In this document: positions 1-64,000 of the stretch, piece after piece
How the letters are laid out: the number at the start of each line of letters is the position of its first letter
Numbering within the stretch: position 1 is the stretch's first letter
Assembly (NCBI GenBank): GCA_013201395.1
Contig: JABMJD010000005.1
Coordinates: 24,381 to 88,380 of the forward strand
Source: Candidatus Syntrophopropionicum ammoniitolerans
Lineage (GTDB): Bacteria; Bacillota; Desulfotomaculia; Desulfotomaculales; Pelotomaculaceae
Direction of reading: 5' to 3'
DNA: 64,000 bases
The notes under the pieces: generated by a model
Seen by the model: the letters and a program-made list of their open reading frames with translations, nothing else
Told to the model about the DNA's origin: nothing
Databases searched by the model: none
Position numbers and translations under genes: made by a program

Positions 1-137
1 ATAGCCTGGTAATGCTCAACATTCTCCTCAGCTACATAACCATCATTCCGAAATATGGAATAGACCGTTGCTGGGATCACAGTTCTATTTTTTAGTTTTT
101 TACCTCCAATCTGATGTACCTCAAATAACTGTTTCAT
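1..137 (-). CDS. NADH:flavin oxidoreductase / Old Yellow Enzyme family, 5' part only (runs off the window edge)
   Basis: Not in the ORF track. Manual translation from ATG at 137 gives MKQLFEVHQIGGKKLKNRTVIPATVYSIFRNDGYVAEENVEHYQA, matching the OYE N-terminal pattern LFxPxxIGxxxLKNRxV...GYV...YY. AAAGGA lies upstream. Confidence 0.7.
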   Translation of the reverse strand, partial: MKQLFEVHQIGGKKLKNRTVIPATVYSIFRNDGYVAEENVEHYQA

Positions 138-624
138 AGAAATTACATCCTTTACATGATAGTTTTTTCTTTGTTTGTGCCTGCTCTACCAATTATTACC
201 CCTCTTCTTGTTTCATCCCCAAATATGATAACTTTTATAGGCAACAAACCTTAGAAAGAAAATATATCATATTCACCCATCTCATCCTAGTAGTTAAATG
301 GGCTTAAAAATAATCATCACACTGTCTGTTTTGTCTGAATCCCATACATGATTAACAGATATTACAACAAAGATTTAAAACCTTTATTGGGAGAAATAAT
401 AGTGATGAATTAATAGGAAATAGCAATCAATCCTATCGTATAATTATATTTTACAATAAACATGGCCAAATGCTAAGATTAAACAAAAAGGAAGTGAAGC
501 CTGAAGCCATACAAGTTAATTGTAGGGACGTATCTTGATGTTTAAATTACAAAAGAATAACACTACTTTGGCACTGTCACGTCATTTAAGTAAAAAAATT
601 AATGCTGGAGGTTGAGATTAAAAA

Positions 625-981
625 ATGGCAATTGATGCGAAGTCATATAGAAGGGGCGTTTACGACTCATTGTATGAACCATTAAAGGACTATGATGGGG
701 CTTTTCTGCCGTTTGACCTACCCCATAATGACCTTGCGGTAAATTCATACAAAGCGGGTCGTGAAGAAGGAGACGAGCTGAAGAAAGATATCGTATCCAA
801 GGATCTAGGCGAAGGCACCAGAAGGGGCATTGCAGACTCAGTAATAGATCCGGACAGCAAAGATTACAATGGTAGGTACACACCCTTTGATATGCCCAGT
901 AAATACAAAAAAGAGTATAAGAAAGCCCGTGCAGAAGGGGATAAACTGAGGAAGGATATCGAAGGCAGAACCGATTATTAA
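625..981 (+). CDS. Hypothetical 118-aa protein made of two ~50-aa internal repeats
   Basis: GGAGG RBS upstream. The halves align: RRGVYDS..KDYDG..PFDLP..YKAGREEGDELKKDI versus RRGIADS..KDYNG..PFDMP..YKKARAEGDKLRKDI. Confidence 0.75.
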   Translation: MAIDAKSYRRGVYDSLYEPLKDYDGAFLPFDLPHNDLAVNSYKAGREEGDELKKDIVSKDLGEGTRRGIADSVIDPDSKDYNGRYTPFDMPSKYKKEYKKARAEGDKLRKDIEGRTDY

Positions 982-1188
982 GAAATTAATAGGACAGCCC
1001 TTTACCTAGACAGAACACCATAATATATTCTGAGGGTCGGGAGAAACATTTTTCTAGGTGGGATCCTGTAAAAAGAAATCGGTAATGTATGGCAATTTTA
1101 ACCTGGAACGTCCCTAATACAAAAATCTGGATGGACATGGCGTGCCGAAGCTTAAAATGGAGCCCCGTAGGGGGCCCTACCTGGGATA

Positions 1189-1222
1189 GGGGGTATCATT
1201 AGATAACCCCCCTTTTCTTTTT
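1189..1222 (+). terminator. Putative intrinsic terminator
   Basis: GGGGGTATC-atta-GATAaCCCCC stem followed by TTTTCTTTTT. Confidence 0.5.
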
Positions 1223-1399
1223 GGGTCTTCACCCCAAACAAAAAAGGCTGTAAAATATTAAAACCGGGGGAAAAGATATCCTTGTAGCGAATATATGCTG
1301 CAAATGGCGTTTGCAAAGTTGGGGGGGCAGGTGACTTACCGGGCTTTCTTAAATAGAAGCAAACACAGTTTGAAAAAAATTTGAGGATATAGGATATAT

Positions 1400-2086
1400 A
1401 TGCAAAGCACGGAGTTAAGGCAGGGAATAAATGATTCGATACCGATAGTTTTGGGTTATTTGCCTTTGGGGTTTGCCTTTGGGGTACTGGCATGTGAAGC
1501 AGGCATGTCAACCATTCAGGCGACAGCGATGTCAATCCTGTGTTTTACAGGTGCGGGACAATTCATAACACTTGGCCTCATGCAGGCCGGCGGCGCTATT
1601 ATTACCATCATCGTGGCCAATATTTTAGTTAATCTCAGATATATATTGTTCTCCACCTCACTGGTACCCTATCTCAAAAGGCGGGTGCCAACTTTCACAG
1701 GCAGCCTTTTGTGTTATGGATTAACTGATGAAACCTACGCTGTTTCAATGAACAGATATCAGGACCACCCTCCCACGGCCCTCTATATTGCCGGTCTCAA
1801 TCTGAGCTCACATCTGGGCTGGATCCTGAGTACATTTCTAGGCGCTGTACTGGGTGCCTACATTACCAACCCTGATCGCCTGGGGCTCAATTTTACATTA
1901 CCCGCTATGTTTGTTTGTTTGTTAGTCTTTATGATCAGGCGCAGGGCAGATATTCTGGTAGCCTTATCAGCAGCACTTATATGCTTGCTGGTTGGTTACT
2001 TTGTTCCATCCACGATGGGGAACTTGTTCAATATTATAATAGCCACAATTATTGCAGCTAGTTTGGGGATGGTCATTAATGAATAG
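1400..2086 (+). CDS. azlC: AzlC family branched-chain amino acid exporter permease
   Basis: Motifs IPIVLGYLPLGFAFGVLA, FTGAGQF, VNLRY and LTDETYAV; hydrophobic. Confidence 0.92.
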   Translation: MQSTELRQGINDSIPIVLGYLPLGFAFGVLACEAGMSTIQATAMSILCFTGAGQFITLGLMQAGGAIITIIVANILVNLRYILFSTSLVPYLKRRVPTFTGSLLCYGLTDETYAVSMNRYQDHPPTALYIAGLNLSSHLGWILSTFLGAVLGAYITNPDRLGLNFTLPAMFVCLLVFMIRRRADILVALSAALICLLVGYFVPSTMGNLFNIIIATIIAASLGMVINE

Positions 2087-2402
2087 TAGCAGCATCTGGT
2101 TTATTATCATCAGTGTCTCAATAGTATCCATTCTTCCAAGAATACTACCTGTAGCAGTCCTATCCCGCTTTGACTTCCCTGCACAGCTTAAAAAATGGTT
2201 GTCCTTTGTAGCACCTGCTGTCTTAGGAAGCCTCACGGCTTTGTATATTTTAGCCCCCGAAGGCTATATTGATCTCAGCATAAACAACAACTTTATCTGG
2301 TCTTTCATACCTACCCTGCTAGTTGCTGTTAAGACCAGGAGCCTTCTTTATAGCTTGTTAGTGGGGATGGCCACTATGGCCCTTTTGTATAACTTCTTTT
2401 GA
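2079..2402 (+). CDS. azlD: AzlD domain protein
   Basis: Small hydrophobic protein with PRILP and FVAPAVLGSL; ATG overlaps the end of azlC. Confidence 0.85.
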   Translation: MNSSSIWFIIISVSIVSILPRILPVAVLSRFDFPAQLKKWLSFVAPAVLGSLTALYILAPEGYIDLSINNNFIWSFIPTLLVAVKTRSLLYSLLVGMATMALLYNFF

Positions 2403-2432
2403 ACACCACAACCCCCAACCTGATAATTTGAA

Positions 2433-2482
2433 CAAAAAAACCCCTTGATATGGTTCAAAAGCATTTTTGCTCACATCAAGGG
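2433..2482 (-). terminator. Putative terminator of the yqeB-mocA transcript
   Basis: CCCTTGATATG...CACATCAAGGG stem with an A-run on the + side, which is a U-tract on the minus strand. Confidence 0.5.
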
Positions 2483-2684
2483 TTAGAGAGGTAGAGTACA
2501 TTTAACTATCCTAAATCTATTAAGTTACCAATATTTATAATTTTTTTTATTTTATACTCCTACTACATAGACTTAAAAAAGTAGTCCTTGACATGGATAG
2601 CCTCTATTCGCGTCTTTTCTACCCATGTCAAAGGCTTTGGAGAGAGAGTACACGTAGTAGGGGGGTTTAACTATTATATTTTTG

Positions 2685-3272
2685 CTAATCTAACTTAGCT
2701 ATAAATTCATTAAAATCCTTAGGTGTATCAATGTCAAATATTACCGCCTCATCAGGTGCTTCTATATATTCTACCCTGTCTGCAAGCCTCTTAAGCACCT
2801 GCCTGGCACCTTCATCACCATCTAGGTTTTTCAATTCCTCGTCTAGGGATTTATTAAAAATCACTGGGTGCCCGGGAGTACCATTATAAACAGGCCTCAA
2901 CACCGCACAATCTCTGTTTTGGAACTCCCCTATAATCATATTTATCAATGAGGCTGAAATCATTGGTTGATCCACCATAAATATCATAAATGCATTTGCA
3001 CAGCTGCTTATCGTCCTGATTCCCAGGGACAATGAGGTTCCCTGGCCATCCTTATATCCTTGATTAAATACCACCCTCACAGGTAGGTCGTCAATCGCTG
3101 CAGTGACCTTCTTTTGTTGATATCCGGTCACAACAACAAGCTCATCGATATTTGAAAGCAGTACATTCTCAGTGACAATTCTTATCAATGTACTATTCCC
3201 TACTTTGAGCAGCTGTTTTGGTCTGCCCATCCTAGTAGACATGCCTGCAGCTAGAATGATTGCTGAAATCAT
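2685..3272 (-). CDS. mocA: Molybdenum cofactor cytidylyltransferase (MocA/YgfJ-like NTP transferase)
   Basis: ISAIILAAGMSTRMGRPKQLL, DQP, GHPVIF, GDEGAR and DIDTP motifs; lies next to XDH-family genes. Confidence 0.88.
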   Translation of the reverse strand: MISAIILAAGMSTRMGRPKQLLKVGNSTLIRIVTENVLLSNIDELVVVTGYQQKKVTAAIDDLPVRVVFNQGYKDGQGTSLSLGIRTISSCANAFMIFMVDQPMISASLINMIIGEFQNRDCAVLRPVYNGTPGHPVIFNKSLDEELKNLDGDEGARQVLKRLADRVEYIEAPDEAVIFDIDTPKDFNEFIAKLD

Positions 3273-3396
3273 TTTTCTATCAGTACCACCCCGGTTACTA
3301 TACTACAAAAAACCTTTTTCCTATGTTTAACCACAACAGAATTTTTGTCCAGCAATACGTCTTGTTCAACCAGTATTCTATTTGGTTATTGCCCTT

Positions 3397-4209
3397 TTAT
3401 CGTTGCCTGTCATAATTCGCAAGAAAGGTAAACACTGCTTCCAACACACCGCCACTAATGGACAGCGCTCTATCAGATATATTACTACAATCTATTTCTT
3501 TCCGCGGGTCTATATTGGCAATTCTTGTCCCCCTGGACACTATTACCCCTTCTCTTACCATCCCTCTTACAATACCGTTTATTTTAGCTCTTACAGGGGT
3601 GTTTCCCACTGCTACAACCCGGTCTCCCTTTTTTACCTTATCCCCAATGGCCAGTATATTTGTTACTATACCCTCCACAGGTGCCCTGAGCATTCTTTCC
3701 GCTGTGAACCCGCCTACATCCCCTGGGATGCCGGTGTTAGGGATAGCACCCCCGTTGTATATCACTCGTCCCAGTCTGTATCCGCGGCAGGTTTCTATAA
3801 CTACATTAACATCTTTGCCGGCCTCAAATCCTGGTCCCAATCCTATTACCAGTGGGGCATCATTTATATTTGTATCCAGGTTGCATTTAGCCATCCTGGC
3901 ATCAATCACTACCTGTGGAGAAATCTCCCCCACAACCTTAGTTTCCGGATCAACCAAAAGAGGAATCGTTCCTTTTTCATTCAAAGCCAGAGCATCTCTT
4001 ATTGAACCGGCAACGCTTGCTTTAATACCTTCAACACTTACAGTACCTTCATAGACAGCTTCCGCAAAGGCAACTTTTCTTCTCACCACAAGTGGGCTGG
4101 CAATCTCCGTCATGATTATATCTAACCCACACCTCTTAAGACGGTGTGCTACCCCTGTGGCTACATCATTAGCTCCTTTTACGACTGCAGTGATCCCTAT
4201 TCGACCCAT
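3397..4209 (-). CDS. yqeB: Selenium-dependent molybdenum cofactor biosynthesis protein YqeB (EF2563 family)
   Basis: VKGANDVATGVAHRL, VRRKVAFAEAVY, IGLGPGFEAG, VIETCRGYRLGR and SDRALSISGGVLEA. Confidence 0.88.
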   Translation of the reverse strand: MGRIGITAVVKGANDVATGVAHRLKRCGLDIIMTEIASPLVVRRKVAFAEAVYEGTVSVEGIKASVAGSIRDALALNEKGTIPLLVDPETKVVGEISPQVVIDARMAKCNLDTNINDAPLVIGLGPGFEAGKDVNVVIETCRGYRLGRVIYNGGAIPNTGIPGDVGGFTAERMLRAPVEGIVTNILAIGDKVKKGDRVVAVGNTPVRAKINGIVRGMVREGVIVSRGTRIANIDPRKEIDCSNISDRALSISGGVLEAVFTFLANYDRQR

Positions 4210-4313
4210 ATATGCTCCTGTTTCTATGAGGTTTTTCCTAGTATATCATCCTTTAATGAAAGCCCCTATTACAGTGTGGAAATAGCAGGTAAGTTAATTT
4301 TTTCTTTATATTC

Positions 4314-4380
4314 ATATTAACATCATTTCAGCAGTAAAGTGAAATATGCGTTTACGATGGGATTGATTGCTGTGGCTTAT
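4314..4380 (-). promoter_or_regulatory. Island promoter/operator element, copy 1 (upstream of yqeB)
   Basis: Minus strand: ATAAGCCACAGCAATCAATCCCATCGTAAACGCATAT-TTCACT-18 nt-TAATAT, with a TGn extended -10. Confidence 0.75.
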
Positions 4381-4440
4381 TAATTTGCCAAATAGACCCG
4401 TTATCCGGCAAAATCCTGTTTATATTAGTATTATTCCCAA

Positions 4441-5592
4441 TTAAGACACCCTGGTCCTGAGGCGTTCGATTACTTCCGGCATTAGCTTGAGAAACTCTTC
4501 CACATCCTCTTCTGTATTGCTCCTGCCCAGGGACAAACGAAGTGAGCCGTAGGCAATCTGATGGGGAATACCCATAGCCAAAAGCACATGGGAAGCACTT
4601 ACGGTACCGGCAGTACAGGCAGAACCACTTGATGCTGCCACTCCATGCATGTCCAAATTCAAAAGCATAGCCCCGCCATCTATAAATTCAAATACAAAAT
4701 TGGCATTGTTGGGCAGACGTATGGTAGGGTGTCCAGCCAGCCGAACATGACTAATTCCCTCGGTAACTCCCTTTATTAGTTTGTCCCGCAATCCAGCCAG
4801 ACGCGCACTTTCCTTTTCCATATCACCGGCAGCCAATTCAACTGCTTTTCCCATAGCCACTATACCCGGGACATTTTCGGTGCCTGGCCTATGCTTGCGT
4901 TCCTGTCCACCACCATAATTATAGGGGCGCCAGTTAATACCTTTTCTAATATAAAGCGCCCCGATCCCTTTTGGCGCATAGATTTTGTGGCCGGAAATAG
5001 AAAGCAAATCTGCCTTTAGGTCATTTACGTTAACTGGTATTTTGCCAAAGCTCTGTACCGCATCTGTATGAAAAAGGATATTTCTTTCCCTGGCAATATC
5101 CCCTATTTCCTGTATAGGTTGGATTGTTCCCACTTCATTATTAGCATGCATTATTGAAATGAATATAGTGTCGTCTCTTATTGCGTCAGCCACCACCTGA
5201 GGGCTAACCATGCCGTAGCCGTCCACCTGTAAAAGGGTTACCTCATATCCCTCCTTTTCCAGGGATTTGCAAGTGTCAAGAACCGCATGATGTTCTATAG
5301 AAGAGGTAATAATATGATTTCCCTTTTCCCTATTGGCGTATACTGCTCCCTTAATAGCCAGGTGATCAGCCTCTGTGCCGCCGCTGGTAAAAACCACTTC
5401 CTCTTTTTTAGCCCCTATGTTTTCCGCCACCTTCACCCTGGCCCCTTCAATGGCCTTTTTAGCCGTCCGGCCAAAAGAGTGAAGGCTTGAAGGGTTGCCG
5501 AATTTACCGGTAAGATACCCCATCATTTCTTCAGCAACATCCGGGTGGACAGGCGTTGTGGCACTATGATCAAAGTAAATTTTGCCCATCAT
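4441..5592 (-). CDS. nifS: Cysteine desulfurase (NifS/IscS group I)
   Basis: IYFDHSATTP, FTSGGTE, HTDAVQ, SGHK (PLP lysine) and SSGSACT (catalytic Cys). The start is trimmed to the ATG after GGAGG. Confidence 0.93.
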   Translation of the reverse strand: MMGKIYFDHSATTPVHPDVAEEMMGYLTGKFGNPSSLHSFGRTAKKAIEGARVKVAENIGAKKEEVVFTSGGTEADHLAIKGAVYANREKGNHIITSSIEHHAVLDTCKSLEKEGYEVTLLQVDGYGMVSPQVVADAIRDDTIFISIMHANNEVGTIQPIQEIGDIARERNILFHTDAVQSFGKIPVNVNDLKADLLSISGHKIYAPKGIGALYIRKGINWRPYNYGGGQERKHRPGTENVPGIVAMGKAVELAAGDMEKESARLAGLRDKLIKGVTEGISHVRLAGHPTIRLPNNANFVFEFIDGGAMLLNLDMHGVAASSGSACTAGTVSASHVLLAMGIPHQIAYGSLRLSLGRSNTEEDVEEFLKLMPEVIERLRTRVS

Positions 5593-5789
5593 AATCCTCC
5601 TAGTTTTCTGCATAGTTCTACCCCCAGCATACCGGTCGGATATGTAGGGGATTATGTTAGCATCTTCCCTTTGAGAAAGCCAACGCCGTTTGAGATAAAT
5701 CAAGACCACCCGCACTGCAGCGGGTGGCTTCTTCCAGCCTGTATATTCAACACATCGGTACTGCTACCGATAGGGTAGTCCATATTCAG

Positions 5790-6938
5790 CTATTGGTTGT
5801 TCTGAAAAATCTCCTTGAAAGCTGCCACCGGTTCAATAAACACCTCCAGGGTGCCCCCACAGGACATACCCTCAGCAGCCGCAACATCTGCAGTCATTGA
5901 TATCTTATGCACATAAGGTTCTGCATCATCTATTACATCTAAGGCCTGAACACGCACCTCTGACTCACCACAACAGCCACCGCCAATTGTTCCCACAGTG
6001 CGTCCGTCCCTGTATACAAGCATCCTTGCCCCTGCCTTGCGTGGTGTTGAACCTTTCGTTTTATAAATTGTTGCCAGTGCAGCAGGTGTATCCTCAATCG
6101 CCGCCCTGATTGCCTCTTGCAAGGCATCCTTATCAGCAGCAACGGGAATTTCACTATCATTTACACCGTTTTTGCTTGCACAGCTGTCTTCCACACAAAC
6201 TAGAGGCGCTGCACTACCACCTCTACGATCCTTGATCATTTCTGCTGCTATGCATACAGCGATTTCAGCCGGTGTTTGCGCACCCAGATCCAGGCCAATC
6301 GGCATATGCACCTGTTCAATTCTTTTCATCTCAATACCATCTTCCATCAACTGTTCCCTAATTGCTTTTACCTTACGCCTGCTCCCAATCATCCCCAGGT
6401 AGGCCACGGGGTACCTGACTACCTTACGTAAACAGTCCATGTCGTTAACATGTCCCCTGGTGGCAATTACAATACTGCTAGCAGGTCCCAGTTTAACATG
6501 ATCTTCTATTTCGTCAAAACTGCAACAGATACTTTTATAGACTCCCTCAAATCTTTCGGGGGAGGTAAAGTCAGGTCGATCATCTACAACCGTAACACGA
6601 TAGCCAAGTAAGTGTCCAATGTTCGCCAAAGGCTGGGCAATATGCCCCCCTCCAAAAATAATTAGTTCCGGCGTCTCCAAACAGGGGTCCATCATCACGG
6701 TTGCTTTTTGCTCCGGGGAGTTCGGATTAGCCATGTCTGCGACTAGAAACATACCGCCCTTCCGGCCTTCTTCTATCAATCGAACTACCTGCTCTTCCAA
6801 CCAGGGTAGCTGCAGGCTTCCCCTAATTTCACTGCTATCTTCAGTTAGCATTATTTTTGCACCCAGCAATTTTTTGTCTAGGTTCTTTTGTCCTATTATC
6901 GTCACAAATGTATTTCCCTGTTGTAGGTTTATTTCCAC
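5790..6938 (-). CDS. xdhC: XdhC/CoxI family Mo-enzyme maturation factor
   Basis: IFGGGHIAQPLA, YLGMIGSRRK, PIGLDLGAQTPAEIAVCI, KGSTPRKAGARM and CGGTLEVFIEP; GTG start. Confidence 0.9.
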   Translation of the reverse strand: MEINLQQGNTFVTIIGQKNLDKKLLGAKIMLTEDSSEIRGSLQLPWLEEQVVRLIEEGRKGGMFLVADMANPNSPEQKATVMMDPCLETPELIIFGGGHIAQPLANIGHLLGYRVTVVDDRPDFTSPERFEGVYKSICCSFDEIEDHVKLGPASSIVIATRGHVNDMDCLRKVVRYPVAYLGMIGSRRKVKAIREQLMEDGIEMKRIEQVHMPIGLDLGAQTPAEIAVCIAAEMIKDRRGGSAAPLVCVEDSCASKNGVNDSEIPVAADKDALQEAIRAAIEDTPAALATIYKTKGSTPRKAGARMLVYRDGRTVGTIGGGCCGESEVRVQALDVIDDAEPYVHKISMTADVAAAEGMSCGGTLEVFIEPVAAFKEIFQNNQ

Positions 6939-7370
6939 ATTCCTTACCCCCTCTTGGACAACGTGATACTCTGATACAATTATGATACTCGCACTCCATA
7001 CACGCCCTGTACAATCCTTCATCAGCCAGGACAATAATATACCTACCGTTTATCCATTTATCTGCCAACAACCGAGACAACAACAATTCAAGAATAATTA
7101 TCTAGGAATACATACCACACCTGCAAAACATTGCTCCCCTTCAGAGCATACTCATTCAATCTATGCAAACCCTGCGCTTCTTCTATATATTACCACATGT
7201 TCCCTTGGCTCTTGCAAGCCTTTACTCTTCTCCGTTACCACTCAAGATTCTCATAACCTTCAGGTTTATAATTCTCGACATTATTCTACATAATATTTTA
7301 TGCCTTGTCTAGCCCTCACTTTTGCCAGACCTAGCTTACTTTGCCTTTACTTATAATAGTTGATTAAGAT

Positions 7371-7398
7371 ATGAGAGACGATATATATCGTCTCTCAT
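7371..7398. terminator. Perfect 28-bp palindrome downstream of the Mo-enzyme operon (terminator or RNA-stabilising hairpin)
   Basis: ATGAGAGACGATAT/ATATCGTCTCTCAT; there is no strong U-tract. Confidence 0.5.
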
Positions 7399-7438
7399 GT
7401 CTACTATCCTAGCTTACCTTAGATTTTTGGATCCCGCT

Positions 7439-9784
7439 TTATTTCCCGTTTTCCTTCTTTTCTTTCAATGCACGCCATACCTTTTCATAGGTAATCGGCA
7501 GTTCGGTCATGCTGATTCCTATGGCATCATAAATGGCGTTGGCAACTGCGCCCATAGTCGGTGTCGTTGCACCTTCCCCAACCTCTTTACATCCATAAGG
7601 TCCGTTGGGCTCATAGCTCTCATCCAATGTTAAGGACTCAACAGGCGGCATATCAAGAGCTGTCGGCAGACGATACTCTGCAAAGTTACCGTTCAACAGA
7701 GCACCTGTTTTCGGGTCAAATTTAACTTCTTCCCAAATGGTCTCGCCGATACCCATGTAGAAGGCGCCGTGAACCTGGCCGTGGAACAGTTTCGGGTTAA
7801 TGATTGTGCCGCTGTCGTGCACGTCCCAGGTATCCACACATTCAATTTCGCCAGTTTCCATGTCAACCTTAACCTCTGCTACCTGAGTTGCGCTACTGTA
7901 TGCTGGGGATGTACCAACTGCTGCACCCTTGTGGTTGCCACCCAGTTTGCCGGGGTGATACCAGCCGCGGCCAACAAGTGCACCGTGGTCAACAAAGTAT
8001 TTACGTGCTACTTCTTCAAATGTTAGTTTAACAGCCGGTTCCTGCTTAATATACACAATACCGTCTTTGCATTCCAGATCTTCAGTGGTCAATGGGCCAT
8101 CCAGGTAACCAAAACCTTCTTTGACCCGTCCGGATGCTTTCAGCATTTCACAAGCTTTAGCAAGAATTTTTTTCTTGACTTCTGCACCCGCTCTAGTGAC
8201 AGCCCAACCAGCCATCAATGTCTGTCTGCTGGCATAGGCGCCAAAGTCCAAAGTGGAAAGGTCGGTATCCCCTGTTACCATTTGGCACTGCTCATAAGGA
8301 TATCCCATTGCTTCTGCTGCCATCTGCATCAGCACTGTGCTACTGCCCTGACCGATGTCAATTGCGTTGGAATACACATAGGCTCTGGTACCATCGTCAA
8401 ACACCTTCACCATGCCGACAGAGTGTGGATAGTCAGTCCGGTACTGGCAGAAGCCTGCACCAGTTACAAACCCACCGTTACCAACACCAATTCCTCTACC
8501 GGGGCCCATTTTACCTCTCTTCTCGGTCCAACCGGAAGCGTCACGGGCCATTCTGTTGGCGGCAAGCAGGTTATAGGACTTAACCTCATAACCGGCTGTG
8601 GTAATACTATTACCCTTACGGGCGTTAATCAGACGCATGTCGATCGGGTCTACACCAATTGCTTCTCCAACAAGGTCGATATGGCTTTCAAAGGCAAATC
8701 TTGGCTGCGGCTGTCCGTGGCCCCTTTGTGCTCCACAGGGAGGTAGGGTTGTGACTATACGCTGGCAGTCAAATTTGTAGTTCTCAATGGGGTACAATAT
8801 GCCCAGCAGGGAGCCGGCATAGTAAGAGGATGCAATGCCCAGTCCGGTATAGGCGCCGCCCTCTAGAACACAATCAAATTTGTGAGCCACTATCTTACCT
8901 TTTTTGTCCACGCCGGTGGTCAGGGTCATGGTCATGGGGTGACGGCCGTGGCCATTCAGGAAGGTCTCATAGTGGTCGAACCAAACCTTCACTGGTCTCC
9001 CAGTAAGCTTGGCCAGGATTATTGCGGCAAATTCTGTACCGCAGGTGTCCAGTTTACCACCAAACCCGGCGCCAACATTAACCGCACGCACAGTCAGGTT
9101 ACCCATTTTCATGCCCAGAACCCTGGCTATGTGATACTGGTCATAGTGCACTGATTGTGTAGTGGTATACAAAAATGCCTTATCTGCTTCCCAATAGGCT
9201 GCAGCACAATGGTTTTCGATGAAGGCGTGATAGGCGCGCTGCCCTTGGAATTTGTCAGTGCGCACATAATATGCGTCTTTTAATGCCTCATCCACATCAC
9301 CGAAATGGTGGTGAATTTCAGTGTTAACGTTGCCGGGATACTCATCAAAGATTTGCGGTGCCCCTTCTTTTACAGCATCCTGCCAGGTGAGGACCGGCTC
9401 TAGTTCTTCATATTCTACCTTGATCAGTTTTAGTGCTTTATAGCAGGTTTCCTCGTCTATCGCACACACCGCACCGATTTTATCACCATGATATCTTACT
9501 TTGTCAATACAGAAAATATTTTCGTCGAAGCGAGCAGGGCTTAACCCATATTTCATGGATGGAACATCTTTTGCCGTGATAACCGCCACTACGCCGTCGA
9601 GTTTTTCTGCTTCAGAGGTATCTATACTCTTAATGCGTCCGTGAGCTATTGTGCTGCGGATCAGCTTACCATAGAGCATACCTGGGAATTTTAAGTCAGC
9701 TACATATTGCGCGTGTCCAGTTGTTTTTCCATATGAGTCATTCCTGTCAACGCTGTGTCCTACATATGAATAATTTTCTTTCAC
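7439..9784 (-). CDS. Xanthine-oxidase-family molybdopterin-binding large subunit, most similar to 4-hydroxybenzoyl-CoA reductase alpha (HcrA-like)
   Basis: GAGFGGK, PPCGAQRGHG, DIGQGSST, GAAVGTSPAYSSATQVAEV and GPYGCKEVGEG. PPCGAxRGHG and the GAAVG/GSAIG segment are HcrA-like. Probable GTG start at 9784. Confidence 0.85.
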   Translation of the reverse strand: MKENYSYVGHSVDRNDSYGKTTGHAQYVADLKFPGMLYGKLIRSTIAHGRIKSIDTSEAEKLDGVVAVITAKDVPSMKYGLSPARFDENIFCIDKVRYHGDKIGAVCAIDEETCYKALKLIKVEYEELEPVLTWQDAVKEGAPQIFDEYPGNVNTEIHHHFGDVDEALKDAYYVRTDKFQGQRAYHAFIENHCAAAYWEADKAFLYTTTQSVHYDQYHIARVLGMKMGNLTVRAVNVGAGFGGKLDTCGTEFAAIILAKLTGRPVKVWFDHYETFLNGHGRHPMTMTLTTGVDKKGKIVAHKFDCVLEGGAYTGLGIASSYYAGSLLGILYPIENYKFDCQRIVTTLPPCGAQRGHGQPQPRFAFESHIDLVGEAIGVDPIDMRLINARKGNSITTAGYEVKSYNLLAANRMARDASGWTEKRGKMGPGRGIGVGNGGFVTGAGFCQYRTDYPHSVGMVKVFDDGTRAYVYSNAIDIGQGSSTVLMQMAAEAMGYPYEQCQMVTGDTDLSTLDFGAYASRQTLMAGWAVTRAGAEVKKKILAKACEMLKASGRVKEGFGYLDGPLTTEDLECKDGIVYIKQEPAVKLTFEEVARKYFVDHGALVGRGWYHPGKLGGNHKGAAVGTSPAYSSATQVAEVKVDMETGEIECVDTWDVHDSGTIINPKLFHGQVHGAFYMGIGETIWEEVKFDPKTGALLNGNFAEYRLPTALDMPPVESLTLDESYEPNGPYGCKEVGEGATTPTMGAVANAIYDAIGISMTELPITYEKVWRALKEKKENGK

Positions 9785-9806
9785 TACGCTCACCCTCTTC
9801 CTTTCC

Positions 9807-10310
9807 TTAGAGTTCTTTAGCCGCATCTAATACGGCCGCAACAATGTTCACATAACCTGTGCAGCGACACAGGTTACCTGCTATAGCTTCACGTACATCG
9901 TGGTCTGTGGGATTGGGGTTCTCATTTAGCAGCGCTCTGGATGACACAATCATGCCAGATGTACAAAAACCACACTGGAATGCTGCGTGCTCAACGAATT
10001 TTTCCTGCACAATGTCCAGGTCTTCCCCGTCTTGAATACCTTCAGCAGTAGTAATCTCATGCCCATCACAATCCATAGCCAACACCAGGCAGGAGTTAAC
10101 CGGCTTGCCATCCATCATTACTGTGCAGCATCCACAGTCTCCGAGCTCGCAACCTCTTTTAGTACCGGTTAAATCGAGATCTTCCCGCAGGAAATTTACC
10201 AGCAGTGTATTTGCTTTAATTACTTTTGTATATTCGCTACCATTAACGCCTATGGTGACCGCATAGCGTTTGATTCCTTTTTTATCTACAACAAAGCTAG
10301 ACATTTTCAC
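9807..10310 (-). CDS. 2x[2Fe-2S] small subunit (CoxS/HcrC type)
   Basis: GTKRGCELGDCGCCTV...NSC and QCGFCTSG...NLCRCTGY. Confidence 0.95.
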   Translation of the reverse strand: MKMSSFVVDKKGIKRYAVTIGVNGSEYTKVIKANTLLVNFLREDLDLTGTKRGCELGDCGCCTVMMDGKPVNSCLVLAMDCDGHEITTAEGIQDGEDLDIVQEKFVEHAAFQCGFCTSGMIVSSRALLNENPNPTDHDVREAIAGNLCRCTGYVNIVAAVLDAAKEL

Positions 10311-10324
10311 CTCTCCTTTCCTTT

Positions 10325-11194
10325 CTATACGTGTCCCTCGTCAACAGCCTTGCGCAGTGCACGCTTCGTGAATATACGCACCAGGTCTGTGCGGTATTCG
10401 GCAGATGCCCTAATATCGGATATCGGCTTGCATTCACCAGAAGCAATTACACCGGCTTCTGCTAACACATCGTCAGTTACCTTTTTACCTTTTAGGAATT
10501 CTTCAGTTTTCTTCGCCCTTACAGGAGTAGCTGCAACAGCACCCAATGCTACTCTCGCATCTTTTATAACACCGTTTTCCACCTGAACAGCAACAGCCAC
10601 GCCTACCACAGCCAATGCGCCAGACTTACGCAGACCAAATTTAATGTAGTTACTACCCGTCATTTTCTGTTCAGGGATAAATATTTCTGTAAGCACCTCG
10701 TCATTTGCCAGAACAGTCTTGCCAGGACCAGCAAATACGTCTTCCATAGCCAGGGTCCGCTCACCCTTAGCGCCAACCAATTTAGCAGTTGCGTTAAGAG
10801 CAATTAAAACAGGCGGCAAGTCAGCTGACGGCACAGCACTTACTATATTGCCGGCAATTGTACCCCTGTTGCGCACCTGGTTATTGGCCATTTGTCTGGC
10901 CGCATTTGCTACGGAAGCAAATTTCTCCTTTAATACATCTGACTTAACCAGGTCGTTATGTGTACACAATGCGCCTACGCTAACGCCTTTGCCTGCAACG
11001 TATTCAACTTTTTTCAGCTGCTCCAGATTTTTAACTGAAACAACCACTTCCGGAGCAAGCAATTCATTTTTCATCTTGACTACCATGTCTGTCCCGCCGG
11101 CAAGCACCTTAGCCTTTTCCCCAAATTGTGCTAAAAGCTGGCATGCCTCCGCGACGCTTTCCGGTGCATAATACTCGAAATCTGGTAGATACAC
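10325..11194 (-). CDS. FAD-binding medium subunit (CoxM/CutM type, without a [4Fe-4S] insertion)
   Basis: LAGGTD, QVRNRGTIAGNI and SDIRASAEYR. Only scattered Cys residues, and no Cys-rich loop after the GN motif. Confidence 0.93.
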   Translation of the reverse strand: MYLPDFEYYAPESVAEACQLLAQFGEKAKVLAGGTDMVVKMKNELLAPEVVVSVKNLEQLKKVEYVAGKGVSVGALCTHNDLVKSDVLKEKFASVANAARQMANNQVRNRGTIAGNIVSAVPSADLPPVLIALNATAKLVGAKGERTLAMEDVFAGPGKTVLANDEVLTEIFIPEQKMTGSNYIKFGLRKSGALAVVGVAVAVQVENGVIKDARVALGAVAATPVRAKKTEEFLKGKKVTDDVLAEAGVIASGECKPISDIRASAEYRTDLVRIFTKRALRKAVDEGHV

Positions 11195-11440
11195 GTTTTC
11201 TCCTCCTCTTTTTTGGTAATAATCTTCTGCACACCAAACAAACCCCGTCTCTTCTGCTTAGCTTCTTGCATCACCATCCTCTTTAAATTTGAAGCTTTCC
11301 TGTTACCAGCTATTCAGATCCTAGACAATGACTAACTCATTAACTGCTCTCAAACTGCCTTCAATACCTTAAAACATCTTGAAAATTCAGAACCTAATGA
11401 CTGGGACATACTAACCCTATACGATTTCTTTACCGGTTTT

Positions 11441-11507
11441 ATCTTATCACCCAGCAAAGAACAAAGTGAAATATGTGTTCGCGATTGGATTTATTAGTTA
11501 TGCCTAT
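11441..11507 (-). promoter_or_regulatory. Island promoter/operator element, copy 2 (upstream of the Mo-enzyme operon)
   Basis: Minus strand: ATAGGCATAACTAATAAATCCAATCGCGAACACATAT-TTCACT-18 nt-TAAGAT, with TGn. Confidence 0.75.
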
Positions 11508-12172
11508 AAGTTTGCCGCTGCAGCTGTGTTAGATAATACAAATAAAAGCCTGGGTTAACAGGACTTACATGAACATTGGAACAAAAAAAAGAGAGTGTCT
11601 TACCCCCCCCCTTAATTAAAGATGAATTGGTATATTTAAATGAAATGATTATATACCCAAAACCTGGCGCCTATCCTGCCCGTTAACCAGGCCACCTCCC
11701 GGTCGAACATGTCTCCTAGCAGATAGGCAGGCAAAAGAGAATTCATTGCGGCAACACTATAAAATAGCCATGCCCCTAACCAGGATTCATACATTATATC
11801 AATAAGTGCAATAGGCAAGATGTATTTATGGCGTCCTGTGAATAGTGATAAAATTAACATTGACATGTACTATGCTCACTTTATCTGCAATGGAATGGCA
11901 CGCATGCATTGGCCTGGCTAAAACTGCAAGGCTTAAACACGTTTACTAATTATTGTCCTACATATATAATTACATATATAAAAACTATAAAACGACAAAA
12001 TTTTCTGCCTAAAATGTAAATTGATTAGCCACTGACTGCCCAAAAGGCTAATAGGGGTCCAGTTAATAAAGCCTTTTGAACGGTGTTAAACATTCTTTAG
12101 AATGCTAACCTTTAAATAATATAGATATGTTTTTTTATTTTGGGAATTGAGCAAATAGAGGAGGGGTATACA

Positions 12173-13135
12173 TTGGAAATGCATCAGCTGGAATATGTCC
12201 TAGCTGTGGCAAAATTCCATAACTTCACACGTGCAGCAGAGGAAATAAAGATATCTCAATCCTCGCTTTCCCAGCAGATCAGTAAGCTGGAAAACGAACT
12301 AGGCACCAATTTGTTTGTTAGAACCACCCGGTCAGTTCACCTGACACCAGCCGGAGCAGAGTTTATTAAACATGCCCAACGGATCATGTCGGAAGTAAAG
12401 GAGGCAAGACGCAGCATACAGGATTATGTGTCTATGGTTAAAGGTGAACTTGCTTTTGGCACCATTCCTGTTATTGGCAGTTACAATGTACCCAACCTGT
12501 TAAAATCATTTCAGGATAACTACCCGGGGATAAAAATGCGCATTGTTGAAGAACAATGTGAGGATCTTTTATCAATGCTCCAATCTGCCAAAATTGACGT
12601 GGCTATGACACAGATGAGCAAAAATGACAATAATTTAAAATTTTACCCCCTTTTGTCCGACAGAATGGTGCTTGTGACAAGTAGCCGGCATCCTTTGGCT
12701 AATAAAGAATCAATAAACATAAATGAACTAAGAAACGAAAAATTGATTATGACACCCCGCACATCAGGCCATCATCATGATTTTTGTAGAGCCTGTGAGA
12801 TAGCAGGCTTCACTCCAAACATTGTCATAAAATGCTCAATTGTTAAAACAATGCTCAGTTTTGTACGCGAGGAGATTGGCATTACAGTACTTTCCTCCAA
12901 GGTAGCAGCTGCAGAAAAAGACCCCAGCATGAGAATTATAGAAATCACTCCTACCATACCAAGAAGAATTTCATTGGCTACGCGCAATACCTCTGACCCA
13001 CCACCGACGCTGAAGATGTTTTTAAAGTTTACTAATCAATGGGTAAAAACACAAAAGTCCAGGGAAGCAGCCAGGAAACACGTTGCCAGGGCATCTCTCA
13101 CATCACGCGATATAAGACTAATATATAGTCGCTAG
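12173..13135 (+). CDS. LysR family transcriptional regulator
   Basis: MEMHQLEYVLAVAKFHNFTRAAEEIKISQSSLSQQISKLENELGTNLFVRTTRSVHLTPAG; TTG start after GAGGAGG. Confidence 0.96.
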   Translation: MEMHQLEYVLAVAKFHNFTRAAEEIKISQSSLSQQISKLENELGTNLFVRTTRSVHLTPAGAEFIKHAQRIMSEVKEARRSIQDYVSMVKGELAFGTIPVIGSYNVPNLLKSFQDNYPGIKMRIVEEQCEDLLSMLQSAKIDVAMTQMSKNDNNLKFYPLLSDRMVLVTSSRHPLANKESININELRNEKLIMTPRTSGHHHDFCRACEIAGFTPNIVIKCSIVKTMLSFVREEIGITVLSSKVAAAEKDPSMRIIEITPTIPRRISLATRNTSDPPPTLKMFLKFTNQWVKTQKSREAARKHVARASLTSRDIRLIYSR

Positions 13136-13163
13136 TGCACGAGGCTAATTAGAAAAACTAATC

Positions 13164-13208
13164 AAAAGAACAAGCAAGGCAAAAAGAACAAGCCTTGCTT
13201 GTTCTTTT
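13164..13208. terminator. Bidirectional terminator 1 between lysR and the transporter gene
   Basis: 17-bp perfect stem AAAAGAACAAGCAAGGC / GCCTTGCTTGTTCTTTT. Confidence 0.8.
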
Positions 13209-13244
13209 TGAAAAAGCAAAATCAATACCAACAAATCAAACAAA

Positions 13245-13283
13245 TGAAAACTGCTATTTCCACTAGGGTAATAGCAGTTTTCA
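13245..13283. terminator. Hairpin / terminator 2 between the convergent genes
   Basis: TGAAAACTGCTATT / AATAGCAGTTTTCA. Confidence 0.6.
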
Positions 13284-13321
13284 ACCTAATTATGAAACTA
13301 CAATTGGTTAACTAATTATCT

Positions 13322-14755
13322 TTATTGGAACATGCCAATTGAAGTCCAGTATGGGATTGATATAGCTAGCGTAATCAGCACGGCCACACCATAAACCATA
13401 CCATACGTAGCACTTTGTCCGCTTGTCCAGGACCTCTTCTCGGCAATGGACTCTGCCACTAAAGCAAACATGTTTGTATAGGTTAGGAAGAAGCAGTTTG
13501 CTGCCATTATGAAGAGGGGTACCCAAACCAAAGGATTAATGCCAAAGTTGTTTGCTATTTCAGGCAGTATCGGTATAAGGATAGTCATGGTGGGTATAAA
13601 TACTGCCACATCAAAGAACCTCAAAATGAAGAACAGTATTATGATGGAGTAGCACAACATCCAGGGGCTTGATGTCAACGGCGCGATTAGGGGTACTAAA
13701 ACACCTACCAACCATTTGTTTACACCAGTTACACCAAAAACGCCGCCAATACTCATGGCCACACCAATAAACATGATTAAATCCCAGCTGATACCTGTAC
13801 TGATTTCCGGCCCTTTGACAACGCCGAAAGCTGTCAGCAAAAACAGTCCAGCCAGCACTGTAGCCCCGTCCGGTATACCATGCATTTTGTTGGTAAAAAA
13901 CATAAGGAAGCAGACTGTAAGAACTATCGCACTAACAATTTGATCCTTATTCCATGCACCTAGTTTAGTATAAGCCTCTTGAAAATACTCTTTTTTCAAG
14001 GTTATCGGTTCACTTGGTTTTAGGGCAAAATAACCACCGACAATGAGGATCAGGGTCAACACCAGGGCAGGGATTAACATGACCTGCAGGTAAGAACTAA
14101 AAGTAAGCATTCCTTTCAAATCAGGAATAGCTTCCATCATACCCAAAATAATTGGGCCATGCAGTGATCCGGTAAGCCAACCTGTTCCTGGTATAACAGC
14201 CATGGCCCAGGCGGTTAGCAGTAACAAAGCACTACCTTTTGATTTAAGCTCCAGCTGGCAGGCCTCAATAACACTTACAGCAATGGGCACAATGATTACG
14301 CAACGCACTGTAATTGAAGGGGTGAGGGCTGAAAGGGCCAACCCAATGATGACAAAGGCCACAATTAGCATCGGGTAGGAAGGGTTGAACATTTTCATCA
14401 CTAAAAAACCAATTCTCTTACCCAGCCCGGTTTTGATCAGTACAAATCCGAAGAACAGCGCTGGAATTAGAGTCCACAGGGCACCACTGGTAAATCCTGA
14501 AAAAACATTGGGTGCAGGAACCTTAATCGCCAATGTAAACAGCAGGAAGAAAAACCCTGCAACGGATCTGGGAATATTCAGCGGCGCGAATATCCACATA
14601 CCGATAGTCACAATTAAGGCAAGTAACACCAAATGACCTTCCGGCGGCAAATCCGGCACCCAGGGCTTTGCTAGTCCAACATAAAGGGCCAGAATGAGCA
14701 TTACTAGAAAAAATGCATCTGTAACTTTAAATTTTAAACCATTTTCTGTCGTCAT
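13322..14755 (-). CDS. DASS/SLC13 family carboxylate-anion transporter
   Basis: Many TM segments; FSGFTSGALWTLI, KTGLGKRI, LTPSITVR and ISWDLIMFIG. Confidence 0.85.
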   Translation of the reverse strand: MTTENGLKFKVTDAFFLVMLILALYVGLAKPWVPDLPPEGHLVLLALIVTIGMWIFAPLNIPRSVAGFFFLLFTLAIKVPAPNVFSGFTSGALWTLIPALFFGFVLIKTGLGKRIGFLVMKMFNPSYPMLIVAFVIIGLALSALTPSITVRCVIIVPIAVSVIEACQLELKSKGSALLLLTAWAMAVIPGTGWLTGSLHGPIILGMMEAIPDLKGMLTFSSYLQVMLIPALVLTLILIVGGYFALKPSEPITLKKEYFQEAYTKLGAWNKDQIVSAIVLTVCFLMFFTNKMHGIPDGATVLAGLFLLTAFGVVKGPEISTGISWDLIMFIGVAMSIGGVFGVTGVNKWLVGVLVPLIAPLTSSPWMLCYSIIILFFILRFFDVAVFIPTMTILIPILPEIANNFGINPLVWVPLFIMAANCFFLTYTNMFALVAESIAEKRSWTSGQSATYGMVYGVAVLITLAISIPYWTSIGMFQ

Positions 14756-14953
14756 GAAATATTTTCCTCCTCTCAGGTTTTGGAAAATTTACCGACTTTT
14801 AAATCCTTTTTTTATAAATTCAAAATGAATCCTACTGCCTGTCTTTGTGCACTTTCTTACTGCCTGTGTGCAGCATGGGGCGCTTACGCGCCCCCACTTT
14901 TCACACACCTAGAGCCGGAGCCTAAGGTACAATGCTGGTAATGCTATATGGCC

Positions 14954-16522
14954 CTAGTCGCCGTTCTTCACCAACATCTCCCTGAGCTTACCCCACTTGG
15001 GTTGGAATATTTCTTTCGGCATTTCTTTCAAATCGGGAGAAATCACAGGCTCAAATTCTATTTGCGAAAGAACGTCTTTCTCCAGATCCACTCCTGGCGC
15101 AATTTCAGTCAGCACCACTTTGCCGTCCTTCAGCACGAATACGGCACGTTCGGTAACATAGATTACTTCCTGGCCTCTTTCGGCGGAGTATTTACCACTG
15201 AAGGTGACGTGTTCGCACTCTTTAACAAACTTTTTGATTTTGCCTTCCTTCAAAATCTTAAGTTTGCCGTCAGATACCTCATATTCTGCACCACTGGCAG
15301 TCATGGTACCACAGTACACAACCTTTTTAGCAGATGAGGATATATTAACATAGCCGCCCGGGCCTACTACTTTCGGTCCAAACTTGCTGACGTTGGTATT
15401 TCCCTCTTCATCAATTTGGGCTGCCCCCAGGAAGCATATATCCAGCCCACCGCCATCATAAAAGTCAAACATGCTCGGGTGATCAACAATGCAGTCAGCG
15501 TTAATCGCTGCCGGGAAGTCCATGCCTTGTGCCGGGATACCGCCAAAGGCGCCTAACTCGATGGTGAGTGACATCAAGTCAGCCACGTTTTCATCTGCGG
15601 CAGTATTGGAAACTGTATCCGGCATACCGATGCCCATGTTGACAATAGCGCCTGTTCTCAATTCCATAGCTGCCCTACGGCCAATAATCTTACGCTCGTC
15701 AAGAGGAATAGGTGTAACCTCAGAAAGAGGCTTTCTAATACGCCCATCAAATGCAGGCTCATTTAATGTAACCCTGGTCTGCAGGTGGTTTTCTGGTTTA
15801 GCAACCACAATGTAGTCCACCAGAGCGGCAGGAACCTTCACGTTTTTGGGGTTAAGTGTCCTGGCCTGGGCTATATATTTAACCTGTGCAAATACAATAC
15901 CACCGTTTCTCTTTGCTGCCATTGCTATATGGAGCGCTTCTAGGAACAGCGGCTCCTCATCCATAGTCATATTGCCTTCCTCGTCGCAGGTGGTACCGCG
16001 GATCATAGCCACATCAATGTCGAAGGGCTTATAATACAGGTATTCCTCTCCCTGGAAGTTAACTAATTCAACCATATCGTCTTTGGTGATATCGTTGATT
16101 TTACCACCCTGCCGGCGGGGGTCAACATAGGTACCCAATCCTACCTTTGTAAGCACACCTGGTTTGCCGCCGGCGATTTGCCGGTATAAATGCGTCAGAA
16201 CGCCCTGCGGGAACAAGTGGCACTCGCATTTATTGCTCAGAACCAGTGCCCCCAGCATAGGTGCCTCACCAATATGTCCGGCAATATGCTTTCTAACCAT
16301 TCCCTCGTGACCTACGTGACTCATTCCCCTGGTTTTCCAGTCACCACAACCGCAACTGTGGGTGTTAAAAAGATCCCTGGGATGCCCGGTTTCCAAAAAA
16401 CTTTTCTCAAGCGCTATAGCCAGCTCTTCTGGAAAGCCGCACAAACCAGCAGTGATCCATGCTACAGTTGAACCATCTTTCACCAATGGGCCAACTTGCT
16501 CCGGGGTAATAATTTTGGACAT
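14954..16522 (-). CDS. Acyl-CoA:acetate/3-ketoacid CoA-transferase, fused family I (YdiF/Pct-like)
   Basis: FPQGVLTHLYRQIAGGKPGVLTKVGLGTYVDPR, NMGIGMP, TIELGAFGG, FYDGGGLD and GPGGYVNI. Confidence 0.92.
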   Translation of the reverse strand: MSKIITPEQVGPLVKDGSTVAWITAGLCGFPEELAIALEKSFLETGHPRDLFNTHSCGCGDWKTRGMSHVGHEGMVRKHIAGHIGEAPMLGALVLSNKCECHLFPQGVLTHLYRQIAGGKPGVLTKVGLGTYVDPRRQGGKINDITKDDMVELVNFQGEEYLYYKPFDIDVAMIRGTTCDEEGNMTMDEEPLFLEALHIAMAAKRNGGIVFAQVKYIAQARTLNPKNVKVPAALVDYIVVAKPENHLQTRVTLNEPAFDGRIRKPLSEVTPIPLDERKIIGRRAAMELRTGAIVNMGIGMPDTVSNTAADENVADLMSLTIELGAFGGIPAQGMDFPAAINADCIVDHPSMFDFYDGGGLDICFLGAAQIDEEGNTNVSKFGPKVVGPGGYVNISSSAKKVVYCGTMTASGAEYEVSDGKLKILKEGKIKKFVKECEHVTFSGKYSAERGQEVIYVTERAVFVLKDGKVVLTEIAPGVDLEKDVLSQIEFEPVISPDLKEMPKEIFQPKWGKLREMLVKNGD

Positions 16523-16729
16523 CGTCTCTTCTCCCTTCAAGTTCTAATCTCGAATCCTAATCTCCCTAAACCAAAAAAACTGTAATGAATCCCAAACCAC
16601 TGCAAAAAACAGGATAACTCTAAGCTGTCTCCCTCTTACAGCTTAAAAAACTTCACCTCTTTCCCATATGTATTGAATATATATCAACTTCTGCAACATG
16701 CAGAATTCCACTTCCCTTATTCAGGTTTA

Positions 16730-16796
16730 ATATTACCACCCGTTAACAAGCAAAGAGAAATATGCGTTTACGATGACATTGATTAGCAATGCCTAT
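16730..16796 (-). promoter_or_regulatory. Island promoter/operator element, copy 3 (upstream of CoA-transferase/DASS)
   Basis: Minus strand: ATAGGCATTGCTAATCAATGTCATCGTAAACGCATAT-TTCTCT-18 nt-TAATAT, with TGn. Confidence 0.75.
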
Positions 16797-16849
16797 AAAT
16801 ATTGCGTTCTTAACTGCACCGGCAGCAGCTGCAGGCGGGAAAATAAATC

Positions 16850-18187
16850 CTAGAATGTACGTTTATTACTTTTGCGCCAAATACCCATTTCCCCGGCGCT
16901 TTTAATCAACTCCTCACGGAAATCCGGGTGAGCAATAGAAACCAGGGCTTCTGCTCTTTGCCAAAGGGTTTTACCCTTCAGGGAGGCAATTCCATATTCA
17001 GTTACTATACTGGGGGCCAGGCCACGCTGAATAGAAACCACTGAACCCGGCTCCAGTACAGGCCGGATTCGGGAAAAAACCCTACCGGCACTGCTATAGG
17101 TCGAAGCCATACATATGAAACCTCTTCCCCCTTTTGACCGAAAGGAGCCCTCGGCAAAACAAATAGAGCCTCCGGTACCACTGATTTGCCGAGTGCCGGA
17201 TGACTCAGAATTTATCTGACCATAAAGGTCCACATCTATACAACTGTTAATAGATATGAAATTATCCAATTGACCGATTATGTAGGGATCGTTGGTATAA
17301 TTTACGGGCATAAACACACACATTGGATTTCCGTTGATGAAGTCGTATGTCCTCTGGGTGCCGAGAGCGATGGTGGCAACTATTTTATGTCTGTCCATAC
17401 TCTTCCTTGCCCCTGTTACCCGGCCCTTTTCGACCATATCCACCATAGAGTCCACAAACATTTCAGTATGAATTCCCAGGTCCTTTAAATCAGACCCCGC
17501 GATCATTTCCCCCACCGCATTGGGCATGCCGCCAATACCTAGTTGCAGACAGCAACCGTCCGACAACTGTTCAATAATTAACGAGGCGATCCTCCTATCA
17601 GTATCATTTGGCTCGGATGGAGCTATTTCGGAAATCGGATAGTCAGCCTCGACAATATAATCGACCCGGGAAATATGGATCCCATTTTCTTGTCCCAGAC
17701 AACATGGCATGTTGGGGTTAACTTCCAATATGATTATTTTACCTGCCTCACACATGGCCATAGTGTGCGAAATCTGAGGTCCAAAATTAAAGCAACCATG
17801 TCTATCCATAGGAGCAACTGGGATCATTACCACATCAACATCAATATAACTACGGTAGTATTCGGGTAGTTCGCTATAGACCAGGGGGATATAAAAACAA
17901 CGTCCCTGATCACCCAGCTTGCGATCAGAGGCACTAAAATGCCAGTTATTATATATAAAATGCAGGCCCGCCGGATCAGCTTTCACTATCTCTGGGATAC
18001 CGGCCACGCGCGTAGTACAACGTATTTTTACATCCCTGAGCTCATCTTTTCTGGCAGCCAGGGCCTTGTCCAGAGCCACCACACACCCGGAAAAAGAACC
18101 ATATTCAACCCAATCTCCCGATTTTACTGCCTCAACCGCCTCAGAAGGTGCAACGAGTTTTTGTTTATACATTTCTGCATAATCCAT
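16850..18187 (-). CDS. Acetyl-CoA hydrolase/transferase family CoA-transferase (butyryl-CoA:acetate / 4-hydroxybutyrate CoA-transferase-like)
   Basis: [46 protein letters not shown] and ISGTGG. Confidence 0.9.
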
Positions 18188-18261
18188 AACAATTCATTCA
18201 GCCCTATATTGAGATAATAGAGTAAAGGCCGATATCAACACAGATAACGGCCTTTCATTTT

Positions 18262-19677
18262 TCATACTCTAGCGGTAGCTTTCTCGGCTCCCTTTGTTGA
18301 TACTTCTCCTGTATCTACTATTGAGGGCCTGTTATCACGGAAACGCTTTGCCTTAAGCTCGTAAACCGGTAGCGTACCCGGGGTCAACAACTCAACCTCC
18401 ATGCTGATCATGAAAGACAGTTGCAGCTTCTGAGCTATCTTTTTGCGCAGTTCATCCCACAACCCGGGATCCACATCATGCTTCGGCTCCACTCGCACAG
18501 TTATCCTATCCATCCCGCCTTCTGTCTTAGTTGCAATATACTCGTAACTGTCAGAACATTCCGATATTCCCCGGATCACGTTTTCTATCCCCGCAACTGA
18601 CACACACACCCCACGTATCTTAATTATGTCCCCTACCCTGCCCATAAATCCTTTCATTACGCTCAGGGTTCGGCCACAAGCACATGTTGCGCCCGCTTCT
18701 ATGCCCTTGACCAGGTCACCTGTTTCAAACCTAATACAGGGATGGGTTTTGCTTATTAGATCAGTGACCACCAGCTTCCCAGATTCACCCGGGGAAACCG
18801 GCTCATCTGTCTCAGGGTCCAACACCTCACAATATGCCAAATCCTCATTTATATGCCCTACCCCTTCTTCACATAGCCAGGCCAGGTAATGTGTTTCCTG
18901 AGTACCGCAATAATCAAATATCTCTGCCCCCCAGGCTTCTTCCAAACGTACACCAGTGTTTGGTATGGACATCTTACCGGGCTCACCAGCGGTTAAAATT
19001 ACCCTTATCCCAAGAGTCCGAGCATCAATACCGTTCTCCTCAGCAACTTTTGCCAGGTGCAAAAGATAGGTCGGCGTACCCATTAGTACCGTTATACCCA
19101 GTTTTCTGATCATTGTCAGCCGCATCAGACTACTCCAAATACCGCCTGGGATAACCAGGGAACCTATCAAATGCTCACAACAGTCATAGGCAGCAGCCAA
19201 CCCGAGGAAAGGGGTGAAACCAAAGGCAGCATGCACAACATCTTCCTTCCTAATTCCCGCGGCCCACACAGCACGAGCTGCACCGGCGCAATAAACCCCG
19301 AAGTAATCCTCCTCTGTAAATGGTATGATCACCGGTTCTCCAGTGGTCCCCGAGGTCATACCGATGCGAATGAAAGGCCCCCTGCCTGGGACACTCATCA
19401 TTCCATAGGGAGGATCCTGCTCTTGACTTAATCTTATTTCTTCTTTATGAAGAATCGGTATACGCCCGATATCGTCAAGCGTTCTCAATAATGCCGGGCA
19501 AAAATTGCTTTCTTCCCATTTTTGGCGGTAAAACGGGCTCTTTTCCCAAAGGTAATTTATTTGCTCACGTAACCTAGCCAACTGAAGTTTCTTCATCTCT
19601 TTATGCGGCATCGTTTCTGCAGGGGACCAATACTTGTAACCAACAGCAGCGTGTTGCTGAATACCGTTCATAAACAT
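18262..19677 (-). CDS. Phenylacetate-CoA ligase (PaaK)-like aryl-CoA ligase
   Basis: TSGTTGEP P-loop, GTPTY, YCGTQE, IRFETGDL and GRVGDIIKIRGVCV. Confidence 0.85.
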   Translation of the reverse strand: MFMNGIQQHAAVGYKYWSPAETMPHKEMKKLQLARLREQINYLWEKSPFYRQKWEESNFCPALLRTLDDIGRIPILHKEEIRLSQEQDPPYGMMSVPGRGPFIRIGMTSGTTGEPVIIPFTEEDYFGVYCAGAARAVWAAGIRKEDVVHAAFGFTPFLGLAAAYDCCEHLIGSLVIPGGIWSSLMRLTMIRKLGITVLMGTPTYLLHLAKVAEENGIDARTLGIRVILTAGEPGKMSIPNTGVRLEEAWGAEIFDYCGTQETHYLAWLCEEGVGHINEDLAYCEVLDPETDEPVSPGESGKLVVTDLISKTHPCIRFETGDLVKGIEAGATCACGRTLSVMKGFMGRVGDIIKIRGVCVSVAGIENVIRGISECSDSYEYIATKTEGGMDRITVRVEPKHDVDPGLWDELRKKIAQKLQLSFMISMEVELLTPGTLPVYELKAKRFRDNRPSIVDTGEVSTKGAEKATARV

Positions 19678-19929
19678 AATAAAATAACATCTCTCTTTCT
19701 CTTACCAGACTATTTTGCCAGGAGTTATACCAAGCACAATTGGTGTTTTTGGAGCACCATCCTCTGGCTTGCTTAGTAGTAGAATAGAGCATTTCAACAA
19801 TACATGGTGTTTGTCACTATACCCGTGTCAACTCATATGTAATTGGCTGTACCCAGTTGTCCTGATCCACCACCACCATAATTGTCTGCAAGATATAGAA
19901 ATTCCGATTCGTAAATTTATCCTATTTTC

Positions 19930-19995
19930 ATTATCATTCACAACGCGGGCAAAGTGAAATATGCGTTCTCAATCGGATTAATAGGTTTTACTAAT
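19930..19995 (-). promoter_or_regulatory. Island promoter/operator element, copy 4 (upstream of the PaaK-like ligase)
   Basis: Minus strand: ATTAGTAAAACCTATTAATCCGATTGAGAACGCATAT-TTCACT-17 nt-GATAAT. Confidence 0.7.
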
Positions 19996-20178
19996 AAATA
20001 CGGTTACCTTGTGTCTAAAACACAAGACCAAGCCACCAGGGCTTAAAATATAAAAAAAGTTGGATCCTAAATGTCCCAACTTTTTACCTGTTCCACAATA
20101 TACCATTGCCCTGGTATTTGAATAATTTTTATGAACACGTCCACATCTTTTTAGGGAAAATAAATTGCCCATTCCTAT

Positions 20179-20373
20179 TTAACACGATGAATAATAGAGA
20201 CGAATTAAATTAAAGTCCTTTCTCTCCTTGTTTTTATTTTCAAGCGTTTTTATGGCGTATTTTAGATTATCTAAAAATTTTGTTACATTGATCCAACCAC
20301 CAAATTTTTCATCATAAACATACACAACCCTTGGGCTATCGTTTATTTCTCCGGATTTAAATGTATTAAGCAC
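20179..20373 (-). CDS. Small hypothetical protein (64 aa)
   Basis: GTG start after a G-rich RBS; AT-rich; no recognised motif. Confidence 0.4.
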   Translation of the reverse strand: MLNTFKSGEINDSPRVVYVYDEKFGGWINVTKFLDNLKYAIKTLENKNKERKDFNLIRLYYSSC

Positions 20374-20527
20374 TATTCTTCGCCCCCCGACTTTTGATAC
20401 TCCCTTTTATCCGGGGCAACCCAATAGTAAGCTGTCGTTACAATAAAGCCTCTGTAGCTCCCGGTAATACCTTCCAAAACTATTATGCTAACCTGCAAAC
20501 CACCAGTCCTAATAGGTTACACCACTT

Positions 20528-21508
20528 CTAATTGATTTCAAAAAATATCCGCCCATCAATCTCAATTTTTTTGACAACCCCAGTATGCTGTAGGTATTCA
20601 AGATGGGTAGCAGCCTCGCCAACAGCAAACACCTTTTGAGCAAGGGGGAACAAATCCCAGGATGATGGGGTGATATCCCAGGTCATCTTGCCGGCAACAT
20701 TGTAAGCATTCATCCGCCCATTCCCCAAAATTACTAGAACCTCCTCGAGCCTGGCTTGATGGTGCTCCTTTAGCTCACCAATTCTTTTGCTGATATCACG
20801 AATAAGGCTCTGGTGACCAGTGAGGACAAGCTCTATTTCTAAACGATTAATCTTATCAAGACTTTGCAGATAATGGCCCAGCGGGTTTTCAATATTCTTC
20901 TCAAAGGTTATATTTGGGGTGATATCATCAAGAATATGATCTCCCGAAATCAAAACCTTGCTATCGGGCTCATAAAGACATATATGTCCAGGTGTATGGC
21001 CAGGGGTTTCTATAATGGTAAACCTATAGTCACCAACCTCAACAACATCGTCCTCAGCCAGGATGGTGAAGATCTGTTCCTTACGTGCGCTAAACCTTCT
21101 ACCAGGGTGATTATGCATAGCAGTATGCAGATCTTCTATCGGAAAACCGTGCATACCGAACACTGCTCCAATTTCCTGCCAATAGTTAGTCGCACCCGCC
21201 ATAGCATTTACTATTTCAGAATCGATTCTTCCACAATATATTTTTGACTTTTCAGTGGCTACTTCCCCAGCAAGGCCACTGTGATCTGCATGTAGATGCG
21301 TAAGCAGAATATCGGTTTTTTCAAAAGCCACATCGAGGGCAGCAAGGCCATCAAACAGCGCCTTCCTGCTCTCCTCCCGGTTCCATCCGGTGTCAATCAA
21401 TAAATTTCGTTCCCGACCTTTAATCAGGTAGGAATTTGTAGCCCCAAGGGGGCTCCTGGGGAGAATAACTTCAATCTTGTAAATACCCGGCAGGATTTCT
21501 TGAACCAG
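20528..21508 (-). CDS. Metallo-beta-lactamase-fold hydrolase, probable CTG start
   Basis: THLHADHSGL, TPGHTPGH and SGDHIL. The frame stays open 108 nt upstream of the track start and reads (M)VQEILPGIYKIEVILPRSPLGATNSYLIKG. Confidence 0.88.
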   Translation of the reverse strand: MVQEILPGIYKIEVILPRSPLGATNSYLIKGRERNLLIDTGWNREESRKALFDGLAALDVAFEKTDILLTHLHADHSGLAGEVATEKSKIYCGRIDSEIVNAMAGATNYWQEIGAVFGMHGFPIEDLHTAMHNHPGRRFSARKEQIFTILAEDDVVEVGDYRFTIIETPGHTPGHICLYEPDSKVLISGDHILDDITPNITFEKNIENPLGHYLQSLDKINRLEIELVLTGHQSLIRDISKRIGELKEHHQARLEEVLVILGNGRMNAYNVAGKMTWDITPSSWDLFPLAQKVFAVGEAATHLEYLQHTGVVKKIEIDGRIFFEIN

Positions 21509-21612
21509 CTTTAGCGCCCCCCTAATTGGATTTTATCTAAAAATACCGCCACAAAAACCTGGATCCGGCAACTATGCCTTTCCCCACAATGCTGTTGTCA
21601 ATGTTGATTATT

Positions 21613-21678
21613 ATCTTACAACCCAAAAAAAACAAAGTGAAATATTTATTGACGATTACACTAATTAGCTGGGATTAT
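21613..21678 (-). promoter_or_regulatory. Island promoter/operator element, copy 5 (upstream of the MBL hydrolase)
   Basis: Minus strand: ATAATCCCAGCTAATTAGTGTAATCGTCAATAAATAT-TTCACT-17 nt-TAAGAT. Confidence 0.7.
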
Positions 21679-21849
21679 CAATGGAGGGGTTGAACAGCAC
21701 GGGTGCATTCACCATCGGCAATTCGTTGATAGTTACGATTATAACAACAGGAATCATTCCCCACTAAAATGGAAATGCCCCGGTTTTCATTTTTTACATA
21801 TGAAACCCGCGGCAAAATGCTTTCGTATTTACCTAGATCCCAACATCTG

Positions 21850-22590
21850 CTAACCTAAAAACCTGATCAGCTCCCTAATTTCCTTTTTTATATTTAACTT
21901 CTCTTCGGGTGATATATATATTAATAGGTTGCTGTTTGCTGTATTTTTGCGTATTTCCCTTAACCTGTTAAGCAAGTGATTATATTCTCTTTGCTTGGAT
22001 GTAGGGTCTATCCTTGTTCCCCTTGATATGGCGTCCCTTAAGGCGCTTACCGACATACGTTCTTGAAAGGCCCTTTCAGCCCATTGCTGCTGTTTTTCAG
22101 GATCCATTATCTGTAATAACAATTTTCCATGCCCTTGTTTTATATCACCCCTACTTAGCATTTCCTGGACCTCAGACGGCAATTCGAGCAACCTGAGGGT
22201 ATTGGCAATACTTGGCTGGGGCTTACCTATCTTAGTAGCCAATTCTTCCATGGTCAGACCTTGTTCTGTAAGAATTTTTTTGTATGCCATAGCTTCTTCT
22301 ATGGGATTGAGATTTTCCCTCTGCAGGTTTTCGATCAATTGCAACATTAACTTGGACTCGCTTTCATCAACAATAATAGCGCGAATCACTTTTACCCCAG
22401 CCAGCCTGGCCGCCTCAAATCGCCTATGACCGACTAGCAAGGTAAAGGTTGCATCAATGTTTTTCTTTACAATTACGGGCTGTAACATGCCCACATTGCT
22501 AATTGATCGGGCAAGACACTTTATCCCTTGTTTACTATAACCCTTCCTAACATTTTCACCAGCAATAATTTTTCCTATAGGAATGTCCAT
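21850..22590 (-). CDS. ParB/Spo0J-family CTPase with HTH (orphan)
   Basis: GMLQPVIV, LVGHRRFEAA, IENLQRENLNPIEEA and an HTH (EELATKIGKPQPSIANTLRLL). The start could also be at 22596 or 22668. Confidence 0.88.
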   Translation of the reverse strand: MDIPIGKIIAGENVRKGYSKQGIKCLARSISNVGMLQPVIVKKNIDATFTLLVGHRRFEAARLAGVKVIRAIIVDESESKLMLQLIENLQRENLNPIEEAMAYKKILTEQGLTMEELATKIGKPQPSIANTLRLLELPSEVQEMLSRGDIKQGHGKLLLQIMDPEKQQQWAERAFQERMSVSALRDAISRGTRIDPTSKQREYNHLLNRLREIRKNTANSNLLIYISPEEKLNIKKEIRELIRFLG

Positions 22591-23006
22591 ATACAAAATT
22601 ACATCCCCCCTGATTACAATGTATAAATATACCCCTCCTCTATAGAATTTGTTTTTATACTTCAACAAATACCAGCTATTTTCCTGTTAAGCCCGTAAAA
22701 AAGACACAAAAAAAACAACACGGACTGTTTAACCCAATTAATAGAACATAGGTTTGGAATCGAAGTCAATGACCAGGATATCCTGTTTTGTTTAACATAA
22801 GGGTCACCGCTCATTTTTGCTTGGTGCTATGGAAAGGAATTTCAATATTCATTAACCTTCCCTAATATTTACTTGGGCCAGGGTTATTTAGCAATTATTA
22901 ATGCTGTATGGTATATTAATACAGGATTGGATGAAGGATCTTAACAAGGGATGTCAAATAAATAGCGAGGGAATTTTCTAATTTTTTAACATTGGAGGGA
23001 AATTGT

Positions 23007-24470
23007 TTGTTAGTACACGAGTTAACCCTTACGGGGGTGGGGGAAAAGATCGCCATCTACGAAAAAGATACTGTATATAGTTATGCCCAAATGAGAGAAA
23101 TGGTCTCCCGGTACCGTAACTACCTATATACCCTGGGGATACGGTGTCATGATCATATAGCCCTTAATGCCAAAAACTCAGCTGCATTTGTTTTTAGTTA
23201 TATGGCTATTGCCAGCCTGGGTGGGGTAGTTGTTCCCCTAAACACAATGTTTACACCCCGGGAAACAGCTTTTATCCTCAAAGATGCACATGTAAGGTAC
23301 ATAATAACAGATCATGAAGTGGACCTTTCCGGGCAGTTTGCGGACACCCCGTTGCCCAGTCAGGTTTTAATAGCCGACCTAGAAAAAGAAATCAACACAA
23401 ACGACTACCCAAAGCCACCGGCTATTAATATCAAAGATGCAGATCCCTGTGTAATCCTGTATACCTCCGGCACAACCGGAAAGCCTAAAGGGGCATTGCT
23501 TTCCCACAAAAACCTGACCAGTAATGCGGCCGGTTTTTCACAGGCAACAGAGTCTAGATCTGACGACAACACCCTCTGCGTGCTCCCAATGTTCCACAGC
23601 TTTGGCTGGACCTGCTGTGTTGGAACTGCATTTCATAACGGGGCTACAATTACTATAGTTGACACCTTTTCGCCCCGGGATGTTATCGCTACCATCCGCA
23701 ACAAAGGTGTTACTGTTGTAATGGGTGTTCCGGCAATGTACAACTTCTATACATCACTGGCTAAACCGGAGGACCTTGTTGGGGTACGCCTTTTTGCCAG
23801 TGGAGGCGCCTCATTACCCCTGGAGATTCTGGAAAAATTTTATGAGAAAACAAAAAAACATATAGTAGAAGGATACGGCCTTTCTGAAGCCTCCCCGGCT
23901 GTATGTTTCAACCCGCCGGGCCACACAAAACCGGGCTCTATCGGTCCGCCTCTGCAGGATGTTCAGATAAGGATAGTTGATAGTCATGGTGGGGAATGCA
24001 CCTGTGGGGAAATCGGCGAACTTTTGGTACGGGGGCCAAACGTAATGACTGGTTATTATAATTTGCCATCGGAAACAGCGACAGCAATTGTGAATGGTTG
24101 GTTACACACTGATGATTTGGCCTATAGAGATGAGGACGGCTATGTTTTTATCGTTGACCGCAAAAAAGATATGATCATTGTTAGCGGACTTAATGTTTAT
24201 CCAAGAGAGATAGAAGAAATCCTATATCAATATCCGGCCATACAGGAAGCAGCCGCAATTGGTGTTCCTGATCGTAGCCGGGGAGAGTCAATAAGGGCCT
24301 ATGTAGCACTTCATGATGGCATGATCCTGGACAAAAAGGATCTGATGGCATTTCTCAAAAAGAATCTAGCCCCCTTTAAAATCCCCCGGGAAATAGTGGA
24401 AATAGAGGCCCTGCCGAAAAATTCTACGGGGAAGATACTGAAGAAAGAGTTACGCAACATGGCATCCTAG
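23007..24470 (+). CDS. Long-chain fatty acid-CoA ligase / AMP-binding protein
   Basis: YTSGTTGKPKG, EGYGLSE, GWLHTDDL, DRKKDMIIVSGLNVYPREIE and STGKILK. Confidence 0.93.
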   Translation: MLVHELTLTGVGEKIAIYEKDTVYSYAQMREMVSRYRNYLYTLGIRCHDHIALNAKNSAAFVFSYMAIASLGGVVVPLNTMFTPRETAFILKDAHVRYIITDHEVDLSGQFADTPLPSQVLIADLEKEINTNDYPKPPAINIKDADPCVILYTSGTTGKPKGALLSHKNLTSNAAGFSQATESRSDDNTLCVLPMFHSFGWTCCVGTAFHNGATITIVDTFSPRDVIATIRNKGVTVVMGVPAMYNFYTSLAKPEDLVGVRLFASGGASLPLEILEKFYEKTKKHIVEGYGLSEASPAVCFNPPGHTKPGSIGPPLQDVQIRIVDSHGGECTCGEIGELLVRGPNVMTGYYNLPSETATAIVNGWLHTDDLAYRDEDGYVFIVDRKKDMIIVSGLNVYPREIEEILYQYPAIQEAAAIGVPDRSRGESIRAYVALHDGMILDKKDLMAFLKKNLAPFKIPREIVEIEALPKNSTGKILKKELRNMAS

Positions 24471-24689
24471 ATATATTAGAGAAGCTTGTTATCTTTATAA
24501 ACAAAAGCCCGCCTTTAAAAGACGGGAAAGAGGTGTAGGGGGTTAATTATACCTGATTTCAATTTATTATAACCTGGGCTTATTATGAAATTCTTATTAA
24601 AATGTTAAGGTATTATTAAATGTGGCGCCTGTGGGATTGGGATAATTCTTACTATGGGTTCCAATCAAAGGTGTTTTTACCCCGGCAAC

Positions 24690-25502
24690 TCACAGGGTAA
24701 ATTCAGCTGTAATAAAGGTATGATCAGATGGTTTTGTCCCACCCCTTGGTTTAGTATCTATCCAGGCACTTTGTGATCTGGCGGCCATTGGGCTTGTCGC
24801 CCAGATGTGATCCACCCGCCAGCCAATGTTTCTTTCAAAGAGTTTCGGCCCCCGGTAGTCCCAAAAGGTATAATGGCCCCCTTCCTTTACATGAAGCCGA
24901 AACACATCAACAAAACCCCATTCCTTAACATGCTGAAGAGCCTCATGCTCTTCCGGATGAAACCCCACCCGACCATATAATCTTTTTGGGTTATGAACAT
25001 CTATTGGTTCCGGCGCCACATTGAAATCCCCCATCCAAATTACACAATCATCAGGTGTAAAGCGGCCGGAGAAATAGTCCCTCATGGCCCTAATCCATCT
25101 TAGCTTATAGATAAATTTATCACTAGCCGGTTTATAGCCCTGGGGTATATATGTATTTACCACAGGGATTCCCTTTATCGTGGCTTCGATTAGACGGGCC
25201 TCATTGGGCTCCGCCCAATCACCAATTCCAGTGTGCACCTTTTCTATTTTGTGTGGACTAATAATAGCAACGCCATTATATGATTTACGCCCGCTAAATA
25301 CGGCATTGTAACCTCTACCAGTAAAATCTTCCAATGGGAAATCCTTATTCTCCACCTTTGTTTCCTGCAGACACAACACATCAACCTGCTGTTTGTCCAG
25401 CCATTCCAGCACCAGCGGCAAACGGACCCGTACTGAATTTATATTAAAGCTCGCAACCCTAAACACGCTTTCACCAACCTCCAGTAGACTCCCGGTTTCC
25501 AT
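24690..25502 (-). CDS. xth: Exodeoxyribonuclease III
   Basis: ASFNINSVR, LCLQETK, SYNGVAI, GDFNVAP, GWRVDH and SDH. An alternative GTG start lies at 25466. Confidence 0.95.
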   Translation of the reverse strand: METGSLLEVGESVFRVASFNINSVRVRLPLVLEWLDKQQVDVLCLQETKVENKDFPLEDFTGRGYNAVFSGRKSYNGVAIISPHKIEKVHTGIGDWAEPNEARLIEATIKGIPVVNTYIPQGYKPASDKFIYKLRWIRAMRDYFSGRFTPDDCVIWMGDFNVAPEPIDVHNPKRLYGRVGFHPEEHEALQHVKEWGFVDVFRLHVKEGGHYTFWDYRGPKLFERNIGWRVDHIWATSPMAARSQSAWIDTKPRGGTKPSDHTFITAEFTL

Positions 25503-25573
25503 ATTTCCTCATTCATGTCTACTATGATTATTGTCATTACTTACTATTATTCATACACCCAAAAACTATCTTG

Positions 25574-27025
25574 CTACCCCTCCAACACCATAATGTTATC
25601 CACAATTGGATCAATAGTTCCTTGAATTGTGCATCTCTCTGCCTTGAGCATCTTCACATAGTCAATAATATCCGCTGTTATAATTTCCCCCATACTGACC
25701 AGGGGAATTCCAGGGGGGTACACCATGACCATTTCCCCGGCAATTTTCCCCGGGCACTGCTCAAGGGGTACAGATCTTTTTTTACTGAAAAACGCCTCTC
25801 TAGGTGACATTACTACTTCAGGACTAAAATGGGCCGGCTTTATTTTATTTATTTTCTTTCCCTTGCACTGAGTTGCAATGTCCTTTAAAGCAGCCACGAA
25901 AGATTGTAAAAATTCTTCCTTTTCCCCCAAACTGATAATGGCCAGGATGTTGTACATGTCAGCCAATTCGATTAATATATTATAGTCTTTAGCCAGTATT
26001 TCTTCTACCTCATACCCCGTGAGACCGAGCTTTTGTACACTTACCAGCAGTTTTGTTTCATCAAAGCTAAATTTGCCGTCCCTTTCAAAATAATTTTTAT
26101 CGGGAGCGAAAAGCCCCTCAATCCTGTTTATTTCTTTCCTGGCCTTGCTAACTAGTTCTAAAATATGATCCAGCAATTGCCTGCCATTAGTAGCCAACTG
26201 TTTTCTGGCCACATCGAGGGAACATAGTAAGACATAGGATGGACTAGATGTATAGGTCAGGTTAAGCACCTGTTTAATATAATTTGGGTTAATTTTGCTA
26301 CTGCCGACAAGAAGTGCAGAGCTCTGGGTCATGGAACCGCCGGTTTTATGCAAACTGGCGGCGCTCATATCTGCCCCTGCCTTCATAGCCGAAATTGGCA
26401 GATGGGGATGAAAACACATGTGGCTGCCATGGGCCTCATCTACCAGTACAGGCATGCCGCTATTATGTGCGGTTTTAACAATGCCTTCCAGCTTTGGAGC
26501 AATCCCATAATAGGATGGGTTGATAGCCATCACTGCTTTAGCATCCCGGCTCCTGCTGATGGTTTCCTGCAGACCCTCAGGCGTGATACTGGTGACAATG
26601 CCCAGGTAGTTATCAATTTCCGGCTGGACATATATTGGGTTAGCCCCGCTTAGAATAAGCCCGTTAAAAATTGACTTATGAGCATTTCTTGGCAAAATAA
26701 TTCTCTCACCTTGTGTGCAGGAGCTCATAATCATGGCCTGCACCCCTGCTGTTGTTCCATTAATTAAAAAATAAGCATGGTTGGCTCCCAGTGCGGCGGA
26801 CAATAGTTTTTCCGCCTTTGCCATGACCGTAATGGGATCCCAAATCACATCAATACCCCGGGTCTCATTCAAATCCATTTTGAGGACATTTTCGCCAACG
26901 AATTCCTTGTATTCTTTCAGGCCATATCCGTGTTTATGGCCTGGTATCTGCAACGGGATAGCATTTCGTTGCACATGATATTTTACGGCATCAAACAAGG
27001 GTGTTTTATTCTGATCTAAAATCAT
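25574..27025 (-). CDS. Orn/Lys/Arg decarboxylase (PLP fold type I)
   Basis: QIPGHKHG, INGTTAG, RNAHKS, VDEAHG, SLHKTGG and YPPGIP. Confidence 0.92.
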   Translation of the reverse strand: MILDQNKTPLFDAVKYHVQRNAIPLQIPGHKHGYGLKEYKEFVGENVLKMDLNETRGIDVIWDPITVMAKAEKLLSAALGANHAYFLINGTTAGVQAMIMSSCTQGERIILPRNAHKSIFNGLILSGANPIYVQPEIDNYLGIVTSITPEGLQETISRSRDAKAVMAINPSYYGIAPKLEGIVKTAHNSGMPVLVDEAHGSHMCFHPHLPISAMKAGADMSAASLHKTGGSMTQSSALLVGSSKINPNYIKQVLNLTYTSSPSYVLLCSLDVARKQLATNGRQLLDHILELVSKARKEINRIEGLFAPDKNYFERDGKFSFDETKLLVSVQKLGLTGYEVEEILAKDYNILIELADMYNILAIISLGEKEEFLQSFVAALKDIATQCKGKKINKIKPAHFSPEVVMSPREAFFSKKRSVPLEQCPGKIAGEMVMVYPPGIPLVSMGEIITADIIDYVKMLKAERCTIQGTIDPIVDNIMVLEG

Positions 27026-27712
27026 TTATTTAGATTGTTCTCCTAACCATGCTGCCCTACAGCATTTATTTTTCTGCATGTTTTCTGATGACACCAACAC
27101 CACAATTGGTGTTTGTTGATCATCATTGCCGTGTGGGTTATCTTTTAAATAGTCAGCCACCTCATCCGCGTCAACCCCATCGGTCGCGGCCAGGATATCT
27201 ACCTTCCCAATATCGTTAATATCTGTAATAATCGCCTCAACTCCGGTTACCTTTTTAATCCGATCCACAATCTCCTGGGTATTCCTGGGCCCCAGTACAA
27301 TATGCCGATCAAAAGGCCACATTGTCCCGGCAAAATCATCTATTAGCGCCAATTCTCTTCCGGCCACCCGGTAAAAATCTCCCCGCCGGCCAACTAGACG
27401 ACCCAGGCCTGCAGCTGCTACACCTAGCAGAAAGCGTGCCTTGCCAACCTCCTCCATTGCTACCTGGATAGAAGGAGGTGCCGCAAGACTCCCCTCCTTG
27501 CCGGGAAAATGGCAAAGAATTTTAGCCAGTATACCTGGTTTAACGTCATCCGGTAAAATTGCCCGACCCTGGCTGATAGCGACAACACTCTCAGCAATGG
27601 CCACAATATCCCCCGGCAATGCGACCTTGCCTGTGTATTTTTCCACCACATTGACTATATCGTCCTTATCCGTGATGATGTGGGTCCTGATGGATATTCT
27701 TCCTGCAATCAT
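27026..27712 (-). CDS. Coenzyme F420-0:L-glutamate ligase (CofE)-like amide ligase
   Basis: IRTHII, GDIVAIAESVVAISQGR, LIDDFAGT, DINDIG and DNPHGNDDQQTPIV. Confidence 0.75.
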   Translation of the reverse strand: MIAGRISIRTHIITDKDDIVNVVEKYTGKVALPGDIVAIAESVVAISQGRAILPDDVKPGILAKILCHFPGKEGSLAAPPSIQVAMEEVGKARFLLGVAAAGLGRLVGRRGDFYRVAGRELALIDDFAGTMWPFDRHIVLGPRNTQEIVDRIKKVTGVEAIITDINDIGKVDILAATDGVDADEVADYLKDNPHGNDDQQTPIVVLVSSENMQKNKCCRAAWLGEQSK

Positions 27713-28638
27713 TTTGTATCACCTTTTGCACCCGGCCCGCCACAGGCGAAATATTTTATCAAGCCGTTTGTAATGCCTTCCGCTGCCCTCTCCTGGATAG
27801 TTAAACCACGCAGAAATACTTCCTCCACGATATTAGTGATTGTAACAACCTCCACTTCAACGGCAGGTATTTCCTTGCTCACACAGCCCAGGCCTTGTTG
27901 GATTGTGATCCCCCTATCCTTGACCCGTAATTTTTTAATGATTTCCTTTTGAATATACACAGCAAGTTCTCTGCTGCCATTATCATGGGGTGAATAGAGG
28001 GTTGCGGCCCCAACATCGCTTCTGTCTGCGCTGGCATTTGTATGTATACTAATAAAGGCATCGGCATTGGCATTAGTGGCCAGGGCCGCCCTTCCATCTA
28101 ATGGGACATCTTTATCGGTCCTCCTGGTTAACAGCACCTCCGCCCCAGCCTTTTTCAAATTCCTTTCCAGGTTATTAGCAATAGGTATAACAACATCTTT
28201 CTCCAGCAAGCTCACCTGCCCCCTGCCACCGAGGTTTTTGCCCCCATGGCCGGGATCAACCACAATTCTTTTTCCGGACAGCAACCCCTTAATAAAATCA
28301 CGATTCAGGTTTAACACTAGCCGGCAAGGAAAATCATTATAGAGAACATACGCACACTCTGCCGGGTGATCAAGGAATAATTCTACCCTGGCTGTATCAT
28401 TTCCCGCTCGCTCTATAGAAATGTCCCGCAGCAGGCCATCATTAACCTCCAGTCTGCCTTCGGGCATGTTGATCTCTACACCAGAGCATTCCAGGGAAAA
28501 ACCGCCACTCACCTCTTTCAGCGTGAATTTATAGGGCCCTGTAGATTCAACAGTGACCCTTGTCAGCCATTTTTCATTCTCCCCACCAACTACCTTTGAC
28601 CAAAGATTAGTTATCCTTGGTTTGTTCTGCAAATACAA
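27709..28638 (-). CDS. N-acetylmuramoyl-L-alanine amidase (Amidase_3) with an N-terminal AMIN-like domain
   Basis: IVVDPGHGG, LEKD, FISIHTN and PAVEVEV, which retain the Zn ligands and the catalytic Glu. Confidence 0.88.
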   Translation of the reverse strand: MYLQNKPRITNLWSKVVGGENEKWLTRVTVESTGPYKFTLKEVSGGFSLECSGVEINMPEGRLEVNDGLLRDISIERAGNDTARVELFLDHPAECAYVLYNDFPCRLVLNLNRDFIKGLLSGKRIVVDPGHGGKNLGGRGQVSLLEKDVVIPIANNLERNLKKAGAEVLLTRRTDKDVPLDGRAALATNANADAFISIHTNASADRSDVGAATLYSPHDNGSRELAVYIQKEIIKKLRVKDRGITIQQGLGCVSKEIPAVEVEVVTITNIVEEVFLRGLTIQERAAEGITNGLIKYFACGGPGAKGDTK

Positions 28639-29112
28639 AAAGGCACCCCCCTCCGCACAAGTACATTTAATTCAGCAACATCGCCTTATAAAATTCTTTA
28701 GGTTAAACAATTTTCCCTCTTTTAAATTCATTTTCGGGAAAAATTTGATAGTGTTTACAGAAGAATATCAAGGTATGCAATGCGGTAGGAACATAACTGT
28801 GTGGAGGGGAGGTGGACAACCTTTGCACCTCAAAACACTTGCTTTGGAAAAAGGGCTTGTAATAAGTGCATGGTATTTTATAATATCTAGGAACCCAGGC
28901 AGAATTCATTCTCTAATTACCGGAGGTTTTACACATTCGACATTCGGTTTGGATTACATTATTGCCAACACCTACATTAAAAACCAACTATTACCTACCC
29001 AATCCAGGGGAAAAATACCTTAGAATGGGGGCAGTGCTAGAACTATAGCTTAAAACCCAACACAAGTGTTATACTTCTATTGGAGTTTAGCCGGTAGATC
29101 TATTAGGGGGGG

Positions 29113-29388
29113 TTGTTTTTGCTTATTGTACAGGTTTGCGTTGGGAGTTCCTGTTTTCTACGTGGTTCAAAAAAAATTATTGTGGAAACAGAAAGGTTGA
29201 TAGCAGAACTTCAACTAGAAGACAAGGTCCTACTAAAGGGTTGTTTTTGCCACGATAAATGTACCGGCGGGGTAACTGTCATGATCGGAGAAAAACTTTT
29301 TACCGGGGTTACTCTAAAAGACATCAAGGAACTATTTGAGCAAGAAATTTTACCGGCTATTAAGGAGGATACGAATGCCTTTAATTAA
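29113..29388 (+). CDS. Thioredoxin-like [2Fe-2S] ferredoxin (HfsA-like)
   Basis: VCVGSSCFLRGS...GCFCHDKC. Confidence 0.85.
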   Translation: MFLLIVQVCVGSSCFLRGSKKIIVETERLIAELQLEDKVLLKGCFCHDKCTGGVTVMIGEKLFTGVTLKDIKELFEQEILPAIKEDTNAFN

Positions 29389-31093
29389 AACAAATGACGC
29401 TAAATGCCGTGACTGCTACAAATGTGTTCGTTCATGTCCGCTGAAGGCAATCTGTATCAACTCCAGTCCTGACAACGTCCAGACCCACGCCAGGATTATA
29501 GAGGAAATCTGTGTGCAATGCGGCCAATGCGCTGTTGTTTGCCCGCAAAAGGCAAAGGTGGTAAGAAGTGACCTTGATAAAATAAAGGCTCACCTGGCAA
29601 ATAGGTCCACCAAGGTAGTTGCCAGTGTTGCACCCTCTTTCCCGATCCACCTGCCACTATCCCAGCCCCTGGTACTGCCGGGTATACTCAAAAAATTAGG
29701 TTTCTCTTATATTGGGCTTACTTCTGTGGGGGCAGATCTAATTTCTAGTGAACATCATCATATTGATAAACAGGCACCTACTATATCTAGTGCCTGTCCG
29801 GCGGTAGTTAACCTTGTAGAACAGCACTACACCCATCTTATCCCTTACCTGTCACCCCTGGTTTCGCCTGTAATTGCCCATGGCAGACTGCTGAAAAAAC
29901 AGTATCCTGGCTGCATAGTAGTTTTTATTGGACCCTGCATAGCAAAAAAAGGCGAAATCCTTTCTGATAACGTGAAAGGCTCTGTTGACTATGTCCTCGG
30001 GTTTACAGAATTATGGGACTGGTTTATAGATGAAGCAATTGATTTTGATTGTCTTGAAAATACAACATTTGATGGCTACATACCGGATAAAGCCAACCTG
30101 TTTCCTACTGAGGGGGGCCAGCTTTTAACAACATCCCTTAGCACTGATATTATGGACAGTGGTGTACAAACAGTAACTGGGTTGGAAAACTGCATTAATC
30201 TGTTTGATAATCTTTACAGCCTAAATGAAAATCAGATGCCGGGTTTCATAGAAATGTTGGCCTGTAATGGAGGCTGTCTGGGTGGCCCCTGTGGGGTTAC
30301 TAAAGATGACATTTATGCAAAAAAACAAAAACTGCTCCATTTTTATGCCCACAACAAACTCAATCATAAACCAGATGCCCAAGAAAGACCTACATTGCCT
30401 TCCACAGATTTGACTCGAGGGTTTTCAAATAGAAAGGTAGAGTTGCCTGTCCCAAGCGAAGAACAAATTAGGCACATCCTGGCGCAGACCGGCAAGTATA
30501 GCACACAAGATGAATTAAATTGCGGTGCCTGCGGCTTTGGTTCTTGCAGGGAAAAAGCTGTGGCAGTATACAGAGGGCACGCCGAACCTCAAATGTGTAT
30601 CCCCTATATGAGAAAAAGGGCTGAGTCCATATCAAACCAGGTCCTTACCGCTATGCCCAATGCAGTGATCATAGTTAATGAAGACCTAATTGTGACGGAA
30701 ATCAACCCGGCTGCACTGAAAATGTTCGATCCCCAAAGTAGGCAGATAATTGGCCAACAGCTTGATCGTTTTATTGATCCGGGTGATTTTCAGCTTGTCT
30801 TAAGGGAAAAGAAAGCAATAGTCTCTGATTTTTGCATCCTGCGCAATAGAACTATAGCCCGCCAGATTGTTTTTCCTGTGGAGAATATGGTAGTAGGTAT
30901 ATTTGCTGACATTACCAAGGAAATTAACCAGCAAGAAGAACTATTACGTGTAAAAACGCAAACTATTGATCGGGCCCGTGAGGTAATTAAAAAATTAATG
31001 ACCGTTTCCCAGGAAATAGCGGGCTTGTTGGGAGAAACCACCGCTGAGACCAAGATTCTTCTTAACCAACTAATAAAATTGATGCAGGAATAG
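29375..31093 (+). CDS. Putative sensory [FeFe]-hydrogenase-like protein with 2x[4Fe-4S], FeS and PAS domains (HfsB/HydS type)
   Basis: CRDCYKCVRSCP, CVQCGQCAVVCP; H-cluster motifs SSACP, GPCIAKKGE and EMLACNGGCLGG; LNCGACGFGSC; C-terminal PAS. Confidence 0.88.
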   Translation: MPLIKTNDAKCRDCYKCVRSCPLKAICINSSPDNVQTHARIIEEICVQCGQCAVVCPQKAKVVRSDLDKIKAHLANRSTKVVASVAPSFPIHLPLSQPLVLPGILKKLGFSYIGLTSVGADLISSEHHHIDKQAPTISSACPAVVNLVEQHYTHLIPYLSPLVSPVIAHGRLLKKQYPGCIVVFIGPCIAKKGEILSDNVKGSVDYVLGFTELWDWFIDEAIDFDCLENTTFDGYIPDKANLFPTEGGQLLTTSLSTDIMDSGVQTVTGLENCINLFDNLYSLNENQMPGFIEMLACNGGCLGGPCGVTKDDIYAKKQKLLHFYAHNKLNHKPDAQERPTLPSTDLTRGFSNRKVELPVPSEEQIRHILAQTGKYSTQDELNCGACGFGSCREKAVAVYRGHAEPQMCIPYMRKRAESISNQVLTAMPNAVIIVNEDLIVTEINPAALKMFDPQSRQIIGQQLDRFIDPGDFQLVLREKKAIVSDFCILRNRTIARQIVFPVENMVVGIFADITKEINQQEELLRVKTQTIDRAREVIKKLMTVSQEIAGLLGETTAETKILLNQLIKLMQE

Positions 31094-31111
31094 GGAAAGG
31101 ACGCGGTTGAG

Positions 31112-32260
31112 ATGCTGTTTCAAATGGATATTGGATATTCCCAGCTAAATAAAAAGGGTGAGGAGCTCTGTGGGGATTCTATTGAAGTTGTCCATGCCCC
31201 CAACTCTTCCATTATTGTGTTGGCTGATGGCCTAGGCAGCGGGGTAAAGGCAAACATACTTTCCAGGATCACTGCAAAAACAGCTGCCACAATGCTAAAA
31301 ATGGGTGGACAGATAGACGATGTCATTGAAACCATGATCGAAACACTGCCTGTTTGCCGGTTGAGGAATATAGCCTATAGCACTTTTTCAATTCTGCAAA
31401 TATTTGAGGATGGGCATGCCTATCTAGTTGAATTTGACAACCCCTCTGCTTACTGGGGATATGACGAATCGTTACTTTATCTTAAAAGAATTCAACGCCA
31501 GGTTGGCGATAAAATAATTAAGGAATCTCGTTTTGAAATGGGAATTGGCCATTGGCTGGTTCTATTAAGTGATGGTGTTCTTCATGCCGGACTGGGAGGT
31601 TTTTGGAATTTAGGCTGGGGTGAGGAATATGTAGGCAACTATTTGCGAACCTTGGCCGCGGGTGGATACACTACTGATGAATGGGCGGAAAAGGTAACAG
31701 GCATGTGTAATAAATTTTACTGTGGAGAAGCAGGCGATGATGCCAGTGTTATAGTTGTAAGGCTTAGAAAGGTAAGAAAATTAACTGCGCTTATCGGCCC
31801 CCCACGGAACCCCGCAGACGATATTGAGGCTGTAAAAAGCCTGACTAGCGCGGAGGGAGTTAGAGTTATATGCGGCGGCACAACCAGTCAACTAGCCGGG
31901 CGGGTAATGAAAAGAGAGGTCCAGGTAAATCTGATGGATATGGTATCAGATAAAATTCCCCCTACCGGACAGATCCTGGGGATAGATTTGGTGACTGAAG
32001 GAGCAATCACGCTCTATCACACACTGCAACACCTCATGGGAGATCATCATAACCTGGAAAACATTAAGGATGGTTCAGGCCGTTTAGCCAGGGCACTACT
32101 AATGGCTGATGAAATCCATTTCATTGTCGGCCTGGCCATAAACCCGGTTGTGCATAACCCGGATTTTCCGGTGCCATTTGCCTTAAAGCACCAAACTGTC
32201 AGAGATATAGCTGATACCCTGGTACGCTTAGGCAAGAAAATTACTGTTAAATACTATTGA
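31112..32260 (+). CDS. SpoIIE/PP2C-type serine phosphatase (HfsC-like)
   Basis: GEELCGD, VLADGLGSGVKANILS, LLSDGV, GDDASV and VICGGTT. Confidence 0.9.
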   Translation: MLFQMDIGYSQLNKKGEELCGDSIEVVHAPNSSIIVLADGLGSGVKANILSRITAKTAATMLKMGGQIDDVIETMIETLPVCRLRNIAYSTFSILQIFEDGHAYLVEFDNPSAYWGYDESLLYLKRIQRQVGDKIIKESRFEMGIGHWLVLLSDGVLHAGLGGFWNLGWGEEYVGNYLRTLAAGGYTTDEWAEKVTGMCNKFYCGEAGDDASVIVVRLRKVRKLTALIGPPRNPADDIEAVKSLTSAEGVRVICGGTTSQLAGRVMKREVQVNLMDMVSDKIPPTGQILGIDLVTEGAITLYHTLQHLMGDHHNLENIKDGSGRLARALLMADEIHFIVGLAINPVVHNPDFPVPFALKHQTVRDIADTLVRLGKKITVKYY

Positions 32261-32351
32261 TTTACATTTTTGTTTAAACTGCAAAGTAGAAGATGGGGGG
32301 GACAGATTTCATCTCCGGCGTTTTGCCTGCTGGGACATGTCTCCCAGCTTA

Positions 32352-33602
32352 TTAATTCCCAACCTGGGCAGAACTCCATCCAGCCACAAAACCAGATGAC
32401 CAAGCCCACTGAAGATTATAACCCCCACAGTCACCATCAACATCAATTACTTCACCGGCAAAAAACAACTTGGGCAAGATTTTTGATTCCATAGTATTCG
32501 GGTGGATTTCTTTTACGTTTATGCCACCGGCTGTAACTTGCGCTGCCGGCCAGGAGGTAGTACCCTTGATTGGGAAACGCCAGTCCTGCAAAAGATGGAG
32601 AATTCTGTCCCGTTCAGCCGGACTAACCTGTCCCGCCGGCTTTCTAACATCTGAAATCCCAGCCCCACGCAACATTACCGGAACCAGTCTTTTATTAATA
32701 AAACCCACGAAATTGAATGCCAATTCTTTTTCTGGGTTGTCACTGAAACGTTTTATCAGATAGTGCTCTAGTCTGTCCCTACTGTAGGTGTTAATCAGCA
32801 CTAGCTTAAGCCAGGCTGCTTTGCCTTTTTGCAGGCATTCCCCGGCTTTACGGCTTAGGGCGAGCACCGGAGGGCCTGATGCACCGTACTCAGTAAACAA
32901 TATTTCCCCCGAGGCTTTGCCAACAACCCTATTTTCTACAATTATTTCAGCATCCCCATCAAATTTGATCCCCTTGATCTGTTTTAAAAATTCTGCTGCC
33001 AATTTGAGCTGAACCAGAGCTGGAAATGGTTCGACAATACTGTGGCCAAGGTTTTTAGCCAGAGCATACCCTCCCCCGTTAGAGCCAAGGTTGGGTGCCG
33101 CCTTGCCCCCGGACGCCAGTATAACCCGGTCTGCGTTAAATTTCTCCCCGTCCTGAAATTCAATTAAAAAACTACCGTTTTTTATTTTAATATTATTGAC
33201 GGCGGCCCCACATAAAACCTGTACTCCAACCCGATCAAGCTCGTATCTTAAAACGTCCAAGACGCTGGAGGCCTGATCAGAAAAAGGAAAGACCTTGCCG
33301 CCTTTTTCAATTTTATGGGCCACGCCTAGCTGCTCAAAAAAATCAATAGTCTTTTTAACACTGAATCTTTCTAATACGCTATGGATAAAAGCAGGGTTCC
33401 CCCCATGATAATTGACCGTACCAAGGTTAACATTGGTCAGATTACACCTGCCATTACCTGTGGCCAGTATTTTTCTACCCACTCGCGGGTTTTTTTCTAG
33501 TATTGTAACCTCCGCACCTTGATATGAGGCGGCAATAGCCGCCATAATACCTGCAGCACCACCACCGATAACTGCAACCCTTACGCCTGAATCCCTTCCC
33601 AT
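32352..33602 (-). CDS. HI0933/YhiN family NAD(P)/FAD-dependent oxidoreductase
   Basis: IGGGAAG, GRKILATGNGRCNLTN, QVTAGG and DGDCGGYNLQWAWSSG. Confidence 0.93.
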   Translation of the reverse strand: MGRDSGVRVAVIGGGAAGIMAAIAASYQGAEVTILEKNPRVGRKILATGNGRCNLTNVNLGTVNYHGGNPAFIHSVLERFSVKKTIDFFEQLGVAHKIEKGGKVFPFSDQASSVLDVLRYELDRVGVQVLCGAAVNNIKIKNGSFLIEFQDGEKFNADRVILASGGKAAPNLGSNGGGYALAKNLGHSIVEPFPALVQLKLAAEFLKQIKGIKFDGDAEIIVENRVVGKASGEILFTEYGASGPPVLALSRKAGECLQKGKAAWLKLVLINTYSRDRLEHYLIKRFSDNPEKELAFNFVGFINKRLVPVMLRGAGISDVRKPAGQVSPAERDRILHLLQDWRFPIKGTTSWPAAQVTAGGINVKEIHPNTMESKILPKLFFAGEVIDVDGDCGGYNLQWAWSSGFVAGWSSAQVGN

Positions 33603-33871
33603 AACAAAGCTCCTTAAACAAAAAAGTTATGTTACATCTTTTATAAAAATAAAAATATTTGCCCAAACATATATGTACTGCTCGATTTTTCGCTGCTATT
33701 TTAAATTATGTTGTTAATCCTAAATTAACATACCATAAAAACATGATCTATTTAAGGGAACTTTGGTAACCATTTTTTTAAATTCATATTATGAGATAAA
33801 AAGATACAGCAAAGTATTTTAATTAAATCTGTTACAGGGTAATTAATCACAGCATTGGACCCTAAGAGATT

Positions 33872-33901
33872 AGATGGCCACCATTTGGCCATCTGTTTTT
33901 T
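33872..33901 (+). terminator. Intrinsic terminator-like hairpin upstream of the helicase
   Basis: AGATGGCCA-ccatt-TGGCCATCT-GTTTTTT. Confidence 0.55.
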
Positions 33902-33959
33902 ATTGTTATTTTTGGACAGGATATGCTAGACTACTAGTAACTATCTAATTCTACTAGAG

Positions 33960-36900
33960 GTGTTTGTAATATTGGCAAACCCGCATACGCAACAGGCTAA
34001 GAAATGTCTTTTGTCTATTTTAGATGGCTGTGGATCAGTGCCCCTGGAGGTGGCCTATTTACAATGCAACTGTGATTATGATTCCCTGGCTGGTGCACTT
34101 GCATCTCTTATTGAGGAAGAAAGGGTTTCAATTGGGCGGTTGAAAACCAGGCCTGTATGGTTACTAGGAAAGAAACCTGTATTCCCTGCAAATGGAAAGG
34201 AAATCTGGCACACTGACAGGAAAAAAATGCTCCGTATCCTTCCTGAAGCATTGAAGATGATAAGGAAAAAACATACTAAAGAACAGGAATCCAACAATAA
34301 ACATCCCACTGAACAACAAGACATCATTGTTGCACTATTGGAGGACGGTATCCCACGCAACCGTGGGGAAATAATTGCATTAACTGGTATAGTAGACATT
34401 GAGTATCCTGTTTGGCGAAGCCTATGTCGGCTGCCGGATGGGCGTTATACTGTTCCCAACAGCAAAGGCGCCTGGGAAGGTTTTTTTTGTTACATAAATG
34501 AGAGGCCCAGGCGCCGCGCTCACCTGCTGCGACTTTTTAGTGATCATAGGGAAATAACAACCCTCCTTACCACAGAAACAGACCAAAATCCTCTCATTAG
34601 ATTACCCCGGGGCCTGATAACCACCATTGACTCTGAGGAAGGTAGAAAGGCTGCAGAAAAACGTAAAAGGTTAACATTAGCCCGAGAGACACTAAGCAAC
34701 CTGACTCAACCTTTCTTTGTGCCCGGCGAGCTGGACATGGATAAAAATGCATTTACGTATATCGTGGATAGCCTAGCGGTTGAGGTGGTTTTTGAAGGAA
34801 AAACATATTATTGTCTGCGTCGGGAATTTCCGGGTGAGATCCTTGTTGAACAGCTAGGAGATATCTCCGGCCGCTATTTTGCCCCGCCACATGTTGCCAG
34901 CGCTCCTACCTTTCTCAGGGAACACTCCCTGGTTGAAAAAAAAGCAGCTAATGTGCTTGGTTTTAACCCTGGAACACTAGAACATCTAATTCAGGCGAAA
35001 AAGCTGCAGTATTTCATGCTTGACGAAAGAAAAAGATTTTGGCGGTCTGATATTGAAGACCTAAAAAGGAACAAAGGTAGGGTAAGTAATATTATAAAAA
35101 AACATAAGAAGCTGGAGGCAGCCGCTAGTGTATCCCCAACGGGTGTCACTACCGATCAGGCCAAACAGATTAAAAAAAGGGCCCCCCGCAGGGCGAGGAC
35201 CGTGCCGCCGGTCACAAAGTTAACCCTTGATGATTTCCAGATTGAGGCAGCAGGAGCCCTGCGTGAAGGTCTCTCTGTGCTTGTCTCGGCTCCTACGGGA
35301 AATGGTAAAACCCTGGTAGCGGAAATGCTGGCCAAGGACGTGATGTCACAAGGGCTGGGGATGATCTACACCTCGCCTCTAAAGGCTTTATCAAACCAAA
35401 AATACCGGGACTTCAAGCGATTGTTTGGGGATGATCTAGTAGGCCTGGTCACTGGTGACATTAGTGTTAACCCCGGAGCTCCAATGCTGGTTATGACTAC
35501 AGAAATATTTAGGAACTGGTGTCTGAGTGAACCAGAACAGCTGAAAAAAACCTCCTATGTGGTATTCGATGAAATCCACTACCTTGATGATGAGGAACGT
35601 GGCACCACCTGGGAGGAGAGCATATTATTCGCCCCTCCCCATGTTAAAATTCTAGGGCTTTCCGCAACAGTACCCAATATTGATGAGATGGCCGATTGGA
35701 TTAGCTCTATCCGTGGTGGGAATGTTGTAGTCATACTAGAAAAAAGGAGAACAGTGCCCCTGGTAGTCCGCTGGCTATCACCCCGCGGGCGTATTATGTC
35801 TCAAAAAGAGGCTCGCAAAGAAATTAGGTCCCTATCTGAGCACTCCAAGACATTACGCAACGGTAAATACGGAAATGAATCGAACAGGGGCATGGGGCCC
35901 TCTGAATTGCCTTGTAGTAGGGTAATAGAGATAATTCAGGATAAACTCCCCGCCCTCTTTTTTGTTTTCAGTAGGGGGCGGACAGAAATCCTGGCTCAGG
36001 AACTGGGACATGACTGGGACTTCCTTGATAAAAAGGAAAAACAGTTGGTAGGAAAACAGATCAGGGAGGCTGAGGCTGAACACCCCGGCACCTTTAGTGG
36101 CCCAGGGTGGCGGAAACTACGGCGTTTGCTTTACCAGGGTATTGGTTATCACCATGCTGGGCTTTTACCCCCGGTAAAATACCTTATCGAACAACTTTAC
36201 TCCAATCGGATGCTATGGGTGGTTTTCTGTACAGAAACCTTTGCCGCGGGTGTAAACTTTCCAGCCGCCAGTGCTATTTTCGACTCCACCAGAAAATGGG
36301 ACGGCCGCGACTTTCGTATCCTCCAGAATAGAGAATTCTTTCAAATAGCTGGTCGTGCAGGACGCAGAGGATTCGATCGGGCCGGACATGTTTTTATCCG
36401 TATAGATAGCCGTTTTCCTGAACAAACAGGTTTTTTTCAGGAAAAAAAGGTAGAACCCGTAACTGGTAGGCTCACTATTTCGCCTAATACAGTATTGAGC
36501 CTGATGTGTTATAAAACTGATGAGGAAATAAAGCTTTTTTTAAATGGAAATTTCAAGATGCATCAGCTTAAAAAAAGAAAGGACAGTCTGGATCTGGAAA
36601 TGAAAATGGTACTGAAAAGAATTTCAGCGCTATCAGTTTGCCCAGATTGCCAGACCTTTGCTTGCCCCCTGGAGCGGGAAAGTGCCCGCAGGAAATTAAA
36701 ACGATTGCGCTGGAAAGGCAAAAACAAAGAAAAGGTTCTCTTACAGAAAAAACTGTCGTCCTGTGCCGCAAAAAAATGCTCTGACATAGAAAAATGCCGT
36801 ACCACAATAGAAAAATTAAAACAATCACAGGCCTGTTTACGCCTTCTAAAGGAAGAATATAAAGAGGTTTCCCAAAATGCTAACTCAATTTTTAATGAGT

Positions 36901-37427
36901 ACAGGGAAGTACGCAACCTGCTGGAAAAGCTTGGCTACATGAAAGAGCGCGAATTTTACCCGCGAGGTAAATTTGCACTGGAACTACATGTGCAGGAAAT
37001 ACTGGTTACAGAACTAGCCTTTTCTGGTTTATTAGAGGACACCGACCTAGCAGAGGTTGCCGCTATCATGGCTGGCATAGAATATATCCCCGGTAGGAAT
37101 ACACATGTAGCAAAACTAAACCTACCCGCACTGCGCAAAACTTCTTCAATAAGACACAATTTGCTAAAAATAGGTGTGCCAGAAAAATTCTGCATCTGGT
37201 CCAGCCTGCCCGGCCCGCTAGCCTATGCCTGGTATAATGGTGCCGGCTTTAACGATCTATTGGCGATGTCTTCACTTCAGCCCGGTGATATTTTTTCTCT
37301 CTTTAGAAGAGAAATAGACCTGCTTCGTCAGATTGAACGGGCAGCAACCGGCAATCCCAGGCTTGTTGAAAGGTTGCAGACTGTCAGAAGCCGCCTAGAT
37401 CGTGATGAAGTGGCTCTTAACTTTTAA
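33960..37427 (+). CDS. Ski2/HelY-like SF2 helicase with a ~420-aa N-terminal HTH-rich extension, a Cys-rich insertion and a DSHCT-like C-terminus
   Basis: APTGNGKT, SPLKALSNQKY, FDEIH, GLSATVPN, GIGYHHAG, TETFAAGVNFPA, QIAGRAGRRG and GDIFSLFRREIDLLRQI. The real start may be TTG 33972. Confidence 0.9.
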   Translation: MFVILANPHTQQAKKCLLSILDGCGSVPLEVAYLQCNCDYDSLAGALASLIEEERVSIGRLKTRPVWLLGKKPVFPANGKEIWHTDRKKMLRILPEALKMIRKKHTKEQESNNKHPTEQQDIIVALLEDGIPRNRGEIIALTGIVDIEYPVWRSLCRLPDGRYTVPNSKGAWEGFFCYINERPRRRAHLLRLFSDHREITTLLTTETDQNPLIRLPRGLITTIDSEEGRKAAEKRKRLTLARETLSNLTQPFFVPGELDMDKNAFTYIVDSLAVEVVFEGKTYYCLRREFPGEILVEQLGDISGRYFAPPHVASAPTFLREHSLVEKKAANVLGFNPGTLEHLIQAKKLQYFMLDERKRFWRSDIEDLKRNKGRVSNIIKKHKKLEAAASVSPTGVTTDQAKQIKKRAPRRARTVPPVTKLTLDDFQIEAAGALREGLSVLVSAPTGNGKTLVAEMLAKDVMSQGLGMIYTSPLKALSNQKYRDFKRLFGDDLVGLVTGDISVNPGAPMLVMTTEIFRNWCLSEPEQLKKTSYVVFDEIHYLDDEERGTTWEESILFAPPHVKILGLSATVPNIDEMADWISSIRGGNVVVILEKRRTVPLVVRWLSPRGRIMSQKEARKEIRSLSEHSKTLRNGKYGNESNRGMGPSELPCSRVIEIIQDKLPALFFVFSRGRTEILAQELGHDWDFLDKKEKQLVGKQIREAEAEHPGTFSGPGWRKLRRLLYQGIGYHHAGLLPPVKYLIEQLYSNRMLWVVFCTETFAAGVNFPAASAIFDSTRKWDGRDFRILQNREFFQIAGRAGRRGFDRAGHVFIRIDSRFPEQTGFFQEKKVEPVTGRLTISPNTVLSLMCYKTDEEIKLFLNGNFKMHQLKKRKDSLDLEMKMVLKRISALSVCPDCQTFACPLERESARRKLKRLRWKGKNKEKVLLQKKLSSCAAKKCSDIEKCRTTIEKLKQSQACLRLLKEEYKEVSQNANSIFNEYREVRNLLEKLGYMKEREFYPRGKFALELHVQEILVTELAFSGLLEDTDLAEVAAIMAGIEYIPGRNTHVAKLNLPALRKTSSIRHNLLKIGVPEKFCIWSSLPGPLAYAWYNGAGFNDLLAMSSLQPGDIFSLFRREIDLLRQIERAATGNPRLVERLQTVRSRLDRDEVALNF

Positions 37428-38275
37428 TAATAGGTTCCCAAAAATGATTCCAGCTCCCCGGTTACCTCCTTTAGGGTAACTGCCCTGGCTTCACCCTCCG
37501 AAATTGGTCGCCCAAAAAGAAAGGCTTCATCCTCCCCTTTCTCCCGTATTTTGTGGGGCAGTTCGGCAATATTTTCAAACCATTTTTTTGCCGTCTTATA
37601 GGGGGTATGAAAACAGAATTTATGCTCACCATACTCCACCCTGAATTCAAACAAGCTATAATAGTTTTCTTCCCTTTGGCACCGGGAGCAGCCACCATGA
37701 TTGTTTTTATACTTTAGATAACTAATTCCCATATTTCGAGCCCTATCCCTGCACCCATCACACAGAATAACCTTTTGAGCACCCTCAATAAAGATAATGT
37801 TCAATCCCTCTACATCCGTAAAATCATCAGTGAATTTTTTCAAAATCTCTCCTTTTAGGTCATAAAGGTATTCTTCCCCAGTTTTTGCATAATGGTTTAA
37901 ATGGTAGAGGAAATATGAAGCCCGCAACAGCGAGGTCACCTTTTCCGGATAAAATTCCAGGGAATGAAGAAACCTCTTTTTTAGGTTAGAATGCCTTGAT
38001 GTTTTTTTCACATCAATGGCCCTTTTAAAGGCAGCTTTTTTCCCACCAATACGCCTGTTCTCTTCAAGGTGCCATTTTCTTCGCAGTGCCGGCATTCTTG
38101 GCAATAGTGCCTTAACAGTACCACCATCAAAATATAATTCACTACCTGCCTTATATTTCTTTGTCTTCTTCACCTCCAGAAAACCCTCCCGGACCAATCT
38201 GCGGACGGAAGGTGGGGTTATCCCCAGGATTTCACTTACCCTGGCTGCCGACATGTATTTTTCTTTCAAAACCAT
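37424..38275 (-). CDS. Xis/MerR-like HTH fused to a YkyB(Kre)-like domain with a CxxC...CxxC insert
   Basis: N-terminal SAARVSEILGITPPSVRRLVREG. LYHLNHYAKTGEEYLYDLKGEILKK and FCFHTP resemble YkyB (VNRHAKT..YLYLLK..FHMP). CDGC and CSRC pairs. Confidence 0.6.
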   Translation of the reverse strand: MVLKEKYMSAARVSEILGITPPSVRRLVREGFLEVKKTKKYKAGSELYFDGGTVKALLPRMPALRRKWHLEENRRIGGKKAAFKRAIDVKKTSRHSNLKKRFLHSLEFYPEKVTSLLRASYFLYHLNHYAKTGEEYLYDLKGEILKKFTDDFTDVEGLNIIFIEGAQKVILCDGCRDRARNMGISYLKYKNNHGGCSRCQREENYYSLFEFRVEYGEHKFCFHTPYKTAKKWFENIAELPHKIREKGEDEAFLFGRPISEGEARAVTLKEVTGELESFLGTYY

Positions 38276-38437
38276 GCACTAATCCCCCCACAGTAAATTC
38301 AACATTCCATTTTGCCATCTCCTAACTTATAACGATTCTACCCAAACCTAAGGGCTAATATCAAGTCATAAATGCGGGTTAATATTAATATATAAACAAT
38401 AGGATATATTTACCACATTATGAGGGGAGGTGTTCGC

Positions 38438-40804
38438 TTGTGTGACTCATCCCAGTTTCTCAGAGACTCAGACGCCCTCAGAGAGTTAACTGGCCAGGCC
38501 CCCAAGCCTTTACTGGCAATCCTGGGCCCCTTTAATGCGGGTAAATCAACACTTCTAAATGGCCTTCTTGGTTTGCAACTGAGCCCTGTTGGAATTATAC
38601 CCACGACCTCTCAACCGATATATTTTGACTATGGGAGCTCCTTTAAGGCAACGGTATCCAAACGGCATCAAGATAGGGTATTTTACCAACCGGGGGAACT
38701 GTACTCTTTCCTTGCTAGGAATGATGTTTCAGACCGCAAAGTTAGTATAAAGGTACCTGTTCCTATTTTAAAAAAATGCAGATTTCTAGATAGCCCCGGC
38801 ATAGACTCCCCTGGTATAGAACCGTTGAGCATCATCAAACTTGCCGGTAAAGAAGCGGATAAGGTAATTTATCTGTTCCACCAAAGGGGTATTGATGAAG
38901 GTAGCAGGCAATTTTTATACAGACTGGCCTCGGTCTGGAAAACAAAAAACCCTAATGATATTTCATTTTGGCTGAACTGTAACCAGGGCACAAGTGATGG
39001 TACCTCATTGGAAACAACCCGTACAACACTAAGGGAAATATTTTTGCGGCCCATTAGAATTTACACCATCAACACCCTGGCAGAAGAAAACATTGAAACC
39101 TTTCGTATTTATCTTGAGGTGCAATTGGCAAAGAATCACCTTGCTCAGGCCCACCAGATGTTGAGGAAAGCTGATGCCAATATTCCCCGTAAACTCAAAA
39201 AGGTCAACTCAATAAAAGACGAGGCTCTTTTCTTAGCAGAATTTTGGGATATCCGGCGGGCAGTACAGACTATTCTGGAAGCAGGGCATCTCATCCACAC
39301 AGCACCCTCTGTTGCTAAGGAATTGGATCGCAGGCTGACACTAATGAATTCTGCGAACCTGATCGCAAAAGAAAAAAAAGCTGAGGGAACAGCCTATCAT
39401 TCCCGGAGACGCACAATCAGAGATAACAAACTGGCTCTACTGAATATAATTGAACAACTCAATCAGGATCCCATAGTTAAAACAGCCATTGACCAGGTAA
39501 AACTTATCAGTCTTTCAAATTTAATAGTATCCAAACATTTTGTAGTGACAGTGACAGGTAATTTTTCAACCGGCAAATCAACCTTTATTAACGCCCTACT
39601 AAAGGATAATCTCCTACCGGCAGCAGATGGGCCGACAACACCAGTTGTTACAAGGATATCCCACGGAAGCACAAAAACGGCGACTGTACACATACCTCTA
39701 CAAACAACCCTACAGGTTTATGAACAGATTGGGGGTAAAGCAGTTTTGAACAAAGCTGTGCTGGAGGTATTTGAACGCCTGTCAGTAGGAGACGGTTCAG
39801 ACATAGCACTTCTTGAGGCGTTTATAGGTGGAAACTTCAAAATAGTCGGCCGGCAGAAGATAGCCCCGTTGCTAAAGGAAACCAGGGAGCTATTTTCCGC
39901 CGGCGCCTTCGCCCGGACTGCCCACAAAGTTCAACCTTCAATTTATAAAGGTATACCCATTAGAAGGCTGCGGAGCAGCAGGATCCCTCAAAAAATACGT
40001 CTAACATTCCGGAATCCTGGTGAAAGGGAATTCGACATCTCAGAGACGTTGGGCCTACAGCGCTTCTGGGACACCCTGGCAGCAGGCTGCCCACTTGAGG
40101 TCAGTGAAGTAACAATCCAATGCCCCTCACAGATCCTGGAACATGTAGTGTTTGTTGATACACCTGGATTGGACTGGCTTCAAAAATATCACCAGCAAAA
40201 TATAGCCGATAATATAGAAAACAGTGATGTTTGCCTGGTCTTTCTAAATGGCAAGCACATCCTGAGCAGCCTGGAAAGAAACAAATTTGATGGTTTGTTT
40301 TGGTCAACTAACACTGGAAAAAATAAGACCGCAAAAAAAGATGAAAACATTTTTTATGTGATCAGTTTTGCTGATACCCTTACCCCACAGCAAAGGGTAA
40401 GTGTATACAGTTATGTCAAAGACTATTTAAAGAAATTAAACCAAGGGAAGGTGGGAAAAGAAACAAGGCCAAAAATATTCATGATCTCCTGTCTAAAAGG
40501 CCTAACAGGTACTGAAAGTGGCATTAGCAGTCTGCTAAAAAACCTGGAAGAGGTGCTTCTAAAAAATCCCGGCAGGCAATTTTACCTCAATAGGCTTAGA
40601 GATATATATCACATCCTTGAAGAAGCATCGCAAAAAATAAACCACATGTTCCAATCCAATCGGACAGGTTACAGTGAGAGAAAAGGGCTGCTCGCTGCCC
40701 AGCAGGGTCTGAGAGAATATAGGCGACAGATTAAAAAACTTCAAAAGTCAATTTACGTTACTGGGAGGTTAGTAGTGGGTGGAAAACGCAAGGCATTTAG
40801 ATGA
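38438..40804 (+). CDS. Dynamin-like protein with two tandem GTPase domains
   Basis: Domain 1: GPFNAGKST, IPTT, LDSPG. Domain 2: GNFSTGKST, GPTT, VDTPG. TTG start after AGGGGAGG; the track ORF begins at 38420. Confidence 0.85.
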   Translation: MCDSSQFLRDSDALRELTGQAPKPLLAILGPFNAGKSTLLNGLLGLQLSPVGIIPTTSQPIYFDYGSSFKATVSKRHQDRVFYQPGELYSFLARNDVSDRKVSIKVPVPILKKCRFLDSPGIDSPGIEPLSIIKLAGKEADKVIYLFHQRGIDEGSRQFLYRLASVWKTKNPNDISFWLNCNQGTSDGTSLETTRTTLREIFLRPIRIYTINTLAEENIETFRIYLEVQLAKNHLAQAHQMLRKADANIPRKLKKVNSIKDEALFLAEFWDIRRAVQTILEAGHLIHTAPSVAKELDRRLTLMNSANLIAKEKKAEGTAYHSRRRTIRDNKLALLNIIEQLNQDPIVKTAIDQVKLISLSNLIVSKHFVVTVTGNFSTGKSTFINALLKDNLLPAADGPTTPVVTRISHGSTKTATVHIPLQTTLQVYEQIGGKAVLNKAVLEVFERLSVGDGSDIALLEAFIGGNFKIVGRQKIAPLLKETRELFSAGAFARTAHKVQPSIYKGIPIRRLRSSRIPQKIRLTFRNPGEREFDISETLGLQRFWDTLAAGCPLEVSEVTIQCPSQILEHVVFVDTPGLDWLQKYHQQNIADNIENSDVCLVFLNGKHILSSLERNKFDGLFWSTNTGKNKTAKKDENIFYVISFADTLTPQQRVSVYSYVKDYLKKLNQGKVGKETRPKIFMISCLKGLTGTESGISSLLKNLEEVLLKNPGRQFYLNRLRDIYHILEEASQKINHMFQSNRTGYSERKGLLAAQQGLREYRRQIKKLQKSIYVTGRLVVGGKRKAFR

Positions 40805-40973
40805 ACGTTTAAGGAGGATTATACGCGAGGTTAGCATATGGACGGGCAGTGAGATCAATAAAACCCTGTTGACTGATTTTGCACATGGCACCCGTAGCAT
40901 CCTGGAAGAACATTGCCGGCGAGAAACCAGAAAATTATTAGTGCTGTTTAAAGATGCTGTCGACAAATTTTAA
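40779..40973 (+). CDS. Small helical hypothetical protein (dynamin operon)
   Basis: GTG start with GGGAGG RBS; overlaps the dynamin 3' end by 26 nt. Confidence 0.6.
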   Translation: MENARHLDERLRRIIREVSIWTGSEINKTLLTDFAHGTRSILEEHCRRETRKLLVLFKDAVDKF

Positions 40974-40994
40974 TTTAAAAGGCAGGTGTTAGAG

Positions 40995-41294
40995 ATGGGA
41001 CACAAGGGGAAAGAGGTTATAGCTGAAAAAGCTGGGGATGAGTTAATGCAAAACATGATTGGTGATATCCTAGTGGGACTAAAGGCAAAAATGATCCAAC
41101 CTGTAATGGATGAAAATGCTGAAATAGCCCGCTGCCTTGATGAATTCAGGAAAAACAATCAATCGCAACAGGTTGAAATGCTGAAAGAAATTGAAAAAAT
41201 AGCCGAGGCAGTGCAAAATTTGCCCATGGTTATACTCACTGCCATTAGGGATGCCATTAACCAGGCTGGTGGAGGGAATCAAGATGGATTCTAA
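40995..41294 (+). CDS. Small helical/coiled-coil hypothetical protein (dynamin operon)
   Basis: AGGTG RBS before the ATG; amphipathic E/K/Q-rich helices. Confidence 0.7.
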   Translation: MGHKGKEVIAEKAGDELMQNMIGDILVGLKAKMIQPVMDENAEIARCLDEFRKNNQSQQVEMLKEIEKIAEAVQNLPMVILTAIRDAINQAGGGNQDGF

Positions 41295-41538
41295 AAAGCT
41301 GTGCAAACAATCTGAACTAATCAGTTCTCTGGCATCAACAATACATAAAAATATGTTGGAACCATCTACCGGAAAAATAGATTCAATAAACGTGGAAATA
41401 CAACAAATTAATCAGAGACTGGTTACGCTCACAACTGAGCTCATACAACTCAGAAAATCTGACCGATTAATCCTGTTTTTTGTATTTTTTCTGGCAGGAT
41501 GCGCCACCCTCCTATCTATTATATTGTTCAATAAATAA
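41284..41538 (+). CDS. Coiled-coil protein with a C-terminal TM anchor (dynamin operon)
   Basis: GGAGGG RBS; heptad-like IDSINVEIQQINQRLVTLTTELIQL followed by LILFFVFFLAGCATLLSIILF. Confidence 0.7.
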   Translation: MDSKKLCKQSELISSLASTIHKNMLEPSTGKIDSINVEIQQINQRLVTLTTELIQLRKSDRLILFFVFFLAGCATLLSIILFNK

Positions 41539-41574
41539 TGTAATTGCAGACTACTAAACAGTTATTAGCAGCCT

Positions 41575-41598
41575 AAAACGGCCTTTGTGCCGTTTTTT
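41575..41598. terminator. Bidirectional terminator
   Basis: AAAACGGC-ctttgt-GCCGTTTTTT between convergent genes. Confidence 0.7.
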
Positions 41599-41908
41599 AT
41601 CTACCTTTTTTTTTCCGATCATTCTTCATCAAGGCATAAACGAAGGTGCTGGCCCCGGAAATAATTAGGACTCTCACTACAAAGCCCATTGTTTCAGCCT
41701 TAAACCTTGATTTCTCTTCCTTTAATTTTACTGCGGGATCAGACTTTAAGTCTGCGTAGGTACCCATGGTTTCAAACAAGACCAGCTGCTTTTCCAGCTT
41801 TGCCATTCTTACTTCATGTTTTGATATACCACTCATAAAACCTACCACCTGAATGGCCAAAAAAGCAACGGCAAATAAAATTAAAAGAATCCGAGGGTTT
41901 TTCACCAA
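41597..41908 (-). CDS. Hypothetical two-TM membrane protein
   Basis: Hydrophobic N- and C-terminal segments flank a charged helix; GGGGA RBS. Confidence 0.65.
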   Translation of the reverse strand: MVKNPRILLILFAVAFLAIQVVGFMSGISKHEVRMAKLEKQLVLFETMGTYADLKSDPAVKLKEEKSRFKAETMGFVVRVLIISGASTFVYALMKNDRKKKGR

Positions 41909-42174
41909 ACATTCCCCTTTTTAAGCATTATTCCCCTTGACAAAAATTATCGCTCTATTTATAAAACCAGCTATATATGGTTCTAACCTATTGCCTGTTT
42001 CATTACCCAAAATAACTATAAAATGCTATTTACTTTCAACACAAATTATAAACCACATTTATACATAACACAATCTGTAAGAACCTTTTGATACCCAGAA
42101 ACCAAAACATAATTTTTATGTTTACATCATTTTACCTATCGATTAAAACGGCGGCATGTAAAGGGTCAACATAG

Positions 42175-42201
42175 TAAAAGGTGTGGCACATGAAGCCACA
42201 C
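42175..42201 (-). terminator. Terminator downstream of paaK
   Basis: GTGTGGC-7 nt-GCCACAC followed by CTTTTACT on the minus strand. Confidence 0.6.
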
Positions 42202-42299
42202 CTACAATTCCCAGGAAGTCAACACACTTTAGGGTATGTTTTTATTGGTATGTTGGTTGGTCAAAAATCGCAAAGGTATATACTGCTCCTGGTTTCCTT

Positions 42300-43637
42300 T
42301 TAACCCTGCAGATCTCGCCTGTCCATTACCCTCTTTGCTTTACCTTCACTCCTAGGGATAGTTCTCGGCTCCACAAACCTAATCTTGACATTGATATTGA
42401 GCACACTAAGGATCCTGTGGCGGATTCTGCCTTCCAGTGTTTCCAGGTGTTTTACCTTATCAGAAAACATTTTTTCAGATAATTCCACCCATATTTCAAG
42501 AGCATCTAGATCACCTTTGCGATCAACCACCAACAAATAATGGGGCTCTGTCTCACCAAATTCAAGCAAGACACTTTCCACCTGGGACGGGAAGACGTTG
42601 ACACCCCTGATGATCAGCATGTCATCAGTGCGACCGGCCACCCGCTTCATTCTCATATGGGTTCGCCCACAGGCACATATTTCCGGGTGCAGGGTAGAAA
42701 TATCCCTTGTACGGTAACGAAGTAGTGGTATCCCCTCTTTTGTGATGGTAGTTAGAACCAGTTCACCCTGTTCACCATACGGAAGGACCTCACCGGTATC
42801 CGGATTAATGACCTCGGCGATAAAATGGTCCTCGGCTATATGGGAACCTTCCTTTTCCATGCATTCCATTGAGACCCCCGGCCCCATAACCTCGCTGAGA
42901 CCGTAAATATCCAGGGCAGTAATGTCCATTTTTGATTCAATTTGTTTCTTCATGTTATCGGTCCAGGGCTCAGCACCAAAAATACCAACCCTAATCGGCA
43001 GTTTTTTGAAGTCAATCCCTGCCGCAATCCCTTCTTCTGCCAGGAAAAGCGCATAGGACGGGGTGCAGGCAAGAATAGAGGTACCAAAGTCTTGCATCAA
43101 CATGAGTTGGCGGTCAGTATTACCGCCGGATGCAGGCACCACAGAGGCGCCCAAACGCTCAACTCCATAGTGAAGCCCCAGTCCACCGGTAAAAAGGCCA
43201 TAGCCATATGCGATTTGGATCACATCGTTTTTGCTGCCCCCGGCCATAACCAGACAACGGGCTACCAGGTTCGCCCAGTTTGCAATATCGTTTTTAGTGT
43301 AACCCACCACAGAAGGTTTTCCAGTGGTTCCTGAAGAAGCATGCAGCCTAACAATTTTTTCAAGAGGCACGGCAAAAAGCCCATAGGGATAATTATCCCG
43401 TAGGTCCTGTTTGTATGTGAACGGTAGCTTTTTAATATCATCCAGGGTTTTAATATCCCCTGGTTCCAGCCCTCTGCTTTTAAATGCATCCCTGTAAAAT
43501 GGGACAGACTGATAAACCCTTTTCACAGTTGCCTGCAACCGTTGCAACTGCAGATGTTCCAGTCGTTCCCTGGACATGGTCTCATGTTCGGGATCATAGT
43601 ATGATGTCCGTATTTTTTTTACTGATGACTGATTCAA
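42300..43637 (-). CDS. paaK: Phenylacetate-CoA ligase
   Basis: [45 protein letters not shown] and [20 protein letters not shown]; TTG start after GGAGGGTGAGG. Confidence 0.93.
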
Positions 43638-43916
43638 TTTAACCTCACCCTCCTGTTTTAAAAACCGCCACCTGGCTGCACAACCCTCATGAAATCCAGG
43701 TAGGCCTGTTGAATCCCTATATCCCCAACCATTTCCCGTAGACATTCACTGCTACCACTTACTACCTTTTTCCACTACCCAGACGCGATCAGCAGTGCCC
43801 ACATTTTATTCACGAGAATGGTCTCACCCTTGACTTTTTCAACCAGGCCAGGATAACCATGACTTCACGTGTTACCAGAGGGGCCAACACTACTGATAGT
43901 TCATCGAGACTAAGCA

Positions 43917-44318
43917 CAAACAAAACCACAGCCTTCGTGGGGACGAAAGCTGTGGCCATCCGCGGTACCACCCCGTTTGGTTAATAAAATAACCCGTCTT
44001 AAAAGGTTAGGAAATCCCTTATCTGCAGTGGGCCGGTAAAACAAAAAAGCCTTTCGCCCCTTAGGGGCGAAAAGCTGGTTTCGCGGTACCACCCTATTTG
44101 ACTTCATAAAAAAGTCCACTCACGGCAGGATACGGGAATGATTCCTTATACCCCCTCCTTTTTAACGGTAGAAGCCTCCGGCCGGACCTACTTACCAAAC
44201 CTGGTTTCAGCCCGGAAACTCAGTGGAGAACTTCACTGGGTCATGCAATGAAAGCGTTTTCAATCACGACGCTTTCTCCCTGTAGAGCTGTTTCCCAACT
44301 ACTTTTCCACTTCATAGT
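43917..44318 (-). ncRNA. T-box riboswitch leader, partially duplicated (one Stem I, two antiterminator/terminator modules), probable Phe (UUC) specifier
   Basis: Stem I: ATGA-AGTGG-AAAAGTAG...CAGGGAG...GAAG-TTC-T-CCACT-GAG. CCGTTA F-box. T-boxes AGGGTGGTACCGCG (44082-44095) and GGGGTGGTACCGCG (43961-43974), each followed by a hairpin and U-tract. Confidence 0.88.
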
Positions 44319-44344
44319 TTCTAAGATTATATCAATTAATACCT

Positions 44345-44373
44345 ATGATACAGACGTCAACATAACATGTCAA
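44345..44373 (-). promoter_or_regulatory. SigA promoter of the T-box leader
   Basis: TTGACA-17 nt-TATCAT directly upstream of Stem I. Confidence 0.75.
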
Positions 44374-44422
44374 GAATAAATTGCCGCACTGCCTGTCTCT
44401 TTTTAAAATTCTGCAAACTGCT

Positions 44423-45652
44423 TCAGCTAGCCCGCCTATCATCAATTTTCCCCGGTATGTAAAGGTGTAGGTTTTCGTGTTTGATGTTGCGGATGTGCAG
44501 AGTGTGTGCCCACACCTTGTTTTTACGCATTGCGAATCCAATAAATGCCACCGGTAGCCAGGTCAAGGCGAATATGGGGTAGAAAAATAACCACCAGTAA
44601 GCCTTTAGACTTACTTTTTCTAGGGTTAGGCCAATACCAAAATATATAAATTGCGAAAAAAAGCTGATCACAGCAATCATCGGTTTGTCATAAACTTGAT
44701 CATACATAAAAAGGTTGCCGATTAAACATAAACCTGTAAACATCAAGAAAAAGGGCTGGATCAAATACATTGCGCCATCGATCATGGCAAAATTTCTGGT
44801 GCGAATACCTTCCAGGAACAATTTACCAACATATCTTCCGGCCACATTGGTATGGCCCTGCATCCACCTCCTGCGCTGACGCCAGGACTGCATTAGGCTC
44901 AAGGGCTTTTCATCATATACCTTGGCATCATGGGCCCAACAAACCTTAATATTATTTAAAAGCGCTTTGGTCTGAAACTCCAGGTCTTCAGTAAGGGAAG
45001 TCATACCCCAGCCGTATCTTTTAAGCATTTCTACTGAAAGGCACATGCCGGTACCTCCCAATGCACAGGTAAAGCCCAAATTATATTTTGAGAGCTGCCA
45101 GAAACGGTTGGTCAGTATATAGCTGATATAGATGGATTTTGTAATCCAGGTATCATGGGCGTTTTTTGTGTCCAGGAAACCCTGAATGATTTTTTCACCC
45201 TTTAGTAAATGGCCATTCATAATTGACAGAAAGTTTTCTGCCACAAGGTTGTCCGCATCAAAAACACAAACTGCATCATAGGGAATACCCCGTTCAAAGA
45301 TATTATTAAATGCATATTCAAGAGCGTATCCCTTGCCTTTATCTACCTGGTTGAAGCGTTCCATAACAGTAGCACCATTTTCTGCTGCGATGACGGCAGT
45401 TTCATCTGTACAATTGTCGGCTACAACATAAACATCATACAACTCTTTTGGGTAATCCAGGTGTTGCAGATTTCTAATCAACTCTCCAATAACCTTTTCC
45501 TCATTGTAGGCTGCAACAACAATAGCAAAACGGGAAGCAGGTGGTAAAATGTCATCACTGTATCTACGAAAAAACCCGAACAAAGAAATCACAAAAAAAT
45601 AAAAGTAATATACTGAAATGAAAAACTGAGCCCCGTAGTAAATTACCTCCAT
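44423..45652 (-). CDS. Glycosyltransferase family 2 (processive, membrane-bound)
   Basis: AAYNEE, VADNC, KGYAL, FDAD, TEDLE and QRRRW; N- and C-terminal TM helices. Confidence 0.92.
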   Translation of the reverse strand: MEVIYYGAQFFISVYYFYFFVISLFGFFRRYSDDILPPASRFAIVVAAYNEEKVIGELIRNLQHLDYPKELYDVYVVADNCTDETAVIAAENGATVMERFNQVDKGKGYALEYAFNNIFERGIPYDAVCVFDADNLVAENFLSIMNGHLLKGEKIIQGFLDTKNAHDTWITKSIYISYILTNRFWQLSKYNLGFTCALGGTGMCLSVEMLKRYGWGMTSLTEDLEFQTKALLNNIKVCWAHDAKVYDEKPLSLMQSWRQRRRWMQGHTNVAGRYVGKLFLEGIRTRNFAMIDGAMYLIQPFFLMFTGLCLIGNLFMYDQVYDKPMIAVISFFSQFIYFGIGLTLEKVSLKAYWWLFFYPIFALTWLPVAFIGFAMRKNKVWAHTLHIRNIKHENLHLYIPGKIDDRRAS

Positions 45653-45967
45653 GGTTATCTCCTTTACCAAAAAAAGTTTAAAAACACGCATCAGATGAAG
45701 ATTCTTCTAATGGCGGAAAAATCCTTCTTTTATTCTTTAAAAATAATGTTTACCGCTATTACTAACCCCTGTCTAACCACTGAATTTACCCATTAGTCCT
45801 TCTGTTGCCTATGCTAACCACCATATCCAGCTTTTATACTTTCCCCAATTGGCTTCCAATTTTACATAATTTTATAATTCCTAAAAAAATGATTGTATTA
45901 TTATGTTTTAAACAACACCACCCTCTGGTATCATTTGTTTAACACAGTTGGTTGCTCACTTAAAAAC

Positions 45968-45994
45968 AAAAAGGAGGCCATCTGACCGGCCTCC
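45968..45994 (-). terminator. Terminator downstream of the GTPase gene
   Basis: GGAGGCC-8 nt-GGCCTCC with a U-tract on the minus strand. Confidence 0.7.
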
Positions 45995-46004
45995 CCGATT
46001 TATC

Positions 46005-46982
46005 TTACTGGCTAATTTCAACTATATCCCCATCGGCCATAATGTAATCACGCGCCACTGACTGGCCATCATACCTCGCAGAACCCCAGACCCTGGCATT
46101 TTTCATTAACCTGGGCAAATCTCTATGAATGGTCTCGGCCAGTTCCATGATTGTACTACCACGATCCATAGTAAATGGTTTTTTTACATCCGGATCCTGA
46201 CCCGGTATTTTTGTGTAGACCCTAATAACATTAAGCATCTGGAAAATTTTCTCCCTTAAAACCTCCAAACCTTGTCCCGTTTTAGTGGAAATTGGGTGTA
46301 AGGCTATTTCCGTTGGAGCAAGTTCCTTAATTATCTGCATGTTATCGGCACTCCCCGGTTGATCTACCTTGGAGGCCAGCACCAAAACCTTTTCCAAGGA
46401 CACTCCATGCCCCCCGGCCATCAGATTTTCCCTAATTACCTTTTTATCTCGCAGATAGTCTAAGCAAAATTCCAGTTGTTCCAGACAGTCATCACTAGCA
46501 ACATCCACAAATACCAACAGAATATCAGCATTACGCAAGGTCCCAACTAACCCCGGTGGGACAATATCCTCAGTTATCGGCGGGGTATCGACCAGTTGCA
46601 CAAAAACATCTTCATAGGGCATCATTCCAGACAAAGGAACAATAGTAGTAAATGGATAGTCGGCTATTTTAGGTTGGGCCCTGGTTAATGCAGCAAGAAA
46701 AGATGATTTACCTGTGTTGGGGAAACCAAACAACACCGCCTGGCCTGCCCCCTGCCGTTCAATATTAAATGGGTCTACATGGCTGGTTTTGGGCTTTTTT
46801 GCCCTATCCCGCCTTAACCTTGACAGCCTTCTTCTCAGGTCTGCCCTTATTTTTTCGGTGCCCTTGTGCTTGGGAATGACGGCCAGCATTTCCTCCAACG
46901 CCGTGATCTTTTCCTCAATTGAAACAGCCTTTTTAAAAGACTCTTCTGCTGCATAATACTGGGGTGTAAGGTTGGCCGGCAA
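46005..46982 (-). CDS. DRG-subfamily (OBG class) GTPase with a C-terminal TGS domain
   Basis: [15 protein letters not shown]-terminal DRG motif; [21 protein letters not shown]; IRVYTK..DGDIVEI. Confidence 0.85.
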
Positions 46983-47323
46983 ATATCTTCACCTACCCTC
47001 TTAATCATCCAGTAATCTATAGTGTGCTAAAATATTATAATGTTAATAAATTTTTCTAATACATTTATGTATACCTTTCAACAGGGAAAGCTATTACCCT
47101 CTTACTGCTACCAGTAATGTTAAATACTGATGGTTAAAAAAAACAACCAAAAGCCTTATAATATTACATATGACAGGGCCGGCTTCCAGTATTTTAGGGT
47201 TATTATATCAAAAAAGCCCCGCATAATAATTTTTATTTGATATTTATAGGTATTGTTTTGGGTAAATGTCAAAGGTACAAAATATTATCGGACGTTCACA
47301 CAAAGAAAGGGGAAGAACATTTA

Positions 47324-47776
47324 ATGAATGAACATGACAGGCATCATGCTGAAAAAGAGGTTTTAGATAATATGCATTGGAAATATAGTGAAACCATGAT
47401 TGATCATGCTAAAAATCCCCGCAACATGGGCAGCCTGCCTAAAAGCGATGGTTTTGCCCAAAACATGTCAGCTGAATGCGGTGATACCTTGAGCATGTGG
47501 GTTAGTATCCAAAACAATACTATTACTAGAGCAACCTTTTGGACTAATGGCTGTGCGCCTACCCTGGCCTGCGGCAGTGTTACCACTACCCTTGCTGCAG
47601 GCCTGCCTATACAGGAGGCAAAAAATATCAACAAGAATGACATCTTGAAAGCACTAGGTGGGCTGCCCGAGGCGCATGTTCATTGTGCCGAATGGACAGC
47701 AGAAACACTCCATATGGCTATTGAAGACTACCTTCAGCTGGCAAAAATCAAGGGGAAAAGGGGAAAACTGGTTTAA
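47324..47776 (+). CDS. IscU/NifU N-terminal-like Fe-S scaffold, copy 1
   Basis: HAKNPRNMG, ECGD, NGCAPTLACGS and HVHCAE. Confidence 0.88.
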   Translation: MNEHDRHHAEKEVLDNMHWKYSETMIDHAKNPRNMGSLPKSDGFAQNMSAECGDTLSMWVSIQNNTITRATFWTNGCAPTLACGSVTTTLAAGLPIQEAKNINKNDILKALGGLPEAHVHCAEWTAETLHMAIEDYLQLAKIKGKRGKLV

Positions 47777-47911
47777 AATTTTAACCAGCTTTTTTATAAA
47801 AAGGCAGGGACCTAAAACAATCTGCAAATTCTTTTGACACCCACCTGCTACTGGTTGTATTATTGTTATAAATCTATATTTTCACAGACCTTGAAAGGGG
47901 AATGGACAGTT

Positions 47912-48355
47912 ATGGAGGAGCATGTTGAAAAAGAATTTATAACACAAATGCAAGGAGAATATAGCGAAACCGCAATAAATCATGCCAGAAACCCACATAA
48001 TGTGGGCAACATTCCAAAATGTGATGGTTTTGCCCAGGCTACCGGCATATGCGGAGACACACTGGCAATATGGCTAAGGGTCAAGGATGGCCGGATAGCC
48101 CTGGCCTCTTTTTGGACCGATGGATGCGGCGCATCCCTTGCCTGCGGCAGCATTACTACAGTACTAGCCAAAGATCGTACAATTGAAGAAGCAATGGAAA
48201 TTGATCAAAATACGATCCTGGAGGCCCTCGGCGGGTTGCCCGAGGATCATGTACACTGTGCGGAGCTGGCAGCAGAGACCCTGGATGCGGCCATTAAAGA
48301 CTACATCCAACTAGCAAAGTTCCCCTGGAAAAGGGACTATATGAATAATAAATAA
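47912..48355 (+). CDS. IscU/NifU N-terminal-like Fe-S scaffold, copy 2
   Basis: HARNPHNVG, ICGD, DGCGASLACGS and HVHCAE. Confidence 0.88.
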   Translation: MEEHVEKEFITQMQGEYSETAINHARNPHNVGNIPKCDGFAQATGICGDTLAIWLRVKDGRIALASFWTDGCGASLACGSITTVLAKDRTIEEAMEIDQNTILEALGGLPEDHVHCAELAAETLDAAIKDYIQLAKFPWKRDYMNNK

Positions 48356-48376
48356 GGAATCCAAGTCAGCAGGAAA

Positions 48377-49000
48377 TTATTTAAGATTTACCTTGGACTG
48401 AAAATAATGGGTGGCATAAACTGCCGCCAAAGGGTTATGCCCCGTGGCTCTATCCTTCACTGCCAACACCGTGATTGGAGCCTCTGAATGTTTGATGAAT
48501 AAAGTATCATGTCCCACACACAGACCGAGTAGAACGTTCAAATCGGTCTGTTCTTTGTTTAAAAGTAGCGCCTGTACCACAGGATTGCACATAGCCTCAA
48601 ACTGGCCTGGACGCACCTTTTCATCATCACGCAACCCCAGTTCTTCCTTGGGCCTGGAGCCAGTTTTACACATCACAGATGCCACCGTAAAACCATTGTT
48701 TTCTAGAATCTTGTTCACCTCAAAGGCTTCCTTGCGAAGCCCCACGCAGAAGGCTAGACCTAATTTTTTGAAACCAGCCAACTGAGAAAACTCCATTATC
48801 TCCCTTACCCGTGGCCAAACCCCGTATCCACCGGCCTCCACCCGCGCTGAATTGCAGGCCAGGCTGCCGGCAGAATGACGATAAATATCCGCAGCCTCTT
48901 CATATATTTCCTCATATAACCTCATTGGGCAATTAGCGGGTAATTTTTCTAGATTTCCTTTATAACATGGGTGCGCACCACATTTAGCGCAATTCAACAT
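48377..49000 (-). CDS. DUF1847 Cys-rich putative metal-binding protein
   Basis: CAKC..C, RVREIMEF, GLAFCVGL, MCNPVVQA, GLCVGHD and KDRATGHNP. Confidence 0.85.
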   Translation of the reverse strand: MLNCAKCGAHPCYKGNLEKLPANCPMRLYEEIYEEAADIYRHSAGSLACNSARVEAGGYGVWPRVREIMEFSQLAGFKKLGLAFCVGLRKEAFEVNKILENNGFTVASVMCKTGSRPKEELGLRDDEKVRPGQFEAMCNPVVQALLLNKEQTDLNVLLGLCVGHDTLFIKHSEAPITVLAVKDRATGHNPLAAVYATHYFQSKVNLK

Positions 49001-49027
49001 TTTATTTACCTCCCCCTTACAATGCAC

Positions 49028-49465
49028 CTATACATTATCTTTAGAACAGCACATCTGTTTCAGCAAATTGAGAAATATTTCTCTGGTTAACGGTCTTCTG
49101 CTTTCCATGACCAACCAACCTTTTTTTCTCGAGTATAAGAAATTTGCCAACTGCCTGTTGTTTGTCATACATACCTGTCCAATTGCACCTATCGCAAACC
49201 TGCCAATGGGTCTGACAACTACCTCACATTCTTCAGAAGTAATCACCAGCATTGGCACAAAATACCTGCCCAGGTATTCCTCCTGTCTCTCGGCAGTTGT
49301 TTCAATAACACACGGAACCACAGTTTGTTTTGGATCCTTTTCCCATTCCTTGATTTGTGCCACTGTCCATTGTTTCAGCTGCCTATTTAGCTCAATAAGG
49401 GCTGATACCCATTCTTCTTTTATTCTCTGATTCTCCTGCACAGATTCCTTATTCAATTCCCCCAT
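49028..49465 (-). CDS. Hypothetical protein
   Basis: ATG after GGAGG; its stop lies just upstream of the DUF1847 RBS. Confidence 0.7.
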   Translation of the reverse strand: MGELNKESVQENQRIKEEWVSALIELNRQLKQWTVAQIKEWEKDPKQTVVPCVIETTAERQEEYLGRYFVPMLVITSEECEVVVRPIGRFAIGAIGQVCMTNNRQLANFLYSRKKGWLVMESRRPLTREIFLNLLKQMCCSKDNV

Positions 49466-49601
49466 ACTCAACCTCCATTTTTTATTAACTGTCCCCGAAT
49501 GCTTTTTACGATATCTTCTAGTGAAATATCGTTCAAAATTATTATAGACAATCTCCTTCATGCAAGCAATAATTTTTTTATTTGATGCCGGCATAATGTT
49601 G

Positions 49602-49654
49602 TTGACATTAGTTCATAATAGAGAATACAATAGTTATGAACCAGTGGTCATAAC
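49602..49654 (+). promoter_or_regulatory. SigA promoter with an adjacent palindromic operator
   Basis: TTGACA-18 nt-TACAAT, then GTTATGA-N8-TCATAAC at 49633-49654. Confidence 0.65.
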
Positions 49655-49683
49655 AATTAATTCTTAATTAGGAGGTTAACATT

Positions 49684-50046
49684 ATGAAGATCGCTATTAC
49701 TTCTGTTGGACAGGACCTGGAAAGCAAAATTGATGCTAGATTTGGCCGAGCAAAATGGTTTATAGTAATTGATACTGAGACAAACCAGCACCAGGTAATT
49801 AGTAATGAACACAATTTAAACATCAGTCAAGGAGCAGGGATTCAAACAGCTGAGAACATCAGCAGACACAATGTAGAAGCAGTGATTACCGGGAATTGTG
49901 GCCCCAAGGCTTTTACAACCTTGAATAGTGCAGGGATCAAGGTTTACAGTGCTGTGGATGGTACTGTAGCCGAGGTCCTGGAAAAATTTAAAAACGGCAA
50001 ATTAAAACAAGCCGGTGGAGCAAATGTTGAAGGTCATTGGGCCTAA
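49684..50046 (+). CDS. NifB/NifX family (Orange protein-like) Mo/Fe cluster-binding protein
   Basis: MKIAITS, RFGRAKWF, GAGIQTA and ITGNCGPKA. Confidence 0.9.
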   Translation: MKIAITSVGQDLESKIDARFGRAKWFIVIDTETNQHQVISNEHNLNISQGAGIQTAENISRHNVEAVITGNCGPKAFTTLNSAGIKVYSAVDGTVAEVLEKFKNGKLKQAGGANVEGHWA

Positions 50047-50081
50047 GTAGAACTAACTATATTATGAAGGGAGGAATATAG

Positions 50082-50294
50082 ATGCCTAGAGGAGATGGCA
50101 CTGGACCGGCAGGCAAAGGCCCTAGAACGGGAAGAGGCATTGGTCCATGTGGTGACGACGGCCAAGGTCAAGGCACCGGCAGGGGCCAAGGCTCCGGTAG
50201 AGGTCAAGGTGGCGGCAGAGGCCAAGGCGGCGGCAGAGGCCAAGGCGGCGGCAGAGGCCAAGGCGGCGGCAGAGGCCAAGGCGGCGGCAGATAA
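50082..50294 (+). CDS. DUF5320-like Gly-rich protein with (GQGGGR)n tail
   Basis: MPRGDGTGP.G.GP.TGRG.G.C signature. Confidence 0.75.
   Translation: MPRGDGTGPAGKGPRTGRGIGPCGDDGQGQGTGRGQGSGRGQGGGRGQGGGRGQGGGRGQGGGRGQGGGR
50166..50291 (+). repeat. 18-bp in-frame tandem repeat, 7 units (the last 4 identical)
   Basis: GGCCAAGGCGGCGGCAGA x4 at 50220-50291, plus three degenerate units upstream. Confidence 0.95.
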
Positions 50295-50358
50295 CATACA
50301 AACTAATGTTGTTTTGCAATGTTAAACATTTAAACCAATGTTCGAGGAGGAATCCCTT

Positions 50359-50691
50359 ATGACACGCTTCAATGGAACAGGACCACAGGGTGCCGGGCCC
50401 ATGACGGGACGGGGCCGTGGTTACTGCATGAGCCCCGTTGGCCCTGGTGCCTGGTTTAGCCAGGGATTCTGCCGGGGGGGCGGCGCCCGGGGTAGGTGGT
50501 ACAGACAGCGAAACGCCTTACCACACCACCGGCTCGGGTGGAGTCCCTATGCTTCACTAAACGCTCCTGTTTATGCACCCCCACTGGGCGGTGAACAAGA
50601 ACTAACCTTTCTTAGGGAACAGGCTGAATACCTGGAAAACACACTTGAACAGCTAAAAAAACGAATTAAGGAATTAGAAAGTAAAGATTAG
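50359..50691 (+). CDS. DUF5320 family protein with a C-terminal coiled coil
   Basis: GTGPQGAGPMTGRGRGYC...ELTFLREQAEYLENTLEQLKKRIKELE. Confidence 0.85.
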   Translation: MTRFNGTGPQGAGPMTGRGRGYCMSPVGPGAWFSQGFCRGGGARGRWYRQRNALPHHRLGWSPYASLNAPVYAPPLGGEQELTFLREQAEYLENTLEQLKKRIKELESKD

Positions 50692-50724
50692 TAGAACTAG
50701 AACTGCCCTGCTAGGGGGGAAATT

Positions 50725-51588
50725 ATGAAACAAAAACTTACTATAGCTGTTGCCAGCGGCAAAGGTGGTACGGGGAAAACTACAGTCTCTGCCAGCCTTG
50801 CCTGTGCAGCAGCAGACACCGGACACAAAACAGCTTATATGGACTGTGACGTTGAAGAACCTAACGGGCATCTTTTTTTAAAACCTACTATCAATTATCG
50901 CCACATGGTGGGTATACCCGTTCCAGTCGTGGATCAGGACAAATGCACTGCCTGTGGCTTATGCGGGGAAATTTGCCAATTTAGCGCCATTGTTTGCGTC
51001 AATAAAAATGTCCTAACATTCGATAAAATGTGCCACGGTTGTGGTGGTTGTAGCCTTGTCTGCCCTACTGAAGCTATTACCGAGCATAGTAGAAACTTCG
51101 GTGTGGTTGAAACTGGGGATTGTGGCAATAACCTAAAATTCTGTCATGGCAAACTGGATGTTGGTGAAATACACAGTCCACCGCTTATTGAAGCAGTGCG
51201 GGAGACTGCGCAGGGGGAGGATTTAAGCATTGTGGATGCATCTCCCGGCACATCTTGTCCAGTAGTAGCCGCTATCAAAGGTGTAGATTACGTCCTCCTG
51301 GTTACGGAACCCACACCCTTTGGGGTTAATGACCTGGAAATCGCCGTTGACATGGTGAAGGAACTAGGTATTCCTCATGGGGTGGTAATAAACAGATCTG
51401 TTCCAGAACATACACTAGCCCGCGATTTCTGCCGGGATAACAACATCAAAATTTTGGTGGAAATTCCTGATGACCGTCGGGTTGCAGAAGCTTATTCTAA
51501 GGGAGAGTTACCCTACAAGGGAGTAGAAGGCTACAGGGAATTGTTCAAAGAACTGATAGATACTATAATAGAGGAGGCGGGACGGTGA
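50725..51588 (+). CDS. MinD/ParA-like P-loop ATPase with inserted 2x[4Fe-4S] ferredoxin, copy 1
   Basis: SGKGGTGKTT, DCDVEEPN, CTACGLCGEIC, CHGCGGCSLVCP, PGTSCP and TEPTPFG. Confidence 0.9.
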   Translation: MKQKLTIAVASGKGGTGKTTVSASLACAAADTGHKTAYMDCDVEEPNGHLFLKPTINYRHMVGIPVPVVDQDKCTACGLCGEICQFSAIVCVNKNVLTFDKMCHGCGGCSLVCPTEAITEHSRNFGVVETGDCGNNLKFCHGKLDVGEIHSPPLIEAVRETAQGEDLSIVDASPGTSCPVVAAIKGVDYVLLVTEPTPFGVNDLEIAVDMVKELGIPHGVVINRSVPEHTLARDFCRDNNIKILVEIPDDRRVAEAYSKGELPYKGVEGYRELFKELIDTIIEEAGR

Positions 51589-52487
51589 TAGAGATAACAG
51601 TAATTAGCGGCAAGGGCGGTACGGGCAAAACCAGCTTAGTAGCTTCCCTGGCTTCCCTGGCACCAAAACCAGCAGTAGCTGATTGTGATGTAGACGCCGC
51701 CGACCTCCACCTGGTACTTGACCCCCAGATCAAGGAATCTCACGACTTTTCAGGCGGAAAATTGGCAGAAATTATACCTGCCAGGTGCAACAGCTGTGGA
51801 AAATGCTACGAGCTTTGCCGTTTTGGGGCGGTAATAAAAAATGAAAATGAAAAACCTGCTTATACAATAGATCCCATATCCTGTGAGGGCTGCGGCGTAT
51901 GTAGTTATTTTTGTCCAGAAAAGGCGATTGCCTTTGAACCGGCAATTAATGGCCAATGGTATATCTCCGACACCCGCTACGGGCCGATGGTTCATGCTAA
52001 ACTTGGTATAGCAGAAGAAAACTCGGGCAAACTGGTAGCTCTGGTGCGTGATCAAGCCAAAAAAATTGCTGAAAATAAAAACCTATCCTATATCATAGTC
52101 GATGGGCCCCCCGGAATTGGCTGCCCTGTTATTGCCTCCGTAACCGGGACAGACTATGTATTAATCGTGACAGAACCAACATTATCGGGTGAACATGACT
52201 TGGAACGGGTGATGGAACTGGTTAATTATTTTAAAATACCTGCCTTTCTTTGCCTAAATAAGCATGATATCAATCCCACTATGAGCGACAAGATTGAAAA
52301 TTTGGCCCGAAACGCCGGAATAAAGGTAGTAGGCCGAATTCGTTATGACCGGGCGGTAACAGAAGCACAAATAAAAAAACTTCCACTAGTAGAATTCACT
52401 GATGCACCTGTTGCAACCGATTTAAAAAATGTGTGGAACACACTTATTCAGGAAATAAATTCACTCCAGAAAGGAAGTCATAATTAA
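51585..52487 (+). CDS. MinD/ParA-like P-loop ATPase with inserted 2x[4Fe-4S] ferredoxin, copy 2
   Basis: SGKGGTGKT, DCDVDAADL, CNSCGKCYELC, CEGCGVCSYFCP and DGPPGIGCP. Confidence 0.9.
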   Translation: MIEITVISGKGGTGKTSLVASLASLAPKPAVADCDVDAADLHLVLDPQIKESHDFSGGKLAEIIPARCNSCGKCYELCRFGAVIKNENEKPAYTIDPISCEGCGVCSYFCPEKAIAFEPAINGQWYISDTRYGPMVHAKLGIAEENSGKLVALVRDQAKKIAENKNLSYIIVDGPPGIGCPVIASVTGTDYVLIVTEPTLSGEHDLERVMELVNYFKIPAFLCLNKHDINPTMSDKIENLARNAGIKVVGRIRYDRAVTEAQIKKLPLVEFTDAPVATDLKNVWNTLIQEINSLQKGSHN

Positions 52488-52832
52488 ATGAAAATTGCTA
52501 TTCCAGTTGCTAAAAACCAGTTGTGCACCCACTTTGGCCATTGCGAAAACTTTATGTTTTTCGACGTTGATCTTGATACTAAAAATATTTTAAAAAAGGA
52601 AGTCTTGACTTCCCCACCTCATGAACCAGGGTTACTACCGAAACTTTTGTCCGAAAAAGGTGTCACCTTGGTAATAGCAGGAGGTATGGGTGGAAGAGCA
52701 CAGCAGCTTTTCCTACAGAAGGGAATTAAGGTTGTTACCGGTGCTAACCCAGCTGACGGCAGTCCGGAAGACATTGTAAAAACCTATTTGTCAGGTGTGC
52801 TGCAAACAGGAGCAAATCCCTGCGATCATTAA
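52488..52832 (+). CDS. NifB/NifX family protein
   Basis: LCTHFGHCENF, PPHEPG, IAGGMGGRA and NPCDH. Confidence 0.9.
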   Translation: MKIAIPVAKNQLCTHFGHCENFMFFDVDLDTKNILKKEVLTSPPHEPGLLPKLLSEKGVTLVIAGGMGGRAQQLFLQKGIKVVTGANPADGSPEDIVKTYLSGVLQTGANPCDH

Positions 52833-52862
52833 AGTTACGCAACATTAAAAGGAGATACCCAC

Positions 52863-53759
52863 ATGGAAAAGGGTTCTAATTGCAACGGTTGTTCTAACAG
52901 CTCTTGTGCTGATGGGCGAAACAACACTTGCGACAGCTGTACGAATGGCTCATGTGAGGACAATCAACAAACAGCAAGCAATAAAGAGGAAAAACATCCG
53001 CCTGAAAAACTAACCTTAAATGAATTTAGTGATGTAAAAAACGTGATCGCAATTATGAGCGGGAAGGGCGGCGTCGGCAAGTCCTCCGTAACCTCTTTGT
53101 TGGCTTGTGGGTTTAGAAAAAAAGGTTTTGAGGTTGGTGTGCTGGATGCGGATATCACTGGCCCCAGCTTGCCGAAAATGTTCGGAGTAAAGGGAGTCCC
53201 TGAGCAAGTTGCATTTGGGCTGATACCGCTGGAAAGCTCTAGTGGAATAAAGGTCATGTCAGTAAACCTGCTTATGTCCCAAGAAGATGATCCTATTATT
53301 TGGCGTGGCCCTTTGCTGGGTAAGATGGTTGGTCAATTCTGGACTGATGTGGTATGGAACGACCTGGATTATCTTTTTGTCGACCTACCTCCAGGTACAG
53401 GAGATGTACCTCTAACGGTAATGCAGTCTCTACCTCTGGATGGTCTCATTATAGTAACATCTCCCCAGGAACTAGCGACAATGATCGTAAATAAAACAAT
53501 AAAAATGGCAAAACTTATGAATATCCCGATTCTCGGCCTGGTAGAAAACATGAGCGCTGCCGTGTGTCCCCAATGTGGGGAAGTATTCCAGGTTTTCGGG
53601 CCTGGTCACACTGAGGAGATGTCACAACGATTTAATATACCATTTCTGGGAAGTCTACCTATTGATCCCAGGCTGTCGACCCTCTGTGATCGGGGCCGGG
53701 TGGAAGATTATGAAAGCAGCCTTTTTACAGATTTCATACCCCAACAATTGGTAGAATAG
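52863..53759 (+). CDS. Mrp/NBP35 (ApbC) Fe-S carrier ATPase
   Basis: MSGKGGVGKSS, DADITGPS, IIWRGP, DLPPGTGD and ENMS..CPQC; Cys-rich N-terminus. Confidence 0.93.
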   Translation: MEKGSNCNGCSNSSCADGRNNTCDSCTNGSCEDNQQTASNKEEKHPPEKLTLNEFSDVKNVIAIMSGKGGVGKSSVTSLLACGFRKKGFEVGVLDADITGPSLPKMFGVKGVPEQVAFGLIPLESSSGIKVMSVNLLMSQEDDPIIWRGPLLGKMVGQFWTDVVWNDLDYLFVDLPPGTGDVPLTVMQSLPLDGLIIVTSPQELATMIVNKTIKMAKLMNIPILGLVENMSAAVCPQCGEVFQVFGPGHTEEMSQRFNIPFLGSLPIDPRLSTLCDRGRVEDYESSLFTDFIPQQLVE

Positions 53760-53858
53760 CATAAAAAGAGACCCTTGTGATTAATTTACTTACCCCGTGC
53801 AACTAAACAGTTATTATGTTTCTAAAATGTATTCAAGCCACTGATAAGGAGGGTTGCC

Positions 53859-54263
53859 ATGCCTAGACCTCGAAAATGCAGAAGGGTAGAACAACTTCCA
53901 GGATATACCTACTTCAAACCGGCGGGCGTCCCCATATCGGAGCTTACCGAGGTAGTTCTTTCTGTAGAGGAGCTCGAAGCTGTCCGCTTGAAGGATTTGG
54001 TTGGAAACGAACATGGCGCATGTGCTGTAAGAATGAACATTTCACGCCCAACCTTTCATCGGGTGCTGTCTTCTGCACGGCAAAAGATAGCACGTGCCCT
54101 TGTCAATGGTGAATCCCTAAGGGTAGAAGGTGGCAATTTCAAATTAGCCCAGCATAAACTAAAATGCGCCAGCTGCGGCCACCAGTGGAAAGGAACTATC
54201 TGCCGTAGACGAACCTTGTGCCCGCTTTGCTACGGAAGTGAATGGCAAAGGATCGAGTCTTAA
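53859..54263 (+). CDS. DUF134 HTH protein with a C-terminal Zn ribbon
   Basis: MPRPRKCRRV, YFKPAG, EELEAVRLKD, MNISRPTFHR and CASC..CPLC. Confidence 0.9.
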   Translation: MPRPRKCRRVEQLPGYTYFKPAGVPISELTEVVLSVEELEAVRLKDLVGNEHGACAVRMNISRPTFHRVLSSARQKIARALVNGESLRVEGGNFKLAQHKLKCASCGHQWKGTICRRRTLCPLCYGSEWQRIES

Positions 54264-54471
54264 AATATCTATAAAGTTACTTGCATAAAATCGCAACACT
54301 ATAATTATTAATAAACAAGGCCTGTGTTTTGAAACCAACTGCTCCGTGATTTATTGTCTCTGACTTTTGAATAATTGATACAAAGGTTGAGAAAATATTT
54401 CCAGTAAAAATAGAAATTAGTTGCGACAATCACGGATAGGGGCATCGTTAACATGTCCAAATCTTCTCCCT

Positions 54472-54502
54472 AAAAGGCGTGGCTACTGATGCCGCGCCTT
54501 TT
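54472..54502. terminator. Terminator between the Orp-like operon and the CDF gene
   Basis: AAAAGGCGTGGC-7 nt-GCCGCGCCTTTT. Confidence 0.65.
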
Positions 54503-54558
54503 ACAATAACGGTATCGTATAAAACATATATAAATCCTGTATATGAAAGGGGCCTGTT

Positions 54559-55770
54559 ATGGGTAGCCCGAAAAGCGCCCGGGTAGCCTTATATTCTATC
54601 CTATTAAACCTTACAATCATGTTGGGAAAGGGATTTCTTGCTTTCCTTTCCGGCAGCACGGCACTTTTGGCAGAAACAATCCACAGTGCCTCCGATTTGG
54701 TGGCCAGCTTCGCTACATTTATAGGCATCCGTATTTCCCACCTCAAAGGAAAAGCCTTTCCGTTTGGACTCTACAAGGTGGAAAATTTCGTTTCCTTGAT
54801 TTCTGCCGGGTTTATATTCTTTGGCGGGTATGAAATTGCAAAGGAGAGCTTCTTTGGTAGTAGCTCCTTGGAATTAAAAAACCTCCCCCTGGCCTTTGCC
54901 GGGCTTACACTAATTGCTATAATAATTTTTTTGTTTTCTAATTATGAGTCTAGAAAGGCTGAGGAATTAAACTCCCCAGGGCTTAAGGCTGACTCCAGGC
55001 ACCTGTATTCTGACCTGGCATCAATAATCGTAGTCTTGTTGGGTTTGCTGGGGGTCTGGCTGGGGTATAGCAATTTTGATCGTGCCGCAGCCATTATTGT
55101 TGTGATTTTTATCGCCCGAGCCGGCTGGCGGATACTTTTAGACGCCATGAAAAGCTTGCTGGATGCTTCTGTAGAAACTACCACCCTGGACATCATTCGT
55201 AATGTAGTTGAGGCGGATCCTCGGGTCAAGGGTATTAGATCAATTATTGCCCGTAATTCAGGTAGTGTGATTTTTATCAATCTTGTTATTACCTTGAACC
55301 TTAAAGGCCTAAAGGAAGCCCACGAAGCAAGTGAAGAGATTGCCGCCTCTGTGAGGAAGGCGGTTCCCCACGCCGAAAAGGTGCAAATTCACTACGAACC
55401 TGATATCAAGGAATATATTTTGGCAGCCATACCCCTATCGGCTCCCGATGGCAGAATATCTGATCATTTTGGCAGTGCACCTTATATAGCACTGGTTAAA
55501 CTTAAAAGAACCAGTCATCAGGTTCTTCAACATGATATTCTTCCAAACCCGTATTCCACTGATGAAAAGGCCAAAGGTATACACCTGAGCCAGTTATTAA
55601 TTCAAAAGGGGGTAGACGTCATCTACACCAGGGAATCCTTAGAGGGTAAAGGTCCGGCTATTCTCATCGAAAGGGCAAATGTGAATGTAGAAATTATAGA
55701 CCATAAATATTTATCCAGTTTTTTAAAAAACATAGTGCCGCTACAAAACAAAGATTTGGCCAATCCTTAG
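54559..55770 (+). CDS. Cation diffusion facilitator fused to a C-terminal NifB/NifX domain
   Basis: SGSTALLAETIHSASD, YKVENF, ADSRHLYSD and dimerisation domain ending HYEP, then SDHFGSAPY. Confidence 0.88.
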   Translation: MGSPKSARVALYSILLNLTIMLGKGFLAFLSGSTALLAETIHSASDLVASFATFIGIRISHLKGKAFPFGLYKVENFVSLISAGFIFFGGYEIAKESFFGSSSLELKNLPLAFAGLTLIAIIIFLFSNYESRKAEELNSPGLKADSRHLYSDLASIIVVLLGLLGVWLGYSNFDRAAAIIVVIFIARAGWRILLDAMKSLLDASVETTTLDIIRNVVEADPRVKGIRSIIARNSGSVIFINLVITLNLKGLKEAHEASEEIAASVRKAVPHAEKVQIHYEPDIKEYILAAIPLSAPDGRISDHFGSAPYIALVKLKRTSHQVLQHDILPNPYSTDEKAKGIHLSQLLIQKGVDVIYTRESLEGKGPAILIERANVNVEIIDHKYLSSFLKNIVPLQNKDLANP

Positions 55771-55834
55771 CCCTTGACTTGATCCTTAAATAGGTTGTCT
55801 CCATAAAACAAGGCCGTATCTTATTTGGGAGGTT

Positions 55835-56809
55835 GTGACGTTGCATATTCTTGAAGTGAGCCATCTGACAAAAAGGTATAACAATTTTACCGCTGTAAAC
55901 AATATTAGTTTTAATATTTTAAAAGGAGAACTTTTTGGTTTTCTTGGACCTAATGGATCCGGCAAAACAACTACCATAAATATGCTTACCGGCCTGGCCA
56001 AAATAACCTCTGGTTCAATTAAGCTGTTGGAATTTGATTATCCCCATGAAATAAAAAAAGCACAACAAATTATAGGAATTGTGCCTGACGAAAGCAACCT
56101 CTATGAAGAACTGGATGGTTTTGGCAACCTCTGTTTTTGCGCCTCACTTTATGGTATGGAAAAAACCACTCGGGAGGAAAGAGCCCGGCAGCTCCTAGGC
56201 GAATTTGATCTTATCGGTGCAGGCAACAAACCTTTTAAATCCTATTCCAAAGGGATGAAAAGAAAGCTGACCATCGCCGCCGGCATTATCCATGAACCAA
56301 AGGTACTTTTTTTAGATGAACCCACTACCGGTATTGATGTAGCAAGTGCAAGGCGAATACGCCAGCTGATTAAAAAATTGAATAAAAACGGTACCACCGT
56401 TTTCTTAACTACCCATTATATTGAGGAAGCAGAAAACCTGTGCCATAGGGTAGCTTTTATTGTGAAAGGTGAAATTATTAAAATCGGTACAGTCAGTGAA
56501 CTTATTCAGGAGGCCCAACAGGAAAGCATTGTTCAGTTTACTCTAGCCGGCGGCGCCGACAGACTTCAGCAGGCCTTAAGAGAAAAGAAACCGGCTATTT
56601 TTAATATTGAAGTCCTCAGCGACACTGTATTAAGGGTTAATACCCCACAACTGATTAGTCTATCACCCTACATAAAATTATTCGAAGAAAACAACCTGAC
56701 GCTCTATGAAGCAAAAATAATCCGCCCTTCGCTGGAAGAGGTATTTGTTAAAATAACGGGTATAGAAGCCGAGCATATGAAAAAAGACAGGGAGGGGAGA
56801 AAAAAATGA
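55835..56809 (+). CDS. ABC-2 (DrrA-like) ATP-binding protein
   Basis: GPNGSGKTT, YSKGM, LFLDEPT and TTHY. Confidence 0.93.
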   Translation: MTLHILEVSHLTKRYNNFTAVNNISFNILKGELFGFLGPNGSGKTTTINMLTGLAKITSGSIKLLEFDYPHEIKKAQQIIGIVPDESNLYEELDGFGNLCFCASLYGMEKTTREERARQLLGEFDLIGAGNKPFKSYSKGMKRKLTIAAGIIHEPKVLFLDEPTTGIDVASARRIRQLIKKLNKNGTTVFLTTHYIEEAENLCHRVAFIVKGEIIKIGTVSELIQEAQQESIVQFTLAGGADRLQQALREKKPAIFNIEVLSDTVLRVNTPQLISLSPYIKLFEENNLTLYEAKIIRPSLEEVFVKITGIEAEHMKKDREGRKK

Positions 56810-57540
56810 AAACATGGATTGCATTCTGGAGCATTTTGTTAAAAGACATGAAAAACTACTATTTAAAACCGCCTAATATTAGCTGGGGCATCATTTTTCC
56901 CTTTGCCTGGACACTGATGTTTTTTTTAAAAACCCAAAACCCCATCGACATCCGTGAAATCCTCCCCGGTGTTATGGCCATGTCTATCTTATTTGGCACT
57001 ACCTCTATGCTCGCTGTAACAATCACCTTTGAAAGGAGAAGTCGCTCGTTTGAAAGGCTATTAATGGCACCAATAAGCCTTAATACCCTTATGTTGGCCA
57101 AAACAACAGGAGCTATTGTCTTCGGGGTAATCAATGCCTTTGTACCAGTCGTCTTTGCCGCTTTTATGACTGATTTATCCGGTGTTAATTGGGTTACCAC
57201 CATAGGAGGCGTATTTCTTATAGCTGTTACCTCAACCTTTTTAGGGCTGTTTATCGCAGTATCAGTAAGCGAAGTGTTTGAGGCGCAAACCTTTTCCAAT
57301 TTTTTTCGTTTTCCTATGGTCTTCCTGTGTGGGCTTTTCATCCCCGTGCAGACCTTGCCGGCATTCCTACAACCGCTTTCCTATGCCCTACCCCTTACAT
57401 ATGGTGCCGACATCCTAAAAACCTCCATAAATTCAAGCGGCTTCATTCAACCTTTGTTGAGTTTTTCCCTACTTGCAGGATATGGACTTGTATTATTTGG
57501 CTTTAGTTTAAAAAACATAAAAAACAAGTGGATACACTAG
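56806..57540 (+). CDS. ABC-2 type permease
   Basis: Six TM segments, FLCGLFIP and LPLTY; ATGA overlap with the ATPase gene. Confidence 0.9.
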   Translation: MKTWIAFWSILLKDMKNYYLKPPNISWGIIFPFAWTLMFFLKTQNPIDIREILPGVMAMSILFGTTSMLAVTITFERRSRSFERLLMAPISLNTLMLAKTTGAIVFGVINAFVPVVFAAFMTDLSGVNWVTTIGGVFLIAVTSTFLGLFIAVSVSEVFEAQTFSNFFRFPMVFLCGLFIPVQTLPAFLQPLSYALPLTYGADILKTSINSSGFIQPLLSFSLLAGYGLVLFGFSLKNIKNKWIH

Positions 57541-57763
57541 ACCAGGAGACAAAGGGCTTTTGAATGCTGTTACCTATTACCTAAACTTCATGCTATATCT
57601 ACCGAGGCGAATCTGTAATTCGCAATAAAACCCCTGGCTGCAGGCTGTGTCGGTTTATTATTAATATTACATATATTATAATCAAGGCTGTAGATAACAA
57701 ATCACTGCACAGATTAGGTGGAAAAATTTTGAACAGGAAATCTAGATGTTGGGATGGTGTAGA

Positions 57764-58195
57764 TTGAAAATCATTGTTGATGCTGATGCAACCCCAAAAA
57801 ATGTATTGAAAATTTGCCAGGAAGCGGCGCTGGAGCTTTCGATAGCCCTGGTGACGGTGGCCAGTTTTAACCACCGAATTGACTCTGCCAGACACGTGGT
57901 GGTAGGAAATGCACCCCAGGAAGCAGACATGGAAGTGGTAAATATGACAGCTGCAGAAGATGTTGTTGTCACCCAGGACTGGGGTCTGGCAGCTATGGTG
58001 CTGGGTAAGGGGGCCAAGGCACTATCTCCATCCGGACGGATTTTCCGGGAGGAAACCATAGATTTTCTCTTGGAAGAAAGGGAAATAAAAGCATGTTTCA
58101 GAAGAAGAGGAGGTAAAACCAGGGGACCCAGGAAAAGAAAAATAGAGGATGACCATAATTTTAAAGTCAGCCTATTTCATCTACTTCAAACCTGA
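57764..58195 (+). CDS. YaiI/YqxD (DUF188) family protein
   Basis: [22 protein letters not shown] and RRRGGKT. Confidence 0.88.
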
Positions 58196-58386
58196 TTCAG
58201 GTACAATTTTTTTCAATATTATAACAGTCCCAACTGATGTCCATCCTATCCGAGTCAACACCCCTGCCGGCCAGGACGACGCTCGATTTCAATTTCCAAA
58301 CTATACCTGACCGAACCTAACCCTTGTCCCCATATTTACACTTAATTTAATATAACCCCCGGCTATTCACCCCTACCTTTGCGTTT

Positions 58387-60930
58387 TTAAAAGACAGGAG
58401 CCCAGGTAACCAGGGGTAGCTCTGCCAGAGGGAAATCTCTACTGTCCGGCCTTATGCGCAACGTATAGCCGTAGGAACCTTGCGGCAGGGTAAGACTGCC
58501 TTGATAACGATAGACATTATCACTTATTTCCCCCTCCAAAGCCATCGGCACAATTACTATATTTTTCAGCTCTCCTTCCACTGCTTCACCGTATACAATT
58601 TCCACGACAACGCTCCTGGTATAGATAAGACCCAGGTTAACCACAGCAGATATTTTGATTTCCTCATCTACATGCATTTTTGTTTCACCGGTTGATTCCA
58701 CTGAAACAAAAGAGACTTGATCCCAGTAATCAATTATCAGTTTTTTAAAGTTGCTGGTGTGATTAGCTAGATAATTTTCATTTGCCGCAAATCTTTTTCC
58801 TCTATCGATTGCCGGTATATAAAAGAGATCAGTGTATTCTGCAACCATCCGTCCGGTATTAAAAACAGGAGCAATAGTTTTTATTGTTTTCTTCATCATG
58901 CGTACCCATTCCGGTGAATATCCATTTTCTTTGCGATAGTACATAGGAATAACCTTTTCCTCCAGTAAACTGTAGAGGGAATAGCAATCATCCCGGTCCT
59001 GGGTGTCTTCACTTAAATAAGCTTGTTCAGTACCAATGACAAAACCATTGCTTCCATGATATGCTTCAGGCCACCAACCATCCAAGGTACTAACATTGAT
59101 TAACCCATTCAGTGACGCCTTCATCCCACTGGTGCCACTAGCCTCCATCGGGCGACGTGGAGTATTGAGCCATACATCCACCCCCTGTACCAAATGTCGG
59201 GCAAGGTGAATATCATAGTTTTCCAGCAATACAAGCTTACCCCTAAACCCAGGTTTTTGTGAAAATTCATATATTTTCTTTATTAATTCCTGCCCCTGTT
59301 TATCGGCTGGATGGGCCTTGCCGGAGAACACAAACCGCACCGGCCGCTCATTATTATTAAGCAAACGTTCCAACCTTTCTGGGGTGCGAAAAAGAAGGGT
59401 TGCCCTTTTGTATGTGGCAAAACGCCGAGCAAAACCAATAGTCAGGATATCGGGGTCAAGATAGCTGTCTACCTCTGATATGTTTTTTACTGGTTCACGG
59501 TTACGCCTGCGCTGCTGCTTAAGGTTAACCCGCGCCAAAAAAATCATCTTTTCTTTGAGCAGTCGGTGCACCCGCCAAAGTTCCCGATCAGGTATTAGGT
59601 CGATCTTATCCCATACTTCCTGTTCCTTAAGCTGTTCAAACCACATTTTACCAAGATAACGGGCAAAGAGGTCCTTGATTTCCTGAGCTAGCCAGGTCCC
59701 AACGTGAACGCCATTGGTTATCGAGGCAATCGGTATTTCATCGGGGTGCAAACTACTGTATTCGGATAAAAACATATCCCTTGTCACTTCCCCATGTAGG
59801 CGACTTACACCATTAGCAAAATAAGCATGGCGAAGCGCCAATAGGGTCATGTTGAAACCGTCTCGTTCCATGTCCCAGGCTAAATTCTTAAGTGTTTTAA
59901 GCTCGATACCCATCTCATTAATCATATGTGCAAGGTGTTTTGCAATTAATTCTTCTGTAAAAAGATCATGACCGGCAGGAACAGGAGTATGGGTAGTAAA
60001 AATGGTGGAGGCTCGCACAACCTCCCTGGCGGTATCAAAGGAAACCATGGAACCCATTAGTTCCCTGATTCGTTCAACAATTAAAAATGCAGCATGCCCT
60101 TCATTAATGTGCCAGACGCCAGGGTCAATCCCCATTGCCCGCAGCGCTCGCACCCCCCCAATTCCCAGGACAATTTCCTGAGAAAGGCGATACTCCCGGT
60201 CCCCACCATATAGTTGCCCCGTCAGATTGCGGTCCTGTGACAGGTTTTTAGAGGTGTCGGTATCAAGGAGATAAACTGTAACCCTGCCTACCCTCATTTT
60301 CCAGACCTGGATAAACACCGTCCTTCCCTGCAATTCTACTGTTACATTAAGCTGGCTGCCGTCCGGGTTGTTAACAGGTGCTATTGGTAGTTCATAGAAA
60401 TTAAGATGTGGGTATTCAGCTTCCTGCATTCCCTCACTGTTTATTCTTTGATGAAAATATCCTTGCTTGTACAGTAGGCCAACACCTACAAATGGCAAAC
60501 CCAAGTCGCTAGCCGACTTGCAGTGATCCCCTGCTAAAAGGCCGAGCCCGCCGGAATAAATAGGATGTGATTCATGCAAGCCGAACTCTGCGGAAAAATA
60601 GGCGATGATATCACCACTATAGTCGGGGTATTTCTCTGTAAACCAGGTCTCCCTGTTCATGTAACGTTCATATAGATCCATCACTCTTCTGTACAAGACA
60701 AGATAGCCATCTTCATCTTGTGCAGCCCGATCCAAATCTTCCTTTTGGACACACATAAGGAACTTGACAGGATTATGCCCAACCTCCCGCCAGAGTTCTT
60801 CATTAATAGATCTGAAAAATTCTATGCCGGCTGGATTCCAGCTGAACCAGAAATCATAAGCAATCTCCCTAAGCCGGTCGATGGCTTCAGGTAAACAAGG
60901 TGTTACAGATACAATGCGATAAGGAAACAT
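58387..60930 (-). CDS. glgP: Alpha-glucan (glycogen) phosphorylase
   Basis: YFSAEFG, YSGGLGLLAGDH, HINEGH, FTTHTPVPAGHD, ARRFATYKR and EASGTSGMK. Confidence 0.96.
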   Translation of the reverse strand: MFPYRIVSVTPCLPEAIDRLREIAYDFWFSWNPAGIEFFRSINEELWREVGHNPVKFLMCVQKEDLDRAAQDEDGYLVLYRRVMDLYERYMNRETWFTEKYPDYSGDIIAYFSAEFGLHESHPIYSGGLGLLAGDHCKSASDLGLPFVGVGLLYKQGYFHQRINSEGMQEAEYPHLNFYELPIAPVNNPDGSQLNVTVELQGRTVFIQVWKMRVGRVTVYLLDTDTSKNLSQDRNLTGQLYGGDREYRLSQEIVLGIGGVRALRAMGIDPGVWHINEGHAAFLIVERIRELMGSMVSFDTAREVVRASTIFTTHTPVPAGHDLFTEELIAKHLAHMINEMGIELKTLKNLAWDMERDGFNMTLLALRHAYFANGVSRLHGEVTRDMFLSEYSSLHPDEIPIASITNGVHVGTWLAQEIKDLFARYLGKMWFEQLKEQEVWDKIDLIPDRELWRVHRLLKEKMIFLARVNLKQQRRRNREPVKNISEVDSYLDPDILTIGFARRFATYKRATLLFRTPERLERLLNNNERPVRFVFSGKAHPADKQGQELIKKIYEFSQKPGFRGKLVLLENYDIHLARHLVQGVDVWLNTPRRPMEASGTSGMKASLNGLINVSTLDGWWPEAYHGSNGFVIGTEQAYLSEDTQDRDDCYSLYSLLEEKVIPMYYRKENGYSPEWVRMMKKTIKTIAPVFNTGRMVAEYTDLFYIPAIDRGKRFAANENYLANHTSNFKKLIIDYWDQVSFVSVESTGETKMHVDEEIKISAVVNLGLIYTRSVVVEIVYGEAVEGELKNIVIVPMALEGEISDNVYRYQGSLTLPQGSYGYTLRIRPDSRDFPLAELPLVTWAPVF

Positions 60931-61314
60931 ATACTAGCCTCCTGGATTTTTTGGGAAACTTCTATTTCATTGCTATTAAACCCTTTAAAAGATAATAACA
61001 CTCTTTTAAATAATAGCCGGGCTTCACATTAAATGTGCATCATCAATTACATATTTTTAGTGTTAGACGCCCACATATTAGTCTTTACCAGCCCCTTAAC
61101 TTAGCTACAAAGAAGCCGGGTTGGCCTCAAATAGGTGGGAGAAATGAAACTGATCTTAGGCTTGACCGGTAGTGAAATAGCCGATATGATAACAGAAACC
61201 AAAGCCTGTTTCTAATAACAGGGTAATCGTTAATATTGACACCTACCCTTCGTTTGCTGATGAAAACACATCGTAATTATAGGCACAGAGACAACTTTAT
61301 TGTGAGGTGATACC

Positions 61315-62373
61315 ATGAAAAATCTTTATATCACAGGCAACGCCGGGTGTGGCAAAACTGCCATAGCGCTGGGCATTGCCCTTAAACTAAAAGAAGAGGG
61401 TGTCAAAACCACCTACTTTAAGCCGGTTGGCAGTCGCCCCAGGTCAACCCGTGGTAGAGACAACGACGCCTTGCTAATGCAGAAAATCCTCCACATGAAA
61501 GCCAGTGTCAAACATATTGCCCCTTTTACAGCAGGCACATCATACCTGTCTGGGCTAACAAACCCGGAGAAGGCTATGGCCAGCATCAAGGCCGCATTCC
61601 AGGCCATTTCTGCTGAGGCAGACTTGATTATTATCGATGGCGCTACCTTTCCACATGTGGGTGCCGCCTACGGCTTAGATGTACTCACCTTGACTACGCA
61701 GTTCAATGCCTCAATTTTGAATGTTATCGAGGTGGAAAATGATCTGAGTGTAGACGAGGCAATTCTTTTCAACAACTGCTGCAAAGCGTGCGGGCTGGTG
61801 ATATCAGGACATATCTTCAACAATGTCCCCAGACAGCTACTGGCTAAAACAGAAGGTGTTTTCAAACCTATTTTAGAGAGCAGGGGCTGCACTACCCTTG
61901 GCATTATACCAATGAGGCCGGAAATTGCCTCACCCACTGTTGCAGAATATTATGAAGCCCTGGGTGGCGAACTGCTTACCGGCGATGACAAACTAGACAA
62001 ATTGGTAGAAGAGATCGTTGTAGGGGCCATGACAATGGAAAGCGCCCTGAGATATATGCGTCGTTCGGCCAATAAGGCAGTTATAATGGGTGGAGATAGA
62101 GCCGACATGGCTCTCGCCACCCTGGAAACCAGCACCTCAGCCCTGATATTAACGGGTGGACTTTACCCAGATGTAAAGGTAATATCCCGTGCTGCAGAGA
62201 AAGGTGTCCCCATCATTTTGGTCCATTATGATACATATACAACAATTGAAAGGTTAACGGAAATTTCTAGACGGATTAGCCCTGGTGACGCCGCCGGCAT
62301 TAGTATTGCCAAAGAAAATATCGAACATCACTGTGACTGGAAGTCCATCATCGAGTCACTTAATGAAAAATAA
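61315..62373 (+). CDS. Phosphotransacetylase-family N-terminal protein (BioD-like P-loop plus DRTGG, no catalytic PTA domain)
   Basis: GNAGCGKT, YFKPVG, IIIDG, VVGAM, GGDRAD and LILTGG. Confidence 0.85.
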   Translation: MKNLYITGNAGCGKTAIALGIALKLKEEGVKTTYFKPVGSRPRSTRGRDNDALLMQKILHMKASVKHIAPFTAGTSYLSGLTNPEKAMASIKAAFQAISAEADLIIIDGATFPHVGAAYGLDVLTLTTQFNASILNVIEVENDLSVDEAILFNNCCKACGLVISGHIFNNVPRQLLAKTEGVFKPILESRGCTTLGIIPMRPEIASPTVAEYYEALGGELLTGDDKLDKLVEEIVVGAMTMESALRYMRRSANKAVIMGGDRADMALATLETSTSALILTGGLYPDVKVISRAAEKGVPIILVHYDTYTTIERLTEISRRISPGDAAGISIAKENIEHHCDWKSIIESLNEK

Positions 62374-62508
62374 TAATATGATAGCTTTTGGCCTGTCGGG
62401 ATCAGCCGGCAGGTTTTTTACTTTTCACCCTGGATTTGCCATAATTCTTTTATGCAGTAATATTTAAATTTTTGGCTAAACTAAGACAGAACAAAAGATA
62501 GGGGGGAT

Positions 62509-63159
62509 TTGATGTCTGACCAGAGTCCTACCAGCGAATTGTTTGAAAAAGACATCGACTGGTCAGGGATCATCGGGGTAACGGTGCCAGTATCAGAAGT
62601 CCAGGTTTATCAGAGAGCCGAGAATATTGACCTAAAGGTAATGGATGATGGCATTTTAAGGATACAAGCTGCATTAAAACTTTTTGCTATGGTTGCAGCA
62701 AGGCTGGATGAAAAACATATTTTTAACCCCGCCCAGGTTTTCACCAATGTCATTAATGTCAATGCATTCCTCCACCTAAAATCCAGGGTTACACGAGAGG
62801 ATGTATTGTCTATAGACTATGACCTAATCACAAAAAATTATGCTGTTCGTCCCGATAGCATTATTATCAGCGGGACGCTAAGATTGAGGATAAAATATAT
62901 CATGCATCTAGTATTGGAAGGCGTAGTGTTTGATTTTGCCAGCAACAGAGTAATTAATGGCGCTACTGTAAATGTCAAGGATCAAGCAAGCGGTGAAATA
63001 AAGGCATCCACGACAACAGGTAGCGATGGCAGATATTTTTTCAATAACCTTCATCCCGGTATTTATCTAGTGGAAGCTTCTACAGATTCCCATATGCCAC
63101 TGCAGAAAGTTAGTGTGATAAAAACCTGGGACACTGTGAATTTTATTCTTCATCAATAA
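62509..63159 (+). CDS. Hypothetical protein with a C-terminal carboxypeptidase-regulatory-like (CnaB-type) domain
   Basis: LEGVVFD..INGATVNV..TTGSDGRYFFNNLHPGIYLVEAS. The N-terminal part is weakly SPOCS-like. Confidence 0.65.
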   Translation: MMSDQSPTSELFEKDIDWSGIIGVTVPVSEVQVYQRAENIDLKVMDDGILRIQAALKLFAMVAARLDEKHIFNPAQVFTNVINVNAFLHLKSRVTREDVLSIDYDLITKNYAVRPDSIIISGTLRLRIKYIMHLVLEGVVFDFASNRVINGATVNVKDQASGEIKASTTTGSDGRYFFNNLHPGIYLVEASTDSHMPLQKVSVIKTWDTVNFILHQ

Positions 63160-63200
63160 GGACAGGATGTTTTAGCACGAAACCTATTTTATGCTTGCTG

Positions 63201-64000
63201 TTATTTAAATATTTCCCCAACATATTTGATTTCCTCGCCACAATGACCACAGCTCCTACCCGACAGGCCCACGCCTTGGGTAGTGTAACCAACCCTATTG
63301 ATTACCTCATCCCCACATTTAGGGCAAAAGGTATCACTTGCCCCAGGAACCTGGACGTTTCCAATATAAACATAATGCAGTTTTTTAAGCGCGATTTCCC
63401 TGGCCTGCACTAGTTTTTCCACAGGTGTAGCCGGCAGATCCATCTTGTACATGGGGAAATAGCGGGAGAAATGCAGAGGAATGCCAGGATCCAGGGAAGC
63501 AACCCAACTTATCAAATGTTCGATTTCTTCTACTGAGTCATTTAGCCCGGGAATTAGCAGGGTGGTCAGTTCAACATGGCATTCTTGTAGGGCTGTCTCA
63601 ACAGTATGCAAGACAGGCTGCAGACTACCTTTGCAATATTTTTTATAATAATCCTCCGTAAAACCTTTAACATCTATATTCATAGCGTCAATATAGGGAA
63701 GGATTTGCCTCAAGGGGGCCCCATTTACTGAACCATTTGTTACAAGCACATTTTTTAGGTCTGCCTCCCTTGCCAATTTGGCTGTCTCATACACAAACTC
63801 ATACCACATAAAGGGCTCATTATAGGTATAAGCCAGGCCAATATTTGGATAACCCATGTTGGAGTAGTTGGAGGATATTTCCACCAAGTCTGCTGGAGTA
63901 ATATTAGTGGTATCCGGCTCACCCTGGGCTATTTGCCAGTTCTGACAAAACTGACATTGGAGGTTACAGCCAAATGTTCCTGCTGAAAGGATATAAGAGC
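63201..64000 (-). CDS. AmmeMemoRadiSam-system radical SAM enzyme, 3' part (start lies beyond the window)
   Basis: Manual translation gives GTFGCNLQCQFCQNWQI (CxxxCxxC), followed by AYTYNEP, NIDVKGF, LHFSRYFP and YVYIGNV. Confidence 0.9.
   Translation of the reverse strand, partial: SYILSAGTFGCNLQCQFCQNWQIAQGEPDTTNITPADLVEISSNYSNMGYPNIGLAYTYNEPFMWYEFVYETAKLAREADLKNVLVTNGSVNGAPLRQILPYIDAMNIDVKGFTEDYYKKYCKGSLQPVLHTVETALQECHVELTTLLIPGLNDSVEEIEHLISWVASLDPGIPLHFSRYFPMYKMDLPATPVEKLVQAREIALKKLHYVYIGNVQVPGASDTFCPKCGDEVINRVGYTTQGVGLSGRSCGHCGEEIKYVGEIFK

Follow-up and report, generated by a model that had tools for sequence, protein, structure and literature searches.

The closest described counterparts of the locus analysed here are the 4-hydroxybenzoyl-CoA reductases (4-HBCRs) HcrCAB of Thauera aromatica (1RM6/1SB3) and HbaBCD of Rhodopseudomonas palustris. 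These are three-subunit enzymes with a Mo-MCD cofactor, two [2Fe-2S] clusters and FAD, encoded together with a CoA ligase and accompanied by a downstream benzoyl-CoA pathway. The Thauera enzyme has a [4Fe-4S] loop that is thought to power reverse electron flow. In the caffeate respiration of Acetobacterium woodii (CarA/CarB/CarC), priming by a ligase is followed by CoA-transferase recycling of CoA from product to substrate, with the reductive step on an aryl-acyl-CoA acting as an electron sink. Cryptanaerobacter phenolicus, which is related to Pelotomaculum, turns phenol into benzoate, its end product, by way of 4-hydroxybenzoate, according to the summary of Juteau et al. 2005 in PMC5946492, and a Cryptanaerobacter MAG contains genes for 4-hydroxybenzoate decarboxylase BCD, 4-HBCR and ligase (PMC5946492). 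Finally, Ucdh/UcdCFO of Enterocloster bolteae is described as a Firmicute reductive phenol dehydroxylase of the same, xanthine-oxidase, family. It requires XdhC, its medium subunit is described only as a flavin (FAD) subunit, and it is about 33% identical to 4-HBCR; purified Ucdh was assayed for dehydroxylation of urolithin C, a free lactone rather than a CoA thioester, with NADH as reductant (bioRxiv 10.1101/2025.01.17.632430).

The window, a 64,000-nt stretch of contig JABMJD010000005.1 of Candidatus Syntrophopropionicum ammoniitolerans (GCA_013201395.1), a strict anaerobe resembling Pelotomaculum, contains an island at about 2685-21678. An earlier note on this DNA had read the island as a pathway that imports a hydroxylated aromatic acid, activates it with CoA and dehydroxylates or hydroxylates it by means of a Mo enzyme. 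All 13 genes that it named were found in place (Table 1), and our analysis supports its reading. With a little better than even confidence, we propose that the island encodes dehydroxylation of 4-hydroxybenzoate to benzoate with a CoA-transferase loop, matching the physiology of C. phenolicus. Substrate, catalytic direction, electron donor and any use of selenium are inferred, and so are the roles of the transferases, transporter and hydrolase.

Table 1. Genes, promoter elements and hairpin of the island, in positions of the window
Feature	Position	Strand	Evidence
MocA/YgfJ-type molybdenum cofactor cytidylyltransferase	2685..3272	-	PF12804 129 bits; TIGR03310 177 bits (cut-off 186)
YqeB	3397..4209	-	TIGR03309 329.7 bits (cut-off 220)
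Promoter element copy 1	4302..4399	-	upstream of yqeB-mocA; repeat families D1/D2; nhmmer E 1.6e-19
NifS-type cysteine (or selenocysteine) desulfurase	4441..5715	-	TIGR03402 560 bits (cut-off 531)
XdhC-family Mo-cofactor insertion chaperone	5790..7034	-	PF13478, PF02625; NF045664 276 bits
Hairpin, inverted repeat I4	7367..7402	-	18-nt arms, 94% complementary, no spacer
Mo-cofactor (alpha) subunit, HcrA-like	7439..9826	-	TIGR03194 862 bits (cut-off 995)
2x[2Fe-2S] subunit	9807..10310	-	PF01799, PF00111; 10 Cys
FAD (beta) subunit, CoxM/CutM type	10325..11194	-	289 aa, 3 Cys; PDB CutM 172 bits
Promoter element copy 2	11429..11524	-	upstream of FAD-FeS-Mo operon; nhmmer E 3.6e-23
LysR-type regulator	12140..13135	+	PF00126, PF03466
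DASS-family anion transporter	13322..14755	-	PF00939 90 bits; TIGR00785 107 bits (below cut-off)
CoAT1, fused family-I CoA-transferase (YdiF/Pct type)	14954..16540	-	PF01144; PDB 2AHU 480 bits
Promoter element copy 3	16719..16813	-	upstream of CoAT1-DASS; nhmmer E 2.3e-22
CoAT2, 4-hydroxybutyrate / butyryl-CoA:acetate-type CoA-transferase	16850..18187	-	PF02550, PF13336; TIGR03948 581 bits (cut-off 675)
PaaK-family acyl-CoA ligase	18262..19677	-	PF00501, PF14535
Promoter element copy 4	19916..20011	-	upstream of PaaK-like + CoAT2; nhmmer E 4.6e-18
MBL-fold metallo-hydrolase	20528..21508	-	327 aa, CTG start; PF00753
Promoter element copy 5	21602..21696	-	upstream of MBL gene; nhmmer E 4.1e-17

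The island encodes the same three-subunit architecture as HcrCAB and HbaBCD, also with a CoA ligase. Its Mo subunit found its best NCBIfam match in the HcrA model TIGR03194 (862 bits against 548 for XdhA), with none of the NCBIfam hydroxylase models scoring near it, and its best PDB match in 1RM6_A (462 bits, against 236 for the runner-up entry). Placement among purine or aldehyde oxidoreductases would have contradicted the earlier note, but the subunit groups with HcrA. In a phylogeny it is nested (support 100/100) inside a clade of HcrA-like proteins from strict anaerobes, where it belongs to a long-branched Pelotomaculum-type subclade with a long stem, while Thauera HcrA sits on a long branch outside the clade. 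The query stretches TTTQS, GAGFGGK, PPCGAQRGHG and GCKEVGEG, which correspond to Mo-centre motifs of the family, aligned with the corresponding stretches of HcrA in HMMER. On these sequence grounds, we regard the family placement of the enzyme as secure. Identity is 57% to a D. gibsoniae protein annotated as HcrA and only 35% to HcrA of Thauera, the sole biochemically and structurally defined 4-HBCR, which counts against the 4-hydroxybenzoate reading. The score below the equivalog cut-off and the long branch also count against it, the branch possibly reflecting a changed specificity. No assayed member falls in the subclade, and none was found in the literature for the wider Gram-positive clade.

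Unlike HcrB, the island FAD subunit lacks the [4Fe-4S] insertion loop. It is closer to CutM than to HcrB (1RM6_B, 61 bits over a partial alignment), and TIGR03195 aligns with its C-terminal half only. The missing loop is counted against a reductive role. The same 289-aa form is found in the HcrA-like enzymes of D. gibsoniae (locus L004) and of G023, the genome of a ring-degrading relative in the same family as the island's host; these enzymes share the Mo-subunit clade (55-60% identity), XdhC/YqeB/MocA maturation genes and a connection with (de)carboxylases of UbiD/VdcC type and with ligases of PaaK type. In G023, one co-directional cluster encodes a PaaK-type ligase, the FAD, FeS and Mo subunits, VdcC, VdcD, VdcB, XdhC and MocA. 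Its FAD subunit is 289 aa long, its Mo subunit scores 1128 bits against TIGR03194, above the cut-off, and a MobR-like phenol regulator adjoins it. This cluster therefore ties the strict-anaerobe clade and the insertion-less FAD subunit to phenol/4-hydroxybenzoate metabolism.

The maturation genes of the earlier note are present, and can now be specified as a set that includes YqeB, an accessory protein marking selenium-dependent Mo hydroxylases (PMC2276186, PMC11448449). YqeB, NifS, XdhC and MocA make up a selenium-cofactor-type maturation set, whose YqeB and NifS set it apart from the HcrCAB and HbaBCD systems; YqeC is encoded outside the island, on contig C72 of the same genome. MocA is predicted to synthesise the MCD cofactor and the NifS-type desulfurase is the probable S/Se donor to the Mo centre, which may contain selenium.

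A repeated promoter element had been noticed in this region from the letters alone and proved to be real, with five copies, each upstream of the head of a minus-strand operon. Searched against the whole genome with nhmmer, a profile of the five copies matched only those five (E about 1e-17 to 1e-23), the next best match having E 0.04; one further, weak copy, the sixth, precedes the host's orthologue of the canonical ligase of the G023 cluster. The consensus has the anatomy of a LysR-activated promoter: around -66 it carries the LysR-type box ATTnAT-N11-ATnAAT, and it also has -35 and extended -10 elements. In copy 4, a promoter scan identified TTCACT-17-GATAAT at 19958-19930, and the leader of the FAD-FeS-Mo operon behind copy 2 is about 245 nt long. 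The element occurs at matching positions in 12 related loci: counterparts of copy 1 lie upstream of yqeB in six (L010, L021-L024 and L026), those of copy 2 precede the FAD gene in 11, those of copy 3 precede CoAT1 in all 12 that contain this gene, and the arrangement of copy 5 upstream of the MBL gene recurs in L034. A lysR gene accompanies the element in all relatives; relatives also have a weaker copy ahead of lysR itself, and LysR is the presumed activator that binds the element. The architecture and conservation of the regulon, like its gene content and the comparative-genomic pattern described below, are direct observations. The island is best read as one LysR-controlled regulon with five, possibly six, promoters, an organisation distinct from the single cluster of G023.

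CoA-transferases, a DASS carrier and LysR are not partners of HcrCAB or HbaBCD, and the two transferases, the carrier and the MBL hydrolase are likewise additions relative to D. gibsoniae and G023. DASS orthologues (73-97%) occupy the equivalent position in 12 of 14 related (at least 77%) loci, the contigs of the remaining two stopping short, and the carrier may serve substrate uptake or exchange of substrate for product. In the PDB, CoAT1 matches E. coli YdiF, and CoAT2 matches 4-hydroxybutyrate CoA-transferases (262-314 bits). The ligase matches 2-hydroxyisobutyryl-CoA synthetase (216 bits) and PaaK (181 bits) in the PDB and would catalyse an ATP-dependent priming activation. It shares only 38% identity with its counterpart in the G023 cluster, which counts against our proposal, as does the fact that the DASS, CoA-transferase and MBL families are uninformative on aromatic substrates. 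The MBL hydrolase is a candidate acyl-CoA thioesterase.

The host genome (2.36 Mb, 91% complete) contains two VdcCD hydroxyarylic-acid decarboxylase loci. The second, VdcCDB, on contig C62, is flanked by the nearest paralogues of the island LysR (50%) and CoAT1 (66%). The island enzyme is the sole HcrA-like enzyme of this genome, which lacks a canonical-type Hcr and retains orthologues of the G023 ligase (80%), VdcC (73%) and MobR-like regulator (51%). The earlier note had found no ring-reduction genes in the window, and this absence extends to the whole genome at its 91% completeness: Oah, an AFOR-family (BamB) gene and a multi-subunit BCR-like set were not found, and HGD-D is represented by a single isolated gene. 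A census covered 36 genomes of one family, whose mutual relatedness makes the counts non-independent. The island type is present in 13 (completeness 79% to 100%), all of them Oah-negative and 11 with VdcC above the cut-off; none of the 36 combines island and canonical types. CoAT1 orthologues (at least 65% identity) occur in 18 of the 36 genomes, in none of the five Oah-positive ones. Among the 13 island genomes, 11 have them beside the HcrA-like genes, and in six Oah-negative genomes of canonical type the two are 1.5-6.2 kb apart. The YdiF-like transferase thus adjoins HcrA-like genes solely in Oah-negative genomes, which supports the ATP-saving CoA recycling suggested previously.

We propose the following route (4-hydroxybenzoate being the most likely phenolic acid). 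The acid would be imported by the DASS carrier, possibly against benzoate, or made from phenol by the two VdcCD carboxylase/decarboxylase systems. The PaaK-like ligase would form the first acyl-CoA at the expense of ATP, and the HcrA-like Mo/FeS/FAD enzyme, matured by XdhC, MocA, NifS and YqeB and possibly carrying selenium, would reductively remove the ring hydroxyl to give benzoyl-CoA. One or both CoA-transferases would then move the CoA moiety of benzoyl-CoA onto the next molecule of substrate, saving ATP, with the MBL hydrolase possibly acting as a relief thioesterase. Benzoate would leave the cell, because genes for ring reduction or opening were not found. The net reaction would use two reducing equivalents and therefore provide an electron sink for a syntrophic fermenter; given the lack of detectable ring-breaking genes, the island is probably such a sink rather than a degradation pathway. 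The resemblance to the A. woodii loop is one of logic only: the A. woodii enzyme is a flavin-based enoyl-CoA reductase that targets a double bond in the side chain, as opposed to a Mo enzyme that would remove a ring hydroxyl. Candidatus S. ammoniitolerans shares with Cryptanaerobacter a Pelotomaculum-related lineage and a predicted gene set with a BCD-type 4-hydroxybenzoate decarboxylase, a 4-HBCR-like enzyme and CoA ligases, but the MAG analysis proposed benzoate release via ligases, not a CoA-transferase loop (PMC5946492). The island also occurs in P. propionicicum, which counts against our proposal; this species is described as using propionate alone.

It is less probable that the same chemistry and CoA loop serve another phenolic acid, such as 3-hydroxybenzoate, protocatechuate, a vanillate-derived acid or a hydroxyphenyl-acetate/-propionate, the island enzyme then being a neofunctionalised offshoot of 4-HBCR. 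The sub-cut-off score and long stem of the Mo subunit fit this, as do the island's own regulator, transporter and divergent ligase. VdcCD-type decarboxylases, which NCBIfam calls 'hydroxyarylic acid decarboxylase', also accept vanillate and protocatechuate, and CoAT2 is of the butyryl-CoA:acetate type. In the related Sporotomaculum hydroxybenzoicum, 3-hydroxybenzoate receives CoA from acetyl- or butyryl-CoA and is subsequently dehydroxylated. Set against this are the mutual exclusion of island and canonical types and the retention of canonical ligase, VdcCD and phenol-type regulator in a genome without canonical Hcr, so that enzyme replacement fits better than a new function; the weak element copy upstream of the canonical ligase orthologue points the same way.

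Catalysis in the oxidative direction, the usual one for the enzyme family, appears improbable here. An aryl- or heteroaryl-CoA or free acid would be hydroxylated with water as oxygen source, as by a furoyl-CoA-dehydrogenase-like or nicotinate-dehydrogenase-like enzyme, and the MBL hydrolase and CoA-transferases would handle the ring-opened product. The CoxM/CutM-type FAD subunit without the reverse-flow [4Fe-4S] cluster would suit such an enzyme, lactonases are found among MBL-fold proteins, and YqeB/SelD-type maturation has so far been linked to hydroxylases (PMC2276186, PMC11448449). Relatives also encode an aldehyde:ferredoxin oxidoreductase next to the island, along with a small ferredoxin; these could turn an aldehyde such as furfural into the acid. 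However, the Mo subunit is nested in a clade whose members have genes for VdcCDB and a phenol-type regulator as neighbours, and it scores far lower with the NCBIfam hydroxylase models than with that of HcrA, VdcC accompanies the island in most of its genomes, and genes for a ring-opened product are absent from the island and its conserved relatives. Very unlikely is classical catabolism, in which benzoyl-CoA from 4-hydroxybenzoyl-CoA would be completely degraded by ring reduction and hydrolysis in the same organism: it is the textbook role of 4-HBCR, HcrA-like genes do coexist with Oah in G010, G011, G022 and G023, and the host genome is incomplete, but the ring-degradation genes are missing there, Oah is missing from every island-type genome, and a CoA-transferase beside the reductase makes little sense were benzoyl-CoA consumed onward.

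The perfect-stem hairpin directly 3' of the Mo subunit gene may terminate transcription or serve as a processing site where the structural genes give way to those for maturation. Translation of NifS probably begins about 44 codons inside its listed ORF: the TIGR03402 alignment begins at residue 46, and orthologues at the same position in relatives are 382-392 aa long. The MBL gene is longer than its listed ORF, with the CTG start following an AGGGGGG ribosome-binding site, and tblastn with 331-aa orthologues (from L029 and L034) aligned in frame up to 21508.

All the components that the earlier note had listed for the island (a three-subunit Mo enzyme and its maturation genes, a LysR regulator, a DASS carrier, two CoA-transferases, a PaaK-like ligase and an MBL-fold hydrolase) were recovered by ORF listing and by Pfam and NCBIfam scans of the window. 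Every island gene except lysR lies on the minus strand.

Genes of the island, in window coordinates, with the evidence for each assignment
Feature	Coordinates	Strand	Evidence
MocA	2685-3272	-	Pfam/NCBIfam
YqeB	3397-4209	-	TIGR03309, 329.7 bits (cut-off 220)
NifS-type desulfurase	4441-5715	-	Pfam/NCBIfam
XdhC	5790-7034	-	Pfam/NCBIfam
Mo (alpha) subunit	7439-9826	-	TIGR03194, 861.9 bits
2x[2Fe-2S] subunit	9807-10310	-	Pfam/NCBIfam
FAD (beta) subunit	10325-11194	-	289 aa, CutM/CoxM-like
LysR	12140-13135	+	Pfam/NCBIfam
DASS carrier	13322-14755	-	Pfam/NCBIfam
CoAT1, fused family-I CoA-transferase	14954-16540	-	best PDB match E. coli YdiF, 480 bits
CoAT2, 4-hydroxybutyrate/butyryl-CoA:acetate-type CoA-transferase	16850-18187	-	NCBIfam, PDB
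PaaK-family ligase	18262-19677	-	Pfam, PDB
MBL-fold hydrolase	start 21508	-	orthologue alignment

TIGR03194, the HcrA model, is the best match of the alpha subunit by more than 300 bits (861.9 versus 548 for the XdhA model), although the score falls below the equivalog cut-off of 994.55. In a PDB search, Thauera HcrA (1RM6_A) scored 462 bits against 236 for the second entry. With HcrA scores so far above these competitors, a grouping with the purine and aldehyde oxidoreductases therefore fails, and the subunit is HcrA-like as the earlier note had it. Its identity is only 35% with Thauera HcrA and 57% with a D. gibsoniae protein annotated as HcrA. An IQ-TREE phylogeny placed it (100/100 support) in a large HcrA-like clade of strict anaerobes, among sequences from Desulfoscipio, Thermincola, Desulfosporosinus, and Actinobacteria MAGs; there it falls in a Pelotomaculum-type subclade with a long stem. 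Thauera HcrA, the only characterised outgroup, entered as a sequence transcribed from a HMMER alignment, falls outside this clade beside an archaeal homologue, on a branch so long that the tree does not fix the exact relation of the anaerobe clade to the proteobacterial enzyme.

The enzyme has the three subunits expected of an HcrCAB/HbaBCD reductase of the EC 1.1.7.1 type (Mo-MCD, 2x[2Fe-2S], and FAD), accompanied by MocA for MCD synthesis and an XdhC chaperone. The FAD subunit contains only three cysteines and matches CutM/CoxM (172 bits) better than HcrB (61 bits, over a partial stretch only), and it therefore lacks the Cys-rich [4Fe-4S] loop of HcrB. The loop is likewise missing in all the HcrA-like loci examined from strictly anaerobic Firmicutes, Actinobacteria, and Deltaproteobacteria. 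Literature searches on loss of the HcrB-type loop in obligate anaerobes, and on the relation of furoyl-CoA dehydrogenase to 4-hydroxybenzoyl-CoA reductase (hereafter 4-HBCR), found nothing usable.

The long branch of the Mo subunit's subclade, the TIGR03194 score under the cut-off, and an island ligase that is distinct from its canonical counterpart and shares only 38% identity with it would all fit an enzyme acting on some other phenolic substrate, which we regard as possible if rather unlikely. 4-Hydroxybenzoyl-CoA is preferred as the substrate, with ferredoxin-dependent reduction to benzoyl-CoA suggested by gene context in a relative and in the genome that holds the window. In the relative, the same-family genome G023, whose Mo subunit scores 1127.6 bits against TIGR03194 and which also encodes the ring-cleaving hydrolase Oah, one co-directional cluster contains genes for a PaaK-type ligase, the FAD (289 aa), FeS, and Mo subunits, the hydroxyarylic-acid decarboxylase subunits VdcC, VdcD, and VdcB, XdhC, and MocA, with a divergent MobR-like regulator beside it. 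The genome holding the window has orthologues of the G023 ligase (80%), VdcC (73%), and the regulator (51%), and its sole HcrA-like enzyme is that of the island. It also contains two VdcC+VdcD loci above the NCBIfam cut-offs. One, on contig C62, is flanked by VdcB and by the closest paralogues of the island LysR (50%) and CoAT1 (66%); the other, on contig C46, adjoins a MobR-like regulator of the phenol type.

Selenium-dependent molybdenum hydroxylases (SDMHs) are enzymes that need labile selenium at their Mo centre in order to be active, and the trait was reportedly defined by Haft and Self in 2008. The island carries yqeB, above its model cut-off, alongside the enzyme genes, and the selenophosphate synthetase gene selD lies elsewhere in the genome (C9:14279-15205, 394 bits). 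The selD gene has one in-frame TGA, so SelD itself is a selenoprotein. YqeB is a marker of SDMHs (PMC2276186), and in C. difficile the selenium-dependent use of purines requires it (PMC11448449). YqeC (TIGR03172/PF19842) is encoded inside the island in relatives; here it is not in the island, and its single genome copy lies on contig C72, adjoining a second Mo enzyme. This second enzyme (L015 ~9500-16200) also has three subunits, its alpha subunit being 36% identical, and is accompanied by its own XdhC, YqeB, and YqeC.

An SDMH-type maturation history, a CoxM-like FAD subunit, and an aldehyde:ferredoxin oxidoreductase adjoining the island in relatives could instead indicate that the enzyme hydroxylates a (hetero)aryl-CoA oxidatively. 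The operon links of the clade to VdcCDB argue against this, and we consider it improbable.

The promoter element that the earlier note had described as tying the island together is real: a repeat search found five copies, upstream of the operon heads yqeB, FAD subunit, CoAT1, PaaK-like ligase, and MBL hydrolase. Across the genome, an nhmmer profile built from them retrieved only these five (E 1e-17 to 1e-23; next E 0.04). Applied to relatives, the profile recovered the element at 12 loci (78-90% protein identity), with the same genes downstream every time, and most of these loci have an additional, weaker copy upstream of lysR. Over 36 distinct copies, the consensus is ATTnAT-N11-ATnAAT, then CaATCGtaAAC..ATATTTCaCTTT, then TGnTAAgAT. 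It comprises a putative LTTR dyad of the T-N11-A form centred at about -66, a block that runs as far as the -35 (TTCaCT), and an extended -10 (TGnTAAgAT); a promoter scan of the paaK copy gave TTCACT-17-GATAAT. With lysR inside the island, this anatomy is that of a predicted LysR-activated promoter and not of a mobile repeat, and the element would mark an island-specific regulon. Thirty-residue ORFs on the plus strand within the element were set aside as a by-product of conserved DNA. A leader RNA in the 5' leaders of ~125-275 nt was also considered and dropped, as they share no common block other than the promoter. At gathering thresholds, Rfam matched the whole window only once, with a T-box at 44060-44324, and gave no riboswitch in these long leaders.

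A divergent sixth LysR box occurs on C46 (41221-41268; ~8220-8290 of locus L055), reading ATTTAT-N11-ATTAAT then CAATCGGCAAC, and is weak (nhmmer E 0.04). It lies ~200 nt upstream of a stand-alone paralogue of the PaaK-type ligase (L055:6627-8021), which is orthologous (80%) to the one encoded in the G023 hcr-vdc cluster.

The genome holding the window is a 2.36-Mb MAG, 91% complete, that differs very little from 'Peptococcaceae bacterium AS23ysBPME_176' and is closely related to Pelotomaculum. The earlier note saw no ring-reduction genes in the window, and a bam/bcr search extends this to the genome, where we found no BamB, no Bcr set, and no Oah. In this 91% complete assembly there is no TIGR03200 match for Oah and no PF02730 match for the aldehyde:ferredoxin oxidoreductase family, hence no BamB. 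A class I benzoyl-CoA reductase was considered and rejected, the sole strong HGD-D (PF06050) match being a lone 425-aa gene without partner subunits.

A census took in 36 genomes of the same family; because of their shared ancestry, its counts should be read as a pattern and not as statistics. The island-type Mo subunit (at least 77% identity) is present in 13 of the 36, VdcC is above its cut-off in 11 of these 13, and none encodes Oah, which makes classical catabolism on into ring degradation very improbable. No census genome holds both the island type and the canonical, HcrA-like type (55-60% identity). Orthologues of CoAT1 (at least 65% identity) occur in 18/36 genomes and in none of the five that are Oah-positive. 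CoAT1 adjoins the HcrA-like genes in 11/13 island genomes and lies 1.5-6.2 kb from them in six Oah-negative genomes of the canonical type. The pattern is consistent: the CoA-transferase goes with the reductase in genomes that cannot take benzoyl-CoA any further. No VdcC gene was found within +/-10 kb of the island in relatives; island and VdcC are linked by co-occurrence and by the G023 cluster.

The earlier note's interpretation, of uptake, CoA activation, and reductive dehydroxylation (or hydroxylation) of a hydroxylated aromatic or heteroaromatic acid, is thus supported and can also be sharpened. For this clade we infer the following route. The substrate would be a phenolic acid, most likely 4-hydroxybenzoate, either imported or formed from phenol by VdcBCD. 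The ligase would carry out the first activation to the acyl-CoA, which the Mo enzyme would reductively dehydroxylate to benzoyl-CoA. A transferase would then hand the CoA back to fresh substrate, and benzoate would be exported. The DASS family includes antiporters such as CitT, and the DASS carrier may serve as the exchanger, while the MBL protein may hydrolyse surplus thioester. The proposed route ends in benzoate, like the reported physiology of Cryptanaerobacter phenolicus, a Pelotomaculum relative that converts phenol and 4-hydroxybenzoate to benzoate as end product, and it also fits the gene kit of a Cryptanaerobacter MAG (PMC5946492). A further precedent is Ucdh, a xanthine-oxidase-family enzyme that catalyses reductive dehydroxylation with NADH as reductant and whose medium subunit is described only as a flavin subunit (bioRxiv 10.1101/2025.01.17.632430).

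More tentatively, the island may encode a genetically undefined 'hydroxybenzoate respiration', in which a selenium-dependent 4-HBCR variant without the [4Fe-4S] loop, fed by NAD(P)H or ferredoxin, works with a DASS substrate/product antiporter and with a CoA-transferase loop of the benzoyl-CoA:hydroxybenzoate type. If so, propionate-oxidising syntrophs thought to be obligate would have an electron outlet that needs no methanogenic partner, and these bacteria would be agents of phenol-to-benzoate conversion in digesters. Phenol and hydroxybenzoates accumulate in anaerobic digesters, where conversion to benzoate is a known step without defined genes. For this step the island offers a complete candidate set: transporter, ligase, two CoA-transferases, reductase with maturation genes, thioesterase, regulator, and operator. 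Taken singly, enzyme family, selenium signature, and physiology all have precedents. What is new is that a single conserved LysR regulon, which includes two CoA-transferases as well as a DASS carrier, combines them and is found only in genomes that do not degrade the ring. The island sharpens the questions of how strict-anaerobe relatives of 4-HBCR drive the reduction without the extra [4Fe-4S] cluster, of whether they use selenium, and of whether a hidden electron-accepting metabolism exists in Pelotomaculum-group syntrophs, including the cultured P. propionicicum, whose strain MGP has the island. A CoA-transferase beside the reductase only where ring degradation is lacking is also a simple genomic marker that could tell dehydroxylators from degraders in metagenomes.

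Several smaller features of the island and its surroundings were recorded. In three related loci (L001, L010, and L011; 78-80% identity), genes for a PaaK-like ligase, an 80-aa ferredoxin, and a 619-aa tungsten-type aldehyde:ferredoxin oxidoreductase lie upstream of CoAT1. The genes for LysR and the DASS carrier converge, and two strong hairpins between their ends (13164-13283), with 17-nt arms that are 100% and 94% complementary, are probably bidirectional terminators. A 76-aa hydrophobic ORF at 11636-11866 is unlikely to be a gene, since it is not conserved even in a locus with 99% protein identity. The MBL gene extends beyond the mechanically called ORF, as its 331-aa orthologues align in frame as far as 21508. 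Its start there is CTG (21506-21508), seven bases after a strong AGGGGGG ribosome-binding site, where orthologues have ATG; this could be a rare start codon, incipient gene loss, or a MAG consensus error. The island is flanked by a ParB/Noc-like gene (21850-22668) and a separate AMP-forming acyl-CoA ligase (22992-24470; NF004837, 479 bits), neither of which carries the LysR element. A 64-aa ORF (20179-20373, minus strand), situated in the gap that separates the paaK promoter from the MBL gene, is kept at the start of locus L023, just upstream of the paaK promoter element (79% over 52 aa), and is partly retained in L021 and L028.

Follow-up and report, generated by a model that had tools for sequence, protein, structure and literature searches.

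A conserved promoter element that probably defines a LysR-type regulon of aromatic-acid and acyl-CoA genes in a Pelotomaculum-like bacterium

Which genes are joined by a promoter-like element that recurs five times within 17 kb, and which protein reads it? The element was found in a Pelotomaculum-like bacterium, in a stretch of DNA of 64,000 nucleotides that was analysed as a whole (the window). A sequence-only reading had placed five copies on the minus strand, each ahead of a transcription unit, and had assigned them to a LysR-type regulon. All five copies are where that reading put them, and the regulon agrees with every computational test that was run (layout, linkage, conservation, footprint and co-occurrence). 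Judged from the DNA, the copies are likely to be activator-dependent sigma-A promoters with their operators, which the LysR-type protein encoded next to them would bind and activate. The element would mark those genes of an anaerobic aromatic-acid/acyl-CoA pathway that are probably turned on by this LysR.

Five strong copies and the genes downstream

Sites 1-5 align across 73 bp with a single spacer indel of 1-2 nt and a mean column identity of 78%. All are intergenic and lie on the minus strand, each 5' of a gene on the same strand. Their length had earlier been drawn too short, omitting the 4 nt at the 5' end that complete a palindrome. When the whole 2.36-Mb draft was searched with nhmmer, the five sites were recovered with E-values of 3e-13 to 4e-10, and the runner-up had an E-value of 0.2. 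Under model R1 they reach 58-71 bits and the following match 20 bits. They also rank at the top under model R2 (46-66 bits, E 9e-18 to 1e-11), which consists of 62 sites from relatives and holds no sequence of the present genome; these sites were initially gathered with a model made from the five sites themselves, which is an ascertainment bias. The skeleton ATTNAT-N11-ATNAAT-N3-AT-N11-ATTT, with at most one mismatch, gave seven matches in the window versus 0.00 expected. Whether such a motif might be common regardless of gene function had been raised together with the regulon; sites 1-5 are the sole strong matches in the draft.

Site 1 (4312-4384; R1 64.9 bits, R2 53.4 bits) lies upstream of yqeB-mocA (2685-4209, minus strand), which encodes YqeB (3397-4209) and a MobA/MocA-like nucleotidyltransferase (2685-3272; Pfam NTP_transf_3). 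Because it begins only 57 nt past the nifS stop, it is an internal promoter. YqeB, which belongs to selenium-dependent molybdenum cofactor maturation, matches TIGR03309 with 329.7 bits (cut-off 220 bits). With yqeB present and placed under site 1, the cluster fits a selenium-dependent molybdenum hydroxylase system.

Site 2 (11439-11511; R1 71.2 bits, R2 65.7 bits) stands back to back with lysR and precedes the molybdoenzyme operon (4441-11194). Encoded on the minus strand are an FAD subunit (10325-11194), a 2Fe-2S subunit (9807-10310), an HcrA-like Mo subunit (7439-9826), an XdhC-like chaperone (5790-7034) and a NifS-type cysteine desulfurase (4441-5715). The top PDB match of the Mo subunit is the alpha subunit of 4-hydroxybenzoyl-CoA reductase, HcrA (1rm6_A; 462 bits, the next 236). 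It falls short of the HcrA equivalog TIGR03194 (861.9 bits versus a cut-off of 994.55 bits). The FAD subunit (289 aa) aligns end to end with CutM/CoxM flavoproteins of 287 aa (171.6 bits). An HcrB-type flavoprotein with an extra [4Fe-4S] insertion was rejected, as zero HcrB chains were retrieved at E 1e-20.

Upstream of a FadX-like family I CoA-transferase (14954-16540) and a DASS-family anion symporter (13322-14755), which form a minus-strand unit (13322-16540), lies site 3 (16728-16800; R1 71.5, R2 63.5 bits). A terminator-like hairpin at 13180-13210 parts this unit from the convergent lysR. Site 4 (19930-19999; R1 58.1, R2 45.5 bits) serves a minus-strand unit (16850-19677) with a PaaK-like aryl/acyl-CoA ligase (18262-19677) and a CoA-transferase (16850-18187) that resembles butyryl-CoA:acetate CoA-transferase. 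Site 5 (21611-21682; R1 59.2, R2 47.8 bits) precedes a minus-strand gene for an MBL-fold metallo-hydrolase (20528-21400; Pfam Lactamase_B). This protein is Strvi_7410-like by NCBIfam, under the cut-off, and is possibly a thioesterase or hydrolase.

Two T-N11-A sites next to a weak -35

The anatomy of the element was read from a position weight matrix of the 62 relatives' sites, with coordinates relative to the start predicted from the -10. The distal site is a 23-bp palindrome, ATTnATA-N9-TATnAAT, at about -77 to -55 (centre about -66). Dyad symmetry peaks at position 12 (12.8 bits versus 4.4 for the second-best centre). The palindrome is also seen directly, because positions 1-25 match on the opposite strand too. 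The proximal site, AT-N11-AT (ATCGtaAACacATAT), is less symmetric and covers -51 to -37 (centre about -44). The T and A of T-N11-A are invariant in both, T6/A18 in the distal and T28/A40 in the proximal site (62/62 sites each). The two centres are 22 bp apart, equal to two helical turns and thus on one face of the helix, and the proximal site stops 1 nt short of TTCACT.

In the promoter part, 18 nt separate this weak -35 (TTCACT) from an extended -10, TGnTAAnAT. Among the relatives the -10 reads TAAnAT, and TG is found at -15/-14 in 57 of 61 sites. In the window four of the five copies carry the TG, not three as counted before; it is missing from site 5. Owing to the weak -35, a generic sigma-70 scan detects only one of the five strong copies. 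Long 5' leaders are predicted (98-244 nt here; in relatives the first matched gene follows 57-776 nt after the site), so the real start site could be elsewhere.

The layout expected by the sequence-only reading, a T-N11-A dyad plus a second site abutting a weak -35, was recovered. LysR-type promoters combine a recognition site with activation sites and carry T-N11-A (review PMC11495319). By its sequence, the element has this standard recognition-site/activation-site arrangement. A tetramer of LysR (12173-13135) would occupy both the distal and the proximal site. Upon effector binding, LysR would be repositioned on the proximal site and RNA polymerase would be recruited; the effector would probably be the aromatic acid that serves as substrate, or the CoA thioester of that acid. 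The switch would act on five strong promoters, those of the MBL hydrolase, the paaK-like ligase/CoA-transferase, FadX-like/DASS, HcrA-like molybdoenzyme/XdhC/NifS and YqeB/MocA units. Through the weaker copies it would extend to orf625-azlCD, to a second paaK-like ligase, to an Amidohydro_2 gene and, as positive feedback, to lysR.

Further copies and the control of lysR

A sixth copy is located at 409-480 on the plus strand (R1 20.4, R2 36.2 bits). Under R2 its genome-wide E-value is 1.4e-8, and it has the invariant skeleton with 0 mismatches. Downstream (625-2402, plus strand) lie orf625, an AzlC-like gene (1400-2086, Pfam AzlC) and a possible AzlD-like ORF (2052-2402). The product of orf625 has 118 aa and no family. 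Its orthologues in three relatives bear a copy, and the order orf625-azlC-azlD recurs in one genome (G008, locus L047). Site 6 probably drives the orf625-azlCD unit. Outside the window, the R2 genome scan revealed weaker copies upstream of three genes on other contigs. One such copy precedes the second paaK-like ligase gene on contig C46, another an Amidohydro_2 decarboxylase-like gene on contig C34. On contig C62, a related motif variant is found ahead of a UbiD-type hydroxyarylic acid decarboxylase gene (VdcC), adjoining a LysR paralogue. The five units named at the outset stand, but the limit to five does not: the window holds at least two further copies and other contigs hold three, so that the predicted regulon is larger.

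The candidate activator gene lysR (12173-13135, plus strand) is full-length (Pfam HTH_1 and LysR_substrate) and lies 662 bp from site 2 in divergent orientation. In NCBIfam its product is GltC/CynR/CidR/AlsR-like, with every match under the equivalog cut-off. A degenerate copy was detected at 11785-11855 on the plus strand, about 310 nt upstream of lysR (R2 16.7 bits; E 4.5e-4 for the window, 0.0175 for the whole genome; skeleton with 1 mismatch). It aligns with clear lysR-upstream copies at seven loci of relatives (R1 19-36 bits), which are situated 205-340 nt 5' of lysR. The alignment makes 11785-11855 a probable candidate for the autoregulatory promoter of lysR, the local copy being weak at 16.7 bits. 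Between this copy and lysR lies a sigma-A-like promoter (11942-11970, plus strand; TTTACT-17-TATAAT, 10/12 consensus). The region 11936-11975 has 70% invariant columns in four genomes versus about 20% in the flanks, and 11942-11970 is possibly the basal lysR promoter. The partial core ATTGATTAG noted earlier at 12020-12028 is present, but it lacks significance: three matches were counted versus 0.87 expected, and a count of 3 was reached in 6 of 100 shuffles. It is not kept in relatives with 85% and 83% LysR identity. As an autoregulatory site the half-site at 12020 is not supported, being at chance level and not conserved.

Conservation, candidate binders and known systems

The element precedes orthologous genes in seven genera of one family, mostly adjoining a lysR orthologue. 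Where the lysR locus of a relative was examined, it adjoins the lysR orthologue in every case (11/11). The orthologues at these motif-bearing clusters are 64-99% identical to LysR, and the element is kept before orthologues of the same genes even where the relatives' LysR is 55-85% identical. For 59 of the 62 relatives' sites a first same-strand gene was matched within 1.6 kb downstream: fadX (13), the FAD subunit gene (7), lysR (7), paaK (5), Amidohydro_2 (4), yqeB (4), MBL (3), orf625 (3) and others in smaller numbers. MBL orthologues bearing a copy are found at loci L013, L014, L042 and L045. At site 2 the footprint is sharp, with 73% of the columns invariant in four genomes versus 4% in the adjoining 273 nt.

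The motif was present in all 14 genomes having a LysR homologue and absent from all six genomes (at least 98% complete) without one. In a wider scan of the order it was found in 12 of 24 genomes of the family and in 0 of 126 genomes from 19 other families. Since motif and regulator are inherited along with the target genes, their co-occurrence is confounded.

A real regulon with another binder, either the C62 paralogue or an unrelated factor, is an unlikely reading. The C62 paralogue is 52% identical to LysR, its wHTH region is near-identical and the recognition helix SQSSLSQQI is common to both; the neighbouring lysR is therefore not proven to encode the binder, and the two regulators may cross-talk. 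The motif variant ahead of VdcC beside this paralogue, and the two or three LysR paralogues of several relatives, point the same way. However, paralogue-linked sites form a distinct variant with a different second half-site, the strong sites lie within a few kb of the lysR orthologue in all 11 relatives examined, and a non-LysR factor is disfavoured by the T-N11-A dyad layout. It is rather improbable that the LysR-type protein represses, or both represses and activates, with the effector relieving repression. Some LysR-type regulators do repress or switch mode, e.g. GltC (PMC11495319), and a TG-bearing -10 is strong enough for some activator-free transcription. Against this, the conserved block (-77 to -37) lies upstream of and abuts a poor -35, clear of the -10 and the predicted start, which is the geometry of activation.

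The copies are five, highly alike, on the same strand and within 17 kb, which would also suit a recent duplication, a small mobile repeat or a transcribed RNA element rather than operators. We regard this as highly improbable. Orthologous sites retain promoter-specific peculiarities between species, and the copies are therefore old and not recent duplicates; at five loci of relatives, the copy of the paaK orthologue shares GATTnAGAAC and GTGAATGATAAT with site 4. The flanks are unconserved, the spacing to the TGnTAAnAT hexamer is constant, and scattered copies, as of a mobile repeat, are absent from the genome. At variable dyad positions, Watson-Crick pairs are about as frequent as under independence. 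This lack of covariation fits half-sites read by a protein and not a hairpin, and an Rfam search of the element gave no match.

Among known systems, the element stands nearest to canonical LysR-type activator promoters of the BenM/CatM, CbnR and CysB type ('sliding dimer' model). Shared features are an interrupted palindrome near -65 with T-N11-A at its core, a second and weaker T-N11-A that lies some two helical turns farther down and reaches the -35, and a regulator gene divergent beside the target operon. Unlike in that type, the present half-sites (ATTnATA / TATnAAT) are rich in AT and peculiar to the lineage, and a single regulator would have five to ten separate promoters, of which five stand in tandem within a 17-kb cluster. 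In addition, lysR here appears with its own complete, separately oriented copy instead of a shared divergent site, which suggests positive and not the usual negative autoregulation.

In Bacillus subtilis, AlsR reportedly reads TAAT-N11-ATTA at about -76 to -58 of alsSD, with an activation site AT-N11-AT. The present consensus resembles these sites (TaAT-N11-ATtA at -75 to -57, plus AT-N11-AT), but the second site (-51 to -37) is farther upstream than reported for AlsR, and the targets are aromatic/acyl-CoA genes, not those of acetoin synthesis. LysR was rejected as an AlsR orthologue (NF045775, 164.6 bits versus a cut-off of 430 bits). BsdA (YclA) of B. subtilis, the LysR-type activator of the UbiD-type phenolic acid decarboxylase genes bsdBCD, responds to phenolic acids (PMC5541019). 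Its likeness concerns the LysR paralogues, whose genes adjoin VdcC/BsdC-type decarboxylase genes bearing the motif variant (VdcC model, 684.9 bits versus a cut-off of 650 bits), and not the LysR at 12173-13135. DbdR, the LysR-type protein that activates anaerobic 3,5-dihydroxybenzoate degradation in Thauera aromatica AR-1, is positively autoregulated upon induction and is alike in that a whole anaerobic aromatic pathway with several promoters is under LysR-type control (PMC11495319; PMC8754645). It differs in phylum, enzymes and operator sequence, which is unrelated. Set beside these systems, the claim of a new operator motif was overstated, as the element is the standard LysR box in a form specific to this lineage: the switch is real and conserved, yet of an ordinary bacterial type.

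Five probable promoter/operator copies and their conservation

The five minus-strand elements that the sequence-only reading had proposed were all present, at 4312-4384, 11439-11511, 16728-16800, 19930-19999 and 21611-21682 (sites 1 to 5), each in an intergenic region with a same-strand gene downstream. After a 4-nt extension at the 5' end they aligned over 73 positions with 78% mean column identity, the sole indel (1-2 nt) lying in the promoter spacer. The skeleton ATTNAT-N11-ATNAAT-N3-AT-N11-ATTT, with at most one mismatch, matched seven times in the window (0.00 expected). The motif is not common genome-wide: across the whole draft (2.36 Mb, 87 contigs, about 91% complete) an nhmmer profile of the 56-nt cores matched only the five sites (E 3e-13 to 4e-10; next match E 0.2). 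A sequence-only covariance model of the five sites (R1) scored them at 58-71 bits, and the next match at 20 bits. Since both models include the five sites, a further model (R2) was built from 62 sites of other genomes. R2 contains zero sequence from this genome and top-ranked the same five sites (46-66 bits, E 9e-18 to 1e-11).

The candidate activator gene lysR (12173-13135(+)) has orthologues with 64-99% identity elsewhere in the family, the closest record being that of Peptococcaceae bacterium AS23ysBPME_176 (99% LysR identity). Strong motif copies were found within a few kb of lysR in all 11 relatives whose lysR locus was examined. Behind 59 of the 62 relatives' sites a same-strand gene of the reference set follows within 1.6 kb, starting 57-776 nt after the site. 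These genes are fadX (13), FAD subunit (7), lysR (7), paaK (5), Amidohydro_2 (4), yqeB (4), MBL (3), orf625 (3), FMN-reductase-like (2), dCache chemoreceptor (2), VdcC (2) and singletons. Orthologous sites keep promoter-specific quirks (GATTnAGAAC and GTGAATGATAAT are common to the paaK sites), which argues that the sites are old and maintained, not recent copies. When the lysR/FAD intergenic region of four genomes was aligned, 73% of the columns in site 2 were invariant, compared to 4% over the 273 nt next to it.

The motif is present in each of the 14 genomes that encode a LysR homologue. None of six relatives (at least 98% complete) in which no such homologue reached E 1e-40 has it at E 0.01 or better. 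An order-wide scan located it in 12 of the 24 genomes scanned from this family versus 0 of 126 in 19 other families. The phyletic pattern is in part confounded by the joint inheritance of regulator and targets. One complete relative of 3.03 Mb (L046, G021:C1:1606000-1622000) has a linked LysR homologue (58% identity) with one in-frame TAA stop, around which four motif copies remain. The regulator may be in decay there, or a paralogue may rescue it.

Genes behind the strong and weaker sites

Site 5 precedes an MBL-fold hydrolase gene, and site 4 genes for a PaaK-like CoA ligase and a CoA-transferase like butyryl-CoA:acetate CoA-transferase. Downstream of site 3 are a FadX-like CoA-transferase and a DASS anion symporter, and downstream of site 2 the FAD, 2Fe-2S and Mo subunits of a xanthine-oxidase-family enzyme with XdhC and NifS. 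Site 1 is followed by YqeB (selenium-dependent Mo-cofactor maturation) and a MocA-like transferase. Directly upstream of site 5, amid the catabolic cluster, lies a ParB/Noc-like gene (21850-22668(-)) with HTH_ParB and ParB_N domains (Noc model 168.5 bits, under the 315-bit cut-off); no motif copy precedes it.

The Mo subunit is nearest to the alpha subunit of 4-hydroxybenzoyl-CoA reductase (PDB 1rm6_A, 462 bits; next structure 236) and scored 862 bits against TIGR03194, under the 995-bit cut-off. The FAD subunit (10325-11194(-)) is CutM/CoxM-like, aligning end to end with 171.6 bits. It leaves no space for the HcrB [4Fe-4S] insertion, and no HcrB chain matched it at E 1e-20, which indicates that the insertion is absent. 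With an HcrA-like Mo subunit but a CutM/CoxM-like FAD subunit, the substrate is probably an aromatic acyl-CoA, yet judged by its subunits the enzyme is not a bona fide HcrCAB. Its electron route is probably unlike that of the Thauera 4-hydroxybenzoyl-CoA reductase. At 2685-7034(-) the regulon takes in YqeB (above the equivalog cut-off), a NifS-type desulfurase, XdhC and the MocA-like transferase, a combination that suggests a labile, possibly selenium-containing Mo-cytosine-dinucleotide cofactor.

A scan of the genome for further regulon members, as the sequence-only reading had proposed, yielded five weaker sites with R2. These are 409-480(+) in the window (36 bits), upstream of orf625 (a 118-aa ORF of no family) and azlCD-like genes; 41194-41263(-) on contig C46 (31 bits), before a second PaaK-like ligase gene; 1243-1314(+) on C34 (28 bits), before a gene of Amidohydro_2, the family of reversible ortho-hydroxybenzoate decarboxylases; 5809-5867(+) on C62 (22 bits), before a VdcC-type UbiD decarboxylase gene that adjoins a LysR paralogue; and 11785-11855(+) in the window (16.7 bits), about 310 nt upstream of lysR. 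For each of the five, counterpart sites precede orthologous genes in relatives. The copy at 11785-11855 is the position-homologue of clear copies upstream of lysR in seven relatives' loci. By comparison, the half-site that had been put forward at 12020-12028 is at chance level, and its conservation stops at the 99% relative. A TTTACT-17-TATAAT block at 11942-11970(+), 70% invariant across four genomes (flanks about 20%), may serve lysR as a basal promoter separate from the motif copy.

On C62 the motif is followed by the VdcC gene (6109-7533; 684.9 bits, above the 650-bit cut-off for this hydroxyarylic acid decarboxylase model) and the LysR paralogue (8588-9487; 52% identity). The motif there is a variant with an altered first dyad (…GCTATC-N4-AACAACTATTTCATT…TGTTAAAAT), and this arrangement, which recurs in relatives (L022, L023, L025, L029, L031, L052), looks like a sister regulon. 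Across orthologues and paralogues the wHTH region shows almost no variation, and this extends to the recognition helix SQSSLSQQI. The paralogue could therefore bind the sites too, and covariation of recognition helix and motif variants is unusable.

Further genes preceded by the motif were seen in relatives. A dCache methyl-accepting chemoreceptor gene is preceded by two tandem copies; Amidohydro_2 genes lie behind the motif, two of them in tandem in one genome; and FMN-reductase-like (with a Cys-rich tail), DUF169, NUDIX and sensory [FeFe]-hydrogenase-like PAS proteins are likewise encoded behind copies. Such extra genes are found at loci L037 (G015:C2:124100-128800), L035, L036, L039, L041, L032:19183, L016:20488, L034 and L040.

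Anatomy of the element

The matrix of the 62 relatives' sites gave the consensus ATTaATAgGcagaacttATtAATnCAATCGtaAACacATATTTCACTTTnttcaTTtncgggTGgTAAnATAA. T6 and A18 are invariant in all 62 sites, as are A5 and T19, and together with the near-invariant pairs T3/A21, T2/A22 and A1/T23 they make up the palindrome ATTnATA-N9-TATnAAT with T-N11-A at its core. The symmetry scan peaked at position 12 (12.8 bits vs 4.4 at any other centre), and the opposite strand also scored at positions 1-25. A second, invariant T-N11-A (A27 T28 ... A40 T41) lies further downstream, its centre 22 bp from that of the first. Then TTCACT (4/6 vs TTGACA) and, after an 18-nt spacer, TAAnAT follow; TG precedes the latter in 57 of 61 sites. 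Counted from a -10 at the predicted -12 to -7, the midpoint of the palindrome falls near -66 and that of the second site near -44. The conserved block lies wholly upstream of a poor -35, an arrangement that argues for activation rather than repression.

A sigma-54 promoter was ruled out by inspection, as TTTCACTTTGC has no GG-N10-GC spacing. An RNA element or riboswitch was rejected as well: no above-chance Rfam match was obtained in 1-26000, and the variable dyad positions did not covary, which is consistent with reading of the half-sites by a protein dimer and not with a hairpin. The weak RT-3 RNA match at 20567-20686(+) (25.6 bits vs a 40.5-bit gathering score, E 0.02), within the MBL gene on the opposite strand, is probably due to chance. 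Generic sigma-70 and terminator scans gave counts equal to shuffled expectation and were uninformative.

The predicted 5' leaders are long (98-244 nt). Those at 16545-16722(-) and 11194-11434(-), and the relatives' fadX and FAD leaders, share a conserved Shine-Dalgarno-like block (GAGGTGA / GGAGGGTGATG) well upstream of the real start codon. As to structure in the fadX leader, just a weak AU-rich hairpin followed by a U-run was found (consensus energy -8.9 kcal/mol, covariation term unfavourable), which could act as mRNA stabiliser or attenuator.

Proposed switch and comparison with known systems

Most likely, a tetramer of the LysR-type protein of 12173-13135 would bind both palindrome and proximal site and, on sensing its effector, would activate sigma-A RNA polymerase at each copy, weakly also at its own promoter. 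The genes behind the sites suggest that a (hydroxy)aromatic acid, or its CoA ester, serves as substrate and effector. Taken together, we regard it as possible rather than probable that the motif marks a lineage-specific, undescribed anaerobic pathway of syntrophic Pelotomaculaceae. Here, (hydroxy)aromatic acids would be CoA-activated by CoA-transferases or PaaK-like ligases, and a possibly selenium-dependent, HcrA-like molybdoenzyme without the HcrB iron-sulfur loop would then transform them, with relatives' decarboxylases, chemoreceptor and transporters on the same switch. That switch would be run by a small, positively autoregulating LysR paralogue family with one recognition helix and one half-site, which tells promoters apart by the second half-site or the activation site.

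The hosts are mostly uncultured or slow-growing syntrophs, in which a sequence-defined regulon is one of few ways to group genes that act together. The regulon links the HcrA-like molybdoenzyme, XdhC, NifS, YqeB and MocA to two CoA-transferases, CoA ligases, a hydrolase and a transporter, and other contigs add the Amidohydro_2 decarboxylase-like gene and the second ligase. For an anaerobic aromatic-acid route it offers a set of candidate genes and a possible sensor, and it is useful for delimiting an uncharacterised acyl-CoA/molybdoenzyme pathway. The 73-bp element and its regulator are a compact, testable candidate inducible promoter. A literature search, Pelotomaculum included, retrieved no description of this regulator, motif or regulon.

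The regulon is lineage-specific but of standard LysR type; mechanistically it is not surprising and leaves the understanding of such regulation unchanged. Its unusual features are how many copies sit in tandem and in one orientation within a single cluster, the small paralogue family with a common recognition helix, and a full copy of its own for lysR, which suggests positive feedback. The element resembles the AlsR operator of B. subtilis, which is reportedly TAAT-N11-ATTA plus AT-N11-AT. The 73-bp element has the two-part design, recognition site plus activation site, that is known from LysR-type regulators (PMC11495319). The C62 pair of LysR paralogue and VdcC is reminiscent of BsdA-bsdBCD, where BsdA, a LysR-type protein of B. 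subtilis, activates a VdcC-type decarboxylase operon on phenolic acids (PMC5541019). Together with the reported conversion of phenol and 4-hydroxybenzoate into benzoate by Cryptanaerobacter and like relatives (PMC5946492), the BsdA response lends indirect support to an aromatic substrate and effector.
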